Of a stretch of DNA of 64,000 bases, positions 1 through 64,000 are shown one piece after another (the first letter of the stretch is position 1; every line of letters starts with the position of its first letter). The notes under the pieces are model-generated. The model worked only from the letters and a program-made list of their open reading frames with translations. It ran no database searches and was not told the origin of the DNA. The position numbers were made by a program, and so were the translations under genes. Source of the DNA: Nitrospirota bacterium. GTDB taxonomy: Bacteria > Nitrospirota > UBA9217. Location of the stretch: NCBI GenBank assembly GCA_963751455.1, contig CAVVUN010000015.1:96001-160000 (forward strand), in the 5' to 3' direction.

Positions 1-154
1 CATGAGGACGCTTCAGGACGCGGTGCAGTTTGCTTCGTCGCGGGCTTCTCAGGGGGACGTTGTGCTTCTTTCGCCTGCCTGCGCGAGCTTTGACATGTTC
101 AAAGACTTCGAGGACCGGGGGAGGCAGTTCAAAGAAGCGGTGCGCGCGCTCTAG
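1..154 (+). CDS. murD: UDP-N-acetylmuramoyl-L-alanine--D-glutamate ligase, 3' end (partial)
   Basis: Frame from nt 2 reads ...[33 protein letters not shown], the MurD C-terminal signature; lies directly upstream of ftsW. Confidence 0.95.
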
Positions 155-179
155 CGCAAGTGCGGAGTGGGAAGTATTC

Positions 180-259
180 GTTTGTTTGGTTTGTCTGGTT
201 AATTTGGTTTGTCGGGTTAGAACCAAACAAACTAAACAAGCACAATAACCAAGTAAACC
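180..259. repeat. 9-nt-period tandem repeat followed by its inverse (hairpin)
   Basis: gtttgtttg gtttgtctg gttaatttg gtttgtcgg gtt, then aaccaaaca aactaaaca agcacaata accaagtaa acc. Confidence 0.85.
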
Positions 260-287
260 GAAATGGAATGTGGAGTTCAGAGTGCAA

Positions 288-1394
288 ATGAGACTGGACC
301 ACAAGGGACACTATGACGCGACACTTCTCTTCACGATCCTGTCGCTGCTCGTAATCAGCGTCGTCATGGTGTACAGTTCAAGCAGCGTCGTAGCGCTCAC
401 CGCCTATGATGACCCGGCTTTTTTCATGAAGCGCCAACTTCTGTGGGCGGTGCTCGGGCTCGGCGCCATGGCCGTGAGCATGCGCATAGACCATAGGGTG
501 CTTGCCGACCAGCGGCTCGTGATCGCGCTCGTTGTCGTCTGCCTGCTGCTGCTCGGGATGACCCTCATTCCCGGAGTCGGCAGAATGGCGAACGGGTCAA
601 GGCGCTGGCTTCGCCTGGGGATCCTTTCATTTCAGCCCTCGGAATTAGCAAAGCTCGGGCTTGTGGTCTATATGAGCTACTTCATAGCGAAAAAGGGAGA
701 GCGCATTCGTGACTTCATGAACGGACTGGTGCCGGCTTACGTGGTTTCGGCCGTCTTCCTCGGAGTCGTTATACTTCAGCCTGATTTCGGCGCCGGCATG
801 ACGCTTGCCGCGGTCGTAGGAATCATGCTGTTCGCAGGAGGCGCGAACCTGCTGCATCTCGCGGGGACAGCTCTTGCGGCGCTGCCAATCGTTTTTTTTG
901 CTGTTGCGGGAAGCGCCTACCGGCTCCGCAGAATATTCGCGTTCCTCGACCCGTGGGGGGACCCGCATGGCTCGGGGCATCAGATCATCCAGTCGTTTCT
1001 GGCTTTCGGCAGCGGCGGTCTTCTCGGCCGCGGGCTTGGCGAAGGCAGGCAGAAGCTCCTGTTTTTGCCGGAACGGCATTCCGACTTTATCTACGCAGTG
1101 ATCGGCGAGGAACTGGGCCTTCTCGGTGCGCTTTCGGTGCTGGCGCTTTTTCTGATCCTTTTATGGCGCGGCGTTCGCACTGCACTGGCGAGCGGCGAGA
1201 CGTTCAGCCGAATGCTAGCACTCGGCATAACGCTCCTCGCCTGCATGCAAGGTATGATCAATATGGCTGTTGTGACCGGACTTTTGCCGACCAAGGGCAT
1301 TGCACTGCCGCTGGTCAGTTACGGCGGCTCATCGCTGATGGTCACGATGGCCGCGCTGGGCGTGCTGCTGAATATTTCGCGGGAAACGGCGTGA
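288..1394 (+). CDS. ftsW: Peptidoglycan glycosyltransferase FtsW (SEDS family)
   Basis: RRWLRLG, FQPSELAK, QPDFG, LPERHSDFI, LPTKG..LPLVSYGGSS motifs; dcw order; start chosen at ATG 288. Confidence 0.95.
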   Translation: MRLDHKGHYDATLLFTILSLLVISVVMVYSSSSVVALTAYDDPAFFMKRQLLWAVLGLGAMAVSMRIDHRVLADQRLVIALVVVCLLLLGMTLIPGVGRMANGSRRWLRLGILSFQPSELAKLGLVVYMSYFIAKKGERIRDFMNGLVPAYVVSAVFLGVVILQPDFGAGMTLAAVVGIMLFAGGANLLHLAGTALAALPIVFFAVAGSAYRLRRIFAFLDPWGDPHGSGHQIIQSFLAFGSGGLLGRGLGEGRQKLLFLPERHSDFIYAVIGEELGLLGALSVLALFLILLWRGVRTALASGETFSRMLALGITLLACMQGMINMAVVTGLLPTKGIALPLVSYGGSSLMVTMAALGVLLNISRETA

Positions 1395-1400
1395 AAAGAT

Positions 1401-1567
1401 ATTGCGGAGTGCGGATTGCAGCCTGCACTCGCGCGAGCACTGCTTAGACTCATTGTCGTACCATCTCGCTGAGTAAGGCTTAGACCCTTTGTCGACCATC
1501 GCACTGAGAAACGTGTGACGGGAATCAAGGACCTCATAAGCGCTGGCCGCAGGCGGATTGCGGAATG
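1401..1567. repeat. Heptamer (GATTGCG-type) repeat carrying a nested mini-element and a 100-nt insert
   Basis: Flanks match the copy at 4991-5062 (gcggattgcagcctgcactcgcgc ... cataagcgctggccgcaggcgga); 1435-1534 replaces the 4 nt ttcg. Confidence 0.85.
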
Positions 1568-1602
1568 AAAAACGAATTCAAAGAAGCAAAATCGGAAACA
1601 TC

Positions 1603-2679
1603 ATGAAGATTATTATCGCCGCCGGAGGAACGGGAGGGCATTTGTACCCGGGAATCGCCATAGCGCGCGAACTGCTTCGGGCACCGGGAAATGAAGTGCT
1701 TTTCGTGGGCACTCAGCAGGGAATCGAGGCAAAGGTGCTGCCTAAGGAGGCGCTTCCGGTTCGTTTCATAACGGTCGGAAAGATCAAGGGCATGAACATC
1801 GGATCGATAACAAAGACGCTGGTTACGCTGCCGCGAAGCATTGTTCAGTCGGTCAGCCTGCTGCGCGAAACACGGCCGGACGCGGTCATAGGCGTCGGCG
1901 GCTACTCGTCGGGTCCCGTAGCGCTTGCGGCGCTGCTGCGGAGAACACCGCTTTTCATTGTTGAGCCCAATTCATATGCCGGGCTCGCAAACAGGGTGCT
2001 GGGGAAGGTCGCGAACAGGATAATCCTCTGCTTTCCGGGCACTGACCGTCATAATTTTTTTCCCAAAAAGAAGACGATAACCATGGGGCCGCTGGTACGA
2101 CAAGGAATCGAGCTCGGCAACCGCGATAAAGCGTTCAAGGACTTCGACCTCGATCCCGGGAAGTTTACAGTCTTTATCATGGGAGGTAGCGGAGGGGCCC
2201 ATGCCATTAACCTGGCGATGAAGCAGGCGGCCGCGCTCCTGACGGACCGCCCGGATCTGCAGGTCCTTCACCAGACCGGAGAAATGGATGCGGCCGATAT
2301 AAGGGCCGGGTACCGCACGGCACGCGTGAAGGCCACAGTGCTTCCCTTCATCCACGATATGGCGGGCGCGTATGCGGCAGCGGACCTCGTCGTCTCCCGG
2401 TCGGGCGCCACCACAGTGGCGGAGCTCGCGGTCTGCGGCAAGCGTGCGGTGCTTGTTCCCTATCCTTTTGCAGCGGACAATCATCAGGAATATAATGCGA
2501 GGACCCTTGCGGCGAGGGGCGCGGCCGAAGTAATTGTACAAAAGGAGCTGACTCCGAAAAGACTGGCGGAATTGATTCTGAAATATGCGGGGGCCCGTGC
2601 GGAAGCTGCGGCTCCGCAGGCAAATACAGCAGCGAAGGAGATCGCAGAGATCTGCAAGAACTATGTTCAAGAAAATTAA
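1603..2679 (+). CDS. murG: Undecaprenyl-PP-MurNAc-pentapeptide GlcNAc transferase MurG
   Basis: [38 protein letters not shown] motifs; start at ATG 1603 (MKIIIAAGG). Confidence 0.97.
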
Positions 2680-4045
2680 ACACATTCATTTCGTCGGTAT
2701 CGGCGGCATCGGCATGAGCGGCATCGCCGAGGTGCTGCTGAATCTGGGATATAAAGTTTCCGGGTCGGACATGAGGGAGTCGGAGATTACCGAGCGGCTC
2801 AAAAAGCTGGGTGCTGATATTTTCATCGGCCACCGGGCAGAGAACATCGCTGAACCGCATGTCGTTGTGATCTCGTCGGCGGTGAAGGCTGACAATCTCG
2901 AAGTTATTGCTGCGCGGGAAAAGCAGATTCCGGTCATCCCGCGCGCCGAGATGCTCGCAGAGCTGATGCGGCTCAAATACGGCGTGGCGATCGCGGGCGC
3001 CCACGGGAAAACAACGACGACATCGATGGTCGCGACGGTCCTTGCGGCCGGCGGCATCGACCCAACCGTGGTTATCGGCGGAAAGCTGAACAGCATCGGC
3101 ACGAACGCAAAGCTTGGGCAGGGCGAGTTCCTGGTGGCGGAGGCGGACGAGAGCGACGGGAGTTTTCTGAAGCTTTCGCCTACAATAGCGGTAGTAACGA
3201 CGATCGACGCCGAGCATCTGGATTATTACAAGGACATTGACGAGATCAAGAGCGCGTTTCTGGCTTTTATAAATAAGGTGCCTTTCTACGGCGTTTCTGT
3301 GCTGTGCCTGGACCAGCCCCATATTCAATCGCTCATTCCTTCGCTGCAGAAGCGGTACCAGACATACGGCATGACCTCGCAGGCCGATTACCAGGCAAAA
3401 GAAGTTTCCCTGAAGCCGCTCGGCTCCCGGTTCAAAGTGATTCATCACGACCAGGATCTCGGGTGGTTCGAGCTCTCGGTGCCCGGTGTTCATAATATCA
3501 ATAACAGTCTGGCGGCAATAGCGGTGGCACGGGAACTGGATATGGATGTCGAGGTTATCAGGAAAGCCATCAAGGAGTTCAGCGGGGTGCAGCGGCGTTT
3601 CCAGATCAAGGGAGAGGCAAAGGGGATCATCGTGGTGGACGATTACGGGCATCATCCCACGGAGGTGAAGGCGACGCTTGCCGCAGCGGCATCGGGCCTC
3701 GAACGCCGGGTAGTGGTTGTGTTCCAGCCTCACCGGTACACCAGGACACAGCATCTTCTTGAGGAATTCTTTACCGCCTTTAATCAGGCGGACAAGCTTA
3801 TCATGATGGACATCTACGCCGCAGGAGAAAAACCGATACCGGGCGTCTCCGGAGAGGCGCTGTACGAGGGAATAAAAAAACACGGACATCGGGACGTGAC
3901 CTACATTGCAGACAAGGAAAAGATCGCAGACCACATGGCTGAGGTTCTCAGGCGCGGCGATTTGATGATCACGCTGGGAGCGGGCGACGTTTGGAAAATC
4001 GGCGAGCAGGTACTGGAAAGGCTGAATTCGCAGCAGAAAGCGTAG
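2663..4045 (+). CDS. murC: UDP-N-acetylmuramate--L-alanine ligase
   Basis: [45 protein letters not shown]; overlaps the end of murG. Confidence 0.97.
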
Positions 4046-4079
4046 TGTCGGAGTAAAAAAACTGAATACGGAGCATACC

Positions 4080-4988
4080 ATGCAAATCGCAAACTTTAAG
4101 GGAGAGATTAAAAAGAACGAGCCGTTGAGCATGCACACCTCATTTGCGGTCGGCGGTCCTGCCGATATTGTGGCGTATCCGACCGACCGGGAGGACCTGG
4201 TCTCGCTTTTAAAAGAGATCAAAAAGCGCGGAATGAAATATTTCATTCTGGGCGGCGGCACCAACCTGCTTGTCCGCGACGGCGGTTTTCGCGGGGCTGT
4301 GATAAAGCTCGAGCGCCTTGCTGCGGTCAGGATCGAACGTGAATATCGGTCGGTAGGCGGCGCCTTCGCCGCTGTGTATGCGCAGGCGGGTGTGCCCCTG
4401 CCGAAGCTCCATTTTTTCGCGGCCGAACAGGGGCTTACCGGGCTCGAATTCGCAACAGGCATACCGGGAACCGTAGGCGGGGCCATCTGCATGAACGCGG
4501 GAACCGCGGCGGGAGAGACAGGTGACGTTATCGAATCAGTTACGCTGCTGTCTCCTGAAGGAGAGGTCATCACCAGACTGAGGGATGAGATGTCCTTCGG
4601 TTATCGCAGTTCTCGTATTCCGGACGGGCATCTGGTTGTCGATGCCATATTCATTCTGCGGCGGGACGATAAGGAGAAAATCAAGGCGCGTATCAGGGAG
4701 CTGCTGGAAAAGCGGAAGCAGGGCCAGCCGCTGAATTTCCCGAATGCGGGCTCCATCTTCAAAAATCCGCAGGAGGTGCCCGCCGGCCGGCTTATCGAGA
4801 CTGCGAAGCTGAAGGGAAAAAGGGTCGGAGACGCTGAGGTTTCCGACAAGCATGCAAACTTCATCGTAAATACGGGAAAGGCGACAGCCAGGGACGTGCT
4901 CGCGCTCATGGAGATTGTAAAGCAGACCGTGCTTGATGTGCATGGTGTGCGGCTCGAACCGGAAATAAAAATAATCGGAGAAGACTAA
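4080..4988 (+). CDS. murB: UDP-N-acetylenolpyruvoylglucosamine reductase
   Basis: GGGTNLLV, GIPGTVGGAICMNAG, NAGSIFKNP, KHANFIVN, LEPEI. Confidence 0.97.
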   Translation: MQIANFKGEIKKNEPLSMHTSFAVGGPADIVAYPTDREDLVSLLKEIKKRGMKYFILGGGTNLLVRDGGFRGAVIKLERLAAVRIEREYRSVGGAFAAVYAQAGVPLPKLHFFAAEQGLTGLEFATGIPGTVGGAICMNAGTAAGETGDVIESVTLLSPEGEVITRLRDEMSFGYRSSRIPDGHLVVDAIFILRRDDKEKIKARIRELLEKRKQGQPLNFPNAGSIFKNPQEVPAGRLIETAKLKGKRVGDAEVSDKHANFIVNTGKATARDVLALMEIVKQTVLDVHGVRLEPEIKIIGED

Positions 4989-4990
4989 CT

Positions 4991-5062
4991 GATTGCGGAT
5001 TGCAGCCTGCACTCGCGCTTCGCATAAGCGCTGGCCGCAGGCGGAATGTGGATTGCGGAATG
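4991..5062. repeat. Heptamer repeat with a nested 39-nt palindromic mini-element
   Basis: gattgcg gattgc[agcctgcactcgcgcttcgcataagcgctggccgcaggc]g gaatgtg gattgcg gaatg. Confidence 0.85.
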
Positions 5063-5117
5063 TTTCGGACCGACGAACCGCAGTTCGTCTTCACCCAACT
5101 CAGCTTAAAGGAGCAGT

Positions 5118-6041
5118 ATGAGTTTAGTTACCGATAAAAAAATAGGGGTTCTTCTGGGAGGACTGTCATCGGAGCGCGAGGTGTCTCTCGCGAGCGGGAA
5201 TGCAATCCTGAAGGCGCTGAAGGAAAAGGGCTACCACCCGGTTGCGATTGATGTAAACAAGGACATTGCGCAAAAGCTCCATGAAGCCCGGATCGAAATT
5301 GCCTTTATCGCGCTTCACGGCAGGTTCGGCGAGGATGGGGCGATTCAGGGACTGCTCGAGGTCATGGGCATTCCCTACACCGGCTCCGGGATATTGGCCA
5401 GCGCCATAGGCATGAACAAATCAGTATCAAAGCAGGTGTTCCGGGCGCATGGGCTGCTTGTAGGCCCGTATGAAATTGTCTACACCGGAGACCGGCACAG
5501 CATACAGCAGATTCTCGATACAATCCGGTTTCCTGCTGTTATCAAGCCGCATGCTGAGGGATCAAGCGTCGGGGTGAGTCTTGTCTTCAAGAAGGAAGAC
5601 GTGGCGCCTGCCGTGGAGCTGGCATTCAGGTACGGCAATGAGATCCTGATCGAAAAATTCATAAAAGGCAAGGAAGTCCAGGTGGGCATTCTCGGCAACC
5701 GCGCGCTCGGCGCAATCGAGATCGTTCCGAAGCGGGCATTTTACGACTACGAAGCGAAATATGAAGCCGGCATGTCAGATCATTTTTTCCCGGCCCGCAT
5801 CCCGGATGACATATACAAAAGAACACTCGATGCGGGGCTGGCTGCTCATCGCGCCATCGGCTGCCGGGGCTACAGCAGGGTCGATTTTATCATTGACGAA
5901 GTAGGTCTGCCCTATATCCTGGAAGTCAACACGCTTCCGGGAATGACAGCGACCAGCCTGCTTCCCGAAATAGCGAAAGGGGTCGGAATATCGTTCCCGG
6001 ACCTGGTTGAGGAAATATTGAGGCTGGCGGTTATGGAATGA
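5118..6041 (+). CDS. ddl: D-alanine--D-alanine ligase
   Basis: GGLSSEREVSL, LHGRFGEDG, EGSSVG, YDYEAKY, SRVDF, LEVNTLPGMT. Confidence 0.97.
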   Translation: MSLVTDKKIGVLLGGLSSEREVSLASGNAILKALKEKGYHPVAIDVNKDIAQKLHEARIEIAFIALHGRFGEDGAIQGLLEVMGIPYTGSGILASAIGMNKSVSKQVFRAHGLLVGPYEIVYTGDRHSIQQILDTIRFPAVIKPHAEGSSVGVSLVFKKEDVAPAVELAFRYGNEILIEKFIKGKEVQVGILGNRALGAIEIVPKRAFYDYEAKYEAGMSDHFFPARIPDDIYKRTLDAGLAAHRAIGCRGYSRVDFIIDEVGLPYILEVNTLPGMTATSLLPEIAKGVGISFPDLVEEILRLAVME

Positions 6042-6097
6042 GCCGACCATGTCGGCGTTAATAGATAACGGCAACACGGTTGCCTTGGTCCAAAAAC

Positions 6098-6937
6098 ATG
6101 CGTGACTATAAAAATGTAAAAGTGCCAAGGGCCTATCGAACCACCGCGAAGCGGACGACCGTGAAGCGAGTTAATCGGATTTCGACCGGACCGGAGAAAA
6201 GTACAGGCCTGAAAGGAATTTTTCCGCAGGTACTCGTATTCTTTGTCATAGCAGGCGGGATCTGGCTGGGGTGGCAGGCATATATGCTGCTGACTAATGC
6301 CGAAATGTTCCAGATATCAGGCGTCGATGTGAAGGGCGTACAGCAGCTGGGCGAAGCGGACTTAAAGAAGATTGCCGGCGTATTCACCGGTCAGAACATA
6401 TTCCAAGCAGACATCGATGCGGCGGCCCGGCGTGCCCAGGCCAGTCCGTGGGTAAAGGAGGTCAGGATCCATCGAAGCCTCCCGAACAGGATTACGATGA
6501 CGTTCTTGGAGAGGGTTCCGCATGCGGTTCTCGATACAGGAACCGGCCGCTACCTCATGGACCGTGAGGGAGTGGTTATTGTCGGCTTGAAGGAAGCGGG
6601 CCGGGCCTGGGAGCTTCCGGTCATTGCGATCAAAGATTATAGCGCTACGCCAGGTCAGCCCGTAAGCCATGAATCCCTGGTCGAGGCGTTCACCCTTCTT
6701 GATGAAATAGCCGCGCGGGGAGGATGGAACGCCGCCGGTCTCACGGTCAAGGCCAACTCGCTGGAAACGCTGGCCCTCGTATATGCTGATCACGAGTTCA
6801 GAATCGGGAGCGGAAACTACAGTGAGAAGCTTCGCAGGCTTGCCGAGGTCATGGCCGATGCGAAAGAGCGTGGGTTGCAGGTGGCGTCTGTGGATGTGCG
6901 TGCGGAACGCCAGGCAGCAGTGATGGTGAGGAAATAA
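6098..6937 (+). CDS. ftsQ: Cell division protein FtsQ/DivIB
   Basis: Basic N-terminus, single TM helix, POTRA-like PWVKEVRIHRSLPNRI; located between ddl and ftsA. Confidence 0.88.
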   Translation: MRDYKNVKVPRAYRTTAKRTTVKRVNRISTGPEKSTGLKGIFPQVLVFFVIAGGIWLGWQAYMLLTNAEMFQISGVDVKGVQQLGEADLKKIAGVFTGQNIFQADIDAAARRAQASPWVKEVRIHRSLPNRITMTFLERVPHAVLDTGTGRYLMDREGVVIVGLKEAGRAWELPVIAIKDYSATPGQPVSHESLVEAFTLLDEIAARGGWNAAGLTVKANSLETLALVYADHEFRIGSGNYSEKLRRLAEVMADAKERGLQVASVDVRAERQAAVMVRK

Positions 6938-7055
6938 CGGGTTAGCGTTGATTGGCAACGAGGCCCGTATCGTATTGAATGGCAACGGTAACGTGATCTG
7001 CCTGACACGAACGACGTGACCGTCTGACGGAACGGGCATCGTGACCGTCACCGAT
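6937..7055. repeat. Intergenic hairpin with hexamer (ACGGTA/ACCGTC-like) units; related to 42759-42872
   Basis: cgaggcccgtatcgta ... gacggaacgggcatcgtgaccgtca, versus cgaggcccgtttcgta ... gacgatacgggcttcgtaaccgtca at 42786-42870. Confidence 0.7.
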
Positions 7056-7080
7056 TTGATGTGAGAACCGGAGGTGCGAC

Positions 7081-8304
7081 TTGGTAAAAAAACCGGACAA
7101 CGTGCTCGTGGGCCTGGACCTGGGAACCACGAAAGTCTGCGCGATTGTGGGCGAGGTGAAAGACGGCGGCCAGGTGGATATCATCGGGATCGGCATCAGT
7201 CCCTCTCACGGCCTGAAAAAAGGCGTGGTCGTCAACATCGACAGCACCGTGGAGTCCATAAAAAAGGCCGTCCAGGAGGCCGAACTCATGGCCGGAGTGG
7301 AGATAAACTCGGTCTATGTAGGCATCTCCGGGAGCCACATCAAGGGCATCAACTCGAGGGGTGTTGTTGCAATCAAGAATAAAGAGGTCGGCCCCTCGGA
7401 CATTGCACGCGTGATTGATGCGGCCCGGGCTGTGAACATCCCGATGGACCAGCAGGTCCTTCACGTGCTCCCCCAGGAATTTATCATAGACGACCAGGAC
7501 GGCATCAAGGACCCGCTCGGGATGTTCGGTGTCAGGCTGGAGGCAAAAGTCCATATCATAACCGGCGCCCTCACGTCCATCCAGAACATCGTGAAAAGCT
7601 GCTCCCGCGCAGGCCTGCACGTGAACGACCTGGTCCTTCAGCCGCTTGCATCGAGCCGCGCCGTTCTGACCGCCGAGGAGCAAAGCCTCGGTGTGGTCGT
7701 CGTGGATATCGGCGGCGGAACCACCGACGTGGCCCTCTTTCTAGAAGGAAGTCTCTGGCACAGCGAGGTGCTCCCGCTCGGCGGCAACCACCTGACAAAC
7801 GATATCGCGATCGGGCTTCGCACTCCCGCGTCGGAGGCGGAAAAGATCAAGATCAAATACGGGTGCGCCCTGTCGTCACTCGTAAAAAATGAGGAGACCC
7901 TTGACGTGCCGAGCGTGGGGGGGAGGCCTCCGCGCCTCCTTTCACGCCAGATCCTTTCCGAGATCATCGAACCCCGGGTTGAGGAGCTTTTCGGCATGGT
8001 TCAGCAGCGGCTCAAGAAGACCGGGTTCGAGGACATGTTTGCGTCGGGCCTCGTCATCACCGGGGGTGTAGCCCTGATGGAAGGCGTACAGGAGGCGGCT
8101 GAGCGATTTCTCGGTATGCCTATCCGAAGGGGAACGCCGAGAAACATCGGCGGACTCATGGATGTTGTCAACAGCCCGATCTACGCCACCGGCGTAGGGC
8201 TCGTGCTCCATGGCGCTGAAAATCAGCAGGCCTCTCCCCGAAAATTCAGGGCCGGCGGCGGAGCATTCAACAAGTTCTGGAAGTGGCTGGGAGAATACGT
8301 ATAG
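7081..8304 (+). CDS. ftsA: Cell division protein FtsA
   Basis: GLDLGTTKV, DIGGGTTD, VITGG, YATGVGL; TTG start preceded by GGAGGT. Confidence 0.97.
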   Translation: MVKKPDNVLVGLDLGTTKVCAIVGEVKDGGQVDIIGIGISPSHGLKKGVVVNIDSTVESIKKAVQEAELMAGVEINSVYVGISGSHIKGINSRGVVAIKNKEVGPSDIARVIDAARAVNIPMDQQVLHVLPQEFIIDDQDGIKDPLGMFGVRLEAKVHIITGALTSIQNIVKSCSRAGLHVNDLVLQPLASSRAVLTAEEQSLGVVVVDIGGGTTDVALFLEGSLWHSEVLPLGGNHLTNDIAIGLRTPASEAEKIKIKYGCALSSLVKNEETLDVPSVGGRPPRLLSRQILSEIIEPRVEELFGMVQQRLKKTGFEDMFASGLVITGGVALMEGVQEAAERFLGMPIRRGTPRNIGGLMDVVNSPIYATGVGLVLHGAENQQASPRKFRAGGGAFNKFWKWLGEYV

Positions 8305-8317
8305 CTAAAAGCGCTAT

Positions 8318-8418
8318 TGAAAAATGCAAATTGAAAATTGGAAATTGCAAAGCGAAGTGTTGAAAACATACAGCAAAGCGCGCGATTTCCAATCAACAAT
8401 TTCCAATGTTTTTGCAGT
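8318..8418. repeat. Heptamer (AAATTGC-type) tandem repeat plus degenerate inverse
   Basis: aaatgca aattgaa aattgga aattgca ... atttcca atcaaca atttcca atg. Confidence 0.75.
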
Positions 8419-8432
8419 AACCGGAGGGGACG

Positions 8433-9671
8433 ATGGACGATAATCTCGATTTTGGTTTCCAGGACATCATGGAATTTGTTGCGAACACGGGCAGCGGGGC
8501 GTCGGGAGATGCCCCATTACAGGAAACAGGCGAGGAGAGGAGGACTAACGGAATGTTCCAGTTTGCAGAAGAAAGGCTGCCTGCGGTCATCAAGGTGATC
8601 GGCGTGGGCGGCGGCGGGAGCAATGCCGTCAGCAGCATGGTTCAATCCGACATCAGGGGCGTGCAGTTCATCATTGTGAATACCGATATGCAGGCTCTGG
8701 AGCTTGCCCGGGCGCCGATCAAACTGCAGATCGGATCCAAGCTTACCTGCGGCAGGGGCGCCGGAGCAAATCCCGATATCGGCAGATCAGCTGCACTCGA
8801 GGACGCGGAAAAGATCAAGGCTGCCATGGCCGGCGCGGATATGGTATTCATTACAGCGGGGATGGGCGGCGGCACCGGAACAGGCGCGGCTCCTGTGATC
8901 GCAGGACTGGCGAGAGAGGTTGGGGCCCTCGCCGTCGGCGTTGTGACCAAACCGTTCAGTTTCGAGGGGATGACCAGGATGCATAAGGCGGAAGAGGGTA
9001 TCGCCGAACTCAAGAAGAGCGTGGACGCTCTCATCGTGATCCCGAATGAACGACTTCTTAATCTTGCTGAAAAGAAAACGACGCTCCTCGAATCCTTCAA
9101 GCTTGCCGACGACGTGCTCGGACAGGCTGTAAAAGGAATTTCAGATGTGGTGATGGTTCCCGGTTATGTGAACGTCGACTTTGCCGACGTCAAAACGGTA
9201 ATGTCCAGCCGCGGTCGCGCAGTCATGGGCACCGGCGTGGCCAAGGGCGAAAACCGCGCCATGGAGGCGGCCCAGAAGGCAATCGCAAGTCCGCTGCTGG
9301 AAGACGGTTCCATCAAAGGCGCCCGCGCCGTGCTTATCAACATAACCGGCGGGAACGACATGGGGATCTACGAGCTGAATGAGGCGTCGGCGATCATCAA
9401 GGAAGAAGTGGACCCGGGAGCGAACATTATTTTCGGCGCAGTGATCAACCCGGTCATGAGCGAGGAGGTAATGGTGACCGTGATTGCTACGGGGTTCGAC
9501 GAAGCGGGCGTCCATGAACGTCTGAAACGGCCGGTCAATCTGAAGGAATACATGAAGGTGGTGGAGAAGCCGAGGCGCAGGCAGGAGACCTTTGAGTTCA
9601 AGAATGACGCTCTCGGCATAGACCATGAAGACCTTGATAAGCCGACCTTTCTCAGGCGGCAGGCGGATTAG
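8433..9671 (+). CDS. ftsZ: Cell division protein FtsZ (alternative start at 8553)
   Basis: IKVIGVGGGG, GGGTGTG tubulin motif, NVDFADV, C-terminal DLDKPTFLRRQAD. Confidence 0.98.
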   Translation: MDDNLDFGFQDIMEFVANTGSGASGDAPLQETGEERRTNGMFQFAEERLPAVIKVIGVGGGGSNAVSSMVQSDIRGVQFIIVNTDMQALELARAPIKLQIGSKLTCGRGAGANPDIGRSAALEDAEKIKAAMAGADMVFITAGMGGGTGTGAAPVIAGLAREVGALAVGVVTKPFSFEGMTRMHKAEEGIAELKKSVDALIVIPNERLLNLAEKKTTLLESFKLADDVLGQAVKGISDVVMVPGYVNVDFADVKTVMSSRGRAVMGTGVAKGENRAMEAAQKAIASPLLEDGSIKGARAVLINITGGNDMGIYELNEASAIIKEEVDPGANIIFGAVINPVMSEEVMVTVIATGFDEAGVHERLKRPVNLKEYMKVVEKPRRRQETFEFKNDALGIDHEDLDKPTFLRRQAD

Positions 9672-9770
9672 GGCAAAAAAAAACCACAGTAAGCAGGGCC
9701 AGGAGAGGTTCTGCAAAATGTGGTTCGAATAGTTAGAATAAGTGCATCCCGTGGGACGCACACTGTGGTA

Positions 9771-10151
9771 TTAATGGGAGTTGCTGTGTTTATCGGCGCC
9801 GGCCGTTACCGCGGATGTACCCAGTATCGCCATTTTTTCCTTTTCCAGGGACCTGTCCATTCCGAGTCGCGTGTGAGAAAAACCGAGAGGAGTAGGCTCT
9901 TCTTCCCGCTTTACCGAGTTCATGAAGTCGCAGCGCCAGCAGTTGTTCAGTTTCTTTGCATACGTTCCCTGAATCTTTCCGCCGCAAAGCGATCCCGCGA
10001 TTACCCAGCATGCCCGCCCCGCGTTTGTTCCGCCGTGAGAGCCATTTAAATCGCTGTAAACCGTGACCGGGCAAATTCCGAGATCGGCCACCTTATTTCC
10101 GCCCGGCTGACGGCCGCATTTCTTATGCTCCCAACAGTTCGTTTTCGGCAT
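9771..10151 (-). CDS. Two-CW-domain Cys-rich protein
   Basis: NCWEHKKCGR...CPV...AGRACWVIAGSLC...CWRCDF pattern; AAGGGG RBS before ATG 10151. Confidence 0.75.
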   Translation of the reverse strand: MPKTNCWEHKKCGRQPGGNKVADLGICPVTVYSDLNGSHGGTNAGRACWVIAGSLCGGKIQGTYAKKLNNCWRCDFMNSVKREEEPTPLGFSHTRLGMDRSLEKEKMAILGTSAVTAGADKHSNSH

Positions 10152-10336
10152 ATTCAAATCCCCTTTCGTCGACCTGTTACATCCGTCTCAGATCAGTATA
10201 GCGTTCCTTCTCTAATGTTGCATATCTTTATACCTATCCGGCAAATCGTACGGATACTATACCGATAAAAAAAGCAGGTTGTCAACGAAATAGTTTGAAT
10301 GAAGATCATATTGTAATTAAAAGTTGATAATGTTTT

Positions 10337-11071
10337 TTATATTTCGTTCTTATTGCGCGCCCGCTCGACTTCCGTCATTATTCCCCTGAAAATGCTTAGC
10401 TCTCTCGGATCGATCCGTGACCTGCCGAAGACCTGCCGCAAAGAAGACATCATGAGGTCCGGATGAGCACGATCAAGAAATCCTATATTTTCCAGCGTCC
10501 GCTGCAGCTGTACGTAAAACGCCTCAAGCTGGTCTTCCCGGGCAAGTTCCCGGACTTGAACCAGCCGGCTGTTTCCGGAAGCGAGAAACAGTTCATAAAT
10601 AATGATCAAGACGGCATGTGAAAGATTCAGCGAAGGAAAATCGGGAGAGGACGGAATGTAGACCTGTTCATGGCAAAGGGCCAGATGGTCCTGCTCGAGC
10701 CCGTTCACTTCATTTCCGAACACGAAGCATACCCTGTTCCGGTCGAGCAGGGGAATCACCTCTTCAGCCGTTTCGCGCGGTGTACGGACGTTCCTGCGCC
10801 GCCTGTTCTGATGACGCGACGTTCCTATAACCATGTTCTGGTCGGCCACTGCCTGCCGGAGCGAGTCGAAGACGGCGGCCTTGTCCAGAATTGCCTCCGC
10901 ACCCGCAGCAAGTCTCCGGGCGTCTCCGTTCCTGTCCTTTGGCGGATCAACAAGCACGAGGCGGGATAGTCCCATATTCATCATGCATCGGGCGACCGCG
11001 CCGATGTTTGCCGGAGTTTTCGTGTCAACGAGTACGATGCTGACATGTTCAAGTCGATTGCCTGCTGGCAT
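10337..11071 (-). CDS. trmJ: SPOUT RNA methyltransferase, TrmJ/LasT family
   Basis: PANIGAVARCMMNMG, VFGNEVNGL, PSLNLSHAV; start may be 11071 or 11110. Confidence 0.88.
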   Translation of the reverse strand: MPAGNRLEHVSIVLVDTKTPANIGAVARCMMNMGLSRLVLVDPPKDRNGDARRLAAGAEAILDKAAVFDSLRQAVADQNMVIGTSRHQNRRRRNVRTPRETAEEVIPLLDRNRVCFVFGNEVNGLEQDHLALCHEQVYIPSSPDFPSLNLSHAVLIIIYELFLASGNSRLVQVRELAREDQLEAFYVQLQRTLENIGFLDRAHPDLMMSSLRQVFGRSRIDPRELSIFRGIMTEVERARNKNEI

Positions 11072-11257
11072 GATGTCCCCCGTGGAGTAATTTATTCCGG
11101 CTGTTTCCATCCAGCCGTTGTCTATTATAAAGGATGCGGAGCAGAACCCTCAAGCATAATCTTTGTCTAATTCCTGCAATCTCTCTTTAACTATTTCAAC
11201 AATTGTGAAATGAATCAATCCGCAGTTGAATCTTTTCCAGTCACGTATTCATTCCGA

Positions 11258-11286
11258 TTGACAATCACCATATGTACTGCTAAAGT
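11258..11286 (+). promoter_or_regulatory. Sigma70-type promoter
   Basis: TTGACA-17 nt-TAAAGT with TG extension, 10 nt upstream of ATG 11297. Confidence 0.6.
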
Positions 11287-11296
11287 GTTCAGAATT

Positions 11297-12070
11297 ATGA
11301 GCATCCTGGCGATATCGCTCCAGTCCGGCAGCAACGGCAACTGCATTTATGTGGAGTCCTGCGGCGTGAAACTCCTGTTCGACGCGGGCATTTCCGGGGT
11401 GCAGGCTGAAGAGCGGCTGGCAGCGCACGGCCGCGATATCCGGAAAGTGGATGCTGTCATTATTTCTCATGACCACGGAGATCATATTCGGCATGCAGGC
11501 ATCTTCCAGCGCAAATATGGCCTTCCCCTTTATGTTACACCCGCCACGCTCGCGGCAGCTTCGAGCCGGACCACCCTGGGGAAGCTCAAAGACGTGCGCC
11601 ATTTTCGCTCGAGCGACAAACTGAAGTTCGGCGATGTTCTCGTCCATGCCGTTCCCACGCCCCATGACGGCGTTGATGGAGCAGTGTTTATCATTGAAGC
11701 AGGTTCAAAGCGGCTCGGAATCCTGACCGACCTCGGCCATGTCTTTCAGGGACTGATACATCTCGTATCCTCACTCGATGCGGTGTTCCTCGAGAGTAAT
11801 TACGACGAAGATATGCTCGCCGCTGGACCGTATCCCCATTATTTGAAGCAGCGAATCAGGGGACCGAAAGGACACCTCTCCAACAAGGAGGCGGCCGAGC
11901 TTCTCCGCCGGGCAATCGAATCGAAGCGCCTTAAGTGGGCCTGCCTTTCGCACCTTTCGGAGCAGAACAACCATCCCGACCTGGCTCTCAAGACCCACCG
12001 TGCGGTCGTGACCGACATGACGCTCTATACCGCGGACCGCTACAGGGTCTCCAACATTTTTACGGTATAA
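11297..12070 (+). CDS. MBL-fold metallo-hydrolase (YycJ/WalJ-like)
   Basis: SGSNGNC, SHDHGDH, TDLG, LESNYD, GHLSN, HLSEQNN. Confidence 0.9.
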   Translation: MSILAISLQSGSNGNCIYVESCGVKLLFDAGISGVQAEERLAAHGRDIRKVDAVIISHDHGDHIRHAGIFQRKYGLPLYVTPATLAAASSRTTLGKLKDVRHFRSSDKLKFGDVLVHAVPTPHDGVDGAVFIIEAGSKRLGILTDLGHVFQGLIHLVSSLDAVFLESNYDEDMLAAGPYPHYLKQRIRGPKGHLSNKEAAELLRRAIESKRLKWACLSHLSEQNNHPDLALKTHRAVVTDMTLYTADRYRVSNIFTV

Positions 12071-12128
12071 TAGGCCGGTCACTGTGCAGATGGACCAGAA
12101 GTTATTCTCTTTTTGAAAGGAAGGACGC

Positions 12129-13037
12129 ATGGGAGTTCTTGACAGTATCGGAAATACGCCGCTCGTGAAACTCGAAAGGCTGAACACGAATCCGTCGGTC
12201 AATATCTTTGCGAAACTCGAAGGCAATAATCCCGGGGGATCGGTCAAAGACCGTATCGCCCATTTCATGATCAAAGAAGCTGAAAAGACGGGACGGATAA
12301 AAAAGGGAGACACGGTACTCGAAGCGACCTCCGGGAACACCGGAATCGGTCTGGCCATGGTCAGCGCTGCTCTCGGATACAAGGTCATACTCGTAATGCC
12401 GGCATGCGTCAGCCTCGAACGCCGGAAGATCCTCGAAGCCTTCGGCGCCGAATTGATTCTCAGTCCGGGCGAGCAGGGTACGGACGGTGCGATCAAGCTT
12501 TGCCGCAAAATGCATGAAGACGCGCCAGATAAATACTTCATGCCGAACCAGTTCGACAATCCCGCAAATATTCTCGCGCACTATGAGACCACCGGACCGG
12601 AAATCATAGAGCAGACGAAGGGCACGATCACCGCCTTTGTCGCCGGAATGGGCACGACCGGAACGCTGATGGGCGCCGGAAAACGCCTGAAGGAATTCAA
12701 CGCAAATATCAGGATCATAGGGATAGAGCCCCCTCTCGGGCACAAAATCCAGGGCCTCAAGAACATGCAGGAATCGATCGTTCCAAGAATTTACAATCCC
12801 TCCTTCCCTGACGAGATTGTTAATGTGAACGACAATGATGCCTTTGCCACAACGCGCCGGCTCGCTCTCGAGGAAGGCATTTTCGCGGGGATGAGCAGCG
12901 GCGCAGCGGTCTTCGGAGCTCTCGTCGTTGCCGCACGGCTCCGGCAGGGAACTGTAGTTGTTATTCTTCCCGACCGGGGGGACCGGTACCTGAGCACCGC
13001 CCTGTTTACCTCTGTCTGCGCAAAATGTCCGCCGTGA
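12129..13037 (+). CDS. cysM: PLP-dependent cysteine synthase (CysM/CysK family)
   Basis: IGNTPLV, NPGGSVKDR, EATSGNTG, GMGTTGT, PDRGDRYLS; CAKC tail. Confidence 0.85.
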   Translation: MGVLDSIGNTPLVKLERLNTNPSVNIFAKLEGNNPGGSVKDRIAHFMIKEAEKTGRIKKGDTVLEATSGNTGIGLAMVSAALGYKVILVMPACVSLERRKILEAFGAELILSPGEQGTDGAIKLCRKMHEDAPDKYFMPNQFDNPANILAHYETTGPEIIEQTKGTITAFVAGMGTTGTLMGAGKRLKEFNANIRIIGIEPPLGHKIQGLKNMQESIVPRIYNPSFPDEIVNVNDNDAFATTRRLALEEGIFAGMSSGAAVFGALVVAARLRQGTVVVILPDRGDRYLSTALFTSVCAKCPP

Positions 13038-13080
13038 TAAGCGAATGTCACTCCGCACGTCATTGAAGTCAAAAGCGGTC

Positions 13081-13168
13081 ACCGCGAAGGCGCTAAGGTC
13101 GCAAAGGGAAAACCTTAATTCGAATTTTTAGATCAATAAAAACTTCGCGTCCTTTGCGGCTTAGCGGT
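13081..13168. repeat. 9-nt-period inverted repeat hairpin (CGC(A/G)AAG family)
   Basis: accgcgaaggcgctaaggtcgcaaagg ... cttcgcgtcctttgcggcttagcggt. Confidence 0.85.
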
Positions 13169-13266
13169 TCAAGATTTTGGCTTTACCTCTTGGTCTGAGC
13201 CTGCCTTGGTCATACTTAACCCCTAAATTGCTTTGCGCAACTCTTTCCAGAATAGTATAATCACGT

Positions 13267-14989
13267 ATGTCTCGGAAACTGAAAGAAAAAGCTGATGCCG
13301 TGCTTGCTACCGAGCGCGGTACTATTCATAAAGCGCGCGGGGCCGACGTCAGCATCGCGCTTGCCTACCCGAATACCTATCACGTCGGCATGTCGAATCT
13401 CGGAGTCCATCAGATATACTCGGTTCTGAACGCCCGGCCGGACACGGTCTGCGAACGGGTTTTTTTGCCTGATGATGAAGATATCGAGGAATATCGAAAG
13501 ACGGGTACAAAACTCTTCACGCTTGAGAGCAAGCGGCCCGTAAAGGACTTTGACGTACTCGCCTTTTCGGTCTCTTTTGAACAGGATTACCTGAATATTC
13601 TTCAGATACTCGACCTCTCCGGCATTCCCATCGATAAAAAAGACAGGACAGAGGACGATCCGCTTGTTATGCTCGGGGGCATCTGCTCCTTCTTTAACCC
13701 GGAGCCGCTCGCGGACTTCTTCGACGTGATTCTTGTCGGCGAGGGTGAAGAGATGGCTGGAGAATTCGTCGATGTTTATAGAAAGACCGACTCAAAAAAC
13801 CGGGAGGACGTGCTGCGGGCTGCAAGCATTGTTCCTGGTGTTTATGTTCCGGATTTTTATGATGTCATCTACGAAGGAAATATAATCAGAGCGGAAGAAA
13901 CGTGAAGCTTCGGCCCCTGACAGCATCACAAAACGCACTGTCAAGGACTTCAACCGGACGCCGGCGGCCAGCGTGATCCTGACTCCTGACACCGAATTCA
14001 GCGACATGTATCTTTCTGAGATAACGCGCGGATGCGGACGGCATTGCCGTTTTTGCATGGCAGGATACATCTATCTTCCTCCCCGGAATCTGAATATTGA
14101 GAGAGCAAAAGAACAAGCGGGAAAGGCAGACGATATTTGCGGGAAAATCGGCCTTGTTGGCGCGGCGCTGTCGGATTATCCAGACATAGTCGAGATGTGC
14201 GCCGCGATAGAGGGAGGGGTTTCAGTTTCGTCGCTCAGGGCGGATTCCGTGGGCGAGGCGTTGATTGACCGGCTGGCAAAGAGCGGTCATAAGACCATCT
14301 CCATAGCGCCGGAGGCGGGATCGGAACGGCTCAGGAAAGTGATCAACAAGGGAGTAACCGAGGAAGATATTCTTCGGGCTGCGGACATGATCTTCAGACA
14401 CGGCATACCAAACTTGAAGCTCTATTTCATTCTGGGCCTGCCCACCGAGACGCAGGAAGACGTAGAGGCAATCGGTTCGCTGGCCCGTAAAGTTAGGGAA
14501 GTTCAGCTCAAGCATGCAAGAGCCGCAGGGAAGATCGGCAGGATTACGCTCTCGGTTAATTCATTCGTTCCAAAGCCGTTTACGCCGTTCCAGTGGGAGC
14601 CCATGGAAGCCGTGGATCTTCTCAACAGGAAGATGCGCTTCCTCAAAAAGCAGGTCCGGAACATAGGCAATATGAATCTGATCCACGATCTTCCAAAATG
14701 GGCATATATCCAGGCGCTGCTTTCCCGCGGCGACCGCCGCGTTGGAGCGCTGATCCGCGTTGCTTTCGAGAAGCAAGGTGACTGGAAAGCAGCCGCTCGC
14801 GAGTTGGGCCTTGACATGGACGCTTACGTTCTGAGACGCCGCGATTTCAGCGAGGCGCTGCCCTGGGATTTTATTGACATCGGTGTGAGGAAAGATTATC
14901 TTAGAAACGAATACGAGCGGGCGCTGGAAGGCAAATTCACGCCGGTCTGCAGAGTAGGCTCGTGCAAGACGTGCGGAGTGTGTAAATAA
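13267..14989 (+). pseudogene. Radical SAM protein (TIGR03960-like), split by a frameshift at about 13886-13902
   Basis: 5' ORF (YPNTYHVGMSNLG, CERVFLP) stops at 13905; the +1 frame is open from 13886 and holds EITRGCGRHCRFC, APEAGSERLR, FVPKPFTPFQW and a Cys-rich tail. Confidence 0.8.
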
Positions 14990-15012
14990 AATGGTTCTTA
15001 ATGAGCCCGATT

Positions 15013-15142
15013 TTGATAGATTCGTAAATGATCTCTGTCTCACACAAAGACACGAAGGCACGAAGAAAAAATGAATTTCAGGTCTGTTCTCTGTGGCTTT
15101 GTGACTTCGTGTGAAAACAGATTTCTTAAGATTTTTTATCAA
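15013..15142. repeat. 9-nt-period hairpin (CAC(A/G)AAG family, 15040-15114) inside an outer imperfect inverted repeat
   Basis: tcacacaaagacacgaaggcacgaag ... ctgtggctttgtgacttcgtgtga; outer ttgatagattcgtaa / ttaagattttttatcaa. Confidence 0.75.
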
Positions 15143-15172
15143 AATTGAAATCAGCATCGATGGGTCATATAC

Positions 15173-15928
15173 ATGAAAGAGGATGCACATCAGGTTGGAA
15201 TAAGCATAGCGATTCCCGCGCTCGACAAACTGGGCATGATACAATATGCCTTTACGACCCGGCAGAACGGCCTTGGAGCACGGATCCACGGGATAAAACA
15301 GGCTGACGATTGGAAGCCGGTTGCGGAGCAGTTCGGCATCAATTCGGACCGGCTGGTTACCGTAAACCAGGTTCACGGAGAGACGGTCGTTCACGTTGAA
15401 GGCTCCAACTATAAAAGCATGCGGTCCACGGAAGCAGATGCGATTATCACCGGTGAACGTGGACTTGCGATCGGCATTGAAACAGCCGACTGTGTACCGG
15501 TCCTGCTCGTCGATCCGGTAAAACCGGCGGTCGGCGCTGTTCATGCCGGCTGGCGAAGCACTGTCGGGAAGATCGTGCAGAAGGCCGTCGTAAAGATGCA
15601 GAACGAGTTCGGCTCCGATCCTGAGCGGATCATTGCGGCAATCGGACCGGCAATTTGTCCCGAGTGCTATGAGGTGGATGAGCCAGTGATGGGGCCGTTA
15701 AGGGAAACCTTTTCATTTTGGGAAGAAATCGCGTCATCTCGCTGGAATGGCCGTTGGAGTCTGGATTTAGCTAAATTAAACCGGATTGAGCTTATACAAG
15801 CAGGGCTCTCCGAAATCAACGTTTATTCCTTCGGATTGTGCACCTGCTGCATGTCGGACTTGTTTTATTCATTCAGGCGCGAAGGCCGGACCGGCAGGAT
15901 GCTGTCGGTGGTGATGATAAAATCTTAA
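15173..15928 (+). CDS. pgeF: Peptidoglycan editing factor PgeF (YfiH/YlmD family)
   Basis: NQVHG, ADAIIT, TADCVPVLL, VHAGWR, IGPAIC..CYEV, FYSFRR. Confidence 0.93.
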   Translation: MKEDAHQVGISIAIPALDKLGMIQYAFTTRQNGLGARIHGIKQADDWKPVAEQFGINSDRLVTVNQVHGETVVHVEGSNYKSMRSTEADAIITGERGLAIGIETADCVPVLLVDPVKPAVGAVHAGWRSTVGKIVQKAVVKMQNEFGSDPERIIAAIGPAICPECYEVDEPVMGPLRETFSFWEEIASSRWNGRWSLDLAKLNRIELIQAGLSEINVYSFGLCTCCMSDLFYSFRREGRTGRMLSVVMIKS

Positions 15929-15937
15929 AGCCTCTTT

Positions 15938-16038
15938 TCTCGCAAAGGCGCAATGGTCGCAAAGAAAAGCAAAAGAAATGGATCTTTATAAAATATCTTT
16001 AAAAGTCTTTCTTGACGTTCTTTGCGAGCTTTGCGAGA
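15938..16038. repeat. 9-nt-period inverted repeat hairpin
   Basis: tctcgcaaaggcgcaatggtcgcaaag ... ctttgcgagctttgcgaga. Confidence 0.85.
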
Positions 16039-16049
16039 GATGAATTTTT

Positions 16050-16763
16050 ATGTCGATAGCGGACAACCTCAAGACGGTAACAGACAGGATCGCATCGGCA
16101 GCCAGGCGCTCAGGCCGGGACCCCTCGTCCGTGAAGCTGGTTGTGGTTACCAAGACTGTTGATGTTGACAGGATCCGCGAGGCAGTAGCAGCAGGTGGCA
16201 TGCTCCTGGGTGAAAACCGTGTCCAGGAAGCAAAGGACAAGATCGAAAAACTCGGACGGCTTGCCTCCTGGCACCTGATCGGGCATCTCCAGACGAACAA
16301 GGCAAAGTATGCGGTAAAGCTCTTTGACGTGATTCATTCCGTTGACAATATCGGCCTGGCTAAGGAAATAGACGTGCAAGCGGCCAGGATAAACAAGGTC
16401 CAGGATGTCCTGATCGAGATAAGCATTGCCGGAGAGGCGAGTAAGGCGGGGGTGGCGGCAGACCAGGCGCTGTACCTGGTGGCAGAAGCCGCAAAACTGA
16501 AGCACATTTCTATCAAGGGCTTAATGACCATGCCGCCCTTTTCGGACAACCCGGAAAACTCGCGTCCGTATTTCAGGAAATTGAAAGAATTGACAAGGCA
16601 GATCGGGAAAGAGAATCTCCCGGGTGTTTCCATGGATGAGCTTTCAATGGGAATGAGCGGCGATTTCGAGGTCGCCATAGAAGAAGGGGCGACCTTGGTG
16701 CGCGTGGGTACGGCGATATTTGGGGAGAGGTCAGGACATATGCAAAGTGAAAATTGCATCTAA
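16050..16763 (+). CDS. yggS: PLP homeostasis protein YggS
   Basis: VVVTK, GENRVQE, WHLIGHLQTNK, LSMGMSGDF, VRVGTAIFG. Confidence 0.95.
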   Translation: MSIADNLKTVTDRIASAARRSGRDPSSVKLVVVTKTVDVDRIREAVAAGGMLLGENRVQEAKDKIEKLGRLASWHLIGHLQTNKAKYAVKLFDVIHSVDNIGLAKEIDVQAARINKVQDVLIEISIAGEASKAGVAADQALYLVAEAAKLKHISIKGLMTMPPFSDNPENSRPYFRKLKELTRQIGKENLPGVSMDELSMGMSGDFEVAIEEGATLVRVGTAIFGERSGHMQSENCI

Positions 16764-16907
16764 AACCGTCTCTGTCTCACACAAAGACACTAAGGCACGA
16801 AGGGATGCCAGAAACAAATTATTTTCTTTGTGTCTTCGTGGCTCCGTGTGAATACCATATTTTGATTCATCTTTTCAATTTGCACTTTGCGATCTGCTAT
16901 TTGCAAT
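16740..16907. repeat. Nested repeats: heptamer hairpin enclosing a 9-nt-period hairpin (16777-16851)
   Basis: Outer atgcaaagtgaaaattgca / ttttcaatttgcactttgcgatctgctatttgcaat; inner left arm differs from 15032-15065 at one base. Confidence 0.8.
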
Positions 16908-16931
16908 AAAAATGATCTCCGTGGAGGACCT

Positions 16932-17744
16932 ATGTCGTTAGATAAAAAGATCGCATTCCTTGGCGGCGGCAACATGGCGGAAGCCTTGCTTAAAGGCCTG
17001 ATCGCCGCGGGTACGGCCAAACCTGATCAGGTTCTCGTGTCCGATATCTTTCCCGACCGGCTGGAGCATCTGCGGAAGACGTATGGTATTATAATACAAC
17101 GGAACAATATTGATGCTGCCCGCGAGGCCGGGATAGTGCTTCTGAGCGTTAAGCCCCAGGTCATCGAAAAAGTGATGACCGAGATAGCGCCGGCAATGGA
17201 CGATACAAAGCTCGTGATCTCGATTGCCGCCGGAGTAACGATCGGCCGGATGGAAAAGGCGCTTGGGGAGAAAACGCGCGTAGTCCGCGTTATGCCGAAC
17301 ACTCCGGCGCTCGTAATGGCAGGAGCAGCGGGTATCGCAGCGGGAAAGAACGCAAACTCTGACGATATCTCCCTGGTCCAGCTGATATTCAGCTCGGTCG
17401 GGCGGTCCGTGGTCGTAGACGAAAAGCTGATGGATGCGGTTACCGGGCTTTCAGGCAGCGGGCCTGCCTACGTATTTATGATCATTGATGCGCTTTCGGA
17501 TGCCGGGGTAAAGGAAGGGCTCCCTCGCGCCCTGGCTTTAGAACTTGCCGCGCAGACTGTATACGGTTCCGCGAAGATGGTGCTCGAGACGAAAGAGCAT
17601 CCCGGAAAACTGAGGGACATGGTTACCTCACCCGGCGGAACGACCATTGAAGGTTTGCATGCGCTCGAAAAAGGGAAACTGCGCGCCACGCTTATGAACG
17701 CAGTTGAGGCGGCTACGGCAAGGAGCAAGGAACTGGGAAAGTAA
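16932..17744 (+). CDS. proC: Pyrroline-5-carboxylate reductase
   Basis: FLGGGNMA, VKPQ, RVMPNTP, LSGSGPAY, VTSPGGTT; GGAGG RBS before ATG 16932. Confidence 0.96.
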   Translation: MSLDKKIAFLGGGNMAEALLKGLIAAGTAKPDQVLVSDIFPDRLEHLRKTYGIIIQRNNIDAAREAGIVLLSVKPQVIEKVMTEIAPAMDDTKLVISIAAGVTIGRMEKALGEKTRVVRVMPNTPALVMAGAAGIAAGKNANSDDISLVQLIFSSVGRSVVVDEKLMDAVTGLSGSGPAYVFMIIDALSDAGVKEGLPRALALELAAQTVYGSAKMVLETKEHPGKLRDMVTSPGGTTIEGLHALEKGKLRATLMNAVEAATARSKELGK

Positions 17745-17803
17745 GAAACCGACAGACAAGCGACGTGAAGCGACGGAACCGACGTGTAACAGAGAGGCGA
17801 GCA

Positions 17804-18178
17804 TTGGGGAACATTCAGAGCCATAAAGATCTGCACGTATGGCAGGATGCAATGGATGGAGCCATGGAGATTTATGCCATTACCAAAGCATTTCCCCCTG
17901 ACGAGAAGTATTCTCTTGTGGACCAAATCCGGAGATCGTCTCGGTCGGTTGCTGCGAATCTTGCCGAAGCGTGGAGAAAGCGAAGATATGAGGCAGCATT
18001 TAAGAGCAAGTTGAATGATGCAGAAGCAGAAGCGTCCGAAACGCAAACATGGATAGAAGTAGCGCTTCGGTGTTCTTATATTGACAAGCAAACTGCAGAT
18101 AAACTGGATCAGAAATACGAGCATATTCTGACGAGGTTAGTTTCCATGAGTCGGGATGTCGGGAATTGGACGCTGTAA
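17804..18178 (+). CDS. Four-helix-bundle protein (23S rRNA-IVP/TIGR02436-like)
   Basis: DLHVWQ, FPPDEKYSLVDQIRRSSRSVAANLAEAW, EASETQTW; TTG start inferred from AGAGG upstream. Confidence 0.9.
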   Translation: MGNIQSHKDLHVWQDAMDGAMEIYAITKAFPPDEKYSLVDQIRRSSRSVAANLAEAWRKRRYEAAFKSKLNDAEAEASETQTWIEVALRCSYIDKQTADKLDQKYEHILTRLVSMSRDVGNWTL

Positions 18179-18310
18179 TGAAAATCGACAAGTATCGAGT
18201 TGAAGCGACGAAGATTCGACGTAAAGGCGACTGGCTCGCGGCATGTCGTTGTCAGGTCGGTGCAAGTCATCTCTAGTCGATTTTACGTCGGCTTTACAAA
18301 GGGAGGATCA

Positions 18311-18610
18311 ATGTTTGTCTTCGGAAATATAATTTTGGGAATTGCAAAGGTTCTTGATGTTGCATTGAACATCTATCTTTGGGTCATTATTATTCGGGCC
18401 CTTATCTCATGGGTGAATCCTGATCAATTTAATCCCATCGTGCAGTTTCTTCAGCGGTCAACTGAACCGGTGCTTCGTCCGATCAGAAAGCTTGCGCCGC
18501 CTTATAAGGTCGGAATAGATCTATCACCGCTGATCGCGATTCTTATCATTTACTTTTTACAATATGCAGTCGTGAACACACTGTATCGTATTGGCCGCTC
18601 GATGGGGTAG
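18311..18610 (+). CDS. yggT: YggT family membrane protein
   Basis: IIIRALISWV.PD..NPIVQFL...TEPVLRPIR, IDLSPL; GGGAGG RBS. Confidence 0.92.
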   Translation: MFVFGNIILGIAKVLDVALNIYLWVIIIRALISWVNPDQFNPIVQFLQRSTEPVLRPIRKLAPPYKVGIDLSPLIAILIIYFLQYAVVNTLYRIGRSMG

Positions 18611-18620
18611 GCCAGGCATA

Positions 18621-18801
18621 ATGGCCGCAAAGGGGCACAAAAAACGCCAGAAAAAGACGAACGGTAGTTGGACGCAGATAAAGGCGGAAAAGGCGGATCA
18701 AACGGATTATTGATGAAACAAGTATCCACCTGATTTTTCATAAGGAAAGTTTGATTTGTTATCTGTTTCTATCCGATGTTAACAGATTCTTCCGCGTCCA
18801 A
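18621..18801. repeat. Two adjacent short-period repeat elements (GC(A/G)GAT-type hairpin at 18668-18801)
   Basis: ttggacgcagataaaggcggaaaaggcggatc ... atctgtttctatccgatg...ttccgcgtccaa; also atggccgcaaaggggcacaaaaaacgcc, resembling 45843-45876. Confidence 0.7.
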
Positions 18802-18860
18802 ATGCTCTCGATAGGTTTTTTGAGGCTCAAAATAATTGGTTTTTTGCGGGAGGCATAAAT

Positions 18861-19340
18861 ATGAACATTACTCCGCTCGATATACAGCAGAAGCGGTTTC
18901 ATATGGGCTTTCGAGGTTACGAACGAAGCGAGGTGGATTCCTTTCTCGATATGGTACGCGAGGAAATGGAGGCTCTGCTTCGCGAAGTCACGGAGCTGCG
19001 CGAGTTCCAGCAGACCTATGAAACACGAATGCAAGAGCTGAACCAGCGGGAAGAGACGGTCAAGAACACAATGATCATGACTCAAAAGCTTGCGGAAGAC
19101 CTCAAGGAAAACGCTCGCAAGGAAGCGGCTCTGATCGTAAAAGATTCGGAACTCCGCAGCCAGCACATAACAGGCAACGCGCAGCAGGAGAAGGTGAAGC
19201 TGGAGTTCGAGATACAGGAGCTGAAGCGGCGGAAGCATCATTTTCTGCAGGACATCAAAAAAGTCATCGAGATGCACCTTGAGATGACGAAGTTTGAGGA
19301 AGGCGGCGATGAGACCCGCGAAGAAACCGCCAAGGGGTAA
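18861..19340 (+). CDS. divIVA: DivIVA domain protein
   Basis: ITPLDIQQKRF..GFRGY...EVDSFL followed by coiled coil. Confidence 0.9.
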   Translation: MNITPLDIQQKRFHMGFRGYERSEVDSFLDMVREEMEALLREVTELREFQQTYETRMQELNQREETVKNTMIMTQKLAEDLKENARKEAALIVKDSELRSQHITGNAQQEKVKLEFEIQELKRRKHHFLQDIKKVIEMHLEMTKFEEGGDETREETAKG

Positions 19341-19620
19341 GGCAAAAGCGGCAGCAGCCACTTTGTCGGTACGCATACAGCCGCGGGCGTCGAAGAACGA
19401 GGTCGTCAGCAGGGAAGGCGGCGTCAAGATCAGGCTCACTGCTCCGCCCGTTGACGGCGCGGCAAACGAGGCTTTGGTCCGGTTTTTGGCTGATACTCTT
19501 TGCGTATCAAAATCCCAGGTCGAGATCGTCTCGGGGCACACGGCGAGGGACAAAGTTGTCAAAATCAGCGGTATCGACAAGACCGCTGCGGAAACGATCT
19601 TGAATAAGGCAGCGAAATAG
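19309..19620 (+). CDS. yggU: DUF167/YggU family protein
   Basis: VRIQPRAS, LTAPPVDGAAN, IVSGHTARDK. Confidence 0.9.
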   Translation: MRPAKKPPRGKAKAAAATLSVRIQPRASKNEVVSREGGVKIRLTAPPVDGAANEALVRFLADTLCVSKSQVEIVSGHTARDKVVKISGIDKTAAETILNKAAK

Positions 19621-19676
19621 GTTATTATAAATTGTATTTTACAATGGCTATGAGCAGAGGGCTAGAAAGAATGTTC

Positions 19677-19790
19677 ACCGCTAAGAACGCAAAGGACGCG
19701 AAGGAAGGCAAAGGGCTTTGATCCTGGGTTTTGAAACCCAAAGAAAAGATTCTGATTCTGGTTTCCTGGCGACCTTCGCGCCTTCGCGGT
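19677..19790. repeat. 9-nt-period inverted repeat hairpin
   Basis: accgctaagaacgcaaaggacgcgaagg ... cctggcgaccttcgcgccttcgcggt. Confidence 0.85.
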
Positions 19791-19844
19791 AATCACGTTA
19801 GGTTTTAGCTGTTTTCTCTGTTTTAATTTAATACTTCTTCAAAA

Positions 19845-20199
19845 GGGGGCGACAGGCTTCGACGGGGACACAGAGGTCAGGAGTTGCATGCCGAGGTGCC
19901 ATGGGGTCTCGTTAAACACATGGCAAAATAGAACTGCCAATAACGAACTGGCATACGCAGCCTAATTAACTAGGTCGCGCGTCTCCCGGCTGCCGCCTGA
20001 GCGGCCGAAGGGATGTCACAATTCGGGCTGGTCTTCCTGTTATGTCCGGGGCTGGAAGATAAGATAATCCGGGCTGGCCGATTCCGGAGCTTTCCCCGAG
20101 GCGACTGAAAAGGCGAGAGCTTTAAACGAGGGGAAAAGCATGTATGAGCTTCTGTCTGACGGTTTTCGGACGTGGGTTCGAATCCCACCGCCTCCACCA
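19845..20199 (+). ncRNA. ssrA: tmRNA; tag (A)ANNELAYAA* at 19936-19965
   Basis: 5' GGGGGCGACAGGCTTCGACGGG, 3' T-arm GTGGGTTCGAATCCCAC and CGCCTCCACCA acceptor end; tag ORF ends YAA*. Confidence 0.97.
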
Positions 20200-20238
20200 A
20201 TTATAATCCAGTAAAATCCAGCAAAGTCGAATGTACTG

Positions 20239-20277
20239 CAAAAGCCCCTCTAAACAACAGGGGGGCTTTTTCTTTTT
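20239..20277 (+). terminator. Intrinsic terminator after ssrA
   Basis: aaaagcccct-loop-gggggcttttt followed by T-rich tract. Confidence 0.75.
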
Positions 20278-20413
20278 CCGTTGTTCCACCTATCCATGGA
20301 TAGGCTCCTTCTTGACGCAGTCTCATCTCCCTAATACTGCTTGCAAAGAACATAAAGTAAGATATAGCTGACCTGCAGAATATCCCCTGTTTCTTTTCGA
20401 CAGCGGATACGCG

Positions 20414-21511
20414 CTATCTTCCAGAATTCAAACGCAAAATTTGATCAAGAAAAATTGCAGCCGACTTGTTCCAGGAATATCGCTCAACCTGCCTTTTTCC
20501 TTTAACAATCAGCTCTTCTCTCAATGAGCCATTATCGGACAGAGCAACAATTGCATCTGCAAATTCCTTTTCATTATCGGGATTAATATAGAGAACCCCG
20601 TCACCGCAGACTTCTGGAATTGAGGAATAAGGTGTTGTAATTACCGGGCATCCAACATTCATTGCCTCTACGGGAGGCAGACCGAATCCTTCATAATATG
20701 AAGGATAGATCAGTCCCTTTGCATTTCTCATCAATGAGATCATTTCCTGATCGGTTACATAGTCGAGTTCTCGTACAATCCCGAGGGCTACCGCCGGAGC
20801 CGTCATTTTTTTAAATTCTTCACGAATATCCGATTTTACTCCAGTTAAATATAATTTACTGGTAATCTTCTTTTCACGATGAAGTTCCAAAAAGACCTTA
20901 ATTAGCGGGGCGAGCCCTTTGCGTCGATCATACCCGCCCGGGTATAGAAAATAATCTTCAACCCTGCCAATGTCGTATATCGGATCATATTTCTCAGGTA
21001 CCAGGGTGGGTGCGTTGTAAATAACTATGGGTTCTGAATGGACCTTGAAATACTTGATAATGTCTTTTTTTGAATATTCAGAAACGGTAAAAACTATATT
21101 CGAACGGTCTATATCGTTTTGACGCCTTTTTTTGTATCGGTTCAATTTGGCGGAGGTCTTGATTAAATTCGGAACAATCATGGGCAATACATCATGCAAC
21201 GTCATTACTATATTATGGTTGGTATAAATTTTCGGTATCATCCCGTTTGCGGGAAAGTGAACGGGGGAACTGGAATGGGCATTTAAATATACGTTATATA
21301 GAATAAATCGCCATACATTTCTATGCAACTTCGGCTTCCAGGTTACAAGATCAAAATTCTCAGGCAATATGGTCGCTAAGGGTTTCCTCGCAATACCGAC
21401 AAATTTTAAGTCAGGCATCGCCTCCTGGCATGCTTTATAAAGACAAAGAGTTGTCTTTACCATTCCTCTCGGTGCATTTTTAAAATCTTCTGCATCGAAA
21501 ATTATTTTCAT
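20414..21511 (-). CDS. Glycosyltransferase family 4 (GT-B)
   Basis: TLHDV, VSEYSK, RKGL, YPSYYEGFGLPPVEAM; AT-rich. Confidence 0.92.
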   Translation of the reverse strand: MKIIFDAEDFKNAPRGMVKTTLCLYKACQEAMPDLKFVGIARKPLATILPENFDLVTWKPKLHRNVWRFILYNVYLNAHSSSPVHFPANGMIPKIYTNHNIVMTLHDVLPMIVPNLIKTSAKLNRYKKRRQNDIDRSNIVFTVSEYSKKDIIKYFKVHSEPIVIYNAPTLVPEKYDPIYDIGRVEDYFLYPGGYDRRKGLAPLIKVFLELHREKKITSKLYLTGVKSDIREEFKKMTAPAVALGIVRELDYVTDQEMISLMRNAKGLIYPSYYEGFGLPPVEAMNVGCPVITTPYSSIPEVCGDGVLYINPDNEKEFADAIVALSDNGSLREELIVKGKRQVERYSWNKSAAIFLDQILRLNSGR

Positions 21512-21731
21512 TTTACATTAATTCTCCTGGCGCGGGAATTGTGGAGTTTTAGATAATTTCTATCTAGGCGTACCTTGATTGAGCAGAAAGATCTTCATGT
21601 CGTCCAGATTTAATACTAGCCTGAATGTCAGTGAACGTCAACTGAAAGAATGCGTTAAGGATTGAAAGCAGAGAGAAGGCATCGGGCATCGGCCTCGGGG
21701 ACATTGATGTGAGAGCCAGTTTGAGCGCGAT

Positions 21732-21765
21732 AAAAAAGCCCTCCTTTCTTAACAAAAGAGGGCTT
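21732..21765 (-). terminator. Intrinsic terminator downstream of the RHS gene
   Basis: aagccctc/gagggctt stem; the A6 run on + reads as T6 on the minus strand. Confidence 0.7.
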
Positions 21766-21789
21766 CCAAATTTTTATTAACTTGTAATT

Positions 21790-21911
21790 CCCTGTAGCTT
21801 GCTACAGGGTCACCTCGTAGAGGGAAGAGTTTGAGAAACCGCAGGTTGCTCAAATGATCATCGTCTTCCTCTTTATAGATACCCCGTCAGCTTGCTGCGG
21901 GGGTGGTTCAT
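21790..21911 (+). mobile_element. Non-autonomous IS200/IS605-type miniature element
   Basis: Subterminal palindromes ccctgtagc-tt-gctacaggg and accccgtcagcttgctgcggggt; ends ggTTCAT like IS200/IS605 right ends; no transposase. Confidence 0.65.
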
Positions 21912-21917
21912 TAATGA

Positions 21918-24900
21918 TCAATGGTGATCAGATTGATCCACTGCTAAAGAGACAGAAGCTGTGCCATGTAATAATGCAGAATAAGTAACAACACCTGATA
22001 ATGGCATGCTTCCTATAAACCAGGGCCATTTTGACCAACCGTCGGTCAATCCCACCCACCATCTCCCATTTATATTGTGATTCCATATATCATGTAAAAC
22101 AGCTAGGGCATTTTGACCAGGAATGAAATTCGCAAGAAAACTAACAGGACCTCCTTCTTTTAAAGGCCACAGATAAAAAGGTACTCCACTTCCTCTATTT
22201 GAAAATCCCCAATTCATCATTGTGGTCCAGGTTACTGCCTCATCGTTCAGTTTAGGAGAAGCCCCGAGACCTGGAAGTGGATTTGGACCCTGCCCATTGC
22301 AATCATTACAGCCTGGCACATCAGTTAATGAGTTCTGATAAATCAATTCAGCGCCACTACTCAGGGCAGACATATAGAAACCATTCCAGAATTTGCCGCC
22401 CTGCGCGTGAGCAGATGCGCCACCAACAAGACCTGACGCAGCAACCTGTCCTGTATAACCTGCAATACTGTCAGTTTCCCAGTCCATGATATATGAACTT
22501 GCCATAGATGTTCCCCATGAAATTGCTGCAGATTTCAGCATATCATTGAAATGTCCTCCATAAGCGTATGCTTCATACGCACCAATTACTGCTGAACCAG
22601 CGCCATAGTACTCATCTCCTATATAACTAGCAGCTATATGTATCGCAGCATTATAATATCGATTATTGAAGTACTTCGCGTGTTTATTCTGCCTCCTATG
22701 CCCGGTTGGATCCGCATAGTTGACTGGATTGTTCCCCACATAAGAGTATCTGTTAAGTGATTGCGGATTAGTGAAATTAGGTACAATTGTATCCGCGGTG
22801 ATAAATCTACCGAGAACAGGATTATAGTACCGCGCATTGTAGTAGTACAACCCTGTATCTGCATCGAGTTCTTGTGACGTGTACTTGTGCGCCATTGATA
22901 CCGATCCAGTGTCCATACTGGTTGCCCCGAATGGCATGTATTGTATTTCTTCCATTTTATTGCCATTTCCGTTGGTTATCACCCTGTTGCTTCCCAGATG
23001 GTCTTGGTGGTAGTACATGACCTCAGAGCTCACCTTGTTAGCTACAAGGACTCCTCCTGCAAAAATATATTTCGAGCAAATGCCTGCTTTGCACTCGTAG
23101 TGCTTGCCGATATAAATATTTGTCCCGGTTGGTGCGGCCTTTTTTACTCGCTGGCCGTTGTAGTCGTATGTAAAGTTAATTGTCTTTCCATAGGCAGTGA
23201 CGCTCTTAGGCATGTTGTCTTCGTTATATACAATCATGCGGGTGCCGTCCGTGAGCATGTTGCCGTTGGGGTCGTAGTTGTAGGTCTTGCCATCGGGAAG
23301 TGTGGTTCTTACCGCATGAGGCTTGAGGCCGGTCTGGTCGTAGGTGTACGTTAGGCCCTCTTTTGAAGTGATGTTTCCGATTTGATCGTAATCATACGAC
23401 AGCGTTCCGTAGCTCGTGCTCTGGGCCTGCCACAAACGGTTCAGCTCGTCATACAGGAAAGCCTGAGAGCGACTTGAATCTATCGCATCAGTCATGGTTG
23501 AGATGTTGCCTAAATTGTCATATACATACGTCAGGTTCAAAAGCTGAGGCTCCGATGGCTTTCCAACCTGGATTGATTTAAGTCGATTGTTTCCGGGATA
23601 GTACTCAAAGGTTGTGTTAACGCCGTTGCCATAACTTAATATTCGTGCCTGTCCGAGGGGGTTATACTCATAATATTGCGCATAGGGAGTAGCATTGCTA
23701 CCTGTCACCACAGAAAGGACTTCCGCATCGTAAATATACGAAACAATCTCCTGATCTGGATATTTTATACTTGTTACTCTGTCAAGGCTATCGTAGCCGT
23801 ACTCCGTGGTATAGTTCACAGCAGTAATCGTCTTGACGGTCTTTTTTGGCCTTCCTTTAATGTCATAATGGTACACTATCTGGCCGGAACCGTCCGTAAC
23901 CTTTGAAAGCCTGCCCTTGCTGTAAGTGGACGTCGGCAGATCATAGTAATATGTGACCGGGACTGGGGCGAGCTTGTTCGTCACTCTGTTCAGCTTGTCG
24001 TAAATGAAACTGATAGTCTGCCCCTTGGCGTCTTTTTGGGATATTACATTGCCGTTAGCGTCATATTGATAGGTCCAGTTGCCGGCCTCGCCGTCATCCG
24101 TCGCGCTGCTCATGTCGGGATCATGCATAAAGGTTTTCCTGCTGAGTGTGTCATAGCGCATTCGGGTCTCATTCCCTGCGGCATCGGTCACCTTCAAAAG
24201 GTTTCCGAGCACATCGTACTGATAAGTAGTCGTGGCATAAGGGCTCTCTATGCCTGTTGTGCAGTCGTTGAAAGTGCCTAAATATTCTTCGACCTTGGCT
24301 AACCGACCGAGGGTGTCCCTAGTTTCCCGCCTTCGGTGACCGTTTGCATCGATAGATACAGTTACACCGTCATTATAGCAGCCAAGGGTCACCGTTCCAT
24401 CCGGCTCGCTGACCCGAACATTACGGCCAAGGGCATCATAAGTGAATGTTTTCCAGCTAACAATATCGTCGATTCCCTCGAAATAGGGCAGAGAAGTTTG
24501 CAAAACAGTTCCCGTGGCATTATATTTCGTCACGGATCTAATAGTTTTTGTATCAGGACCGGTCTTTTCCACTGCGGCTGTTCTACCCATGCCGTCGAAG
24601 TATGACCAGGAAAAGAGCCCGGTTGATGTGTCTATCCTGACATGCTGCTCCCCGACAATGCCAAAATCAATATACGACCGGTTGATCCATCCTCCATCCG
24701 GCGTTGTGGTTTTTGTTGGACGTCCGAATACATCGTATTGTGACGTGGTCACAGCGCCGTTCGGATCGGTAATTTTCCTTACTTGCCCGTAAAGGCCGTT
24801 ATCCGAAGCAACCCCGTCTATGCCATAGTACTGGGTCAGGGTAGTATGCCCGAGCGGATTTTTCGCAGTCGTGGAAAATGTGTACGAATTGTCGTACATA

Positions 24901-27900
24901 AAGGTTGAAATATTTCCCTTCGGGTCCCGTGTGCAGGCGAGATTTCCGTAGGCGTCGTACGCCATGCGCACTGCCGGGTTCGTTCCTCCATCGAGCCAGC
25001 GTACAATACGAGTGAGATTGCCTTTCGTGGGCGGCTGGTTTTCGGGAGTCATTGCAGCAAACGTGCAGTCCACAGGCTCGTCATAATAGAATGTAGTTTC
25101 AGCCGTTTTGATGGTAGCGGTCGTTCCGCTATATATGGTCTCACTCGCAGGCAGGCTAAGAATCCATTTATCTGTATTCGGGAAATAGGTCCTTTCAACT
25201 CTACGGTCGTCAGTTGCATCGGTCACATCACCATAATGCTCTTCGCGCGTCACGTTGCCGTATGCATCGTAGGCGTAAATGCTCTTTGTCTCTCTGGTAC
25301 AAGCGTCGCCGTCGCAAAGATATGAATGGACCTCCTCCGGCGGATTGAAATAGGGCGTTCCGCTGCCGGCACTATATAGCGTTGTTGTTTTAGAATATTC
25401 CCGGCCTTGTGCATCGGTCAGGCGAGAATAGTAAGGCTTGCCTTTCATATAACCGTCATTGCCGGAAGGGTTGTCTACATAAAGCGATGGGTTTGCTATA
25501 TCGACTGTACCGGTTACATTGCCGCGGTGGAACCATGTCTCTGTTACGAGTTGCTCGCCGTCCGGCCCGGCTGGCCCGGTGACCGTCACGTGATTAAAGC
25601 CACGGAATTCACGTTCGCCGATATGATAGTACCCGCCGGAATAATTATACAGAGTGGTCGATTCTATCCCCATACATAGAGACGTTGTAGAATCATAATT
25701 TTCGCAGTTTTTAATGACGCTGAGCGTCTGTATGGGAAAGGGGAGCTGTGTGTTATTATATTGTGAAGAAGGCTTATATGTTATATTTGTATTCCCACCT
25801 ATACCGTTCAGAATATCTGAGACCATATTTACTGCATTACCTGACCCTACAGCTACAGATAGACTCGTATCTATGTTTATATGACCGACGTCGATTTTAC
25901 CGTCGCCGTTAAAATCTCCAAAATTGTACCTGCTTGCATCACCCCACCCCATGCTCCCCCACGGATAGCGGGCAGTAAATCGAGAACCCTTGGAAAAAAT
26001 AACCGATAACGTGCCGTCATTGATGTTAATGTTGAGCACATCACTCCTGCCATCTCCGTTGAAATCCCCCAATTTTATACGCCATGGGTCACCCCATCCA
26101 ACACCACCCCACTCAGCCGCCGGCTCAAACCCCGTTCCGTTCGATACGGCCACCAACAACGATCCGTTCACCTCGTCGATGTTAATAAATAGCACGTCCG
26201 TTTTGCCATCGCCATTAAAATCGCCCAACATGTGCCGTTCCGGATCGCCCCAGCCAGCATGTCCCCATGGTTGAGACGTTGATGAAGTTGTGAAACCGGT
26301 ACCCGTGGACAGAGCTACTGTCAAGGGACCATTCATTGACGGCTCGTCCAGATTTATGAAGAGCACATCTGTCTTACCATCCCCGTTGAAATCGCCCAGC
26401 ATGTGCCGTTCCGGATCGCCCCAGCCAGCATGCCCCCATGGTTGAGGTGTTGATGAAGTGGTAAAACTGGTCCCTGTCGACAGAGCCACTGTTAACGTGC
26501 CATCCATATTGATGAAGAGCACATCGGTCTTCCCGTCTCCGTTAAAGTCGCCCAGCATATGCCGTATCGGATCGCCCCAGCCGGCATGCCCCCACGGTTG
26601 AGATGTTGACGAAGTGGTAAAATTAGCGCCTGTGGAAAGAGCCACTGTTAAGGGACCATTCATTGACGGCTCATCCAGATTTATAAAGAGCACATCAGTT
26701 TTCCCGTCCCCGTCAAAGTCGCCCAGCATATGCCGTATCGGATCGCCCCAGCCGGCATGCCCCCACGGTTGAGATGTTGACGAAGTGGTAAAATTAGCGC
26801 CTGTGGAAAGAGCCACGGTTAAGGGACCATTCATTGACGGCTCATCCAGATTTATAAAGAGCACATCAGTTTTCCCGTCCCCGTCAAAGTCGCCCAGCAT
26901 ATGCCGTATCGGATCGCCCCAGCCTATTTCTCCCCAAGAGGTGGCCGGATCGAAGGAAGTATTTTCATCTGAATATTTTATGTTGATGGCGGGTAGAGCA
27001 CTGCCTTCGGTAATAGTCCCATTATCAAGAGAGGCATCTTTCCCATATTGCTGCACGGCTGACAGGATAGAGCGTTCGGTCGATGTACTAGGGGAATACG
27101 CTAATTTATACGCCCGGACGCGATTGCCACTGGCAATAACATCTATTGTTTTCAACCTGAAGGCAGTTCTTACCCGAAAATTAACGGTGTACATATCCGG
27201 AGCGTCGGTACGGGATTCAAGATGGAATTTGACGTAATTCGTAGTCGGTGTTCCATCCGTATTGGCTGTATAAGATATTTGATTAAGATAAATTTGTCCT
27301 TCATAAGCATGGCCCTGTACTTCCTTTGCATATGAGAACGTCATATAGTTGCCGTTTGTGTCTTCGACCGTATCCAAGCACCATTTGAAGACTCTGTTCC
27401 CGTTCGAAGGGTCATCTTGTTTAGGCGTAGCAGTTCCATACGCAGTTTTTCCAAAAGTAAACTTTGTTCCTTTTTTATCAAATACCTCCCAGTAATTCGG
27501 GCTGCCGTCTAGATTGACAATTTTCATTACTTTAAAAAAGACCCCCTCTATTTTTGCCCGATATTCGTTTTCGTTTACATTTACCAAATCCATGGTCGCG
27601 CCGGCGACGTTCAAGATATATCCATCAGTTTCGGTGTAAGACAAGCCATGTTTAGCGCTTCGCTCAATGGACCCTACTTCAAGTTCCCATCCGAACCCAA
27701 CCCAACTGTCTCCATTATTGCTTCTATATGTCAATGCAAGACCCGGATCCATGCCTTTTCGGCCGAAGGGCACCTCAATCGGGATCGAGTAAGACATGGT
27801 TCCGGTCGAAAGATCGGGCATAACTGTTCCACTGCCCGCGCCTCCGCTTAATCCAACTTTATATTTTGGTGCAGACTGGCTGCTGCCCGTATCATTGGCA

Positions 27901-27995
27901 AAAGCAGGTCTAAATAAGACTGCGATCAGAGAACACAAGCAGATTGAAAGAAAGACTTTAATCCAATCATTTACGTGAAAGAAAATGCGCCACAT
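21918..27995 (-). CDS. SpvB/TcdB-like, FG-GAP and YD/RHS-repeat protein with RHS core and about 260-aa C-terminal tip
   Basis: GGGGAGG RBS before ATG 27995; signal-peptide-like N-terminus; LALTY...GWEL, GDFNGDGKTD repeats, REFRGF, YD repeats, GLYYYNARYY, NPVNYADPTG. Confidence 0.92.
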   Translation of the reverse strand: MWRIFFHVNDWIKVFLSICLCSLIAVLFRPAFANDTGSSQSAPKYKVGLSGGAGSGTVMPDLSTGTMSYSIPIEVPFGRKGMDPGLALTYRSNNGDSWVGFGWELEVGSIERSAKHGLSYTETDGYILNVAGATMDLVNVNENEYRAKIEGVFFKVMKIVNLDGSPNYWEVFDKKGTKFTFGKTAYGTATPKQDDPSNGNRVFKWCLDTVEDTNGNYMTFSYAKEVQGHAYEGQIYLNQISYTANTDGTPTTNYVKFHLESRTDAPDMYTVNFRVRTAFRLKTIDVIASGNRVRAYKLAYSPSTSTERSILSAVQQYGKDASLDNGTITEGSALPAINIKYSDENTSFDPATSWGEIGWGDPIRHMLGDFDGDGKTDVLFINLDEPSMNGPLTVALSTGANFTTSSTSQPWGHAGWGDPIRHMLGDFDGDGKTDVLFINLDEPSMNGPLTVALSTGANFTTSSTSQPWGHAGWGDPIRHMLGDFNGDGKTDVLFINMDGTLTVALSTGTSFTTSSTPQPWGHAGWGDPERHMLGDFNGDGKTDVLFINLDEPSMNGPLTVALSTGTGFTTSSTSQPWGHAGWGDPERHMLGDFNGDGKTDVLFINIDEVNGSLLVAVSNGTGFEPAAEWGGVGWGDPWRIKLGDFNGDGRSDVLNININDGTLSVIFSKGSRFTARYPWGSMGWGDASRYNFGDFNGDGKIDVGHINIDTSLSVAVGSGNAVNMVSDILNGIGGNTNITYKPSSQYNNTQLPFPIQTLSVIKNCENYDSTTSLCMGIESTTLYNYSGGYYHIGEREFRGFNHVTVTGPAGPDGEQLVTETWFHRGNVTGTVDIANPSLYVDNPSGNDGYMKGKPYYSRLTDAQGREYSKTTTLYSAGSGTPYFNPPEEVHSYLCDGDACTRETKSIYAYDAYGNVTREEHYGDVTDATDDRRVERTYFPNTDKWILSLPASETIYSGTTATIKTAETTFYYDEPVDCTFAAMTPENQPPTKGNLTRIVRWLDGGTNPAVRMAYDAYGNLACTRDPKGNISTFMYDNSYTFSTTAKNPLGHTTLTQYYGIDGVASDNGLYGQVRKITDPNGAVTTSQYDVFGRPTKTTTPDGGWINRSYIDFGIVGEQHVRIDTSTGLFSWSYFDGMGRTAAVEKTGPDTKTIRSVTKYNATGTVLQTSLPYFEGIDDIVSWKTFTYDALGRNVRVSEPDGTVTLGCYNDGVTVSIDANGHRRRETRDTLGRLAKVEEYLGTFNDCTTGIESPYATTTYQYDVLGNLLKVTDAAGNETRMRYDTLSRKTFMHDPDMSSATDDGEAGNWTYQYDANGNVISQKDAKGQTISFIYDKLNRVTNKLAPVPVTYYYDLPTSTYSKGRLSKVTDGSGQIVYHYDIKGRPKKTVKTITAVNYTTEYGYDSLDRVTSIKYPDQEIVSYIYDAEVLSVVTGSNATPYAQYYEYNPLGQARILSYGNGVNTTFEYYPGNNRLKSIQVGKPSEPQLLNLTYVYDNLGNISTMTDAIDSSRSQAFLYDELNRLWQAQSTSYGTLSYDYDQIGNITSKEGLTYTYDQTGLKPHAVRTTLPDGKTYNYDPNGNMLTDGTRMIVYNEDNMPKSVTAYGKTINFTYDYNGQRVKKAAPTGTNIYIGKHYECKAGICSKYIFAGGVLVANKVSSEVMYYHQDHLGSNRVITNGNGNKMEEIQYMPFGATSMDTGSVSMAHKYTSQELDADTGLYYYNARYYNPVLGRFITADTIVPNFTNPQSLNRYSYVGNNPVNYADPTGHRRQNKHAKYFNNRYYNAAIHIAASYIGDEYYGAGSAVIGAYEAYAYGGHFNDMLKSAAISWGTSMASSYIMDWETDSIAGYTGQVAASGLVGGASAHAQGGKFWNGFYMSALSSGAELIYQNSLTDVPGCNDCNGQGPNPLPGLGASPKLNDEAVTWTTMMNWGFSNRGSGVPFYLWPLKEGGPVSFLANFIPGQNALAVLHDIWNHNINGRWWVGLTDGWSKWPWFIGSMPLSGVVTYSALLHGTASVSLAVDQSDHH
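26544..26923 (-). repeat. Near-perfect 171-nt (57-aa) tandem duplication within FG-GAP repeats
   Basis: 26550-26720 and 26721-26891 differ at one base; a third partial copy starts at 26892. Confidence 0.9.
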
Positions 27996-28328
27996 ATTAG
28001 TCCTCCCCAAAAATATAAAGTTGTAAACAAAAGCGAAAATATCGGCGAAAGATAGGAATGGTACCAAGATTGAAAACTTCTAAACTCGGCTAGCTGTTTT
28101 ACCTTGATATGGCAAGAAAGAGATACAAGATACTTTAGTTCGAAAAAAGATAACAAAATAAAAAATGCGTGTCAATGAATATTTATGCATAAATTAATAA
28201 TTGAGTGCAACTATGCGCAACTTACTGCGATTCGTTTATGAATTTTTCGGCTTGACTATATTATTAGTATGTAATACTATTTTCGTAGAAAAAATTCTAA
28301 CGCGCTTCACTGATGCAGGAGGTGCACT

Positions 28329-30716
28329 ATGAATTGCTCAAAATTAACGGCATCGCTGTCTACTCTTGTTCTCGCTGTCTTTTCCTTTACTCTCTATTCA
28401 TGCTCATCTTCTTCATCTTCTACAATCGCGCCCCAATTCTCGAATTCTTCTCTCACGCAGGGAAGCCTCTTCGCCGCTACGTCTAATCCGGGTAAAATCT
28501 ACAGCTATGTCAGCGGCGCCAATTGGGAAGCCGTCTCTGAAGAAATGGGCGCTTCCGTAGATGCAATTGCTTTTTACGGCGGGCAGCTTTACGCCGCTGC
28601 GAGCCTGAACGAGCTTACCGGACCTTCGGTAATATCCCGCTACACGGGGGGCAAGTCATGGGTACCGGTGTCCAATCACGTTACAGCAAAAATTACTTCG
28701 CTGTCGGTCTTCAAGGGGCAGCTCTATGCCGCAGCTATAAATTCCTCTGCTAATAACGGACAGCTTTTCAGGTTCGACAGCGATAAGAACTGGACCCTGG
28801 TTGCCGACTCCAAGGCACTTTCCGACGAGTGGCAGGGTTTTAAAACTCTTTATCCGACAAACGACCATTTATACATAGGCGCTTCCAATACCGACTATCT
28901 AGCCCGTTTCGACGGTACCAGCCTTGAACAAGTGAGCTTTTATTCCGGAGCTGGCATCAAGGCTATGGATGTCTTCCAAAACGAACTTTTTGCAGGAGCA
29001 GCGGATGGTTGGATATATCAGACTACGGACGGGAATACGTTTACTCAGAATCATTCAGGGATATATCCCTCGAACATCTGGTCCATAAAAGCATTTAATG
29101 ACCAGCTTTATATAGGCATGGACAGCTCGGCCGATGGACCCGGCAAGGAACAGCTTTATCGATGGAAGGATGGAAGCCCGGAACTCATTTGGGAAAATGA
29201 GGCGTCCGGCATGGGCGACGGCGTTATTTCTATGACCACAAACGGTGATGTGCTCTATTTCGGCACAGGCATGGCAACAGGTTATTTTGAGCAACCGGGC
29301 AATGGCGTTGTATACGCTTTCGATGGAGAGGCCACGACGGCCATTTCGGGAAGGCTGGGAAACGGAATAAATCAGCTTCTCATAAATGAAATCTCTCTTC
29401 CGACTCTCGAGATCACGAATGCTCTGGCAAGCCCTACGCCAATGCTGGCAGGTGGAACTTTCTTAGCGTACATTACGCTCCGAAATGCCGGAAATGCGGA
29501 TGCATTCTTATATGAGGGTGGTTTTAAGTCGATCTCCGGGCTGCCGGAGGGATGGTATGGGGAATTCATAGATACCGGATCGTACAACGCATCATGGGAA
29601 GCAACAACATTGATACAGGCCGGTGGAACAGCGAGTGTGGTGGTGGCCATAACGGTCCCTTGCGGAATTGCCCCCGGAACCTACTCATTTATACCGAAAC
29701 TGTCATATGGTTTTGGAGACGCAAATGTTGTAATTTCATCCTCACAGGATTATTCTCCGAACGCAATTGAGATCAAAGACATGCTGCAGGATGGCGAGAT
29801 GTCCTTCTATCGGCATGCACAAGGCGCAGTAAGACAAATAAGGGCCTTTGATCGGAACATAGAAAGCGGGGTCATAACAACGGCCATCAACCTGACCTTC
29901 ATCGGTATCGACGGTGTTCAGAAGACTGTGACTCTTTATGCTGCGGGTGGTCGCGCTTACCGTTCTGTCTATGACTACGGCTACGCAGGAGAGGTATATC
30001 ATCAGGATGATTATTATAAGGAAACGACAGCATATGCCTACGCGGAAAAAAGCGAGACGCGATATCAGAGCAAAATCGACGACTACAATTACTATAGCCT
30101 GGTTGACTCCCGGCCGTATTACACCTTTGACTTCTCAGCCATCCCCGGCGGATCTTCAATTGTGAGCGCAGAACTCATGATTTATACAGGGTATGGAGCT
30201 CTTTATGACGGTGATTTCTATGTAGATGTCTACTCGATGGAAAATGATCCCGCATCCGCTTCCGCACAAGCGGTATTTGAGGACACGGGCAACGGCACTC
30301 TTTACATAGACAACATGCGGCTGCAACCGAATTCTACGATCATAATAAGTTTAGGACAGGACTTCCTGTCGAAATTTGGAAATATAGCCAGCGGCGCATC
30401 TTCGATCGGCATAAAGCTTGACAAAGCAGCCAGCTCCACTGACACCTACGAAGACGATAACGCTTACTATCACTATACATATTCGAGCAGTTCCATCTTC
30501 ACAAGTTATGGAACGAATCCTGCTGTAACAACTGATACCATTCAATACACAAGCCCGGAAGAGGCATTGCACATTATGCTGAATTGGTACCTTGAGGGCA
30601 GAACTACCGAGGCCGGTGAGCTCGCTAATTACATCAACGAAAAATATTATTCCATCGGGTTCTGGGGTTTAGCTCCAGGTCGGGATGAGTGTAGCGAAGG
30701 CAATGGTATAAATTGA
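28329..30716 (+). CDS. Large putative lipoprotein: beta-propeller-like N-half, Ig-like middle, DNRLRE-like C-terminal region
   Basis: GGAGGT RBS; lipobox-like LYSC followed by a Ser linker; repeated (F/Y)xGxLYxG blades; YYTFDFSAIPGGSSIVSAEL. Confidence 0.65.
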   Translation: MNCSKLTASLSTLVLAVFSFTLYSCSSSSSSTIAPQFSNSSLTQGSLFAATSNPGKIYSYVSGANWEAVSEEMGASVDAIAFYGGQLYAAASLNELTGPSVISRYTGGKSWVPVSNHVTAKITSLSVFKGQLYAAAINSSANNGQLFRFDSDKNWTLVADSKALSDEWQGFKTLYPTNDHLYIGASNTDYLARFDGTSLEQVSFYSGAGIKAMDVFQNELFAGAADGWIYQTTDGNTFTQNHSGIYPSNIWSIKAFNDQLYIGMDSSADGPGKEQLYRWKDGSPELIWENEASGMGDGVISMTTNGDVLYFGTGMATGYFEQPGNGVVYAFDGEATTAISGRLGNGINQLLINEISLPTLEITNALASPTPMLAGGTFLAYITLRNAGNADAFLYEGGFKSISGLPEGWYGEFIDTGSYNASWEATTLIQAGGTASVVVAITVPCGIAPGTYSFIPKLSYGFGDANVVISSSQDYSPNAIEIKDMLQDGEMSFYRHAQGAVRQIRAFDRNIESGVITTAINLTFIGIDGVQKTVTLYAAGGRAYRSVYDYGYAGEVYHQDDYYKETTAYAYAEKSETRYQSKIDDYNYYSLVDSRPYYTFDFSAIPGGSSIVSAELMIYTGYGALYDGDFYVDVYSMENDPASASAQAVFEDTGNGTLYIDNMRLQPNSTIIISLGQDFLSKFGNIASGASSIGIKLDKAASSTDTYEDDNAYYHYTYSSSSIFTSYGTNPAVTTDTIQYTSPEEALHIMLNWYLEGRTTEAGELANYINEKYYSIGFWGLAPGRDECSEGNGIN

Positions 30717-30853
30717 GGGCAACGGTTCGGTTGATGATTTTTCCGAAACGAAAAAACAGTAAGAGGTTCCATCTGGTCGAATCGGGTCCGTAAAAAGCGC
30801 AATCGATTTCATACCTATCTCGCATATTAAACGTCGTCATTTCTTTATTCACC

Positions 30854-31126
30854 ATGACTATGACGTCCTGTCGACCAGGCTGCGGCGCATGCTGTATCGC
30901 CCCTTCAATATCCTCACCTATTCCCGGCATGCCGCAGGGAAAGCCGGCTGGGCTACGGTGTCCTCACCTTTCAAATGATAATCTCTGCCTCTTGTTCGGA
31001 GCCGTTGACCGTCCGCACGTATGCAGTTCATACCAGCCGAACAGGCAGTTCTGCGGCGACACTAATGATGCGGCACTTGAGATCCTGTACAAACTGGAAG
31101 CCTCGACCTTGCCCGCCGATAAATAA
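30854..31126 (+). CDS. YkgJ family cysteine-cluster protein
   Basis: CRPGCGACCIAPSISSPIPGMP.GKPAG.RC, RP.VC. Confidence 0.88.
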   Translation: MTMTSCRPGCGACCIAPSISSPIPGMPQGKPAGLRCPHLSNDNLCLLFGAVDRPHVCSSYQPNRQFCGDTNDAALEILYKLEASTLPADK

Positions 31127-31252
31127 ATAAAACCCTGTCGCATCATCACGGGTTAGCAATCACAGGGACTCCGTTCTGAACCGACTGCATGATATACTAG
31201 ATGTAGAAAAGCGTCGGCATTCCTCCTCCGAATCGCGAATAATGAAGGGAAT

Positions 31253-32104
31253 ATGGCATCTCCTCGATTGGTCGATAATACTCTGAAAGAGGTCGTCCGC
31301 CTGCGGGAGGAGGTCAGGCAGCTTCGATCCGTCCTAAGACGCCTCACCCCCGGCCTTGAAACGCTGCTGCAGAGACGCGGTTTTCATATCTACAAAAAAG
31401 AGCCAGTGCAGGACCTCCTGATTCCTGCAAAAGAGTTCGAAGAGCATTATTACAGGATGCTGGGTAAATATTCGTTCCGGCTTTTTTTGCGTGACGTTAT
31501 CAAGCACCAGGACTTCTTTACAGTCGATCAAGTGACGCGGTATGCAACACCGAAGGTCACACGTTCGTATATCACTTACGCGTCCGGGGCTGGACTGCTT
31601 GAACCTGTGCCTTCGGGCTACCGGCTGGCAAAAAGGCCGATCATGAGCTTCGGCACAACGCTCGAGTGGTACCTGGCCGAGGTGTTTAAAAGGGAATTCA
31701 GCGCGGAAGCGGTATGGGGCGTCAAGTTCAAGCGGCCCCGGGTAGGCGGAGATTACGATGTAATTGCGAAGATAGATGGGAACCTGTTGTATGTGGAAGT
31801 CAAGTCGTCTCCTCCGAAACAAATCTACGACAGCGAGATTGCGGCTTTTCTAGACCGAATCAGGGACCTTTCTCCGGAAATCTCTATCTTTTTTATGGAC
31901 ACCGAGCTGCGAATGAAGGACAAGATCGTGCCGATGTTCGAGAAGGCGTTTGCGGCCCGCTTAACCGAGGCGCCCCCGATCGTGCGGATTGAACGCGAGC
32001 TTTTTGGAATAGAAAACAGGATATTCATCGTGAACGCAAAAGAGGATATTGTGGGAAATATTTCGAGGATTTTGTATTCGTATTACCGGAAAGAAAGCGC
32101 TTGA
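31253..32104 (+). CDS. Hypothetical protein with PD-(D/E)xK-like C-terminal domain
   Basis: N-terminal coiled coil; LEWY ... GGDYDV ... YVEVKS motif. Confidence 0.65.
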   Translation: MASPRLVDNTLKEVVRLREEVRQLRSVLRRLTPGLETLLQRRGFHIYKKEPVQDLLIPAKEFEEHYYRMLGKYSFRLFLRDVIKHQDFFTVDQVTRYATPKVTRSYITYASGAGLLEPVPSGYRLAKRPIMSFGTTLEWYLAEVFKREFSAEAVWGVKFKRPRVGGDYDVIAKIDGNLLYVEVKSSPPKQIYDSEIAAFLDRIRDLSPEISIFFMDTELRMKDKIVPMFEKAFAARLTEAPPIVRIERELFGIENRIFIVNAKEDIVGNISRILYSYYRKESA

Positions 32105-32131
32105 AATTGCACGTACATCAAAGGTAAACCC

Positions 32132-32202
32132 ACCACGGAGGCACTGAGTCACGGAGGAAAAGACATTACTGGTTTTCTCTGTGCTCTCCGTGTCTCCGTG
32201 GT
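32132..32202. repeat. 9-nt-period inverted repeat hairpin (CACGGAG family)
   Basis: accacggaggcactgagtcacggag ... ctctgtgctctccgtgtctccgtggt. Confidence 0.85.
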
Positions 32203-32214
32203 TAAAACCTGCTT

Positions 32215-33009
32215 TTACGGGTAATCGGCGTTAATCTTCATAGAAACATATTCATGAAGCATTTCTATAGCGCCATCGATTTCCCGTTGTCGAGGCAGGG
32301 TCACAGCTATCTGGTCGATAATATTTCTTTCCCGGACCAGTTCGAGCGATCGCTTGAAGTGAAGATCGAAAATCCAAGAGAGCTGCAGAAGTTTAAAGTC
32401 GTTCAGTGTCACAAGCGCCGACAAGTGGACCATCTCCTTTTTTGCAAACGAGTTAAGCACGGATTGAGAGTAGTCTCCATTGTCCGGCAGCCCGAGCGCC
32501 ACAGCGGATGCACGGTCTTCATCCGGTGTGCGGTAAAATTCGATAAACACGCGCCAGATATCGAGCTTGTCAGCGTCGCGCACCATTTTTACGAGTAAAA
32601 GGAGATCCGGATCAAGGCCGTCCGGAATGGTATAAACATTATGGAGAGTAACGGCACGGATGATATGGTCCTGTTCCTGCTTTGATAAATGTCCAAGCAC
32701 CTTGTTTTCGATCAAGGCCTTGGCGCCGAGGGCTGCATGGTTAGCCGAGAGGCGATCGTTATAGGTCCGATAGGCGCCATATTGCGGGAACCTGCCGACG
32801 TCATGAAAAAGCGCGACTGCTTCGGCAAGCAGCATTTTGTCCGTTGATAAGGCTAAAGACAGTGCGATCTCCGTCATGTTCGCACAAACATGCCAGGTAT
32901 GCTGCTCCTTGAGAAGAATATTCTTCTGGTCCGCCTGGATGGGAGTGTAGAAGGTGCTGCAGAAACCGGAAAACCACGTTTTGAAATTATCTAGCTCTTG
33001 TCTGTCCAT
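32215..33009 (-). CDS. HD-domain phosphohydrolase
   Basis: KEQHT, ALFHDVGRFPQY, NHAALG, VRDADKLDI. Confidence 0.9.
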   Translation of the reverse strand: MDRQELDNFKTWFSGFCSTFYTPIQADQKNILLKEQHTWHVCANMTEIALSLALSTDKMLLAEAVALFHDVGRFPQYGAYRTYNDRLSANHAALGAKALIENKVLGHLSKQEQDHIIRAVTLHNVYTIPDGLDPDLLLLVKMVRDADKLDIWRVFIEFYRTPDEDRASAVALGLPDNGDYSQSVLNSFAKKEMVHLSALVTLNDFKLLQLSWIFDLHFKRSLELVRERNIIDQIAVTLPRQREIDGAIEMLHEYVSMKINADYP

Positions 33010-33095
33010 TGGAATATTGAAAAGCAGTGTTTTGAATTTCGTATTCTACTGTACCGGTCCTGCCCGCGTCAAGCAGGTTTATTCTTAGGTATGGA

Positions 33096-33124
33096 TTGAC
33101 ACCTGCGCGCGCCTTTGCTATCTT
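33096..33124 (+). promoter_or_regulatory. Sigma70-type promoter upstream of the cupin gene
   Basis: TTGACA-17 nt-TATCTT with TG extension. Confidence 0.55.
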
Positions 33125-33135
33125 GTCCAAACTAA

Positions 33136-33267
33136 CAGGCACGTGAAAAAGTCGTTTAAGTGGTTCGACAGGCTCACCACGAACGGATAAAAGCAAAGAA
33201 TTTTCAAGGGTCCCTCCGTCAGCCCTGAGCTTGTGAAAGGTGAGCGGAGGGTTTTTTCAATAGTCTG
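33136..33267. mobile_element. MITE with imperfect TIRs, TAA flanks and an internal REP-like doublet
   Basis: TAA-caggcacgtgaaaaa ... ttttttcaatagtctg-TAA; internal ttcgacaggctcaccacgaacgg / ccgtcagccctgagcttgtgaa. Confidence 0.65.
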
Positions 33268-33318
33268 TAAAGAGTGAGTACTTAATCAGCAGCAGTGTCA
33301 ACTCTAGGGGGAGATACG

Positions 33319-33681
33319 ATGTTCATACGGGAACTGAAGGACTGCGAAGAATTTACCGCCGGCGATAAAAGCATCCTGCGTGAGATCCTGCACCCGGACA
33401 AGGCAGACTTGCGGATCAGGTACAGCCTGGCCCATGCCGTGGTGAAGCCGGGACAGACTACCTTGAAGCACCGGCTCAGGACATCCGAAGTTTACCATAT
33501 TCTGGAAGGTGAGGGTGTCATGCACATAGACACTGAGACCCGGCATGTCCGGCCCGGCTCAACCGTCTATATTCCCCCTGAGGCTTTGCAGTTCATTCAT
33601 AATCCGGGTTCAACTGACCTGGTGTTTCTTTGCATCGTGGACCCGGCTTGGCGGAAGGAAGATGAACAGGTGATGGCCTGA
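33319..33681 (+). CDS. Cupin domain protein
   Basis: HRLRTSEVYHILEGEG, VYIPP...Q.I.N; GGGGGAG RBS. Confidence 0.9.
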   Translation: MFIRELKDCEEFTAGDKSILREILHPDKADLRIRYSLAHAVVKPGQTTLKHRLRTSEVYHILEGEGVMHIDTETRHVRPGSTVYIPPEALQFIHNPGSTDLVFLCIVDPAWRKEDEQVMA

Positions 33682-33771
33682 AGGGCATTGCAAATTGTAA
33701 AATGAAAATTGTAAACTGCATCGGGGGACTCGGGCATTAACAAAATGCAAATGTATAGCGAAGGAGGTGCC

Positions 33772-34335
33772 ATGGAGGTTTTTGACGCGATCAAATCAAG
33801 AAGAAGCATCCGAAAATACCAGGACAAGCCGGTCGAGGATGAGAAGCTTCACGCCATCTTGGAAGCTGTCCGCGCGGCGCCGTCCTGGGCAAACATGCAG
33901 TGTTGGCGAATGATCGTTATAAAGGACAAGGCGCAGCGTGAAAAAATCAGCAACATGTCGTTTGTGGAGTCTTTTTTCGCTCCGAAGGGATATAAGTCCA
34001 ACCCATCAAAAAAGGCACTTGCGGAAGCTCCGGTAGTGATCGTGCTCTGTGCGGACCCGTCGCAGTCCGGAGTGCTCTGGGACCAGAACTATTATCTGGT
34101 TGATACAGGCATCGCAGCCGAGAACCTGATGCTGACTGCCCGCGCCCAGGGCCTCGGAACGGTTTTCGTGGGCATATTTGAGGAACAGAAGATAAAAAGC
34201 CTTTTAAATATTCCCGCTGCAGTTAGAATTGTGGGACTGTTTCCTCTGGGATATCCCACAGAGGAAAAGAAAGAGGGGCCGCCGCGCAAAGCCATGCCCG
34301 AGATCTGTTTTTATGAGCAGTGGGGGAAGAGCTGA
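33772..34335 (+). CDS. Nitroreductase family protein
   Basis: [33 protein letters not shown]; AAGGAGGT RBS. Confidence 0.93.
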
Positions 34336-34377
34336 AAAAGTCAGAAGGATTGAAACGCGGAATATCAAGCGGTTAAA

Positions 34378-34512
34378 TAGAGTCTGTATTTAAATGTCCT
34401 TTTTCGTCATGCCGGACTTGATCCGGCATCCAGGGGTTTTTGAAAAGACTGGATTCCAGCCTTCGCTGGAATGACGGCCTTTTGAAAATTAGTAATTAAA
34501 ATACAGACTCTA
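34378..34512. mobile_element. MITE with 14-nt perfect inverted ends (TA-bounded) enclosing a REP-like hairpin
   Basis: tagagtctgtattt / aaatacagactcta; inner gtcatgccggacttgatccggcatccag ... ctggattccagccttcgctggaatgac. Confidence 0.75.
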
Positions 34513-34577
34513 AATCAAGAAAAAGATAAGATCACATACGAGGTGCTGTTTGCTGAAAAAATGGAAACTCGCTGTTA

Positions 34578-35795
34578 TTATATAAACGCCCGTGTTTTTT
34601 CATTCCATGACGTGACCAAATAGTAGGCCAGCATGATGACGATGATGACCAAAACGGACCAGTCATAGGAAAGATAATGCGGCAGAAATATGCTTTTCCC
34701 CATTGCAGAAGATAGCCTCGGGGATGTGTCCAGAATTCTCTGGCTCAGCGAATTCGAGACGGCAAGGAAAACAACAGCGATTATTTGCTTAAATCCGCCT
34801 TCGGCCGATCGCCAGCATGCACCGCTCCCGCATCCTCCCGCGAAGGGCATGCCGAACCCGAAGACAATCCCGCCAAAAAAACTTCCGAACCAGAACGTTG
34901 GCGCGACGTACACGCTTTCATGCCTGAGGCCGCCCGATTTGAGCGCGGCGAATCCTATCACGCTCACAATGACAGCAATCGCCATGGCCCTCGCCTGGTC
35001 CGCGTTGCCCGACGCGAACGGTTCACGGAAACCCTGGAGAAAGGCGAAGCGGCTGCGGTGAACGATTATCCCGAAAGCAAGCCCGGCAATGAGCAGACCT
35101 GCTGTCTTGATATAATTGTATCCGGTCGCCGGGTCAGTTCCCCGGGAACGGTAAAGATAGGCAGCTATTACCGCAAATACAAGTGCGAGCGTCCCGAGAT
35201 ACGGCTGGATTTTTTTCCAGTCTTCGGTGCCGTGCTTCGCGGCTTTCGGCCGTCCGTCTCCACGCTTGAACCGGAAGACCTGCAATTCCCAGTAAAGGTA
35301 CCTGATTTCGAGATTCACTCCCACGATCAGGCCAGCCATCATTGCGATGCCGCCGAGCGAGAGAGCGCTCGTAGCGCTAAAAAATCCTCCTACATTGCAG
35401 CCTGCTGCCATCGCGGTCCCGATGCCCATGAAAATGCCCCCGATTGCTCCCCGCAACAACTCGAATGGCGGTGCGATTTTCCAGCTGAATTCGCGCGATA
35501 AGAGGGCGGACGTGAATGCGCCCCAGATCAAACCGAAGGTGAGAAGGGAACTGCCGCTCAAGAGAGGGGAGTAAAAAGGGTGAGAATCATACAGTCCGAA
35601 GTAATAGAAGGACCAGTCGACCCATTCTCGCATGCCGCCGACAATCCCCCAGGGCCGGGCCCACGCAAAGGTGAAGACGCTGGCGATACCGAGCAGAAGT
35701 CCGCCCAGCCATGCAGGCCATCTTTTGAAAAAAATCCTGGCGTACGCGTCCTTAAGAAGCGGAATTAAGACTCTCTCTTCCTCAGAACGTGTCAT
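34578..35795 (-). CDS. YeeE/YedE (sulfur-compound transporter) two-domain membrane protein
   Basis: GGIFMGIG..MAAGCNVG and GGIVFGFGM..AGGCGSG repeats; many TM helices. Confidence 0.88.
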   Translation of the reverse strand: MTRSEEERVLIPLLKDAYARIFFKRWPAWLGGLLLGIASVFTFAWARPWGIVGGMREWVDWSFYYFGLYDSHPFYSPLLSGSSLLTFGLIWGAFTSALLSREFSWKIAPPFELLRGAIGGIFMGIGTAMAAGCNVGGFFSATSALSLGGIAMMAGLIVGVNLEIRYLYWELQVFRFKRGDGRPKAAKHGTEDWKKIQPYLGTLALVFAVIAAYLYRSRGTDPATGYNYIKTAGLLIAGLAFGIIVHRSRFAFLQGFREPFASGNADQARAMAIAVIVSVIGFAALKSGGLRHESVYVAPTFWFGSFFGGIVFGFGMPFAGGCGSGACWRSAEGGFKQIIAVVFLAVSNSLSQRILDTSPRLSSAMGKSIFLPHYLSYDWSVLVIIVIMLAYYLVTSWNEKTRAFI

Positions 35796-35801
35796 GGGCA
35801 G

Positions 35802-38090
35802 CTATTCAATCTTAGACGGTTGCGCCGGTTCTGTGGAGGCCGTGGTCGTGGTAATAACAGAAACCGGTTGATCGGGTATTTGAACAGAGCCCGTAGTTTC
35901 GAAGCCCGCAGATCCGCCGCCACCGCCTCCGACAGCTATGCCTCCGATGCCTGTCCCAACCCAGCAGCACGGATAGTAATACGAGTAGCTTTCGGGTAGT
36001 TCCACCACTTTTTTCACATCAAGCAGATCTGAGCCTGCAACCGTTATTGAACGATGTGCTATGGAGAAGATGTCGGCGCCGATGATAACCGAGCGGTCTA
36101 CTGTGTCCTTATAGCTGCCGTAGCCGCTCGTTATGGTTGGAGCCGATATCATTCCGCGCAGGTTAATGCTTGCAGGTTCAATATTAAATACATTGAGTCC
36201 CGAGGTATATGTGTATGTACCCTCGCTATAGAAATTGATTCCGTTGATAGTGGTAGAGGTGCCGGCGGTATAGGTTGAGTTGTAATATGGGATTGTCAGC
36301 AGCCCTTGATAATAGAGGAATGCGTGAGGATCATAAACTGCATTTGACCAACCCGACCCCAATTCGTAAGTGGAAAGAAGCGTGGGGTTCGCGAGATCCG
36401 TCACTTCGAAAAGCTGGAGTTTGTTGCCGCCACTTAAACGTCCAGTGTCATCCGCTGAAGGACCGATTGTCAGAAGCTGCTTATTGCTGTTGTTGCCGTC
36501 AATGAGGTGAATGTAGGTCGCAAATCCGTTGACCTTGATTTCACCGGCAACTTTCGGATTCGCAGGATCGCTCAGGTCCAGGGTAAACAAGGGATCGGTC
36601 TGGCGGAAAGTGACCATGTAGCCGCGGTCCCCGTCATAGCGCATGGAATAGATGCTTTCGCCCGGTGCAAGTCCGGTGATTTTTCCTTTCTCCACGAGTT
36701 TACCGTCGTCCTCGGACAGAACAGCAAGCTGGTTGCTTCTGGTTTCGCCCCACCATCCGCCGCGCGTCGTGCCGATCCGGAGATATCCCTGGTAATCGCT
36801 CATACTGAATCTGTCGTTGACCCACCCGTCCACCATGCCGCTGCCCCTGTATACAGGTTTGCCGTCAGCCGTGTCGACGCTGAACTTGTGTACTGCCGTA
36901 CGGGGCTCCGGGTTCTGCTGAGGTGCGGCCGCATCGGAAAGCGGCTCTATCCACCACCAGTTATTGTCTGAAGCAAGGTAAAGGCTTTCCGTGTTCATGT
37001 AGATCCTGCACCAGGAGCTGAGGACGCCTGAAGAGGCAGGTGACGGATCCTGCTTCGAAATATCGAGACTAACAACGACGGAGATGTCGGTTCCATTTCC
37101 GAATTCAGGAATGTAAACGTCCTGGTAGTTCACTATCGGACCGCTTAAAGGAGATCCGGCAATGCCGCCGGTGTACAGCGTGCGCGTGTAGGATGGCAGA
37201 AGATCGTCGAGAGTCAGCGCCTCTATTCTTTTTTTGTTTTCAGCCAACGCCTGGGCGACAGCTGCTTGGAATGAATTCTGATCATATGGATACGCGAGGT
37301 AGTCCCAGGGCGTAGCAGGAAACGCGAGGTCTATTGAGTGATTCATTACAAGGTAAATGGTGTCATTGATCCTGCGGCTTCCCTGCGCAATACCAGGAAA
37401 AACAAAATTCGCGGTTAACGTTGGAGCTGTGGGGGTTGCTGCATCGTACAAAGAAACCTGAGTAAAATAAGTGGACTGCATGAGGGATGTTTCCGCGGAG
37501 GATGTCTTAACCTGATAATTGTACGTATTTGAGACCAGGGTAACGAGGCTGCCGGACAGATGGAGTTCGCTGATCGGCTGTTTGAGATCGATGTTGCTGA
37601 CTATCGCTGCTTGGTCAGCGGGGCTCGCCTTTAAAATAAGGAAGCGGCTGCCCCGCGCAAGATATATGTATGATCCGTCAGTCTTGACGATATCTCCCTC
37701 ATCGACGCCCTGCTCCTGGTTGTTGGTTTCTGAAAAAGCAAGAGAACTGGATCCCTCGGTACCGGAATCCGTGCCGGCAATCGTTGAAATAGTGGAATCG
37801 GCACCTGTACCGCCGGATGTGCTGCCTCCTGTCGATGGGCCGGTCCCTCCTCCCGTTGACATTCCGAAATCATAATAGTACATGTAGCCGGTATATATCC
37901 GCTCATAACGGCGCACCAGCTCGGCCTTGAGCCGTTTCTTGAGGTCCACGGCATCGACGGGCTTGACGAGCTTGGCTGAAAAGACAAATTCTGAGTCAAC
38001 GGTCTTGTGGTCCCGGCTGCATGAGTTGAAGAAAAGGAGCGAGGAAAGAATAAAAAAGACGAGCAGTCCAAGAGAGCGGTGCTTATTCAT
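35802..38090 (-). CDS. Secreted beta-propeller domain lipoprotein (Beta_propel family)
   Basis: FNSC lipobox-like; FSETNNQEQGVDEGDIVKTDG, GESIYSMRY, VTFRQTDPLF.LDLSDP, YDPHAF. Confidence 0.85.
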   Translation of the reverse strand: MNKHRSLGLLVFFILSSLLFFNSCSRDHKTVDSEFVFSAKLVKPVDAVDLKKRLKAELVRRYERIYTGYMYYYDFGMSTGGGTGPSTGGSTSGGTGADSTISTIAGTDSGTEGSSSLAFSETNNQEQGVDEGDIVKTDGSYIYLARGSRFLILKASPADQAAIVSNIDLKQPISELHLSGSLVTLVSNTYNYQVKTSSAETSLMQSTYFTQVSLYDAATPTAPTLTANFVFPGIAQGSRRINDTIYLVMNHSIDLAFPATPWDYLAYPYDQNSFQAAVAQALAENKKRIEALTLDDLLPSYTRTLYTGGIAGSPLSGPIVNYQDVYIPEFGNGTDISVVVSLDISKQDPSPASSGVLSSWCRIYMNTESLYLASDNNWWWIEPLSDAAAPQQNPEPRTAVHKFSVDTADGKPVYRGSGMVDGWVNDRFSMSDYQGYLRIGTTRGGWWGETRSNQLAVLSEDDGKLVEKGKITGLAPGESIYSMRYDGDRGYMVTFRQTDPLFTLDLSDPANPKVAGEIKVNGFATYIHLIDGNNSNKQLLTIGPSADDTGRLSGGNKLQLFEVTDLANPTLLSTYELGSGWSNAVYDPHAFLYYQGLLTIPYYNSTYTAGTSTTINGINFYSEGTYTYTSGLNVFNIEPASINLRGMISAPTITSGYGSYKDTVDRSVIIGADIFSIAHRSITVAGSDLLDVKKVVELPESYSYYYPCCWVGTGIGGIAVGGGGGGSAGFETTGSVQIPDQPVSVITTTTASTEPAQPSKIE

Positions 38091-38271
38091 AAGGATCCTC
38101 CTTATATATATGGCGGCGCCAGAGGAGAGCTATACGCGTGCCGCAAAAAAGCGCCAGGCGAGAAGAGAAATCTTTGCTATATTTTGTATCGACTAGAATT
38201 TAACAGTTCCCGACTATAGTATCTATTATTAATAAGCGATTGTCAACTCTGCAACTGCCTCTATCCGCTGT

Positions 38272-38757
38272 TTACAAATTCAAAACCTGCCTTATCCGAG
38301 CCGCTATCCGGTCAGGCTCCTGGCGGGCGTCGATAATCACAGCATCAGCTGGTTCCTCCAGAATCTCGAATTGACTTCCAAGCAGCTTGGCTTTCATGAA
38401 GTGTTCCTGCCGGGCCAGTAAGCGTTCGTGAAACAGGTCATAGCTTCCTTTCAAATACACAAACCTGAGATCTGCGATATTTTTCTCCAGGGTGTCCCGG
38501 TAAGACTTCTTCAAAGCGGAACAGGCAACTACGGCAGATCGTCCGGCATGATCGAGTTCCACAACGAGTCGTGCGAGAGCCGCCAGCCAGGGAGCCCGGT
38601 CCTTGTCGGTCAAGGGCTCCCCTTTTGCCATTTTTTCTCGATTGGCAACAGGATGAAAATCATCCCCGTCGTAAAAAGGCCACCCCAGCTGGTTTGAAAG
38701 AAGCCGTCCGATGGTGGTCTTGCCGGACCCGGCAACTCCCATTACAATTATTATCAA
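38272..38757 (-). CDS. gntK: Gluconokinase
   Basis: MGVAGSGKTT, DGDDFHP, PLTD.DR.PW, ACSALKKSYR, HFM..LL.SQF..LE; start approximate. Confidence 0.92.
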   Translation of the reverse strand: MIIIVMGVAGSGKTTIGRLLSNQLGWPFYDGDDFHPVANREKMAKGEPLTDKDRAPWLAALARLVVELDHAGRSAVVACSALKKSYRDTLEKNIADLRFVYLKGSYDLFHERLLARQEHFMKAKLLGSQFEILEEPADAVIIDARQEPDRIAARIRQVLNL

Positions 38758-38785
38758 AGAATGTCCTTCACAAGAAAGCAATATT

Positions 38786-39226
38786 TCAAGGGTAGTTTAG
38801 AACAGAACCGTTGTTAAGGAGAAGATAATTCGTCCATATGCTCCCCTTTACAGTATCCCTTATTGACACATTTCCGAATCCGGCCGGAGAAGTACAGACC
38901 CATATCCCAATTTTTTCTTCGCTGCCGACTCTTCCATCAAAAATGAGCCCCTCTATGCAGAATGAGCTGTCCAGAAGGGCCTTCGCTTCTTTACATTCTC
39001 CTGAATATGGGTTTTGTTGACATGAATCGCCGTTCGCTTTGATTCTGGCTTTTTCGCATTCAATTCCTCTCGATGGTTTACATACCTCATCGCGAATCTG
39101 CAGATTACCGGGGAACACGGATGTATACCGTATCGTCACGCGAACATATCCCCTGATTTCCTCCTGAGCATGACAGATGAGCGGCAGAATGACCAGGACG
39201 AAGGGCAATAATAATAGCTTCTTCAT
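38786..39226 (-). CDS. Secreted Cys-containing hypothetical protein
   Basis: AAGGAG RBS; MKK signal peptide; six Cys in the mature part. Confidence 0.65.
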   Translation of the reverse strand: MKKLLLLPFVLVILPLICHAQEEIRGYVRVTIRYTSVFPGNLQIRDEVCKPSRGIECEKARIKANGDSCQQNPYSGECKEAKALLDSSFCIEGLIFDGRVGSEEKIGIWVCTSPAGFGNVSIRDTVKGSIWTNYLLLNNGSVLNYP

Positions 39227-39355
39227 GCTAAGCGCTCCTTCTTTTTAAGATGAGGAATTTGTTTTGATGCCCGATGGAGATAGTATGGATAAAGACAGGA
39301 TGGATGTCAATAATATTTCAACTGAAAAAATCCTCTTTTCATGTTATATTTGCGC

Positions 39356-40627
39356 ATGCAGTTTATTGCGGACCTCCACGTTCACTCCCGCTACTCCCGG
39401 GCCACCAGTAAAGACATGTCCCCGGAGGGCATATGGAAATGGGCGCAGCTCAAAGGCGTTACGGTGATCGGCACAGGAGACTTCACCCATCCGGAGTGGC
39501 TCAAGGAGCTGAACGAAAAGCTGGAGCCTGCGGGGAACGGCTTATTCCAACTCAAAAAACAGTTCCGGACCGATGATATTCCTGAATCCTGCAGGTCCGA
39601 CGTGTTCTTTATTCTCTCGGCCGAGATCAGTTGCATCTACAGCAAGAACGGCAAGACCCGTAAGGTCCATGCCGTGATCGTCGCCCCTGATTTTCAGGCA
39701 GCGGATCGTCTTAACAGCACGCTCGCGAATATCGGAAATCTTCATTCCGACGGAAGGCCGATCCTTGGTCTTGACGCCGGAGAACTTCTTAGAATCGCGC
39801 TTGAGGCCTCACCCGACAATCTTTACATTCCAGCCCATGCATGGACTCCCCACTTCTCGGTCTTCGGCGCCGCATCGGGATTCGACTCTCTCGGAGAATG
39901 CTTCGGGGATTTAACGCCGCATATTTTCGCGATCGAGACCGGCCTCTCTTCGGATCCGCTTATGAACTGGAGGCTGTCAGCGCTCGATCATATAACCCTT
40001 CTGTCGAATTCCGATGCCCATTCCCCGGCCAAGATCGGGCGAGAGGCCAATATTTTCGACACCGAATTGTCCTATCAGGGAGTGATACAGGCGATCAAGA
40101 CGCGGAAAGGCTTTAAGGGCACGATCGAATTTTTCCCGGAAGAAGGGAAATACCATTATGACGGGCACCGCGACTGCGAGATCAGTCTTTCTCCGAGCGA
40201 AACCATCCATTACGATTATTGCTGCCCTGTCTGCAGCAGGAAGGTGACGATCGGCGTAATGCACCGTGTCGAGAAGCTCGCTGACCGCGAGCACGGGTTC
40301 AGGCCGCCGAATGCTCCCGGCTTCACTTCGATCATCCCCCTTCCGGAGCTCATAGCACAAGCGCTGCATGTCGGTCCTGCATCAAAAAAAGTCAATGCAG
40401 TGTATTTTTCGATGCTCGAGAAGCTCGGGAACGAATTCAGCATTTTGATGCACGTGGCGACCCAAGATGTAGAGGACGCCGGCTCCGGAAGAATCCGTGA
40501 GGCTATAGAGCTCATGCGGACCGGCAGGGTGAACATAGCGCCTGGGTACGACGGCGAATTCGGAAAGGTCAGAATCTTCGAGCCGGTCAAGCGAAAAGAG
40601 ATCAGGGGGCAGATGAAGCTGCTGTAA
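39356..40627 (+). CDS. Endonuclease Q family (PHP domain plus Zn finger, TIGR00375-like)
   Basis: ADLHVHSRYSRATS, GTGDFTHP, PAHAWTP, ETGLSSDP, NSDAHS, GKYHYDGHR.C, CPVC, PGYDGEFG. Confidence 0.9.
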   Translation: MQFIADLHVHSRYSRATSKDMSPEGIWKWAQLKGVTVIGTGDFTHPEWLKELNEKLEPAGNGLFQLKKQFRTDDIPESCRSDVFFILSAEISCIYSKNGKTRKVHAVIVAPDFQAADRLNSTLANIGNLHSDGRPILGLDAGELLRIALEASPDNLYIPAHAWTPHFSVFGAASGFDSLGECFGDLTPHIFAIETGLSSDPLMNWRLSALDHITLLSNSDAHSPAKIGREANIFDTELSYQGVIQAIKTRKGFKGTIEFFPEEGKYHYDGHRDCEISLSPSETIHYDYCCPVCSRKVTIGVMHRVEKLADREHGFRPPNAPGFTSIIPLPELIAQALHVGPASKKVNAVYFSMLEKLGNEFSILMHVATQDVEDAGSGRIREAIELMRTGRVNIAPGYDGEFGKVRIFEPVKRKEIRGQMKLL

Positions 40628-40776
40628 AACTGATAGGGGACAGCAACTTGCTATGCCCGTTCAATATTCAAGATTTAATATTCACTGTATTCGCGGGGCA
40701 GAGTTTCAGCTATAGAGTCATGGAGCAGAAATAAGAGAAAAAGCCTGCCCGATCCCGGCCGGCACAAGGAGCGTCA

Positions 40777-41370
40777 GTGAATATCTCCGTCATCCTTGGT
40801 CATCCGAAAAAAGAGAGCTTATGCCATGCGATCGCCAAGACCGTTGTCGATGAGCTGAAGAAGAACGGGCATGAAGTTCAATTCCACGACTTGTACGAAG
40901 AAAAGTTCGATCCCGTTCTTCAGCATGAAGAAGTTTCTAAAGATGCGGAACTCGACCCTGTCATCCGGCGGCATTGCGCGGAGCTCATGAACGCAGACGG
41001 CATTATCGTGGTCCATCCGAACTGGTGGGGACAGCCGCCTGCCATGCTCAAGGGCTGGATCGACCGGGTGATCCGGCCGGGCGTGGCATATGAATTCCTG
41101 GTCGGTGACAGCGGCGAAGGCGCGCCGCGCGGACTGCTGAAAGCTAAGGTGGCGCTCGTATTTAACACATCGAATACCGGAAAAAAGCGGGAACACGAGG
41201 TGTTCGGCGACCCGCTCGAGACACTTTGGAGAAACTGTATTTTCGGTCTTTGCGGGATCAGGAATGTTCATCGGCGGATGTTCGGAATCGTAGTCACGAG
41301 CAGCATCGAACAGAGAACGGATTGGCTGAACGAGGTTCGATCGGTCATACGCCGGGAAATAAACGAATAA
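40777..41370 (+). CDS. Flavodoxin-like NAD(P)H-dependent oxidoreductase
   Basis: LGHP, DLYEEKFDP, PNWWGQPPAMLKGWIDRV. Confidence 0.9.
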   Translation: MNISVILGHPKKESLCHAIAKTVVDELKKNGHEVQFHDLYEEKFDPVLQHEEVSKDAELDPVIRRHCAELMNADGIIVVHPNWWGQPPAMLKGWIDRVIRPGVAYEFLVGDSGEGAPRGLLKAKVALVFNTSNTGKKREHEVFGDPLETLWRNCIFGLCGIRNVHRRMFGIVVTSSIEQRTDWLNEVRSVIRREINE

Positions 41371-41415
41371 GAATGAAATGCCGTACGGGTAACTAATAGA
41401 GCATAGGGGGAAATC

Positions 41416-41733
41416 ATGAATGAAGAGAGATTGCTTGCGGATTTTATTAATGAATTGACCAGGGCAAAAAAAAGCGGAGCTCTCTACGTCAGCGTGGTTG
41501 AGACAAGCGAGGACCTGATCAGGATCTATTTTGAAGAGGGGAAGGTCTACCACATTCGCTACGGCACGGCTATCGGCAATGACTGCCTCGACATCCTGGA
41601 ATATTACAATTTGTACAGCGCCACGTTTTTTCAGGGGATCAAGGCGCCGGACAAGCCTGCCGCGGATCTGCCGCCGTCTGAAGCGATCGTTTCCAGAATC
41701 GCATCGTTCAAGAAGACAGTTAAAATAAAATAA
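41416..41733 (+). CDS. Small hypothetical protein (DUF4388/PATAN-like)
   Basis: KKSGALYV ... RIYFEEGKVYH resembles DUF4388; RBS present. Confidence 0.55.
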   Translation: MNEERLLADFINELTRAKKSGALYVSVVETSEDLIRIYFEEGKVYHIRYGTAIGNDCLDILEYYNLYSATFFQGIKAPDKPAADLPPSEAIVSRIASFKKTVKIK

Positions 41734-41751
41734 GCGGCGCCCCTGAATATC

Positions 41752-42756
41752 ATGGAGAAATTCGTCTCAATCGTAATCCCGAATTATAACGGAAGCTCAA
41801 CCATCGGGAAATGCATCGAAGCGGCCTTGAAATCCGGATATGAACGCTTCGAGGTCGTGGTCGTTGACGACTGCTCCACGGACGGCTCCGTCGGGATCAT
41901 CGAGCGATATCCCTGCCGGCTGATACGGCTCCCGAAGCATGCCGGCGCGTCCGCGGCGAGAAACAAGGGCGCCGAAAACAGCAGCGGCGACCTGCTTTTT
42001 TTCATTGACGCCGATTGTCTTATCCGTGAAGATGCGCTCTCCCTCGCTGACAAGGCAAGTGCCGCGGAGCCGCGAGCGGTGATCGGCGGCACGTACAGCC
42101 CGCTGCCGTACGATCCCGGTTTTTTCAGCGCGTTCCAGTCCCTCTTTATTCATTATTCCGAGACAAAGAGGAACGAGCCGGATTACATCGCCACCCATGC
42201 AATGGCGATCCATAGTGCCGCATTCAAAGCGAGCGGGGGGTTCAGGGAAGATTTTTTCCCGATTCTTGAAGACGTGGAATTCTGTCACCGGCTACGCCGG
42301 TCCGGCATGCGCTTCATCATGAAGCCGGAGATCCAGGTGAGGCATGTGTTCAATTTTACGTTCATCAAGTCAATCCGCAACGCATTCCGGAAATCGTTAT
42401 ACTGGACTGCGTATTCTCTCATAAACAGGGACCTGCTCGCGGATTCGGGAACGGCGTCTGTTGAGCTTAAGATAAACGGCCTCTGCCTTTTTTTGACTGG
42501 CCTTTCAGCGCTGCTTTTTTCCCTGACCCACGAAAGAAGCTGGCTGGTTGCCGTGCCGTTTCTGTTCGGACTAAACCTCGTTTTCAGCCGGCGGCTGCTC
42601 AGCCTGTTTTATCGTGCCAAGGGACCGGGATTCTTCATATTCGCGGCGCTCTATTACACTATTTTGTATCCCCTTCCGGTGATCGCAGGTGGTGTTGGAG
42701 GCGTGATCAAATATGCCTTGTCTCCGGGCGGTAAAAAGGTTACGATGACCGAATAA
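41752..42756 (+). CDS. Glycosyltransferase family 2 with C-terminal TM helices
   Basis: SIVIPNYN, VVDDCSTD, ARNKG, FIDAD, GGF, EDVEF. Confidence 0.92.
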   Translation: MEKFVSIVIPNYNGSSTIGKCIEAALKSGYERFEVVVVDDCSTDGSVGIIERYPCRLIRLPKHAGASAARNKGAENSSGDLLFFIDADCLIREDALSLADKASAAEPRAVIGGTYSPLPYDPGFFSAFQSLFIHYSETKRNEPDYIATHAMAIHSAAFKASGGFREDFFPILEDVEFCHRLRRSGMRFIMKPEIQVRHVFNFTFIKSIRNAFRKSLYWTAYSLINRDLLADSGTASVELKINGLCLFLTGLSALLFSLTHERSWLVAVPFLFGLNLVFSRRLLSLFYRAKGPGFFIFAALYYTILYPLPVIAGGVGGVIKYALSPGGKKVTMTE

Positions 42757-42758
42757 AT

Positions 42759-42872
42759 GGAACGAAAGATGACGGTAACGGCGTCGAGGCCCGTTTCGTA
42801 TGACGGTTACGTCGTTCATGTTATTTCCGTTACCGTAAGACGTTTGACGATACGGGCTTCGTAACCGTCAGA
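42759..42872. repeat. Intergenic hexamer-unit hairpin related to 6937-7055
   Basis: tgacggtaacgg...cgaggcccgtttcgt ... acgatacgggcttcgtaaccgtca. Confidence 0.7.
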
Positions 42873-42923
42873 CATGACTAATTGTTTGCGACTTGGCGAG
42901 CATTTCGTTTCTACTTACTATTC

Positions 42924-44006
42924 ATGTACTCTGCGCTCAGACATATGCCGTCAATCCTCTGGAAGGGCAGGCCTCTCCAGCTCACTTTTTTCCTTACGCG
43001 CCGGTGCAACGCGAAATGCCCCTTCTGCTTTTATCTCAAAAGCTCTGAAGGAGGGGGACAGGGAGAAGAGTTGTCGATTGACGAAATCGGGAAAATATCC
43101 CGCTCGCTCGGGAACCTGCTTTGGATAGCTTTTTCGGGGGGCGAGATCTATCTGAGAGACGACCTGGTAGAAATCAGCAGAATCTTCCATGACGGGAACA
43201 AGCCGGCAGTCATGCTTTTTCCCACAAACGGCATGCTTCCGCTGGTAATTCGCGCAAAAACCGAGAGGATCCTGAAAGAATGCAGAAACAGCGTAATCGC
43301 GGTCAAGCTCACGGTCGACGGCATCGGGAAAGCGCATGACGAGCTTCGCGCAACGCCGGGCATTTTCGACAGGACCATGGAGACGTACCACTTGCTGAAA
43401 CCGCTGCTCAAAACATATTCTAATTTCGAGCTCGGCGTAAATACGGTTTTCTGCTCGGAAAACCAGGATGCTATGGACGGGATAATCGACTTTGTGGACG
43501 GGCTGAAAGAAATCGGAACACACACCATCTCACTGGTTCGCGGAAATCTTTCGCAGACCCGGTACAAGAAGATCGACCCGAAGAAATATCGGGCTGCGAT
43601 CGACCGAATCGGAAACAAACTTACGAGCGGATGCGGAAAGACATACCGGTTCAAGGGAGCGCGGATCAAAGCCGCGCAGGATGTCCTTCAGCGCAAACTG
43701 ATACACCAGACCATGATTGAACAAAAACGGATCGTTCCCTGTTATGCGGGAAGACTCAATCTCGTGCTGACCGAAACCGGAGAGGTCAAGCCGTGCGAGA
43801 TCTTGCCAGGATCGTTCGGGAACGTCAGGGATTTCAATTATGATATGCGGAAGGTCACGCGTTCAGCCGAGGCCAAGGAAATCGTTAAATCCATCAAACA
43901 GCGTCGGTGTTTCTGCACCCATGAATGCTATCTGATGACGAATATCCTGTTCAATCCGCGATTATATCCGGCGCTCGCTCAGGAATACGTGAAGATACGG
44001 ACGTGA
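42924..44006 (+). CDS. Radical SAM protein with SPASM/Twitch domain
   Basis: CNAKCPFC, SGGE, TNG; C-terminal CYAG...G.V.PC, C.CTHEC; start uncertain (42882-42945). Confidence 0.9.
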   Translation: MYSALRHMPSILWKGRPLQLTFFLTRRCNAKCPFCFYLKSSEGGGQGEELSIDEIGKISRSLGNLLWIAFSGGEIYLRDDLVEISRIFHDGNKPAVMLFPTNGMLPLVIRAKTERILKECRNSVIAVKLTVDGIGKAHDELRATPGIFDRTMETYHLLKPLLKTYSNFELGVNTVFCSENQDAMDGIIDFVDGLKEIGTHTISLVRGNLSQTRYKKIDPKKYRAAIDRIGNKLTSGCGKTYRFKGARIKAAQDVLQRKLIHQTMIEQKRIVPCYAGRLNLVLTETGEVKPCEILPGSFGNVRDFNYDMRKVTRSAEAKEIVKSIKQRRCFCTHECYLMTNILFNPRLYPALAQEYVKIRT

Positions 44007-44070
44007 ACTGCGCCACTCGACTTGAATCCCGCGACTTGCAATCCCCCGGCTCCTGCCGGAGGGGGCTCCA

Positions 44071-44284
44071 CTAGTGTAGTGTCTCACAAACGACTGGTGT
44101 TATCATAGCGCGGCAGTAGGCCGCAGCCAAACTTGTAGGGCAAGGCTTTAGCCTTGCTGAAAGCGCCGGAACAGCAGCAACCCTAAAGGGTCGCCCTACA
44201 AATTCATCAGCAAATATTTATGCGAAGATAAGTTTTCGATGAGAAATCATCATAACACCGTCCATTTAAGAGTCACTACACCAG
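44071..44284. mobile_element. Three-layer nested MITE/REP element
   Basis: Outer ctagtgtagtgtctc / gagtcactacaccag; middle ggtgttatcat / atcataacacc; inner GTAG-REP doublet ttgtagggcaaggctttagccttgc / gcaaccctaaagggtcgccctacaa. Confidence 0.75.
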
Positions 44285-44347
44285 GAATTGCTCTAAATTC
44301 TCAGTTTGTATCTGCATTTTTAATTTGCGTTTTTCAGCTTTTCAGCG

Positions 44348-45787
44348 TTACTTCTTTTTCCCGAAAAGCCCCTTTTCCTTCCAAAGCCAGAATAGGCTCC
44401 GTGCGGCCTTTGCCGCGGTCTTTATATCATCCATGCTTCTGAGCGCGAGAACTTTTTTTATAATGAACGATGGCCGTGAATAAAACTTCCTGAAGGCCGT
44501 CTGTCTCAGGTCCAGTATCTGCTCCCTGGTCATGGTATATGGTATAAACGCGGCGCCTTGATACGTGAAGTCCGTGAGGTCTTCCGAAATCGTGCCATAC
44601 TTATCCAGGTTGTCATACAGGTAGCTTCCCGGGAACGGCGTAATCGCATGGAAGTTTGCCATGTCGGGATCGAGCTCGATTGCGAACCGGATCGTTTCAA
44701 GACCCTCCTCGTAGGTCTCCCCAGGTATCCCGAATAAAAACGGGGTGCTCACTTTCAGTCCTGCATTTTTCGCGGCACTTACCGCCTTCCGGATTTGGTC
44801 GATGGTCGTGCCTTTCCGTATAGCATTTAGATTCTTCTGGACCCCGCTCTCGGCGCCGAACAGGACCGCCCAGCACCCTGCTTCCTTGAATGCCCTGAGC
44901 AGCGGCTCGTCCACCTGGTTGACGCAAGCCGATGCAAACCATGTGAAATCAAGCCGTCGTTTCTTTATTTCTGCCGCAAACTGCATTGCCCTGTCGTAGT
45001 TCGCAGCCAGGGTATCGTCAAGGAATTTAATCTCGCGATACCCCTGCTTCAGGCATTGCTCGATTTCCTGCATTACGTTATCAATGCTGCGGTAGCGTAT
45101 CCCGCTTTTCCTTGTCTTGTCCAACTGAAAACAGTAAATGCACCTGCGATTGCAGCCGCGCGAAGTGATCATGACCGCAACCGGTTTTCTCTTGTAGGTG
45201 GCAGGAGGAGGTATGTATTGGTTGGCATCGCCAAGGAGATCTCTTGCCGGAAAAGGCAGGGCATCCAGGTCTTCGATCAGCGGCCGCGGCGGGTTCGTTG
45301 CGATACTTCCGTTTTCCCAATAGACCAGCCCTAGAACGCCGGCAAGCTTTTCTCCGCGCTGAAGCCGACCGACCGTCTCCCGAAGTGTATATTCTCCCTC
45401 GCCGGTAACGACCGCATCCATACAGTGCCCTGCGTCTTTAAGGCAGCGCTCCTGCATTGCGATCGGATATGGACCGCCGGCGCAGATGAAGACCCGGTCG
45501 CCGAACTTTTTTCTCAGATCTGCCGCTGTATTCTTTGCCTTGATCCATCCGAACGTTGTTGAATAAATGCCGATGAATTCGGGCCGGAATTGTTCGGTTC
45601 GGCGCAGCACTTCGTCATGCGGCAGAAACGCGCCGTTCAGGAACGTCACGTCATGCCCGGCATTGCGAAGGACAGCGGCCACGGAAAGCGTGCCGATCGG
45701 CTGCCAGTAGTTTATCTGGGAGCCGGCTGTTTTTGAAGAAAAAATATCAGCAGGCACCCAGGAAGGGATTATCAGCGCACATTTCAT
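44348..45787 (-). CDS. B12-binding radical SAM protein
   Basis: N-terminal cobalamin-binding domain (GGPYP, GEGE), TSRGCNRRCIYC, GAESG, GIPGET, PFPGS. Confidence 0.93.
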   Translation of the reverse strand: MKCALIIPSWVPADIFSSKTAGSQINYWQPIGTLSVAAVLRNAGHDVTFLNGAFLPHDEVLRRTEQFRPEFIGIYSTTFGWIKAKNTAADLRKKFGDRVFICAGGPYPIAMQERCLKDAGHCMDAVVTGEGEYTLRETVGRLQRGEKLAGVLGLVYWENGSIATNPPRPLIEDLDALPFPARDLLGDANQYIPPPATYKRKPVAVMITSRGCNRRCIYCFQLDKTRKSGIRYRSIDNVMQEIEQCLKQGYREIKFLDDTLAANYDRAMQFAAEIKKRRLDFTWFASACVNQVDEPLLRAFKEAGCWAVLFGAESGVQKNLNAIRKGTTIDQIRKAVSAAKNAGLKVSTPFLFGIPGETYEEGLETIRFAIELDPDMANFHAITPFPGSYLYDNLDKYGTISEDLTDFTYQGAAFIPYTMTREQILDLRQTAFRKFYSRPSFIIKKVLALRSMDDIKTAAKAARSLFWLWKEKGLFGKKK

Positions 45788-45979
45788 ATCATGCTACCTC
45801 GCAGCGTGGCCTTTGGACCCAAAGAAACGAAACTCAGTTAACATGGCCGCAAAAATGCGCAAGATGCGCAAAAAAAACAAGAGATAGGGAATTTCAAGCG
45901 ACATTGGATCCGCTAAGATTATTGCCGGGATTACTGCTTCTGCTTTTTCGTCCATCGTCCTTCGTCTATCCTCCCTCGA

Positions 45980-47344
45980 TCATTTTCTTTTCAGGATCTT
46001 CTCCGCCGCCCCCAGCCCCGACTCGATCGCGTGGTCCATATTATAGTAGCGGAACATGCCTGATCTGCCGGCAATGTGGAGGTTATCAAAACCGGCCAGG
46101 TAAGCCGCAATTTCGTCAAAATGTTTTTCGTACCCGACTTCGAATAAGGGGTACGCCTTCGGCACGCGGACCACCGCGCTGTCGATTACTTCTTGCCGGC
46201 GAATATAGCCAAGCCGGTCGAGATGGTCAATGCCGATGTCCGCCAGCTTTTGGTCCTCCGAGTTCCAGATCTCATCACCCTTGAAACTGAAAAACTCGAG
46301 CACCAGCAGTGTTTTCCCTTCCGGCGCCATCTGCTCGCTCCAGTTGGTCGGTTCGTGAATCCTTCCGAACGGAATCTTCTTCTCCGGGATGTAAATCCAG
46401 GTCTGGTCGGTGACTCTCGGCCGGTCGATCATGAGCGTCACGACGACGAGGTCCCGAAACCGCAATTTCGAGGCAGCGGCAAGAATGCGGCCGGGAGGCG
46501 CCGGGGCAAGCATCTTCACGAGGTTCGTGACAGGCATGCTGGAGATGAACTCCCGGCCGCGTTCCGTTCGGGATTGTCCCTGCCGGTTCACGATAATGCT
46601 CTCAATTCTGCCGCCGTCATGGTTGATACGCTCGACCCGCGTTTCAGTCAGGATTGTACCTGACTTTTCTATCCCCTGTTGAAGCAGGTCCGAGATCCGG
46701 CCGATCCCGAGACGAGGGTAGACAAAATTATCAACGAGGGTGGGTATCTTCCGCCCGCTTCTCTTGAATAGCGCATTCGAGACTGTCTTTGTCAAAGACA
46801 GCCCGTTTATCCGCTGGTCCACCCATTGTGCGCTGATCCTGCTGCAGTCGATGCCCCATACTTTCTCGCTGTACTCCTTGAAATAGAAGTCGAACATGGT
46901 CCGGCCGAAATGCGCAACCACCCAGTCTTCAAGCGATACCGCTTCCGGTTCCCGGAAAAGCCGCTTCATGCGCTCGATGCCGTAGTCTGCGAATATCGCG
47001 AGCGTGGCGGGTATACCCATGCCGAACAATGCATTAAAAGGCTTCAGGGGATAGTCGAAGTATTTCCCGCGCATCAGTATTTTGCTCCTGCGCGCTACGT
47101 TTATCAATTCACCGTCCATCACGTTTTTCACGAACGTATCTATTCGCTCGTCTTTCGTGAAAAACCTGTGGCCGCCAAGGTCGAACCGGTATCCGTTCTG
47201 CTCGATCGTTTTCGAAATGCCCCCGACTGTCCGGTCCAGTTCGAATACAGAGAGTCCGATGCCTTCCTTTGCCAGTACATAACCGGCAGAGAGTCCCGTT
47301 AGGCCGCCACCCATTATTAATACTTCATTTTGGTGTTCAATCAC
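45980..47344 (-). CDS. FAD-dependent oxidoreductase (HemY/UDP-galactopyranose mutase-like)
   Basis: GGGLTGLSAG, DLGGHRFF, YSEKVWG, AYP, GR.G.FRYYNMDH. Confidence 0.88.
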   Translation of the reverse strand: MIEHQNEVLIMGGGLTGLSAGYVLAKEGIGLSVFELDRTVGGISKTIEQNGYRFDLGGHRFFTKDERIDTFVKNVMDGELINVARRSKILMRGKYFDYPLKPFNALFGMGIPATLAIFADYGIERMKRLFREPEAVSLEDWVVAHFGRTMFDFYFKEYSEKVWGIDCSRISAQWVDQRINGLSLTKTVSNALFKRSGRKIPTLVDNFVYPRLGIGRISDLLQQGIEKSGTILTETRVERINHDGGRIESIIVNRQGQSRTERGREFISSMPVTNLVKMLAPAPPGRILAAASKLRFRDLVVVTLMIDRPRVTDQTWIYIPEKKIPFGRIHEPTNWSEQMAPEGKTLLVLEFFSFKGDEIWNSEDQKLADIGIDHLDRLGYIRRQEVIDSAVVRVPKAYPLFEVGYEKHFDEIAAYLAGFDNLHIAGRSGMFRYYNMDHAIESGLGAAEKILKRK

Positions 47345-48120
47345 AATATCACCTGCTAAAAGTAAATCCGGATGGCAATTTTATAATAAAAAGAACCATT
47401 GTGTCTATTAAATTCTTGATCCAGCATCTTAACTTTCAATGAGATAACCTCGCTATATTACCACCAATGCCCCCGCTTATCCATATCATCCAGCACCTGC
47501 GGCAGGATTCTGGTATTTAGTCATCAACATTTCATCAATACTCAAAAACCCGACAAAATCAGCGGCCTGCTCATTCAGGCAAGATCATGGTCCTGGCCCC
47601 AGAACGAGTCAGATGGGTTCTCCGCTTTGGCAACAGAAGGATACGAAATTTTTTGAAGAGTCTGATACGCTGTTCGCAACGTCATCAAAATAATGTTTGC
47701 CGCCCGCGTGCATGCAATCCTGAAAACGACAAGCGCATGAAATTCTCTTCTCTATCAATGCCAGGACTTTGAGATTTGCTACATTTTGTTACAGAAAAAT
47801 AACAAAAAATGCCGAATGTTTTCGCAAGAAAAGCCGAGACAAAAAAACAATTTTATGAAATAATTTGCCACTCTTTCTTTAAAGTACGTTACAGGCTTAT
47901 ATCCCCGTCTCTGTTTGATAGATTTCTTCCGTGAGTTGGGTATTAACGTTCGGAAGTGCATCGAGTCTCCTGTCCAGAGTCTGCTATTCGAAGAATCAAA
48001 TTTTCTGAAAACTACTTGCGCTTTTCACCCTCATCTCGATATTTTTGTGAACTCTTTATAGACTAGTCTTCGACATTCGCTATTGTGAAAAAATAAATTC
48101 CGGATCGAAAGGAGCTTTAA

Positions 48121-48936
48121 ATGAAACATCATTCATACGAGCAGGGATACGATATGCCACCAATGATATGGGTGGTATCTGTGTGGGCGGTGATCCTGTT
48201 GTTGCTTCCGATATCTCAATCAGCATCTGCTCAAAGTGCTCAAGACGACAAAGGGAAATCGGAAATGGCTGTAGAAAAAAGGAATTCAGAAATTATTAAT
48301 TACGTGCGGAATAAATATAAAGTCCAGGATATCCATTCAGAGATGCAAAAGACGGAACACGGCCTCGCGGGCTCTATATTCATTATCGGCGACATGACTC
48401 CGAAGAACATCGGGCCTGCCGGAGCAGATACAACAAAGTCGGACCGGGCACGTGATATAGCGAAGACGCTGATTCTCGGCGAGCCGGATATTTTCAGCGC
48501 GATCAAGCAGCATGAACTCAGAGAGGCCGCGATGAAAACCGGCGAACAGGGAACTACAATCATCAGGTACCAGAGGACTATTAACAATATACCGCTAAGC
48601 GGTATGGATATCATCGTGCATGTCGGACACGACGAGTCAGTATCGTACGTAAGTGCCCGGACCGTGCCGATACCGCCGGCGCTCGAAGCGGAAGCGACTA
48701 GGGATACACTGCGGGAAGATGCTCTCTTGCCGATCATCGAGGACGATTTAAGGGCCTCGAACGCTAAGTATAACATTCTTAAAGTGCTCGGGAACAAAAA
48801 AGTCGCAATCACTGCACCACCCTATATAGTATGGATCTCGGATGTAATGTTGCTTGCTGACACCGCAAGATGGATTTACAAAATCGATGCGTTTACCGGA
48901 AAAGTAATCGAAAAAAGAGACGCCCTAGTTGAATAG
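48121..48936 (+). CDS. Secreted protein resembling a stand-alone M4 propeptide (FTP plus PepSY)
   Basis: Signal peptide ending ASA-Q; IRYQRTINNIPLSGMDIIVHV (FTP-like); WIYKIDAFTGKVI (PepSY-like); AAGGAG RBS. Confidence 0.7.
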   Translation: MKHHSYEQGYDMPPMIWVVSVWAVILLLLPISQSASAQSAQDDKGKSEMAVEKRNSEIINYVRNKYKVQDIHSEMQKTEHGLAGSIFIIGDMTPKNIGPAGADTTKSDRARDIAKTLILGEPDIFSAIKQHELREAAMKTGEQGTTIIRYQRTINNIPLSGMDIIVHVGHDESVSYVSARTVPIPPALEAEATRDTLREDALLPIIEDDLRASNAKYNILKVLGNKKVAITAPPYIVWISDVMLLADTARWIYKIDAFTGKVIEKRDALVE

Positions 48937-49045
48937 TTTGAAAGGATGGCCCTATCCGATAAATTTTTATGGTAACGGATGCCCCATAAGCCACTTTTGG
49001 AAATGAAAACTTTCTAAAGCAGCAAATCGAAATGGAGGCTAAATA

Positions 49046-50749
49046 ATGAAACTCTATTCATTCAAAAAATCATTGATGCTTATGCTCTTAATTTATTTTC
49101 TTGCTCTAATATCAGCACCTGTTAATGTCTTTTCATGTGAGCCAGCCATCGGCCAGGGAACAGGCGTGCTGCCAAGCACTGTGAAGGCGATTAATACCTG
49201 CGTTTCATCGGCTTGTATCGATTTTTTTTATCTTAGGGATGTCTCCAGATCGGGTATAACAACTGATCTCTATAGTAATCTTACTGAGCAATCATACGAA
49301 GGCGCATATCTCTATGGTGCAAATGGAACTGGATTGTTGAACTATGAAAATGTCTGGAACGATACGGTATATGGAGCCGCAGTCGATGCACACGATTATG
49401 CGGGGAAAACATACAGTTATCTTTTTTCGACGTTCGGTAGAACATTCAATGAAATAACAGGTTCACGAATGACTAACTTGGTTGATGGAGATGCGACGCA
49501 TTATATAGGCCAAGGAATTGTTGTCTACGAAATACCGACCGGTCTCGGATATTATAAACCATCGAGAGCAATCGACACCGTGGCACATGAGTTCTTCCAT
49601 GGGATATCAAGTGCTTCGGCAACCGGATTCAACAATGACTATCTTGATGATTGCGAAAATGCCGCCTTATCCGAATCTTTTTCCGATATCATGGGGATTG
49701 GAGTCAAACGCGCTAATCGGCAAACTTGGACTGATGATGATTGGATGGTCATGAAAGATATGTACACGGGAGCATTGTGGCTTGATAACAACAACAATCA
49801 ATGCGCGGCGGGCCAAGCCGGTTGCCGCCAGATTATTGGAAGAAGGAACGTTAAAAATCCTCTCGATAACCGGGTTAGATGCCTACAGCCTGATTACTAT
49901 GGAGGTCAGAATTGGTGCGTACCGCAATCTCAAACGGGACTGCATTGCGGCTCATATCCTTGCGATCGGCACCATGTGAATGCCGGCGTACCGAACAAAA
50001 TGTTTTACCTTCTTTCAGAGGGGGGGACGCATGCAACAAGTGGTGTATATGTACAGAAGTTAGGGATGACAACAGCGGTACAAATACTATATAAGGCAAA
50101 TCAGGAGTTCTGGCGTGAAAATGAATCCATGTATGGAGCGATGGTTGGCATGGTAGGTGCGGCATCACGCGATTATGGTTCCGGCTCGAATGAGGTGCGA
50201 CAAGTCAAGCTTGCGTGGACTGCCGTGGGCGTCGGGAATCGGCTGACTATGGCAAAGGCCGGCGACGGCAATGGTACAATAAGTAAGACGTCTGCGTATT
50301 TAGGTTCCGGCTATTCCAAAGATATTTATCCTCTTGGCGATGCCGTCACTTTCACGGCCACGCCGGACAGCTACTCAGTGTTCGCCGGCTGGTTATATGC
50401 TGACTGTGGCGGCATCCCGCCATGTGAAGGCACGGGGGCCTGCACGCTGTATCCTGATACTACAAGTTACTATAATGCCTTATTTGTCCGGCCTAAAATA
50501 TATGTAACCAAAACCGGAACAGGATCCGGGACAGTCAGCGGGCCGGGTATTTCGTGTGGATCTGATTGTTCTGAAACCTATCTGCCGAATGTGAACGTCA
50601 CTCTGAATGCAGCGCCGGATTATGGTTCTCTCTTTACAGGCTGGTCGGGTCAGGGCTGCAGCGGGACAGGGACGTCCTGCACTGTAGCCTTAAACAACGT
50701 AAAATACGTAACTGCAACTTTTGATTATGACTACTCCAGCTACGGCTGA
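49046..50749 (+). CDS. Thermolysin-like (M4) zinc metalloprotease catalytic domain with two InlB-B-like repeats
   Basis: AAVDAH, VAHEFFHG, ALSESFSD, H.NAGVPN..FYLLSEGG, AW.AVGV; GxGxGxV/F.GW repeats; own signal peptide and GGAGG RBS. Confidence 0.9.
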   Translation: MKLYSFKKSLMLMLLIYFLALISAPVNVFSCEPAIGQGTGVLPSTVKAINTCVSSACIDFFYLRDVSRSGITTDLYSNLTEQSYEGAYLYGANGTGLLNYENVWNDTVYGAAVDAHDYAGKTYSYLFSTFGRTFNEITGSRMTNLVDGDATHYIGQGIVVYEIPTGLGYYKPSRAIDTVAHEFFHGISSASATGFNNDYLDDCENAALSESFSDIMGIGVKRANRQTWTDDDWMVMKDMYTGALWLDNNNNQCAAGQAGCRQIIGRRNVKNPLDNRVRCLQPDYYGGQNWCVPQSQTGLHCGSYPCDRHHVNAGVPNKMFYLLSEGGTHATSGVYVQKLGMTTAVQILYKANQEFWRENESMYGAMVGMVGAASRDYGSGSNEVRQVKLAWTAVGVGNRLTMAKAGDGNGTISKTSAYLGSGYSKDIYPLGDAVTFTATPDSYSVFAGWLYADCGGIPPCEGTGACTLYPDTTSYYNALFVRPKIYVTKTGTGSGTVSGPGISCGSDCSETYLPNVNVTLNAAPDYGSLFTGWSGQGCSGTGTSCTVALNNVKYVTATFDYDYSSYG

Positions 50750-50843
50750 TAGTATTCTCGGCAGGCGGTCGCCTGCCTTACGATAAGAACGAGAAGTATG
50801 CGCCTGTATAAGCATCTGCCAGCACCCGGCGCCGGATGACCTA

Positions 50844-52532
50844 TCACCAGAATACGCGCACGGCGATTTTATTAGGGAAAATGCCGTCATCAATAGCAAA
50901 ATTTTTTGTACTTTTACAATTTGCAATTTTCATTTGAACCGAAAGCGGCAGCGGCTCCATTTCACTTCTGGATAGAACCGCGATCGCATGGTCCTTCCCG
51001 GCATCCACCGGGTCTGATGCATAGTAACGCGGGTTTTTATATTCCCAGGTAAACCTGTACCTCGATACTGCAATCTCGTCAGCGGGCGGAAAGTTTCCGG
51101 GCACGTAGTTGTATACTATACGCTTTTTCGAATAGAGGTCAAGCAGGGGCACAAGGACTGCCTGGTTCATACTCTCCCCCGCTTTCGGGACGGTAAAAAC
51201 TTCAACGGTGTCGGTTTGCAGAGTATCAATAAATGCCCCGGCGTTCATGAGATTCACGCTCGTGCGCTTCTGCAGGAACGGCAGATATGCGGACATCGCA
51301 ATGACAAGCGACGATATTACTGCGCAAGACACGATGAACTTTCTCGCGTCTGTGTCCCGTATCTGTTGAATTCCGTATGATGCCATCAATGCCAGCATTG
51401 GTAAAACCGGTAAGAGGTAACGAATTCTTTTTATCTGAAATACGAAAGCAAGGAGGGGAAGCCAGAGAATCATGAGATATTTTATGTCTTTTTTTCTTGC
51501 GGCCGCATATAGAGAATAAACGGCTCCGATCGTAATAAAAGGATGTATCTGATAAAAGAACATCGAGACGAGACTCTCGCCCCATCGGTGCAGTCCCGGG
51601 CCCTGGAAAGTGCGGAGCAGGCTCACTTGTTCGGAAATTATGTCGTATTTCAGAATGAGAGCAGTCCCGATCAAGAGGCATGAGAGGATTGCCACAGACA
51701 GTGTCCTGGTTACTATGTCCCGGGATAAGAAGCGAGGCTTGGTGGAAGCATATGCCATAACTGCAAAAAAAAGGACGGAAAGCATCGGCCATGACGAGTA
51801 TTTTGAAAAAAAAGTGAGGAAAACGGCGACAGAGGTCAGAAGGACAGGCCATACACCCCCATGTTCCAAACTCTTGAGAAGCGCATAAACCGATAAGGTA
51901 AGGAGGAACATCGTCGGGATGTCGACGAGCATCAGCGGCAGTTGTGAATAGATGTACGGCATGCCGAGAAGAAGAGCGGCTGCCTGTAAACCAGTCTGCT
52001 CATCCCACAGCTGTTTTCCGATGTGATTCGTCAAGACGATAGTCAGGGAGAAGAGGAGAGTCGAAAAAATCTGTATCGCAAGCAGCGATTCGCCGACTGT
52101 CTTGAAAATCAGACCAAAAAAAAATGGAACAGCGGGCAGATCGGTCCAGGCTGGGATCCCTGAGCCCCATTCCCGAAGAAAGAAGCCGATTCCGTACAGT
52201 TCGAGGTGTTTAGCCTCGGCAAAGTAACGGGAACTGTCCGGAATATAATGCGGTATAGTCCAGAATAACGCACCGGCCGCGAAAGAAAGGACAATAAGCA
52301 GCAGAGGCCCGCGGCGACCTGTCCAGGCAACGCGTGAAACAAGGTAGGCTATGGCGACCCCGCAGAAAAGAGTGATGTAGACTCTCGTAATATTGCTTCG
52401 ATCCAGCATCCACTGCCAGCTTGTCAATCCGCTATCATCAGCTTCGCGAAACGCATAAAGCCCGAGAAAAGTGATCAGCGTGAGGATTGCTGTCAATATT
52501 GTTCGTCTTATAGTTTCAAAATCACGCAACAT
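50844..52532 (-). CDS. GT-C fold (ArnT/PMT-like) membrane glycosyltransferase
   Basis: Multiple TM helices; PDSSRY, DLP, MLVDIP, SKYS, RYLLP motifs. Confidence 0.8.
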   Translation of the reverse strand: MLRDFETIRRTILTAILTLITFLGLYAFREADDSGLTSWQWMLDRSNITRVYITLFCGVAIAYLVSRVAWTGRRGPLLLIVLSFAAGALFWTIPHYIPDSSRYFAEAKHLELYGIGFFLREWGSGIPAWTDLPAVPFFFGLIFKTVGESLLAIQIFSTLLFSLTIVLTNHIGKQLWDEQTGLQAAALLLGMPYIYSQLPLMLVDIPTMFLLTLSVYALLKSLEHGGVWPVLLTSVAVFLTFFSKYSSWPMLSVLFFAVMAYASTKPRFLSRDIVTRTLSVAILSCLLIGTALILKYDIISEQVSLLRTFQGPGLHRWGESLVSMFFYQIHPFITIGAVYSLYAAARKKDIKYLMILWLPLLAFVFQIKRIRYLLPVLPMLALMASYGIQQIRDTDARKFIVSCAVISSLVIAMSAYLPFLQKRTSVNLMNAGAFIDTLQTDTVEVFTVPKAGESMNQAVLVPLLDLYSKKRIVYNYVPGNFPPADEIAVSRYRFTWEYKNPRYYASDPVDAGKDHAIAVLSRSEMEPLPLSVQMKIANCKSTKNFAIDDGIFPNKIAVRVFW

Positions 52533-52868
52533 AAGATGTTATAAAAAAAATTTCTCCGTTACGGTTCTTCCCGTTAATAACAGCCTTGGAATGACTATGG
52601 AAACATAATTCATGCTGAATCAAAATGCAAGTTGAAAGTAAAATGAATTAATTCGCGGGTTCAAACAAAGAGCAGTTTTATTTCGTTAATTGAGGAATTT
52701 AAGACATCTCGTCCGGTGGGTTATCAGACATGAAATACGCAATCTCGATCAATATACTTAAAATTATAATTTGAGACCATTTAAGCTAAACGGGTGAGCC
52801 ATCGTTACTTATTCTCCCATAGACAACTCAATTTGTCGCTTTACAACTGTTGTATCTATAACTTCATG

Positions 52869-52898
52869 TTGACACCAGATAATACTTTTAGCTATCAT
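52869..52898 (+). promoter_or_regulatory. Sigma70-type promoter upstream of the porin locus
   Basis: TTGACA-18 nt-TATCAT. Confidence 0.5.
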
Positions 52899-53137
52899 GC
52901 CACATCTTCAACTAGCACAAGTTATCTCTACTGCAATCATACAAATCTGAGCAATAAATAGTCGATCGGGTAAGGATGCAGCCTCCGGCATGTACCAACG
53001 ACGAAGTTTATTTTTTGCCGAGCAAATATCATCCAGCAACGTTCAACGAAAAAGGATTTTTGAATTATCATCTTCCATATCCGTACCATATCCGTACGTC
53101 CGGAGTGGGAGATGCTAATTACTTAAGGGGGGATAAA

Positions 53138-54292
53138 ATGAGGCATCGATTAAGTGTACTGGCACTCGTTTTTACTGCTGTTGCTTTGCTATGGATTTGT
53201 GTTGGAAGTGAAACCGCGTACGCTAAGACCGTGGCCGAGTGGGACAGCGGTTTTCTGAACATCGATTACCAGGTCCAGGCCCGAGCCGCGTGGCGGGACC
53301 AGGGCACTGACCCCAGTCAGGATCAGACATCCCGGGATCTGTATCTGCGAAGAAACAGGCTCAGTTTTCTCGGCGCTGCTACAGAAACGATCGGGTATGC
53401 GATCCAGTTTGAGTATAACGGCGGACGGAGGATCGGCGACCTGAGTGTGTCAGAGCAGAACGGCGAATACGATTCGCTTATTCTCGACTATTATCTTACC
53501 TGGGATCCTTCCGATTCCCTGAAGTTTCGCGTGGGGAAGACAAAACACGTCCTTACCCGCGAGGTCAACGAAGGTTGCTTCGATCCGCTCTCGATCGACC
53601 GGTCCAATTTCATACTGGGCCCCTTCTCCGGATCACGCCCGGAAAAAACGACGCGTGATTACGGCTTGGTTGCCTGGGGCAACTTCGTCGAGAACAAGTT
53701 GCAGTACCGTCTTGCCGTAATGCAAGGCAACGACTTCGGAAGCAACAAGCCGGATGATATCGGCTACCGTTATACCGGCCGTGTGCATCTCACGCTTCTC
53801 GATCCTGAAGCGGGCCTCGGATATAAGGGCACCTACCTCGGGAAAAAGAATGTGCTGACACTGGGAGCGGGTTACGAGGTCCAGCCCAATGCGGTCTTCG
53901 CAAGCGGGACAACCGGGCCGGCCGAGGACTACAAGGGTTTGACCTACGACATCTTTTATGAGAAACCTACCGACATGGGTACATTCACGGTATCCGGCGC
54001 TTATTATGAGATGGACTTTAACAGGGCCAGCGGACCGGGCGCCGAAGACAGGAACGGAAGTTATTGGAAAGCCGGTTATATGGTCGGCAAGACCCAGATT
54101 TTTGGAAGATTCGAGGACTGGGCATTTGTCAGTGGTCAGAGCCTTAAATTACAGGTCGCGGGCGTTAATTATTACATAAAAGGCCAGGACTTGAGGCTTA
54201 CCTTGGAATATACGGCCACTGACCTTAAAAATGAAAATGCAAAAAACAAGGATTTCACGACGATATTAGCGCAGTTCCAGGCCAGATTCTAA
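53138..54292 (+). CDS. Outer-membrane porin, OprO/OprP-like, similar to Geobacter ExtI
   Basis: Signal peptide AYA-K; LRRNRL, TRE..E.C..PL..DRS, TRDYG, GRVH..L.DPE..GY.GTYLG; C-terminal Phe. Confidence 0.8.
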   Translation: MRHRLSVLALVFTAVALLWICVGSETAYAKTVAEWDSGFLNIDYQVQARAAWRDQGTDPSQDQTSRDLYLRRNRLSFLGAATETIGYAIQFEYNGGRRIGDLSVSEQNGEYDSLILDYYLTWDPSDSLKFRVGKTKHVLTREVNEGCFDPLSIDRSNFILGPFSGSRPEKTTRDYGLVAWGNFVENKLQYRLAVMQGNDFGSNKPDDIGYRYTGRVHLTLLDPEAGLGYKGTYLGKKNVLTLGAGYEVQPNAVFASGTTGPAEDYKGLTYDIFYEKPTDMGTFTVSGAYYEMDFNRASGPGAEDRNGSYWKAGYMVGKTQIFGRFEDWAFVSGQSLKLQVAGVNYYIKGQDLRLTLEYTATDLKNENAKNKDFTTILAQFQARF

Positions 54293-54314
54293 TTTACAAG
54301 GAGAGGACATTCCA

Positions 54315-54749
54315 ATGAAGATAAAATTAAACATAATCCTGCTGGCGCTATTGCTGGCATCTACCGTTATCGTCCCGCTTCTGGTCTTTCAGGGCTGCGG
54401 CAGCGATGAATACGCCATTCCTACCGCTGATCCCAATGCGCCCATAGCGATCAATGGCGGCGCTTCAGTAACTGATACAACCAGTGTAATCCTGACACTT
54501 CATCGCGTAGACGCTGCCGGTGTTGTCGGATACTTTGTTTCCGAGAATGCAACAGCGCCGGCCGCTGGCGACGCCGGCTGGGTGACCGTTACACAAATCA
54601 CGACCTACGATGCGACAGGAATTCCCTTTACGCTGAGTGCGACAGAGGGGTCGAAAACGGTCTACGTTTGGTTTAAAAACGCAGCTGCGGCAGTCAGCAC
54701 GACGGCAAGCGCCAGCATCAAATATGATGACGGTATATACGGTAACTGA
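54315..54749 (+). CDS. Small lipoprotein with Ig-like domain
   Basis: AAGGAG RBS; lipobox FQGC; ING GA..T...V.L, G.KTVYVWFK.AA. Confidence 0.75.
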   Translation: MKIKLNIILLALLLASTVIVPLLVFQGCGSDEYAIPTADPNAPIAINGGASVTDTTSVILTLHRVDAAGVVGYFVSENATAPAAGDAGWVTVTQITTYDATGIPFTLSATEGSKTVYVWFKNAAAAVSTTASASIKYDDGIYGN

Positions 54750-54885
54750 GGTCAATAGCATACTTAATTAATAAAGGAGGTGGCCGGAAGTCACAAAGAG
54801 GTACCGGCAGTGCCGGTAAGCTTTTATCAGGTCTTCGTAGAAATTTATTTACAAAACAAACAGTAAAAAGGGGAGGTTCATAATA

Positions 54886-56070
54886 ATGAAGAAAAGCATG
54901 TTCACAAAAGTCTTGATTATCGCGTTGGCAATTATGGTTGTGGGAACGGTTGCTTTTATCGGCGGCTGCGGCAGTGACAGCAATGACGACGGAGCAGCGG
55001 CCCCGACGGTGAAGAGGACAATGGCTTCCGCATTCAGAAGCGATGCTGCTTACCAGTATATCCATGGCACCAACAGCCCGGATGGTACCAAGTTGTATGT
55101 CGCCTTTAACAACACGATTTCAGCCGGCTCAGGAACCTTGTCCGGAAACTTTACGGCATATATGCTCAACATGAGCGACGTTACTGCCGGCACGGTATCA
55201 TCATCCAGCGTGCTTGCAACCTCACAGTCGATTACGGCCGCAACAGCCTTCAGGCAGAGCTTTACTCCGGATGGCACCAAAATCGTACAGGCAGGCGCCG
55301 ACCGCGTGGTCGTGTTGAAAGCCTCTGATCTTAGCGTACTGCAGAGCACTACGAACATTGGCGGCACATCGACCTCTTTCCAAAGCCACGATGCCTTAGC
55401 GATCGATAACGACTATGCTCTTCTGCAGCTGCAATCAAAGCAGAGCACCACAGGCGTTGCTGCAGTCATACTTTATAACATCAACACCGGAGCTACGATC
55501 GGGTCACAAGCCAACACTTGTTCTCCTTGCCACTCCTGGACCTCGGCTAAGAGCCATATGAACTGCGGTATAGACGGCAAATTTACCAAAGGCTCCGATG
55601 GCAAGTACACCGGCACGCTCTATGCGTCAACCACCACGGGCGGACACATCGTGAAAGTGAATCTTACTATCGATCCTGCTACCGGAGTAACGGCAGGTTC
55701 CGCGAGTCATCTTGCACAGGTCTCGAATTATGACCTTGGCACGGGTGCAGCGGGCACTGATATCCCGAACCTCCATGATGTGAGGCTCGATACAACGGTT
55801 ACTCCCAACAGAGTGTATTATTCAGCAATTATGCCAGATGCAACAGGCGGGGCCAATAACGGCCGCGTGCATATGGGTTATGTAGAAACAACCACTGGCA
55901 ACAAGACTGACGCAACGATCAACATAGCAAGCGGTTCAACCAGCGCCCCGGTATACTGCGGCTCTGGTCAGACCACAACCCACTTCATCCCGCAGACCAT
56001 GAACTATCCTGCGTATATCGATGCGGTGCCCAAGTCCCTTATCACCACGGGAGCTGCCCTTAATCCGTAA
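54886..56070 (+). CDS. Lipoprotein with one CxxCH (putative c-type heme) motif and beta-rich body
   Basis: GGAGGT RBS; lipobox IGGC; CSPCH; several His (IHG, SHD, GGH, LHD); YCGSGQ. Confidence 0.75.
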   Translation: MKKSMFTKVLIIALAIMVVGTVAFIGGCGSDSNDDGAAAPTVKRTMASAFRSDAAYQYIHGTNSPDGTKLYVAFNNTISAGSGTLSGNFTAYMLNMSDVTAGTVSSSSVLATSQSITAATAFRQSFTPDGTKIVQAGADRVVVLKASDLSVLQSTTNIGGTSTSFQSHDALAIDNDYALLQLQSKQSTTGVAAVILYNINTGATIGSQANTCSPCHSWTSAKSHMNCGIDGKFTKGSDGKYTGTLYASTTTGGHIVKVNLTIDPATGVTAGSASHLAQVSNYDLGTGAAGTDIPNLHDVRLDTTVTPNRVYYSAIMPDATGGANNGRVHMGYVETTTGNKTDATINIASGSTSAPVYCGSGQTTTHFIPQTMNYPAYIDAVPKSLITTGAALNP

Positions 56071-56091
56071 GGCGACATATTCAAGCATAGC

Positions 56092-56123
56092 AAGGGGAGC
56101 GGTTCTTCCGCTCCCCTTTTTTT
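56092..56123 (+). terminator. Intrinsic terminator
   Basis: aaggggagcgg-ttctt-ccgctcccctt followed by T run. Confidence 0.85.
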
Positions 56124-56239
56124 ATTCTCCATTAATGTGCGTGTTATATACTAGATCGCGAGGTTAAAGCCTTGCCCCGCAGTTAAGCAGTTCATTTTGC
56201 TTTAAAATAAATTCCGAACGTTGTATTATAGGCACTGGT

Positions 56240-57427
56240 ATGAGCCTTCTTAAACTTGCCTTAAAAAATCTGTTGAGAAAACGAGTACGAAGCATCGCTC
56301 TCATCCTGATAGGCGCCCTGGCCGGGGGCCTTATTTTTTCCGCTTCAACAATTCTGCTTTCCGTAAAATCGAGCCTCGAGCTTGGGATGAAAAGGCTCGG
56401 TGCCGACATCATGGTTGCGCCGGCCGGATACGAAACCAAGGTCCAGCGCACACTATTGTCAGGCGAACCCTCCGCCTACTACATGGATGCCAAAATAATC
56501 GATCGGATCAAGGCTGTCCCTGGCGTTCATAAAGCATCGCCTCAGCTTTTTATGACTTCGGCGGTGCTCGAATGCTGCTATGCACCCGATGTCCTTCTCG
56601 TGGGATATGATCCCGAATCGGACTTTACGATCAAGCCCTGGAAACGATTTGCCGTCGAAGCAACCAACGATGATGCTATAATCGGCGCAAATTTGAACTA
56701 TCTTTCCCCGGAGGACTTTCGTTTTTACGGAAAACAGTTCGGCATCAGTTCGGTCCTTGAATTGACTGGCCTTCCCTATTTTGATAAGACCGTTTTCATG
56801 ACCATGGATGCAGCGAGAAATATGATAGAAATTTCGAAGTCCGCATCCGCACGGCCTCTTAATATCGGCAAGGACCAGATATCGTCAGTGCTGGTCAAAG
56901 TGCATGACAATTACGATATACAAAAAGCAGCGGCCGATATAGAAAAAACACTTCCTGAGATCAAGGTAATCGTCACAAACGAACTTATAACGGCGGTACG
57001 CAACGACACTCACCTGGCTCTGTGGGGTGTCTTCGCCGGGGGAACGGCCGCCTGGGTCATGTTATTAGCAATGAACGGACTGATTTTTACGATAGTTACT
57101 AACGAACGGAGACGGGAGTACGGAATCCTGAGGGCCATGGGAGCTACGAAGAAGCATGTGTACCGTCTTATAGTTTCCGAAGCAGCTATTCTTTCAGGCG
57201 CCGGAGGGCTCATCGGTTCCATGGTCGGCTGGCTTATTATTTCCTTCTTCAGGCGGCTGATAATCGTCTCTCTGGGAAATATACCCTTTACGCTCCCTTC
57301 ACCATTTTATTTATGCGCAGCTGCCGTTGTCTGCGCTTTACTTTTTATTCTTACCGGGGCCGCTTCGGCAATGTATCCTGCTTTACGTGCCAGTCGCCGT
57401 GAACCAGATGAAGCGATTAAGCGGTGA
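56240..57427 (+). CDS. ABC transporter permease, MacB/FtsX type
   Basis: RLGADIMV.P.G, ERRREYGILRAMGA, YPALRASR; periplasmic CC motif. Confidence 0.9.
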   Translation: MSLLKLALKNLLRKRVRSIALILIGALAGGLIFSASTILLSVKSSLELGMKRLGADIMVAPAGYETKVQRTLLSGEPSAYYMDAKIIDRIKAVPGVHKASPQLFMTSAVLECCYAPDVLLVGYDPESDFTIKPWKRFAVEATNDDAIIGANLNYLSPEDFRFYGKQFGISSVLELTGLPYFDKTVFMTMDAARNMIEISKSASARPLNIGKDQISSVLVKVHDNYDIQKAAADIEKTLPEIKVIVTNELITAVRNDTHLALWGVFAGGTAAWVMLLAMNGLIFTIVTNERRREYGILRAMGATKKHVYRLIVSEAAILSGAGGLIGSMVGWLIISFFRRLIIVSLGNIPFTLPSPFYLCAAAVVCALLFILTGAASAMYPALRASRREPDEAIKR

Positions 57428-58593
57428 AGATGACACTTTATTCGCTTGCAAAAAAAAATATTAAGAGATCACCTTTCAGAAGCGGTGCCGTTGCTCTCGG
57501 TGTCGCTATTGTAGCAGCGACTCTTTTCTGCGTCACCGCTATTATCGGTCTGGCAGGCCTCTCTCTACAACGACGCGTATCAACACTGAACGCTGAGTTA
57601 ATTGTCGTACCGCAGGAAGAGGCTGAGACCATGACCAAATTCCTTGCGGGTCATTTCGAGAAATTCAAGTTCGATATGCAGCATAACATATTGGATGACG
57701 TCAGGGGCATGAGTTTTGTAAAGAATGCAACGCCACTTCTTTTCCTCATTCCGCAAGATACTTCATCCTCGATTCCGGGGAATACCGTGGTAGTGGGTTA
57801 TGATCCGAAAACGGACTTCACCATAAAACCGTGGCTCAAACAGAATAGGACGCCTTCCGATAAGGAGGTTATTATTGGAGGGAAAGTATCGTACGAAAGG
57901 AATCAGAAGATCAAGATTTTAGGGACGGAGCTGGTAGTGGCCGGAAAACTGGAGACAACCGGGATCTATTTCTTGGATAATTCCATATTTATTCCAATTA
58001 CAGCTTTGCGCCAGCTCGCAGGGAAGCCGGACCGGATATCGGCAATTATGGTGCAGCCTGAACTCAATGACTTCGGCCGTGTTCGTACGCTTGGTTTAAC
58101 GATACAAGAGAAAATCAAAGGGGTAAAGTCATTGATGACCGAAGAAACGATATCTACCGCCCGCAGGCAAATAGCGACGCTTATGAAAGGTGTTCTTCTT
58201 ACGGCTGCGCTTATATGGACAATCGCTCTCATCATGATCGGTGTGATCTTCTCAATGATAATAAATGAGAGGCAGAGGGAAATTGGTTTTTTACGTGCCA
58301 TGGGCGCTACAAAGATGCATGTCTTCCGGCTTGCTATGATCGAGGCCTCCCTTCTTTCGGTCTTCGGTGGAGCGGCCGGCGTCATTGCCGGAGCGATTAC
58401 CGCATATGCCTTTAAAAGCGTGGCCAACACTTTGTTTGCTGTTCAGTATGCTTTGCCCGAACCCGCACATTTCGTGCTCATAACTGTTCTCAGTCTGCTG
58501 CTTTCCATCATTTCCGGTGCAGTGGCAACGTTTTTTCCGGCGCTTCGCTCAAGTTTGATGCAGCCACAGGAGGCAATCAGCAAAGGAAATTAG
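57424..58593 (+). CDS. ABC transporter permease, MacB/FtsX type (paralog)
   Basis: ERQREIGFLRAMGA, FPALRSS; GTGA overlap with the preceding gene. Confidence 0.9.
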   Translation: MKMTLYSLAKKNIKRSPFRSGAVALGVAIVAATLFCVTAIIGLAGLSLQRRVSTLNAELIVVPQEEAETMTKFLAGHFEKFKFDMQHNILDDVRGMSFVKNATPLLFLIPQDTSSSIPGNTVVVGYDPKTDFTIKPWLKQNRTPSDKEVIIGGKVSYERNQKIKILGTELVVAGKLETTGIYFLDNSIFIPITALRQLAGKPDRISAIMVQPELNDFGRVRTLGLTIQEKIKGVKSLMTEETISTARRQIATLMKGVLLTAALIWTIALIMIGVIFSMIINERQREIGFLRAMGATKMHVFRLAMIEASLLSVFGGAAGVIAGAITAYAFKSVANTLFAVQYALPEPAHFVLITVLSLLLSIISGAVATFFPALRSSLMQPQEAISKGN

Positions 58594-58769
58594 AATCATG
58601 TTTTCACTGGCGGATGGTCTTGTTTATTCAAGTTACAAGCGTTTTATGGCATGCCCCGCGTCTTAATCCTGCGCGACAAGCATAAAAAACCAGTTGACAT
58701 CCGTAACCCACCACTGCTACTCTTTAAATTCCAATTAAGCCTCAAATATGTTATCAAGGAGGAAACCGC

Positions 58770-59051
58770 ATGTATTTTCTTGCTGTTAATAAAGTAAAAC
58801 AGAATGTGGAGCCTGCCAAAATAGGCGCTGTGATCCCTCCGCATGTTCAATGGCTCAAGGAGTGCGTTGCCGAAGGAACGGTAGTCCAGGCGGGAAAATG
58901 GGGCGACTCGGGTGGCATATCCATTGTCAGGGCTGATAGCCTTACAGATGCCATGGAAATTCTGAAAAATGACCCTCTTGTGCAGTCAGGATTAATTACT
59001 TTCGAAACGGCGGAACTCCATCCGCTCGTCGAGATGAGACAGGAGCGGTAA
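58770..59051 (+). CDS. YciI family protein
   Basis: HVQWL, AG, GG, NDPLV.G; AAGGAGG RBS. Confidence 0.8.
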   Translation: MYFLAVNKVKQNVEPAKIGAVIPPHVQWLKECVAEGTVVQAGKWGDSGGISIVRADSLTDAMEILKNDPLVQSGLITFETAELHPLVEMRQER

Positions 59052-59054
59052 ACA

Positions 59055-59489
59055 ATGGCACGGATCGGAATACTGACCTGCTCGAACGCCACCCAGGACC
59101 TTGGCTGCTCCTCCGTGAGCTGTCTTGCGGACCTGAGGAAGAGAAAAGGCGCATTCGCCGTATATCCGGCGGAGCAGCGGCTCGACCTGGTCGGCATCAT
59201 CAACTGTCCCGGCTGCCCGACCGTTATCGGACCGGAGAAGCTGCTCCAACGCATTCGGGCGCTGACCGAGTTTCGGTTGGATGCCATCCATTTCTCGAAC
59301 TGCGTGAAGGCCCTTTGCCCGTTCAAGCAGCAATACGAAAGAGTTTTGACGGAAGCATTCCCTGCCATCAAGATCGTTGTCGGGTCTCATGAGGAGCATA
59401 TCACCCCGGAAGAATTCAGGCAGCGGGTAAAGAAGCTGTTTTGCCAGCCGAGAAAAACGATGGTCGATGTGATACTGGATAAAGATTAA
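59055..59489 (+). CDS. CGGC domain protein
   Basis: IGILTC...C...C, GIINCPGCP, IHFSNC, CPF, VVGSH. Confidence 0.85.
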   Translation: MARIGILTCSNATQDLGCSSVSCLADLRKRKGAFAVYPAEQRLDLVGIINCPGCPTVIGPEKLLQRIRALTEFRLDAIHFSNCVKALCPFKQQYERVLTEAFPAIKIVVGSHEEHITPEEFRQRVKKLFCQPRKTMVDVILDKD

Positions 59490-59530
59490 CGAGGCAATAC
59501 CTTAGACCGCTAATGCATAACAAAAGCGTC

Positions 59531-59601
59531 TCTCGCAAAGCCGCAAAGAACGCAAAGGAAACCTTATATCCTGGTTTTAACCCGAGTGACTGGACTTGCG
59601 A
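59531..59601. repeat. 9-nt-period repeat arm with eroded inverse
   Basis: tctcgcaaagccgcaaagaacgcaaagg ... cttgcga. Confidence 0.65.
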
Positions 59602-59676
59602 AAAACATTCTGGTTTTGTGCAAACTCAAGAAATCAACTCAATTTTAAGGTGATCCCAAGTAGAGGTTAATGTGAA

Positions 59677-60495
59677 ATGAATAACCAGTATGTTCATGGA
59701 TATCATCCGTCAGAAAGCATCCGTTTGCAGGACCAGGCTTCAACCCTGGTGGAACTCCTGCATTCCGACACCCGGTATGAATCGGGATGCAGCGTGCTGG
59801 AAGCCGGGTGCGGTGTAGGCGCACAAACAGTGACGCTCGCCGCGAACAGTCCGGGGTCCCGGATAACGGCGGTGGATATCTCCGGGGAATCACTGGCTGA
59901 GGCAAGGAGAAAGATCCAGGCTGCGGGACTGACCAATGTCACGTTCCTTCAAGCAAATATCTTCAATTTGCCATTTGAGCCGGAAACCTTCGATCATCTG
60001 TTCCTCTGTTTTGTGCTGGAACACCTGCCTGATCCGGTTCAGGCGCTTACGTCTTTAAAAAAATACCTGAAGCGGGGCGGCACCATTACCGTAATAGAAG
60101 GCGATCATGGGTCAACCTTCTTTTACCCGGACAGCGAAGACGCCCGCCACGCTGTGAGTTGCCAGGTGGAACTGCAGAAAAGGGCAGGGGGAAACGCGAT
60201 GATCGGTCGCGGACTTTACCCGCTATTAACAAAAGCCGGGTACAAATCAGTCCGTGTCTCGCCGAGGATGGTGTATGTCGATTCGAGCAAACCGCACCTT
60301 GTCGACGGTTTTACAAAAAAGACCTTTACGGCAATGATCGAGGGGGTACGCAGCTCCTCGCTCAAGGCAGGTATCATAGACGAAGCGACCTTCGATAAAG
60401 GCGTCAAGGCTCTTTACCGGACAACAGAACCCGACGGTATTTTCTGCTACACCTTTTTCAAGGCATTCGCTGAAAAGGTGCAGCAAGACACGTGA
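59677..60495 (+). CDS. Class I SAM-dependent methyltransferase
   Basis: VLEAGCGVG, VDIS, FVLEHL.DP, LKRGG. Confidence 0.92.
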   Translation: MNNQYVHGYHPSESIRLQDQASTLVELLHSDTRYESGCSVLEAGCGVGAQTVTLAANSPGSRITAVDISGESLAEARRKIQAAGLTNVTFLQANIFNLPFEPETFDHLFLCFVLEHLPDPVQALTSLKKYLKRGGTITVIEGDHGSTFFYPDSEDARHAVSCQVELQKRAGGNAMIGRGLYPLLTKAGYKSVRVSPRMVYVDSSKPHLVDGFTKKTFTAMIEGVRSSSLKAGIIDEATFDKGVKALYRTTEPDGIFCYTFFKAFAEKVQQDT

Positions 60496-60787
60496 GCGAA
60501 GTTGATAAAGAACTTTTACGATTGCGTCAACTTAGGATCATCTTGCAGAGTTTATCCTGAGTGTGGAGGATAAGGTTCATTACCTTCGTTCGGGATGACA
60601 GCACGAGCGGCCTAAATGACAAAACAGGCTGTTCTTGAGTTTATACGTGTGGCTGCGGGGGATTCTATTATAATTTTGCTGAAAAAATAGAACAATCAAA
60701 ATCCGCAGGGCCACGGAGAAGACAATTCCGCGGCCTTTTTTATTACCCGCTGCGGGCTGACCCCCGTTATTCGTTGAAGGAGGAAAC

Positions 60788-61213
60788 ATGAAGGATTCGT
60801 TGAAGCCAGGCATTGAGTCCGAATTTACGTTCCGTATTCCTGAATCCAAAACCGTACCCGCCTTGTACCCGGAATCTGCTGAATTCCTGCAGATGCCGCT
60901 GGTATTCGCTACAGGATTCATGGTCGGCTTTATCGAATGGGCCTGCATCAAAGCCATTAATCCCCATCTTGACTGGCCGCAGGAGCAGACGGTGGGCACT
61001 CATATCAATGTGTCGCATACGGCCGCAACCCCACCGGGAATGGCAGTAACCACGCTGGTAAAGCTCGTTAAAGTAGACGGCCGCCGTCTGCTGTTTGACG
61101 TTGAGACCCGTGATGAAGTTGAAGCGATCAGCAGGGGAACCCATGAGCGTTATATTATTAATAAAAATAAATTCGATGAGAAAATACGTGAAAAAAACAA
61201 CAGGAAAAAATAA
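60788..61213 (+). CDS. Hotdog-fold thioesterase, FlK-like
   Basis: VFATGFMVGFIEWAC (Thr/Glu), TVGTHINVSHTAATPPG (His), GTHER. Confidence 0.9.
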   Translation: MKDSLKPGIESEFTFRIPESKTVPALYPESAEFLQMPLVFATGFMVGFIEWACIKAINPHLDWPQEQTVGTHINVSHTAATPPGMAVTTLVKLVKVDGRRLLFDVETRDEVEAISRGTHERYIINKNKFDEKIREKNNRKK

Positions 61214-61248
61214 GCGTATTCTCATACCGGTTCAATCCTCAGGCCTGA

Positions 61249-62139
61249 ATGAATGAAAGCAGAAAGATAAAAGTGATCCTGGCACTCGGGACCCTCTACC
61301 TTGCCTGGAGTTCGACCTATCTTGCCATACGGGTCGCCCTGGAGGACTTTCCGCCTTTCTTTATCGCAGGCTTTAGGTACATGCTGGTCGGCGCCGGGAT
61401 TTATGTCTATTTGCGAAGCAAAGGCGTTCCAGCACCTGCTGCAAGGGAATGGGGCGGATCACTCCTCATCGGCGTGTTCCTGCTTCTTGGCGGCACTGCA
61501 GGCGTTGTGTACGCCGAGATGTGGGTGGGATCGGGCCTCGCGGCTCTCGTACTTGCAACCTCACCGCTTCTTACTGTGTTGTTTGCAGGTATTTGGGGAC
61601 ACCGGCCTGCCCGTAACGAATGGCTTGGAATGCTTCTGGGCCTGGCCGGGATCGTTCTGCTCAACATGGAAGGCGATCTGCGGGCGCATCCGCTGGGAGC
61701 AGCGCTTCTGATTGTTGCCTCGGCTTCGTGGTCCTTCGGTTCGATCTTGAGCCTGCACGTACCGATGCCGTCAGGAATGATGGCAAGCGCTTCGCAGATG
61801 TTTTCAGGCGGTCTGTTTGTGTTCATTCTAAGCCTAGTCTCGGGCGAACAATTACCGCTCGACCCCTCCCTTCGCGCGCTCGGGGCGCTGCTCTGGCTCG
61901 CGGTCTTCGGTTCGCTCCTCGGATATACTGCATATACCTATCTGCTGACGCATGTAAGACCTGCGCTGGCAACCAGTTATGCGTATGTAAATCCGACCCT
62001 GGCAGTACTGCTCGGAGTCTGGCTTGGCAACGAGCATGTTACAAAGACCAGCCTTCTTGCTATGCCGATCATTCTTTCCGGAGTGGTTCTGGTAATACTG
62101 GGCCAGAAGCGAGAGATACGGCCAAGGACGAAGGATTAG
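61249..62139 (+). CDS. EamA/DMT transporter (YedA-like)
   Basis: YLAWSSTYLAIR, SGLAAL, FGSLLGYTAY, SYAYVNP. Confidence 0.92.
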   Translation: MNESRKIKVILALGTLYLAWSSTYLAIRVALEDFPPFFIAGFRYMLVGAGIYVYLRSKGVPAPAAREWGGSLLIGVFLLLGGTAGVVYAEMWVGSGLAALVLATSPLLTVLFAGIWGHRPARNEWLGMLLGLAGIVLLNMEGDLRAHPLGAALLIVASASWSFGSILSLHVPMPSGMMASASQMFSGGLFVFILSLVSGEQLPLDPSLRALGALLWLAVFGSLLGYTAYTYLLTHVRPALATSYAYVNPTLAVLLGVWLGNEHVTKTSLLAMPIILSGVVLVILGQKREIRPRTKD

Positions 62140-62141
62140 TC

Positions 62142-62900
62142 AATTACAAGTGAAAATCTTTCAAAACAGAAAGAATATATTGACCGCGAAGACGCGAGGG
62201 ACGCCAGGAAACCGTAAAGCGTTTTTTCAGGTTTAAACTCCAGCGTCCAGTTTCGCCTTCCTCGCGACCTCTGTCTTGTGCCCAGCGTTTACGAGTGCCA
62301 AGCGCGAGTGCAGGGTACGCCTTGGCGGTTCAAAGGTTTTGTATCCGGCTTGTCCGGGTTAGGAACGAGGGAGGTACCGGAAATGAAGAAGAATGTTGCG
62401 ACCAGGTTAATTACAAGTGAAAATCTTCTCAAAACGGAAAGAATATATTGACCGCGAAGACGCGAGGGACGCCAGGAAACCGTAAAGCGTTTTTTCAGGT
62501 TTAAACTCCAGCGTCCAGTTTCGCCTTCCTCGCGACCTTTGCGCCTTGGCGGTTCAAAGGTTTTGTATCCGGCTTGTCCGGGTTAGGAACGAGGGAGGTA
62601 CGGGAAATGAAGAAGAATGTTGCGACCAGGTTAATTACAAGTGAAAATCTTCTCAAAACGGAAAGAATATATTCACCGCGAAGACGCGAGGGACGCCAGG
62701 AAACCGTAAAGCGTTTTCAGGTTTAAACTCCAGCGTCCAGTTTCGCCTTCCTCGCGACCTTTGTCTTGTGCCCAGCGTTTACGAGTGCCAAGCGCGAGTG
62801 CAGGGTACGCCTTGGCGGTTCAAGGGTTTTGTATCCGGCTTGTCCGGGTTAGGAACGAGGGACGTACCGGAAATGAAGAAGAATGTTGCGACCAGGTTAA
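62142..62900. repeat. Three-unit tandem array (about 267/224/267 nt)
   Basis: Units start aattacaagtgaaaatctt at 62142, 62409, 62633; units 1 and 3 carry a 44-nt insert (62274-62317, 62764-62807) absent from unit 2. Confidence 0.95.
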
Positions 62901-62944
62901 GTGTTTAACCAGAGGCAGCCCACCGGGGAACGACAAGGGCGTTA

Positions 62945-62974
62945 TTGACAAGGATCGGAGAGATAAAGTAGAAT
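62945..62974 (+). promoter_or_regulatory. Sigma70-type promoter, probably leaderless transcript
   Basis: TTGACA-18 nt-TAGAAT, 6 nt before ATG 62981. Confidence 0.55.
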
Positions 62975-62980
62975 CAGCCG

Positions 62981-64000
62981 ATGTCAAACCAGATACTATT
63001 TTTTCTTTTAAACGGCGCCGGGACTTTGATCCTTGAGACAGCCTGGCTCAAGAAGCATATCTCGATATTCGGATCCAGCCCTGAATCCTACGGCAGCGTC
63101 CTGTTCGCTTATTTCCTGGGGGTAAGCGCAGGGAGCTGGTACTACAGGCGAAACGAAGTTTCCCTAAAATACTTATATCCTGGTTTTTTGCTTGCCCTTC
63201 TCTTCTCGCTCTTCCTTCCGGTCTTCCTGCTCGACGGTTTGCGCTTCCCCTCGGAATTCGTTTATGGTCAGCCCTTTCTTTACAAATCCCTGGTCTGGGC
63301 ACTTGCAATAATTTCCATTTTTCCTGCCTGTTTTTTTCTGGGGGGCTTTTTCCCGCTTGTCGCTCAGACCGTGAACCGGAAGAACTTCGTCTTCCTGTAT
63401 GGAATTCAGACGCTCGGCACGGTGCTCGGGATATATTTCGGCTCATTTTTTCTTCCGTACGCGGTCGGCTATCTGGCGACTTTTATAATCGGAATCGCGA
63501 TAAATGTGATATCGCTCTTCTTCTTGCACCTCGCTTTTCGTGACAGAGAGGCGCAGTCCGGCGCCCAGGCGGACATAAAAAATCATTCCTTTCGCTTCGG
63601 CGTATTTTCCTTTTTCTCCGGTTTCCTGTCGCTTGTTCTTCAGGTCCTTTGGATCCGTTTTATCGCCCTTGCGACGGACAACTCGATCTACGCGTTCGGA
63701 TCGGCGTCACTGATCATCCTCCTTCAACTCACGGTCTCGTCGTATCTTACTTCAAAGTTGCCGGAATCCTGGTTCAGGAATTCAGGGGTCTTCACCGGTA
63801 TACTGTTTTTCTCGCTTATCGGCATGATAGCCTCGACTGAAACATATCTCTGGATGACGGATGGTCTTGCGATCAGGGCAGTGAGGGATGCCACAGGGCT
63901 TTTCGGTTCGCTTGCCTTTGCCGCGTCCTTCATCGTAATAGGATATTTTTTTATCTCGTTCATCTTTCCGTTCATCCTGCGAATGGCAAAATCCGGCGAT
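62981..64000 (+). CDS. Membrane-fused spermidine synthase-like protein, N-terminal TM region (partial)
   Basis: Hand translation MSNQILFFLLNGAGTLILETAW...FLGVSAGS...PACFFLGGFFP...LYGIQTLGTVLG; runs off the window, so absent from the ORF track; catalytic domain not visible. Confidence 0.75.
   Translation, partial: MSNQILFFLLNGAGTLILETAWLKKHISIFGSSPESYGSVLFAYFLGVSAGSWYYRRNEVSLKYLYPGFLLALLFSLFLPVFLLDGLRFPSEFVYGQPFLYKSLVWALAIISIFPACFFLGGFFPLVAQTVNRKNFVFLYGIQTLGTVLGIYFGSFFLPYAVGYLATFIIGIAINVISLFFLHLAFRDREAQSGAQADIKNHSFRFGVFSFFSGFLSLVLQVLWIRFIALATDNSIYAFGSASLIILLQLTVSSYLTSKLPESWFRNSGVFTGILFFSLIGMIASTETYLWMTDGLAIRAVRDATGLFGSLAFAASFIVIGYFFISFIFPFILRMAKSGD

What the first reader, a model, noticed from the sequence alone, without database searches (positions are those of the whole stretch)
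180..62900. Window-wide family of intergenic hairpins built from short-period tandem repeats plus their inverse
Seen: at least 15 spacers share one architecture, 3-5 degenerate copies of a 6-10 nt unit, a spacer, then the reverse-complement units (some copies keep only one arm). The unit differs between sites. 9-mers: GTTTGTTTG (180-259), CGC(A/G)AAG (13081, 15938, 19677, 59531, 62183), CAC(A/G)AAG (15040, 16777), CACGGAG (32132), GC(A/G)GAT (18668). 7-mers: GATTGCG (1401, 4991), AAATTGC (8318, 16740, 33687), GGACGAT-like (45945). 6-mers: 6937, 42759. They sit even inside the dcw and pgeF-yggU operons. They lack CRISPR spacers, classic REP footprints and poly-T tails. Inference: architecture conserved without sequence conservation suggests a mechanism that builds or spreads the structure, i.e. 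a class of non-autonomous element or RNA-processing signal.
Basis: partly seen in the sequence, partly recalled or inferred. Interest (0 to 1): 0.8.

Follow-up and report, generated by a model that had tools for sequence, protein, structure and literature searches.

The report
Gene-less copies of repeat-armed gene cassettes
The repeat-built hairpins between genes are real: they are gene-less forms of small cassettes that elsewhere enclose a four-helix-bundle or nuclease-fold gene, about a quarter of them sit next to transposon-type ends, and the rest likely spread with the help of the cassette proteins, which would make them a little-described kind of selfish DNA rather than RNA-processing signals.

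Summary
426 of 3,883 spacers in this genome carry a short-period arm plus its inverse, against 0-4 in shuffles. Periods are 7-10 nt. Units are not site-specific: they fall into about 13 families, and the same units bracket four-helix-bundle (PF05635; 7-mers) and GxxExxY nuclease-fold genes (8-10-mers). At its proC-yggT junction, 30 genomes show the full cassette, a decayed one, an empty hairpin of the same unit, about 20 with other units, or nothing. Relatives without GxxExxY have a median of 3 arm motifs, against 90 with it. 113 of 450 hairpins lie next to transposon-type ends; the IS1380-, IS66- and IS1182-like ones are MITEs with target duplications, and the IS1380- and IS1182-like ends have matching partner transposases here. 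No RNA-level signature was found (no G·U bias, no strand bias, few U-tails). That the cassette proteins move the hairpins is inferred, not shown. This scan reported the same class, including MITE riding, on other genomes; my paper searches found no description of it.

The parts
177..251 (.). 9-mer (GTTTGTTTG) two-arm hairpin, set inside an older single heptamer arm of the murD-ftsW spacer
   Evidence: z -3.3; same unit flanks the four-helix-bundle gene at G000:C9:376678; heptamer-only state in G004 and G023
1403..1576 (+). single heptamer arm (GATTGCG) interrupted by nested inserts at about 1418-1554
4991..5062 (+). single heptamer arm interrupted by a nested insert of about 40 nt (5002-5042)
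6950..7049 (.). member of a longer-motif family (not a 6-mer array), weak hairpin
8318..8410 (.). 7-mer (AAATTGC) two-arm hairpin, ftsA-ftsZ
   Evidence: z -4.1
13081..13168 (.). CGC(A/G)AAG two-arm hairpin (GxxExxY-type unit)
   Evidence: (z -3.5)
15013..15142 (.). 8-mer CAC(A/G)AAG hairpin (15040-15114) inside eroded IS1182-like MITE ends; 130 nt against 132-133 nt for young copies
   Evidence: end match judged by eye
15938..16038 (.). CGCAAAG hairpin; same arms as the GxxExxY cassette at G000:C2:422931
16741..16907 (.). heptamer arms with a nested 8-mer hairpin (16777-16851)
17746..18297 (+). full cassette: left arm, four-helix-bundle gene, second left arm, right arm ((A)CGAC unit), between proC and yggT
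17807..18178 (+). four-helix-bundle gene (TIGR02436 107 bits; PF05635 114 bits; relatives 2gsc, 2rld); exact start codon uncertain
18654..18815 (.). old copy of the IS1380-like MITE carrying a 9-10-mer hairpin, nested in outer arms (18623-18849); left terminus eroded
   Evidence: (alignment to G000:C9:244645)
19677..19790 (.). CGC(A/G)AAG hairpin in a convergent spacer, just before tmRNA
32132..32202 (.). 8-mer CACGGAG hairpin; same unit flanks GxxExxY genes in L160 and L174
   Evidence: z -6.9
33687..33718 (+). single heptamer arm
42770..42870 (.). hairpin of the longer-motif family; the motif also lies before the truncated four-helix-bundle gene at G000:C9:369518
45948..45978 (-). single heptamer arm
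59531..59557 (+). single CGCAAAG arm, partner eroded
62140..62853 (+). three tandem copies of a hairpin inside an asymmetric envelope (right ends at 62363, 62587, 62853); an insert of about 44 nt is present in copies 1 and 3 and absent from copy 2

Best explanation
The hairpins are gene-less forms of small cassettes in which a four-helix-bundle (PF05635) gene or a GxxExxY nuclease-fold gene lies between inverted arms of 7-10-nt tandem units, and they likely spread as DNA, with the cassette proteins probably acting in trans on their own arm type. Shown: the shared unit vocabulary (7-mers mostly with four-helix-bundle genes, 8-10-mers with GxxExxY genes); the full / decayed / empty / replaced series at one junction; the co-occurrence of genes and arms across genomes; and a second route of spread inside IS1380-, IS66- and IS1182-type MITE ends with target duplications. 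Inferred: empties arise by loss of the gene (for the window cassette, by recombination between its two direct left arms); the units are read as a sequence code by protein rather than acting as a precisely paired stem; envelope-free copies insert without a target duplication, most likely by a cut at or near an arm or junction followed by repair from another copy; occupied junctions then act as tolerated landing sites, which gives the nesting.
For: Chance excluded. The 8 GxxExxY loci of this genome that I viewed show inverted arms by eye, with units matching empty window hairpins. Formal inverted-bracket score of 22 or more: 53 of 5,422 genes overall, 12 of 30 GxxExxY loci and 17 of 30 four-helix-bundle loci of relatives (10 of the 30 not located by my query); 17 of 19 four-helix-bundle arms are 7-mers and 16 of 20 GxxExxY arms are 8-10-mers. 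Arm unit clusters on the GxxExxY tree: 10 changes against a shuffled mean of 21.0, 0 of 200 as low. proC-yggT in 30 genomes: gene plus arms in G000, G074, G014 (in-frame stop) and G054 (contig cut), decayed in G071, empty same-unit hairpin in G079. 64 family genomes: 13 without GxxExxY have a median of 3 8/9-mer motif matches, 51 with it have 90; rho 0.67; also within genera g19 and g11. GxxExxY keeps invariant D67, E77, K79 and folds like PD-(D/E)XK nucleases. MITEs: exact target duplications in 82 of 128 IS1380-like, 35 of 51 IS66-like and 16 of 29 IS1182-like paired ends; partner IS with matching ends for the first and third.
Against: No activity of either protein on the arms is shown. The gene-arm correlation could reflect shared history alone, kin are not independent, and there are exceptions (G044, 65% complete: 146 motifs, no GxxExxY; G015: 37; G007: 223 heptamer matches, no four-helix-bundle gene; G054 has genes but almost no arms). 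Tree labels were set by eye and several clades are orthologous sites. 18 of 30 GxxExxY loci did not reach the formal bracket score. The 7-mer families have no young twins (0 at 80% or more), so their present mobility is not shown. In three mixed families own arms were more alike than cross arms. The fold match is modest (best E 6e-4, TM 0.51). The genome also holds 33 Y1 (HUH) transposase matches, which could be the movers.
Confidence: 0.6

Rival explanations
1. Relics and passengers only: cassettes and hairpins are moved by other enzymes (DDE transposases via MITE ends, HUH/Y1 transposases, host recombination); the cassette proteins do not act on the arms, and envelope-free hairpins are decayed cassette or MITE remnants.
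For: 113 of 450 hairpins lie next to envelope ends (78 of 161 9-mers), and most young twins are enveloped. Truncated and decayed cassettes exist. 33 Y1 transposase matches.
Against: 337 of 450 have no envelope end, including 138 of 141 heptamer hairpins. Cassette flanks in relatives show no IS ends by eye. Envelope-free twins at about 91-95% with unrelated flanks exist. Arms are nearly absent from most genomes lacking the genes, and the arm type follows the gene family.
Confidence: 0.25
2. RNA-level signal: the hairpins persist because RNase III-type cleavage or stabilisation tunes operon mRNAs, as for 23S rRNA intervening sequences.
For: Many fold well. They are depleted in divergent spacers (9 of 294 against 244 of 1,650 co-directional, length-matched, p=7e-10). 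The Coxiella intervening sequence carries a PF05635-type gene with tandem heptamers and is excised by RNase III (PMC4990558, passages).
Against: No wobble bias (334 against 357). Sense strand more stable in 164, antisense in 129 of 294 (p=0.24); U-rich tail in 18 of 375 sense against 26 antisense. Single arms occur in both orientations (53/52, 16/18, 55/42). Rapid turnover, and absence at the same junctions in relatives.
Confidence: 0.1
3. Each hairpin is built in place by slippage plus template switching, with no element behind it.
For: Units differ between neighbouring sites and many copies have no twin (314 of 450).
Against: A small recurring vocabulary shared across genomes and with cassette flanks; periods restricted to 7-10; arms not closer to each other than to other members in homogeneous families; arms scarce in gene-free relatives.
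Confidence: 0.05

Closest known systems
RAYT / REPIN (Bertels and Rainey 2011, PMC3116915; passages read)
   Same: A small gene next to its own repeat type; gene-less inverted doublets spread through spacers; repeat type varies with gene lineage.
   Different: The genes here are PF13366 and PF05635, not HUH Y1 transposases; arms are tandem arrays of 7-10-nt units, not single palindromes; the gene lies between the arms.
Ssn nucleases with NTS/SRM hairpins (Chenal et al. 2025, PMC11893778; abstract and Discussion read)
   Same: Small single-domain nuclease gene flanked by cognate hairpin repeats that also occur gene-less in hundreds of copies.
   Different: Ssn is GIY-YIG with shown ssDNA cutting; here the fold is PD-(D/E)XK or a four-helix bundle, arms are periodic, and no activity is known.
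ORF-bearing 23S rRNA intervening sequence (Coxiella; Warrier et al. 2016, PMC4990558; passages read)
   Same: PF05635 gene inside inverted termini, with tandem heptamers before the start codon.
   Different: Here the cassettes lie between protein genes, stems are degenerate, and no RNA-level signature was found.
IS-derived MITEs (IS1380, IS66, IS1182 types; family end and duplication rules recalled, transposase labels)
   Same: Terminal inverted repeats, 5-, 8- or 6-bp target duplications, no ORF, partner transposases in the genome.
   Different: Applies only to a subset; the interior is a captured cassette hairpin, not a deleted IS body, and the autonomous IS ends lack the periodic arms.
Intergenic heptamer repeats of Xanthomonas, Nostoc and Beggiatoaceae (PMC4692102, PMC4679880; abstracts and passages)
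   Same: About four heptamer units, between co-directional genes and inside conserved operons; inverted pairs in Xanthomonas.
   Different: The passages I read propose G-quadruplex or translational roles and name no enclosed gene; here many unit families coexist and are tied to two gene families.

Membership tests
MITE (IS1380-like subset, incl. window 18654-18815) | terminal inverted repeats shared with an autonomous IS | tested here: met
   Four 504-aa transposase copies (PF13701 over cut-off; NCBIfam IS1380 119 bits, under its 180 cut-off); ends match the MITE over about 17 nt. The window copy has an eroded left end.
MITE (IS1380-, IS66-, IS1182-like subsets) | target-site duplication | tested here: met
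   Exact 5 bp in 82 of 128, 8 bp in 35 of 51, 6 bp in 16 of 29 paired ends. Of these, 32, 31 and 2 pass my periodic-arm threshold; the 51 copies of 164 nt have a more degenerate 10-mer arm.
MITE (IS66-like subset) | autonomous partner with the same ends | tested here: inconclusive
   One intact IS66 with an 8-bp duplication shares only part of the 12-bp end.
MITE (all hairpins) | IS-type ends and target duplication | tested here: not met
   337 of 450 lack envelope ends. In 314 envelope-free, twin-free elements: 5-mers 46 against 42.9 shuffled, 6-mers 16 against 10.2 (max 17), 8-mers 3 against 0.6 (max 3).
REPIN / RAYT | gene-less inverted doublet dispersed in spacers | tested here: met
REPIN / RAYT | cognate gene is an HUH Y1 transposase | tested here: not met
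   Genes between arms are PF13366 and PF05635. Whether periodic arms are enriched beside the 33 Y1 matches was not tested.
Ssn / NTS | GIY-YIG nuclease gene between the hairpins | tested here: not met
Ssn / NTS | site-specific ssDNA cutting at the repeat | not testable with these tools
   needs biochemistry
23S rRNA intervening sequence | PF05635 ORF inside inverted arms | tested here: met
   window 17746-18297
23S rRNA intervening sequence | location in 23S rRNA | tested here: not met
   The cassette lies between proC and yggT; the only Rfam match in the window is tmRNA.
23S rRNA intervening sequence | RNase III excision | not testable with these tools
   no sequencing run was listed
intrinsic terminator | U-tract after the stem on the sense strand | tested here: not met
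   18 of 375 sense against 26 antisense
IS91-derived element (asymmetric envelope at 62140) | same end beside an IS91 transposase | tested here: not met
   0 of 22 IS91 loci examined (of 30 fetched) matched within 6 mismatches; no PF04986 match in this genome, though that search rang in no control genome either.
PD-(D/E)XK nuclease (GxxExxY protein) | fold and D...ExK residues | tested here: met
   PF13366 133 bits; invariant D67, E77, K79 in 53 rows; Foldseek hits to LHK-Exo, Cas4, Hjc. Activity untested.

The most novel reading that the evidence does not exclude
GxxExxY and PF05635, two huge orphan protein families, are the trans-acting partners of a transposase-independent class of selfish DNA. 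Each protein lineage reads its own 7-10-nt tandem code and copies gene-less hairpins into operon junctions, and ordinary IS ends repeatedly capture those hairpins. This would give one origin for the long-unexplained bacterial heptamer repeats and a natural library of sequence-specific nucleases.
Probability: 0.35. Interest if true: 0.85.

Novelty: new variant of a known kind. Interest (0 to 1): 0.62.

Why it matters
It ties hundreds of unexplained intergenic repeats per genome to two very large protein families of unknown function (the GxxExxY search hit its ceiling of 7,998 scored relatives; PDDEXK_3 is listed as 'Unknown' in PMC3424549, passage). It gives matched protein-arm pairs for a direct binding or cutting assay, as was done for Ssn/NTS. 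The one-junction series and the MITE bursts show how such hairpins arise and multiply even inside cell-division operons.

Tried and rejected
RNA reads: none was listed; no evidence either way. Rfam: only tmRNA in the window. G·U bias, strand bias of folding, U-tails and single-arm polarity: none found. Target duplications for envelope-free elements: not clearly above chance. IS91 as mover of the asymmetric envelope: not supported; its ends were not adjacent to 25 Y1 loci or 9 other transposase loci checked, apart from one copy about 2 kb away; among 111 loci of other genomes no shared upstream ORF family appeared. The 10-copy IS1380 with a 4-bp duplication is not the partner of the 5-bp MITE. 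The all-gene bracket scan is noisy: 53 of 5,422 against 16 of 2,500 random pairings, mostly ordinary genes with complete hairpins on both sides, so it names no new cargo family. Remnants of the two gene families in spacers were found only at known broken cassettes and a few weak places. Paper searches found no description of these cassettes; the library lacks most subscription papers. A review by Haft (2015, recalled) and Elhai et al. 2008 were not held, so prior description there is not excluded. No supplements were read.
Full report
Setting. The window is G000:C15:96001-160000 of a 5.7-Mb genome in 15 contigs, probably of the Nitrospirota (inferred from the names of GxxExxY homologues). It holds the dcw cluster, the pgeF-yggS-proC-yggT-divIVA-yggU run and tmRNA. 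Gene models are from my own rough caller, so some spacer limits are off.

1. The observation. The arms are at the stated places. A detector for a 6-10-nt periodic arm with an inverted partner found 426 of 3,883 spacers, against 0-4 in six dinucleotide shuffles. Periods are sharply 7-10. Of 18 stretches folded, 9 have z of -2.6 or lower, 4 are weak and 5 are single arms. The '6-mer' sites belong to a longer-motif family. Two-arm elements occupy 12% of co-directional, 10% of convergent and 5% of divergent spacers; length-matched, co-directional against divergent p=7e-10, against convergent p=0.25.

2. The units are a shared vocabulary. The 450 two-arm elements fall into 13 clusters of 7 or more members. 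The genome has 9 TIGR02436 and 10 GxxExxY matches, and their flanks carry the same units as empty window hairpins: the arms of C2:422931 match 15938, C2:654134 matches 13081/19677/62183, C2:30548 matches 18668, C9:376678 matches 180, and C9:369518 matches 6937/42759 (by eye). The window itself has a four-helix-bundle gene with arms at 17746-18297. In relatives, 17 of 30 four-helix-bundle loci (10 not located by my query) and 12 of 30 GxxExxY loci pass an inverted-bracket score reached by 53 of 5,422 ordinary genes; arms are 7-mers in 17 of 19 four-helix-bundle cases and 8-10-mers in 16 of 20 GxxExxY cases. The detector misses two-unit arms that are visible. Arm unit clusters on a tree of 35 GxxExxY proteins (10 changes, shuffled mean 21.0, 0 of 200; labels by eye; three broken genes of this genome left out; orthologous sites inflate this).

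3. Turnover at orthologous junctions. In up to 20 relatives, arms were detected at murD-ftsW in 7 of 19, ftsW-murG 12 of 20, murB-ddl 11 of 18, ddl-ftsQ 4 of 15, ftsQ-ftsA 7 of 15 and ftsA-ftsZ 7 of 15, with differing units; others have spacers of a few bases. At proC-yggT in 30 genomes, the gene with its arms is in G000, G074, G014 (in-frame stop) and, cut by the contig end, G054; G071 has a decayed copy; G079 has a 136-nt empty hairpin of the same unit and G073 a degenerate one; about 20 carry other units (by eye); G058 and G055 have plain 50-nt spacers. The next junction, yggT-divIVA, is short in 25 of 29. The window cassette has a left arm on both sides of the gene, so recombination between them would leave the empty form (inference).

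4. Genes and arms go together. In 64 family genomes, an 8/9-mer arm pattern has a median of 3 matches in 13 genomes without GxxExxY and 90 in 51 with it (rho 0.67); a heptamer pattern has medians of 2 and 43 for four-helix-bundle genes (rho 0.46). Partial correlations: GxxExxY with 8/9-mers 0.53, four-helix-bundle with 7-mers 0.36, GxxExxY with 7-mers 0.09. Kin are not independent, and G044, G015, G007 and G054 are exceptions.

5. A second route: MITEs. 136 of 450 elements have a twin at 85% or more; heptamer families have almost none. Most twins sit in envelopes. (a) IS1380-like ends with exact 5-bp duplications in 82 of 128 pairs, mostly 164 or 174-177 nt; four copies of a 504-aa transposase have matching ends but no periodic arms. 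Window 18654-18815 is an old member. (b) IS66-like ends with 8-bp duplications in 35 of 51 pairs, mostly 166-169 nt; the one intact IS66 matches the end only in part. (c) IS1182-like ends with 6-bp duplications in 16 of 29 pairs, all 132-133 nt, matching a 575-aa multi-copy transposase and carrying several hairpin kinds; window 15013-15142 looks like an eroded member. (d) An asymmetric envelope without duplication: 44 right ends here, three in tandem at 62140-62853, and at least 120 exact matches in genomes of several phyla, with an arm upstream in 41 of 111 against downstream in 13. Its mover is unknown and IS91 was not supported. In all, 113 of 450 hairpins lie by an envelope end: 78 of 161 9-mers but 3 of 141 7-mers. 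The other 337 do not, and no clear target duplication was found in 314 envelope-free, twin-free ones.

6. DNA code rather than RNA stem. Sense-strand G·T and A·C appositions are equal (334, 357). Folding favours neither strand and U-tails are rare. Single arms occur in both orientations. In three homogeneous families an element's two arms are no more alike than arms of different members; in three mixed families they are, which subtype mixing can explain. No sequencing run was listed, so RNA processing is unsupported, not excluded.

7. The proteins. GxxExxY is PF13366, folds with pLDDT 89 and resembles LHK-Exo, Cas4 and Hjc, with invariant D67, E77 and K79. The window protein is PF05635, related to solved 2gsc and 2rld. 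Neither has a shown activity on the arms.

8. Verdict. Shown: a real family of gene-less hairpins sharing arms with two kinds of one-gene cassette, turning over at operon junctions, a quarter of them beside transposon-type ends. Inferred (0.6): the cassette proteins act in trans on their own arms and spread the envelope-free copies as DNA. It works like RAYT/REPIN or Ssn/NTS but belongs to neither, and only a subset are MITEs. My eight paper searches found related heptamer repeats and the Coxiella intervening sequence but no description of the cassette class.

Noticed in passing
window 1418-1554, 5002-5042, 62275-62318, 62765-62808; 118 sites genome-wide: A separate element of about 40 nt inserts into arms. 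It is present in copies 1 and 3 and absent from copy 2 of the 62140 tandem. 34 of 62 length-matched spacers holding it have an arm, against 531 of 1,772. It resembles the small dispersed repeats of Nostoc (recalled; paper not held).
   Followed up: partly
G000, IS1182-like MITEs (e.g. C1:5517, C8:194774, C15:1316388): Length is fixed at 132-133 nt although the interiors are unrelated hairpins; IS66-like copies likewise cluster at 166-169 nt. This suggests a spacing constraint or interior swapping.
   Followed up: partly
window 34379-34511, 44072-44284, 33136-33267: Three more spacers in which short inverted ends enclose other hairpin types (NTS/SRM-like, REP-like GTAGGG...CCCTAC, and a third); labels recalled, seen by eye.
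   Followed up: no
L266 (G049), proC-yggT spacer: The asymmetric envelope is inserted next to a TTAG inside a heptamer arm with no duplication, as HUH-type elements do; in the window its left end abuts the TAG stop of the yedA-like gene.
   Followed up: partly
G000:C3:340095: The core of the IS66-type MITE, loop included, occurs without IS ends, suggesting conversion of one hairpin by another.
   Followed up: no
G000:C2:422931 and L154, L158, L159, L175: At what looks like the same junction (judged from flanking protein ends), both arms read CGCAAAG in this genome and CGCAGAG in four relatives, within one GxxExxY clade.
   Followed up: partly
window 13267-14989: The TIGR03960-like radical SAM gene is in two ORFs here and in G011 but one ORF in G019, G002, G006 and G009: frameshift or long-read error.
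   Followed up: no
window about 8433-8553: A short conserved coding-like stretch (MDDNL..FQDIMEF) precedes ftsZ in most relatives: an N-terminal extension or small ORF.
   Followed up: no
window 21918-28067 (-): ORF of about 2,000 aa with 171-nt internal repeats at 26185-26924; not classified.
   Followed up: no
G000:C9:371270-371838: Seven copies of the longer motif at about 100-nt spacing, near a truncated four-helix-bundle gene.
   Followed up: no
G000:C2:30548-40461 and C12:8378-23564: Near-duplicate gene runs on two contigs, each with a GxxExxY locus; contamination is given as 5.37%.
   Followed up: no

Follow-up and report, generated by a model that had tools for sequence, protein, structure and literature searches.

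A 42–44-nt gene-less repeat of a Nitrospirota family inserts precisely into other repeats and may move as a single-stranded hairpin

Element A, the repeat family formed by four copies in a 64,000-nucleotide stretch of Nitrospirota DNA (the window), is a larger, new version of the very small mobile repeats known as the cyanobacterial SDR type, to which it is likened by its features and not by its sequence. SDR-type repeats are dispersed, carry no gene and are shorter than 100 nt. Element A is 42–44 nt long, occupies 184 loci in the genome that carries the window (G000), inserts precisely into repeats of which empty sites are also present and has a fold with compensatory changes (its inner helix was not recovered by RNAalifold). 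Insertion is precise and leaves no target duplication, and the spread of the element is patchy and limited to one family. We propose, as an evenly balanced proposition, that the mobile form is a single-stranded DNA hairpin, which an enzyme encoded elsewhere cuts out or copies and then joins to its target. Features of the window are listed in Table 1.

The preliminary description of the window had placed four copies inside other repeats, and a 13-mer indeed matches exactly at 1422, 5006, 62302 and 62792 (shuffled sequence gives 1.68 matches, even when two mismatches are allowed). The locations held but the exact ends were one base off: comparison with empty sites showed that the element starts at the C preceding the earlier start and stops before the host C, which corrects copies 1 and 2 to the bounds in Table 1. 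Such a shift is formally ambiguous if both ends are C, and variants that start with T resolve it. Copy 2 is degenerate, with a 4-nt internal deletion relative to the typical length, and its heptamer-run host has empty equivalents elsewhere in G000. In copy 1, the family-B composite occupies element A's own internal target site. The tandem array lies downstream of an EamA gene; as had been described, units 1 and 3 carry the identical 44-nt insert, which is exactly what unit 2 lacks. Genome-wide, the host repeat of these units is empty at 63 sites and filled at 4, three with element A and one with a 31-nt sister element at the same bond.

Table 1. Element A copies, their hosts and the parsed hairpin of copy 3 in the window
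Feature	Position	Strand	Remarks
Heptamer run (GATTGCG type), host of copy 1	1401..1566	+	Host bases 1401-1418 and 1554-1566; assigned from sequence
Element A copy 1	1419..1553	- (hairpin strand)	Split by family-B composite; ftsW-murG junction
Family-B composite	1440..1532		93 nt; B half with second B inside; sits in copy 1
Heptamer run, host of copy 2	4991..5062	+	Host bases 4991-5002 and 5042-5062
Element A copy 2	5003..5041	-	39 nt; murB-ddl junction; 39.6 bits with model R1
Three tandem units	62141..62900	+	Filled-empty-filled; dispersed ~180-nt non-coding host repeat plus spacer
Element A copy 3	62274..62317	+	44 nt; 66.5 bits
Copy 3 tail	62274-62278	+	5 nt; covariation parse
Copy 3 outer helix	62279-62283 with 62313-62317	+	Then A.A mismatch
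Copy 3 second helix	62285-62287 with 62309-62311	+	
Copy 3 bulge	62288-62291	+	Pair 62292/62308 next
Copy 3 tandem GA/GA	62293-62294 with 62306-62307	+	
Copy 3 inner helix	62295-62298 with 62302-62305	+	Loop 62299-62301
Empty target bond, tandem unit 2	62541..62542	+	Between G and C; no duplication
Element A copy 4	62764..62807	+	Identical to copy 3

Read on the hairpin strand, the target is a bond after G, usually with YR on its far side, and the target logo holds one near-invariant base only. A host C directly follows the insert in 242 of 253 copies (101 of 129 in the raw count, the class with a 5-nt tail being a parsing choice); at a few sites a host base seems to have been lost or changed. 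The terminal stem pair appears to tune the target base, if modestly. Of the host clusters of T...A variants, 11 of 55 have a base other than C next, versus 3 of 94 for C...G variants (p=0.001); for T alone the counts are 4 of 55 versus 1 of 94 (p=0.06). A mutual-information scan gave no clear signal of complementarity between tail and target past the first base, and no 2-nt core is duplicated at the insertions. Having neither target duplication nor terminal inverted repeats is a trait of the IS200/IS605 type. The earlier suggestion that the element had moved precisely is borne out by filled and empty alleles in G000 and by an HDAC gene, in which an 84-nt in-frame insert of one element A within another lies in a run of four heptamers that 5 of 5 orthologues have uninterrupted.

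The element had also been called a REP-sized palindrome. A REP-like tail and imperfect hairpin are present, but this is no simple palindrome, the apparent terminal inverted repeat being different from the conserved stem. Compensatory changes point to an irregular, strand-specific hairpin with an unpaired, CCTG- or CTTG-like tail of 4–5 nt, a 4-nt bulge and tandem GA/GA. In 108 parsed copies there were 1064 Watson–Crick cells, and cells pairing only as G.T numbered 262 on one strand versus 31 on the other, a strand-specific, imperfect hairpin being typical of the REP/RAYT type. Six compensatory pairs exceeded all 2000 shuffles of these copies, 105–106 of which keep GA/GA. In a second covariation test 94.4% were paired, with 34 double changes, and 0 of 500 shuffles were as good; RNAalifold recovered the two outer helices and chose a different inner pairing. 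A covarying Watson–Crick pair (81 CG, 18 TA) splits the 4-nt bulge from GA/GA, unlike in the kink-turn RNA motif, where a 3-nt bulge adjoins tandem G.A pairs directly. With DNA parameters the proposed fold has only marginal stability (mean −1.5 kcal/mol, GA pairs uncredited), whereas RNA parameters make it far more stable (mean −10.4 kcal/mol). A reading as a MITE with a terminal inverted repeat was rejected, since by covariation the partner of base 1 is base −6, with the tail excluded.

Other repeats are favoured as hosts, as had been proposed: repeat hosts with empty alleles were found at 74 of 129 element A sites, versus 36 of 250 motif-matched intergenic and 30 of 200 random sites (p about 1e-15). 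The further idea that repeat hairpins are preferred gained no support over and above that for repeats: among rebuilt empty sites 48 of 129 have the insertion bond unpaired, versus 138 of 400 controls, which is no enrichment. The 129 copies fall into 79 host-context clusters, and self-insertion has occurred at three internal bonds. Copies in the same host are more alike (mean 5.6 versus 10.6 edits); judged by these distances, some of the copies arose by hitch-hiking when their hosts were copied. Local hopping was not significant overall (p=0.13 at 0.3–5 kb), although the cobalamin operon holds a cluster of four similar copies. The strand bias is weak (93:65, p=0.03), and its direction depends on which strand is active; if G-rich means leading, it is opposite to the IS608-type lagging-template bias for the hairpin strand.

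The genome-wide search that had been recommended takes the family far beyond the four copies of the window, to about 150–230 in G000 (232 profile matches at E≤1, 150 at E≤1e-4 and 0 in the reversed genome). Among other genomes, element A occurs in 14 of 26 that belong to the same family and in 0 of 94 from other families; a further count found it in 32 of 57 genomes. It is also present on phages, and relatives and phages carry it at independent sites. In one phage an inverted pair flanks tail genes and no enzyme gene, and 20 ORFs from part of that phage included Mu-type transposition proteins, a methylase and HNH, but no HUH protein. Two of six viral matches (L120 and L124), in which the right arm is missing, were discarded as chance. 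A relative, G070, has a head-to-tail run of four copies. Family B interrupts 22 of 154 A left arms in G000; one pattern finds 32 B in G000 and none in four relatives or the phage. Sister family C keeps the end pairs and tail of element A, and C follows in 21 of 23 cases. No element A copy lay in or near 58 tRNA/tmRNA calls or two 16S motifs, and the tRNA-like context of one sister copy turned out to be no tRNA. At the Rfam gathering threshold element A had no match and the window gave tmRNA only; there was no cyanobacterial record among the 80 GTDB matches listed, and we found no description of the element in the open-access literature.

It had been suggested that copies might flank a RAYT/TnpA(Y1) or GIY-YIG gene. 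None of the 33 Y1 matches and none of the 6 GIY-YIG matches in G000 is so flanked. The nearest Y1 distance, 494 nt, comes from one fragment and 29 of the 33 matches are more than 3 kb away; the Y1 genes inspected carry other repeats, and IS200 ends in G000 differ from those of element A. Y1 was followed across 10 chosen relatives and GIY-YIG across 5, and neither tracks element A. No Y1 match was found in G071 (a single contig with 7 copies) or in G070 (36 pattern matches, 88% complete), and copy-free G053 has 22. Clustering of 251 flanking ORFs plus the ORFs of 118 loci in G000 revealed no recurrent neighbour gene, the genes adjoining 19 B sites showed nothing recurrent, the measured distances of IS110 and RT genes in G000 linked none to element A, and G000 has no long gene-bearing version with its ends. 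Profiles were compared across 38 genomes at least 90% complete, comprising 26 carriers and 12 non-carriers (two by pattern only). Matches were present in 13/26 carriers versus 7/12 non-carriers for RT, 11/26 versus 4/12 for IS110, 14/26 versus 4/12 for IntI, 22/26 versus 8/12 for GxxExxY and 20/26 versus 10/12 for the four-helix bundle. With Fisher p of 0.23–1.0 none of these tracks element A, in tests that are weak against a lost or transient mover because the genomes are kin and many are fragmented.

HUH-type chemistry, as in IS200/IS605 and RAYT systems, offers the best analogy for how element A may move. The passages of two papers on these enzymes describe a lack of terminal repeats and target duplication, a guide 5' of an imperfect hairpin and a bulge that is needed (PMC3333891, PMC8266576). 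By this analogy, an enzyme encoded elsewhere would excise or copy the hairpin and join it into the target bond by one-strand transfer. The folded strand would be DNA rather than RNA, and a protein would read the bulge, the mismatch and the GA/GA motif. The first stem base would pair with the target base beside the cut, since T...A-ended variants accept host T too and C...G-ended variants hardly do. The intermediate may be a closed dumbbell circle, the tail being just long enough to close the stem. Element A is probably selfish and near-neutral, and would survive where its hosts already mark tolerant DNA. A bolder version, which we regard as a long shot, makes the unit a 43-nt dumbbell circle, covalently closed and opened at a single fixed bond, with the target picked by pairing of the first stem base (perhaps also of tail bases), an enzyme outside the known transposase classes, and families A, B and C as cargo of one base-pair-programmable single-strand insertion system. 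If true, these would be the smallest mobile elements known, and would also seed new protein loops.

Were the folded strand RNA, a small structured transcript would be joined to targets of DNA or RNA, and a reverse transcriptase acting in trans would fix it there. Conserved wobbles of the G.U type and the tandem GA are as compatible with RNA as with DNA, the RNA-parameter stability is the greater, and G000 has 6 RT matches and one copy inside a group II intron. RT does not, however, track element A; the near-complete carriers G009, G066 and G071 have none at E≤1e-30, neither truncated ends nor duplications are seen, the hairpin strand is the mRNA strand in just 32 of 82 co-directional gaps and Rfam holds no match, so that we consider RNA unlikely while giving it some weight. 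An ordinary REP family of a known RAYT/IS200 (PF01797) enzyme in G000, its flanking copies lost, would account for the size and the tail-plus-hairpin layout, and Y1 genes, with 33 matches in G000, are easily lost from MAGs. That no Y1 gene is flanked by element A, that those inspected carry other repeats, that the tail is not GTAG/CGTC and that Y1 is missing from carriers G071 and G070 but abundant in non-carrier G053 all make this improbable; moreover, the RAYTs tested in the passages cited cut at CT or CA, not after G (PMC3333891, PMC8266576).

A host preference that goes beyond the sequence motif, and the absence of a co-occurring mobile enzyme, would both be accounted for by capture at breaks. 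In this view, host repeats that are fragile or nicked by their own nucleases receive a stray hairpin, ligated by housekeeping repair or a type IA topoisomerase, and there would be no dedicated mover. The single cut rule (C next, 242/253) across 129 unrelated host clusters points instead to a single specificity, exactly the same bond serves two element families, and a universal enzyme alone does not predict a family-limited, patchy distribution; we find capture distinctly unlikely. Hitch-hiking with gene conversion, by which a handful of old insertions multiplied along with their hosts, agrees with the closeness of same-host copies, and conversion could yield the filled-empty-filled array. As sole cause it is nevertheless largely refuted, and very improbable: the 129 copies occupy 79 host clusters, element A has inserted into itself at three internal bonds, relatives and phages carry it at independent sites, and compensatory evolution needs selection on the fold. 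The preliminary description had also raised the possibility that unit 2 is an assembly collapse. The empty junction of unit 2 recurs at 62 further sites in the genome, so it is no collapse in that sense; with the same insert at another locus and the family in 32 of 57 genomes, the chance of an assembly artefact in the tandem array is negligible.

The SDRs of Nostocaceae, as Elhai et al. are said to have described them in 2008, are reportedly 21–27 nt long, nested in heptamer runs and other SDRs, and share a fold with compensatory change. Element A is likewise very small, gene-less and precisely inserted, with no known mover, but it occurs in a Nitrospirota family, has a defined tail, bulge and GA/GA motif, and is about twice as long (42–44 versus about 20 nt) as the SDRs in passages of later papers (PMC4390886, PMC5861425, PMC2884548). 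These passages also describe SDR5 inserted precisely into another repeat, HIP1 (PMC4390886), and a scan with no SDR-like repeat outside Nostocaceae (PMC5861425). REPs and REPINs are portrayed in the excerpts cited as RAYT-linked repeats with a GTAG/CGTC tail (PMC3333891, PMC8266576, PMC3733652, PMC3116915, PMC6006769). Element A resembles them, as portrayed there, in its 20–40-nt scale, in a tetranucleotide tail on the 5' side of an imperfect hairpin, in having a single active strand and in some intragenic copies; it differs in its tail, in having no linked RAYT, in a unit that is a single hairpin rather than a doublet, in ends fixed at the stem foot and in a junction after G, versus between C and T or C and A. 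With IS200/IS605 and gene-less PATEs it shares the lack of terminal inverted repeats and target duplication and precise filled and empty alleles, but it has one hairpin, not two ends, no fixed 4–5-nt target 5' of the cut and no parent IS with its ends. Rickettsia palindromic elements, in the account excerpted (PMC3733652), also insert in frame into protein-coding genes; element A is much shorter, mostly intergenic, and enters heptamer runs already in a loop. Unlike an IS110-dependent MITE it has no shared core dinucleotide, and IS110 is found in carriers and non-carriers alike. The core-site motifs of integron attC (RYYYAAC/GTTRRRY) are absent from the element A alignment, and IntI is likewise found in both groups.

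To our knowledge, the way in which repeats shorter than 50 nt move has been an open question since SDRs were reported in 2008. Later papers cite that work in passages that give no mechanism (PMC4390886, PMC5861425, PMC2884548). Element A lends itself to tests of mechanism: its ends are exact, its single-strand fold is supported by covariation, its target rule is defined, natural variants of the ends seem to alter the target base, and sister families share those ends. Material for finding the mover comes from congeneric genomes, some with 0 copies and others with more than 30. Most copies are intergenic; some lie in frame inside genes and add loops of 14–28 residues to enzymes, NifEN and cobalamin methylases among them.

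All four copies of element A, a gene-less hairpin repeat of 42–44 nt, lie in the window where the preliminary description placed them, and the genome-wide search that it called for shows a family reaching far beyond them. In the source genome (5.72 Mb, 15 contigs), a 13-mer of the element has 64 exact matches, and a profile made from 129 simple copies gave 232 matches at E≤1 (150 of them at E≤1e-4), representing 184 loci; the reversed genome gave none. When the three tandem units were aligned, the claimed clean empty site without target duplication was borne out, since units 1 and 3 carry an identical 44-nt insert that is exactly missing from unit 2; the other two copies are, as described, within GATTGCG-type heptamer runs, at the ftsW–murG and murB–ddl junctions. 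The host of the tandem copies is a dispersed non-coding repeat of ∼180 nt, here triplicated, with about 60–70 partial copies across the genome. At 67 sites of this host the same bond is empty in 63, filled by element A in 3 (two loci, in different host subvariants) and filled by a 31-nt sister element in 1.

A preference for other repeats, also claimed from the window, extends to the genome. The rebuilt empty site was found elsewhere in the genome for 74 of the 129 copies, compared with 30/200 random intergenic sites and 36/250 target-motif-matched sites (p about 1e-15). These copies form 79 host-context clusters, the hosts being heptamer runs, short tandem runs of the CACGGAT and CGCAAAG types, several REP-like hairpins, repeat family B and element A itself, at three internal bonds. 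The supposed favouring of hairpins found no support, the insertion bond not lying preferentially in hairpin loops. A deacetylase gene carries an 84-nt insert, one element A within another, inside a run of four heptamers; the insert is missing from all five orthologues (5/5), two of which retain the identical run uninterrupted. At the syntenic junctions listed (at least 16) where a relative has a copy, the source genome has none. Because copies in the same host resemble each other more, some of the amplification is judged passive, via copied hosts. Crude ORFs contain 38 of 158 strong matches in the source genome; 12 of these ORFs were scanned. Pfam families were matched in 11 of them, and seven have the insert inside a matched domain or between two such domains (CbiX-C, CbiE-T, CbiL, CbiH, NifEN, deacetylase and TPP enzyme).

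Empty alleles, again free of target duplication, define the ends precisely. On the strand quoted in the preliminary description, the element's first base stands at the stem foot and its last four bases, CAGG or CAAG, make up a tail to which a fifth base is sometimes added. Host C follows directly in 101/129 copies as counted raw, and in 242/253 copies from this genome and its relatives when a 5-nt tail class is allowed; the two bases preceding the site are mostly a pyrimidine, then a purine, and a few sites have apparently had a host base altered or lost. A base other than C follows variants with a T...A terminal pair, a sample enriched through a dedicated pattern, in 11/55 host clusters, as against 3/94 where that pair is C...G (p=0.001); counting only T as the following base, the figures are 4/55 and 1/94 (p=0.06). 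This shift offers a modest lead, fitting a first stem base that, on the hairpin strand, pairs with the target base beside the cut: C would pair with G only, and T with A or G.

The terminal inverted repeat read by eye as a palindrome is not the conserved stem. Covariation instead pairs the first five bases of the element with the five just before the tail. On the strand that begins with the tail, the fold runs from the 5′ end through the tail, a 5-bp helix, an A.A mismatch, a 3-bp helix, a 4-nt bulge, a single pair, the GA/GA tandem, a 4-bp helix and a variable loop. This fold was parsed in 108 of 123 distinct copies, 15 being left out. Across 13 pair columns, 1064 cells are Watson–Crick, G.T-only cells number 262 on the strand beginning with the tail versus 31 on the opposite strand, and 47 cells are of other kinds; six pairs exceed all 2000 column shuffles, and the GA/GA tandem is conserved in 105–106 of the 108. 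In 40 diverse copies, 94.4% of the cells of this structure are paired and double changes number 34 (0/500 shuffles), with seven pairs showing a double change (27/500 shuffles), and slid controls score far lower. RNAalifold recovered both outer helices, with a different inner pairing. Rfam gave no match, and identity with a kink-turn was rejected.

Within the class, the element A pattern is present in 32 of 57 genomes, every one from a single family, and is patchy inside genera (0 to 37 matches per genome). A covariance model matched 14/26 other genomes of the family and 0/94 from other families of the phylum. Among the GTDB matches listed (80 of at least 108), 76 are labelled Nitrospirota, Nitrospirae or Nitrospiria, and three differently labelled records, with 1, 4 and 1 matches, may be mis-binned or mislabelled. 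This distribution suggests a Nitrospirota family as the origin of the window. Three copies on a 38-kb Mu-like phage record and one on a second phage contig indicate that phages are able to carry the element.

Substrates of single-strand transfer enzymes, according to PMC3333891 and PMC8266576, have their ends fixed at the foot of a helix, favour one strand, conserve their irregularities, carry a short tail on the 5′ side and leave no duplication. Because element A matches these features, we propose, with roughly even confidence, that it is a single-stranded DNA hairpin, non-autonomous and mobilized in trans by a putative HUH-like strand transferase. The tail would be just long enough to yield a dumbbell circle by closing the stem, an idea with which head-to-tail copies (four in the relative G070) are weakly in line. 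An RNA route is unlikely, and capture at breaks by housekeeping enzymes and movement by a known RAYT are each slightly less likely still. The suggested link to RAYT/TnpA(Y1) or GIY-YIG genes was not borne out: 0 of 33 Y1 and 0 of 6 GIY-YIG matches in the source genome are flanked by the element, and the repeats that accompany the Y1 genes are different ones. One relative (G071; one contig, 98% complete) has seven copies and no Y1 match, and another (G053) has 22 Y1 matches and no copy. Nor were the four IS110 and six reverse transcriptase (RT) matches flanked, the one copy neighbouring an RT gene lying within a group II intron; the source genome yielded no recurrent neighbouring gene and no long version with element A ends, and across 38 genomes RT, IS110, IntI, GxxExxY and four-helix-bundle genes did not track it. 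The mover may be lost, phage-borne or unannotated.

Element A works like REP and IS200/IS605 ends; as a member of either it fails on tag, linked gene and fixed target. It has those features of cyanobacterial SDRs that could be compared. The literature searched gave no account of the family. We conclude that element A is a real family and a variant of the SDR kind.

Coordinates of element A, its sister families and other features (C, contig of the source genome; L, extracted locus)
Feature	Location	Remarks
Element A	window 1419-1553	Interrupted by 93-nt family B composite
Family B composite	window 1440-1532	Inside the above copy
Element A	window 5003-5041	
Tandem array	window 62141-62900	Copies at 62274-62317 and 62764-62807
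Cobalamin-synthesis operon (L177)	C9:85501-97000	In-frame inserts in each of four genes; a bulge variant lacking the TAA stop is common to four copies nearby
NifEN-type fused nitrogenase scaffold gene (L178)	C15:1051930-1054897	Two in-frame insert blocks, one A-in-A
Element A in group II intron RNA region	L185:457-498	Upstream of the intron's RT gene; metagenome locus L274 also has an insert in this context
Mu-like phage record G078	L119, L122	Three A copies, and also the short tandem host repeats found in the bacterial genomes
Family C example	C2:248856-248886	
Family C	C15:1047652	Occupies host bond used by A
Family B examples	C15:1354272-1354529, C14:28114-28530 and others	
Y1/RAYT-like ORF, 475 aa	C15:331964 region	Reads through own flanking REP copies into heptamer run
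RAYT-like genes, ∼300 aa	C1:546104, C15:1291667 and others	About 15, related; terminal inverted repeats at borders; one broken by IS200 element
Integron integrase	C1:554479	Adjoins one ∼300-aa RAYT-like gene
Four-helix-bundle (23S rRNA IVP family) gene	window 17765-18178	Between proC and yggT-family genes
tmRNA gene (Rfam RF00023)	window 19845-20199	
RHS/FG-GAP protein, 2049 aa	window 21918-28067 (minus)	SpvB and TcdB mid/N-terminal domains; 171-nt internal tandem repeats at 26185-26924

Two sister families accompany element A. Family C (31 nt, 23 copies in the source genome) has in common with it the tail and end pairs with identical compensatory sets, around a shorter core, and is followed by host C in 21/23 copies. 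Family B is hairpin-like and about 59 nt long, with 77 simple copies found by one pattern, and breaks 22/154 element A left arms. It also builds arrays in which as many as six non-identical units follow each other head to tail, and nests within itself and within element A, at junctions that look less exact than those of element A.

What the first reader, a model, noticed from the sequence alone, without database searches (positions are those of the whole stretch)
17745..18295. Four-helix-bundle gene embedded inside a repeat hairpin: candidate filled form of the element
Seen: the gene interrupts the usual proC-yggT adjacency. Upstream are CGAC units of about 10 nt (aaccgacag, aagcgacgtg, aagcgacgg, aaccgacgtg). 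The same units continue after the stop (aatcgac, tatcgag, aagcgac, attcgac, aggcgac) and then invert (gtcgtt, gtcggt, gtcgat, gtcggc). Removing the gene leaves a hairpin like the empty ones elsewhere. Known: this family includes 23S rRNA intervening-sequence proteins and is structurally related to the nucleic-acid-binding Avd of diversity-generating retroelements; its function is unresolved. Inference: gene plus arms form a cassette, and the protein may bind or help mobilise the hairpins.
Basis: partly seen in the sequence, partly recalled or inferred. Interest (0 to 1): 0.8.

Follow-up and report, generated by a model that had tools for sequence, protein, structure and literature searches.

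The report
Repeat-armed gene swapped between bacterial genomes
A small gene of unknown function sits between mirror-image runs of a short DNA word inside a housekeeping operon, relatives carry the same spot filled, broken, empty or holding a different hairpin, and the package was likely swapped between distant hosts at this exact spot, probably by recombination through its repeat arms.

Summary
Confirmed and extended. A PF05635/TIGR02436 four-helix-bundle gene (17804-18178) fills the proC-yggT junction between arrays of CGAC units, direct and then inverted. Such arms flank 60 of 104 homologue loci, against 4 of 121 control ORFs. The repeat word follows the protein clade across phyla.

Of 55 family genomes, this junction holds the gene in 4 (one a pseudogene). 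One holds a relic, one decayed arms and one the predicted empty CGAC hairpin; others carry hairpins of other words. The window's gene is far closer to alleles from distant hosts than the flanking genes are (22/99 against 114/199 synonymous differences). That points to horizontal exchange at the same junction, though the tree-topology test was not significant. A cyanobacterial homologue is inverted between its arms.

No transposase, reverse transcriptase or target duplication is attached. It resembles the ORF-bearing 23S rRNA intervening sequence but lies in an mRNA operon. Most likely the arms are recombination handles and the protein binds its own word; neither is shown. This scan has noted this cassette type before on other DNA (315 notes); I found no paper describing it.

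The parts
16932..17744 (+). proC, host gene; the cassette begins directly after its stop codon
   Evidence: TIGR00112 310 bits; sequence
17745..17791 (+). 5' arm: four purine-rich CGAC units, 9-11 nt apart
   Evidence: identity to the allele in L293 rises sharply here while proC differs at about 29%
17792..17803 (+). Shine-Dalgarno-like GAGAGG and 6-nt spacer before the likely TTG start; no sigma-70-like promoter match in the arm
   Evidence: sequence; promoter scan; start inferred from homologues that begin with Met at this position
17804..18178 (+). four-helix-bundle gene (PF05635/TIGR02436, S23p family), 124 aa, intact; invariant basic residues R44, R47, R58, K59, R60, K69
   Evidence: model pLDDT 96.3 with four helices; TM 0.84 to 2GSC, 0.78 to 2RLD, 0.77 to Avd 4DWL; dN 0.05 against dS 0.87 versus G074
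18179..18232 (+). 3' spacer, direct block: four CGAC units and one CGAG unit; can pair with the inverted block as a local hairpin
18245..18297 (+). 3' spacer, inverted block: four GTCG units; predicted to pair with the 5' arm (about 21 expected base pairs) or with the direct block (about 15)
18300..18610 (+). yggT ribosome-binding site and yggT (ORF 18311-18610), host; not co-transferred with the cassette
   Evidence: PF02325 85 bits; a run-X2 contig differs at 11 of the 14 third positions of codons 2-15 while its cassette gene differs at 17 of 375 nt

Best explanation
This is a roughly 550-base hitch-hiking cassette, a four-helix-bundle gene between inverted arrays of a short word, that fills the gap between a host stop codon and the next ribosome-binding site, is repeatedly lost from this junction and was likely exchanged between distant hosts at it, probably by recombination through its arms, with the protein predicted to bind the arm word. 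SHOWN: the architecture, which is the rule for the family; patchy occupancy of this junction with intact, pseudogene, relic and empty CGAC alleles; purifying selection on the protein; loss of exactly one repeat unit in one allele; inversion of a homologous cassette between its arms; no transposase, RT or target duplication at the site. INFERRED FROM DIVERGENCE: recent exchange of the cassette, without its flanking genes, between the window's lineage and a distant host clade. INFERRED, UNTESTED: (i) incoming DNA recombines through short arm words or a resident copy, so empty hairpins are both scars and landing pads; (ii) the cassette is transcribed from the host operon, and its arms fold so that the insert costs little, as in rRNA intervening sequences, perhaps cut by RNase III; (iii) the protein, likely a pentamer like its solved relatives, binds or anneals the repeated word through its invariant basic patch and so favours its own spread. 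I put 0.85 on 'gene plus arms is an exchangeable cassette' and 0.45 on the whole mechanism.
For: Arms: 60/104 homologue loci against 4/121 control ORFs in the same loci and 5/1026 in this genome; direct orientation only 9/104. Within the family, 81/115 loci have at least 3+3 copies and 47/115 at least 4+4. Word follows protein: a clade with SH-aLRT 97 spans Nitrospirota, Omnitrophota and Myxococcota, most rows with GACGA arms and one subclade with GAAGG arms; a GGTGA group spans three phyla; one genome carries different words for different clades (quick tree, 98 rows; flanks). Allele series at the junction. Exchange: synonymous third-position differences, cassette gene against host genes, are 22/99 against 114/199 for L293 (p 8.5e-9), 24/109 against 145/257 for L303, and 1/116 against 35/262 for G074-L289. 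In the 9 pairs other than G074-L289 that lack the window's genome, gene and host rates do not differ (p at least 0.057), so the gene is not generally constrained at these sites. One 634-nt contig of run X2 joins a 95.5%-identical gene to a different 3' arm and a diverged yggT; pieces in run X6 show the same gene allele. proC places the host clade of L293/L303/G074 apart from the window's genome at 100/100. Arms recombine: one 10-nt unit is missing in L289; the cassette aligns plus while both flanks align minus in L049/L046 against L059. What is conserved is the word, not a unique stem: own and swapped arms pair equally well (-64.2 and -63.5 kcal/mol), both better than random (-49.1). The genome has a ComEC-family gene and RNase III. 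The Coxiella IVS has tandem heptamers upstream of the same ORF family within terminal inverted repeats (PMC4990558 passages).
Against: Tree-topology tests do not prove transfer. The cassette data do not reject the host clade (p-AU 0.26), and proC rejects a G000+L293 pair only at p 0.06-0.08. The window's host genes sit on a long branch, which inflates host distances, and the first dS test was near saturation. The metagenome loci were picked by a pattern at the proC end, and the X2 evidence is one short contig. No near-identical copy at a different site was found in this family: all family pairs at 85% or more shared the flanks that could be compared (204 loci, 44 pairs), so moves to new sites are rare. 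Long-range arm pairing is predicted in 3 of 5 filled alleles, not in L303 or G014, and the focal arms are not significantly stable. One paralogue (C9:376666) has direct, not inverted, arrays within 400 nt. Word sharing between empty and filled elements within a genome was inconclusive. Word-with-clade tracking needs only co-inheritance, not binding. The protein is not basic overall (pI 6.3), unlike Avd as described in 10.1101/2023.10.23.563531 (passages). No binding, expression or recombination data exist here.
Confidence: 0.45

Rival explanations
1. The gene is an accessory gene of intermittent benefit to the host. The arms are passive, hypermutable microsatellite hairpins inherited with it, alleles are swapped by ordinary homologous recombination with a resident copy, and the protein never touches the arms.
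For: Strong purifying selection. Orthologues stay at one site across genera. The G074-L289 near-identity tract runs on into yggT, as ordinary recombination would give. Own and swapped arms pair alike. Slippage of one unit is seen.
Against: It does not explain why homologues across many phyla so often have inverted arms, why the word is kept per protein clade across hosts, or the frequent pseudogenes and relics.
Confidence: 0.22
2. The armed hairpin is a generic vehicle moved in trans by another enzyme, such as the GxxExxY PD-(D/E)XK-like proteins that sit in the same kind of arms, or a Y1/HUH transposase; the four-helix-bundle gene is cargo or a helper.
For: In this genome most of the 8 GxxExxY loci inspected show inverted arms by eye, several with the words of the commonest empty hairpins. 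There are 33 Y1-transposase matches. Many near-identical empty hairpins look recently spread, and one, with its own terminal repeats, interrupts a paralogue.
Against: No such gene is adjacent here, and none was named by Pfam among the 78 of 199 neighbour ORFs scanned. The GxxExxY words differ from CGAC. There is no target duplication at the focal site. No co-occurrence test across genomes was run.
Confidence: 0.17
3. The cassette moves through RNA: RNase III or another nuclease releases the looped RNA, and the Avd-like protein recruits a host reverse transcriptase that copies it back into a matching junction.
For: Fold shared with Avd, which binds RNA and is required by the DGR reverse transcriptase. 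IVS RNA is excised by RNase III in Coxiella. The genome has 6 RT matches and RNase III.
Against: No RT near any cassette examined. The Avd family score is 29.8 against a cut-off of 80. Long-range pairing is absent in 2 of 5 alleles. Inversion and unit loss are DNA-level events.
Confidence: 0.12
4. Chance: repeat-rich intergenic DNA happens to flank an ordinary gene.
For: The genome has at least 122 repeat hairpins; the focal arms are weak by folding energy.
Against: 60/104 against 4/121 and 5/1026; the same word at the same junction in 7 of 55 family genomes; the word tracks the protein clade.
Confidence: 0.03

Closest known systems
ORF-bearing intervening sequence (IVS) of 23S rRNA, S23p type (Coxiella burnetii, Leptospira; PMC4990558, passages read)
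   Same: Same protein family; ORF enclosed by complementary ends; tandem short repeats just upstream of the ORF with variable copy number; ORF decay; sporadic distribution with suggested horizontal transfer.
   Different: Lies in a protein-coding operon, not in rRNA; arms are degenerate 9-11-nt words, not a near-perfect 28-bp stem; RNase III excision untested; related cassettes occupy many unrelated junctions.
PF05635 / TIGR02436 four-helix-bundle proteins; structures 2GSC (Xcc0516) and 2RLD (BT_0352)
   Same: Member by score; TM 0.84 and 0.78; both entries hold five chains.
   Different: The papers seen describe no function and no flanking repeat arms outside rRNA; PMC3936711 (passage) notes such genes inside cas loci without mentioning arms there.
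Avd of diversity-generating retroelements (4DWL, 8UB7-8UBE)
   Same: Same fold (TM 0.77); Avd is a pentamer that binds RNA (10.1101/2023.10.23.563531 and PMC10053308, passages).
   Different: 12% identity; below the NF033474 cut-off; no adjacent RT or target gene; not basic overall.
MITEs and REP/RAYT elements (recalled, no paper read)
   Same: Filled and empty forms, hairpin ends, intergenic location.
   Different: No transposase in the filled form; no target duplication at the focal site; ends are arrays of a word whose sequence is poorly conserved between alleles.
Cyanobacterial short tandemly repeated repetitive (STRR) sequences (recalled; search listing only)
   Same: Cyanobacterial homologues are flanked by 7-9-nt tandem arrays in inverted orientation.
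   Different: I found no paper linking these repeats to this gene family.

Membership tests
PF05635/TIGR02436 four-helix-bundle (S23p) proteins | profile score above the curated cut-off | tested here: met
   114 against 33.8 and 106.9 against 24 bits
PF05635/TIGR02436 four-helix-bundle (S23p) proteins | four-helix-bundle fold | tested here: met
   model pLDDT 96.3, four helices; TM 0.84 to 2GSC
PF05635/TIGR02436 four-helix-bundle (S23p) proteins | homopentamer | not testable with these tools
   the complex tool takes at most 4 copies; no job was sent
23S rRNA intervening sequence (S23p type) | located within an rRNA gene | tested here: not met
   between proC and yggT; no Rfam match in 16500-19000 at E up to 1
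23S rRNA intervening sequence (S23p type) | S23p-family ORF preceded by short tandem repeats | tested here: met
   compared with PMC4990558 passages
23S rRNA intervening sequence (S23p type) | complementary termini forming a stable stem around the ORF | tested here: inconclusive
   about 21 expected base pairs between the arms, but z = -0.75 to -0.86; predicted in 3 of 5 filled alleles
23S rRNA intervening sequence (S23p type) | excision by RNase III | not testable with these tools
   an RNase III gene is present; no raw RNA reads were available
DGR accessory protein Avd | Avd family score above cut-off | tested here: not met
   NF033474 29.8 against 80; PF22296 22.5 against 40
DGR accessory protein Avd | adjacent reverse transcriptase gene | tested here: not met
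   neighbours are proC and yggT; none of the genome's 6 RT matches lies on this contig
Insertion sequence / MITE | own or adjacent transposase | tested here: not met
   none at the site; none named among 78 of 199 neighbour ORFs of homologues
Insertion sequence / MITE | target-site duplication | tested here: not met
   longest word shared by the two boundary regions is 5 nt, not in register with the ends
Insertion sequence / MITE | near-identical copies at different sites | tested here: not met
   none for this cassette in the genome; the nearest paralogue is a 77%-identical relic; none in the family at 85% or more
REP/RAYT | Y1 transposase gene flanked by the repeats | tested here: not met
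   the enclosed gene is not Y1; none of the 33 Y1 matches falls in the window
Integron gene cassette | attC site and integrase-bearing array | not tested
   no attC or IntI search was run

The most novel reading that the evidence does not exclude
These genes define a transposase-free, RT-free class of selfish cassette. A small ring-shaped protein recognises its own repeat word and drives homing of gene plus arms into matching hairpins at operon junctions, even between hosts whose flanking genes are about 30% diverged. The many short-period intergenic hairpins of these bacteria, and the ORF-bearing rRNA intervening sequences, would then be the scars and landing pads of this system.
Probability: 0.3. 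Interest if true: 0.88.

Novelty: new variant of a known kind. Interest (0 to 1): 0.62.

Why it matters
PF05635 is a common family without a known function, and how ORF-bearing rRNA intervening sequences spread is open. This locus turns the family's architecture into a testable system. One junction offers intact, broken, relic, empty and replaced alleles, plus divergence evidence for exchange of the cassette alone between distant hosts. It supplies matched reagents (protein, own word, other words, a natural empty allele) for binding and integration assays. If the arms are protein-read recombination handles, this would be a mode of gene mobility without a transposase and an origin for a large class of unexplained intergenic repeats.

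Tried and rejected
Base-by-base co-evolution of the two arms: own pairs were better than swapped in 23 of 42 nearest-homologue pairs, p = 0.55 (77 of 115 loci passed the arm filter). A unique in-register stem is not supported.

Word sharing between a genome's gene-less junction hairpin and its filled cassettes: p = 0.11 (locus permutation) and 0.049 (set permutation), n = 27, cassette sets incomplete, kin not independent. Inconclusive, although single cases match by eye (G018, G060, G062, G067). The 2x2 of repeat-bearing junction against presence of the gene family (27/31 against 8/18) is confounded by spacer length and kinship and is not used.

dS test on four MAG alleles: near saturation. 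AU tests of topology: not significant. The first cassette tree held one wrongly extracted outgroup row and was rebuilt.

Sequencing runs: no RNA holder listed, all six runs had small shares and were contigs. No joint indicating an excised or circular cassette was listed, which is no evidence either way. A joint skipping 17647-18366 in run X1 at low likeness probably comes from another organism with an empty junction and is not used.

Viral contigs: 1 locus from 10 candidate stretches, 45% identity, so no sign that phages commonly carry this subfamily. Rfam: no match. Promoter scan: nothing in the arm. The wide structural search did not run; Foldseek on the PDB was used. No complex prediction was sent.

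Literature: eight searches found no paper on repeat arms around this family outside rRNA. The library lacks most subscription papers, and no supplements were opened.

Full report
OBSERVATION. The region lies in the cluster pgeF-yggS-proC-yggT-divIVA-yggU (Pfam and NCBIfam; gene names for pgeF and yggU follow from the Pfam families and are my labels). The genome's family includes G074, whose record (L040) is titled Nitrospirota. Between the proC stop (17744) and the yggT start (18311) lies a 124-codon gene, likely starting at TTG 17804, that scores far above the cut-offs of PF05635 and TIGR02436. Four CGAC units precede it; four CGAC units, one CGAG unit and four inverted GTCG units follow it. 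The predicted fold of the transcript pairs the 5' arm with the inverted block and loops out the gene (about 21 expected base pairs). The energy is not exceptional (z -0.86; gene removed in silico z -0.75). The pattern is significant as a word pattern, not as a fold: 5 of 1026 control ORFs of the genome show four plus four inverted copies of any 4-mer.

PROTEIN. An AlphaFold2 model from 58 homologues has pLDDT 96.3 and four helices. It matches Xcc0516 (2GSC, TM 0.84), BT_0352 (2RLD, 0.78) and, at 12% identity, DGR Avd (4DWL, 0.77) (sequence search). Invariant residues include R44, R47, R58, K59, R60 and K69, but the protein is not basic overall (pI 6.3). It is below the Avd cut-offs. Against G074, dN is 0.05 and dS 0.87, so the protein is under purifying selection.

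PARALOGUES. The genome has 9 PF05635 matches at 8 places. One is a 5'-deleted relic of a close paralogue with CGAC-type arms (C3). One has CAGGGG-type inverted arms and is interrupted by a gene-less hairpin element (C2). One is cut by an insertion with transposase-like sequence (C9; family label recalled). One has direct AAACC-type arrays on both sides (C9). Three weak matches (C12 twice, C15) score under the cut-off; two of them are longer forms next to genes that look like type I restriction-modification parts (label recalled).

THE ARMS ARE THE RULE. Of 111 homologue loci, 104 had full flanks. Of these, 60 have at least four copies of a 4-mer upstream and four inverted copies downstream, against 4 of 121 control ORFs in the same loci; the direct orientation gives 9 of 104. 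The loci are not independent and include the focal one. Within the family, 81 of 115 loci with full flanks (121 fetched) reach three plus three, and 47 reach four plus four. On a quick tree of 98 proteins (11 of 95 inner branches strongly supported) the word largely follows the protein clade across phyla, while single genomes carry different words for different clades. Neighbours are varied housekeeping genes. No transposase or RT was named among the 78 of 199 neighbour ORFs scanned; one upstream neighbour (L139) looks to me like the host recombinase xerC and got no Pfam call. The upstream ORF is co-directional in 77 of 98 loci with a call (rough ORF calls).

THE JUNCTION. Of 64 family genomes, 55 had a yggT match, and all 55 loci were read. 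Four carry the gene: the window's genome, G074, G054 (3' part, contig end) and G014 (internal stop). Forty-nine are gene-less with proC adjacent, and two gave no proC. G071 has CGAC arms around a relic that keeps the end of the gene, and G073 has decayed arms. Other genomes hold hairpins of other words, some stacked. By a strict rule 9 of the 49 gene-less spacers have three plus three inverted 4-mers against 1.1 expected; by eye more carry shorter arrays. Turnover is fast. All 4 pairs with four-fold-site identity of at least 0.88 and repeat-bearing spacers differ strongly: three at about the shuffled level, and G051-G053 at 0.63 against 0.50. The two closest repeat-free pairs keep 0.93 and 0.79 identity (small n, and the measure is crude for unequal lengths). 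A metagenome scan gave 32 more loci: 5 with the gene (two the same allele as G014; in L293 the contig ends before yggT), 26 gene-less, 1 in another context.

EXCHANGE AT THE SAME JUNCTION. The window's gene is 91% and 89% identical to the alleles in L293 and L303, while proC is 71-73% identical. Synonymous third-position differences are 22/99 against 114/199 and 24/109 against 145/257. In the 9 pairs other than G074-L289 that do not involve the window's genome, gene and host rates do not differ significantly, which argues against a general nucleotide constraint on the gene. Identity to L293 jumps directly after the proC stop and includes the start of the 5' arm. Independently, one 634-nt contig of run X2 carries the gene with 17 differences in 375 nt, a different 3' arm, and a yggT that differs at 11 of the 14 third positions of codons 2-15; pieces in run X6 show the same gene allele. 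proC groups L293, L303, G074, L289 and G071 with the other g17 genomes at 100/100, apart from the window's genome. A second case, G074-L289, has 1/116 against 35/262, with a tract that runs into yggT and one 10-nt unit missing from the arm. Against this: AU tests are not significant (0.26 for the cassette tree, 0.06-0.08 for proC), the window's host genes lie on a long branch, the scan pattern biases the proC end, and the direction cannot be set.

ARMS AS RECOMBINATION SUBSTRATES. In cyanobacterial homologues L049 and L046 against L059, the cassette aligns on the plus strand and both flanks on the minus strand, so it is inverted between its arms at the same site. Among 204 loci, 44 pairs were at least 84% identical. 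Most share flanks; cyanobacterial pairs at 85-93% differ in one or both comparable flanks with arms and leader carried along, and no family pair at 85% or more does. Own arms pair no better than the nearest homologue's arms (23 of 42), and both pair far better than random arms. The conserved thing is therefore the word. No target duplication was found at the focal site.

MECHANISM. I commit to a hitch-hiking cassette whose arms are recombination handles. Incoming DNA (the genome has a ComEC-family gene) would replace or enter a resident hairpin or cassette through the repeated word. Deletion between the arms would leave the empty hairpin, and slippage would reshape the arrays. Transcription from the host operon and folding of the arms would keep the cost low. 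The protein is predicted to bind the word. Architecture, allele series, selection, unit loss and inversion are shown; exchange is inferred from divergence; binding, RNA processing and the route of DNA are untested. Rivals are a passive-arm accessory gene (0.22), a trans-acting nuclease or transposase (0.17), an RNA/RT route (0.12) and chance (0.03).

COMPARISON. It works like the ORF-bearing 23S rRNA IVS. PMC4990558 (abstract start and 12 passages seen) reports terminal inverted repeats, tandem heptamers upstream of the S23p ORF, ORF decay and RNase III excision. It is not a member, because it is not in rRNA. It is not a DGR Avd, an IS or a RAYT by the tests listed. Also seen: passages of PMC10053308, 10.1101/2023.10.23.563531 and PMC3936711; all other papers as search listings only. 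No supplements were opened, and they could bear on prior description. Eight searches found no account of the arms outside rRNA. This scan's own notes record the cassette type 315 times in at least 293 genomes; they are unchecked leads and not support. A word search of those notes for same-junction exchange with empty alleles returned nothing.

VERDICT. A real feature and a new variant of a known kind. Interest 0.62: the class appears undescribed in the papers searchable here, and this junction makes it directly testable, but the mechanism of movement is not shown.

Noticed in passing
G000 C2:422946, C2:654134, C12:21593, C2:30566, C15:1252989, C15:1702995, C15:1718983, C15:928341: GxxExxY (PF13366) genes of this genome mostly sit between inverted repeat arms as well, several with the words of the commonest gene-less hairpins (CGCAGAT, CGCGAAG, CGCAAAG types). 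A second, unrelated gene family uses the same architecture.
   Followed up: partly
window 15930-16050: Gene-less hairpin of CGCAAAG units in the spacer between the laccase-domain gene and yggS.
   Followed up: partly
window 16740-16910: Nested gene-less hairpin in the yggS-proC spacer: outer TTTGCA-type arms, inner CACAAAGAC-type arms, -45.6 kcal/mol as RNA. Three successive junctions of this operon thus carry elements with different words.
   Followed up: partly
G000 genome-wide, e.g. C2:320700-320950: A family of near-identical ~80-nt CGCAGAT hairpins (43 of the 122 hairpins found). One copy, bounded by 12-nt terminal inverted repeats and an apparent 8-nt duplication read by eye, interrupts a four-helix-bundle paralogue; the terminal motif has 94 matches in the genome. 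It looks like a recently active MITE.
   Followed up: partly
L049/L046 against L059, about 2890-3460: A homologous cassette is inverted between its arms at the same genomic site in related cyanobacteria.
   Followed up: yes
G000 C11:44722-44818: Gene-less CGAC...GTCG hairpin between convergent genes, z = -3.83.
   Followed up: yes
proC-yggT spacers of G009, G023, G048 (L014, L015, L185) and L274, L280: Stacked arrays of two or three different words, with unpaired 5' arms upstream of a complete hairpin, as if elements had arrived one after another.
   Followed up: no
G000 C15:412325 and C12:458914: Longer four-helix-bundle forms next to genes that look like type I restriction-modification parts carry a short repeat hairpin inside the start of their coding sequence.
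   Followed up: no
window 21918-28067: 2049-aa ORF whose translation looks like an RHS/YD-repeat protein with N-terminal repeats (label by eye, no family search).
   Followed up: no
L109 and L114, around 3000-3400: A cassette lies between a SIR2-like gene and an nSTAND1 NTPase gene, that is inside a probable defence operon.
   Followed up: no
G000 whole genome: 33 Y1-transposase matches and 6 reverse-transcriptase matches.
   Followed up: no
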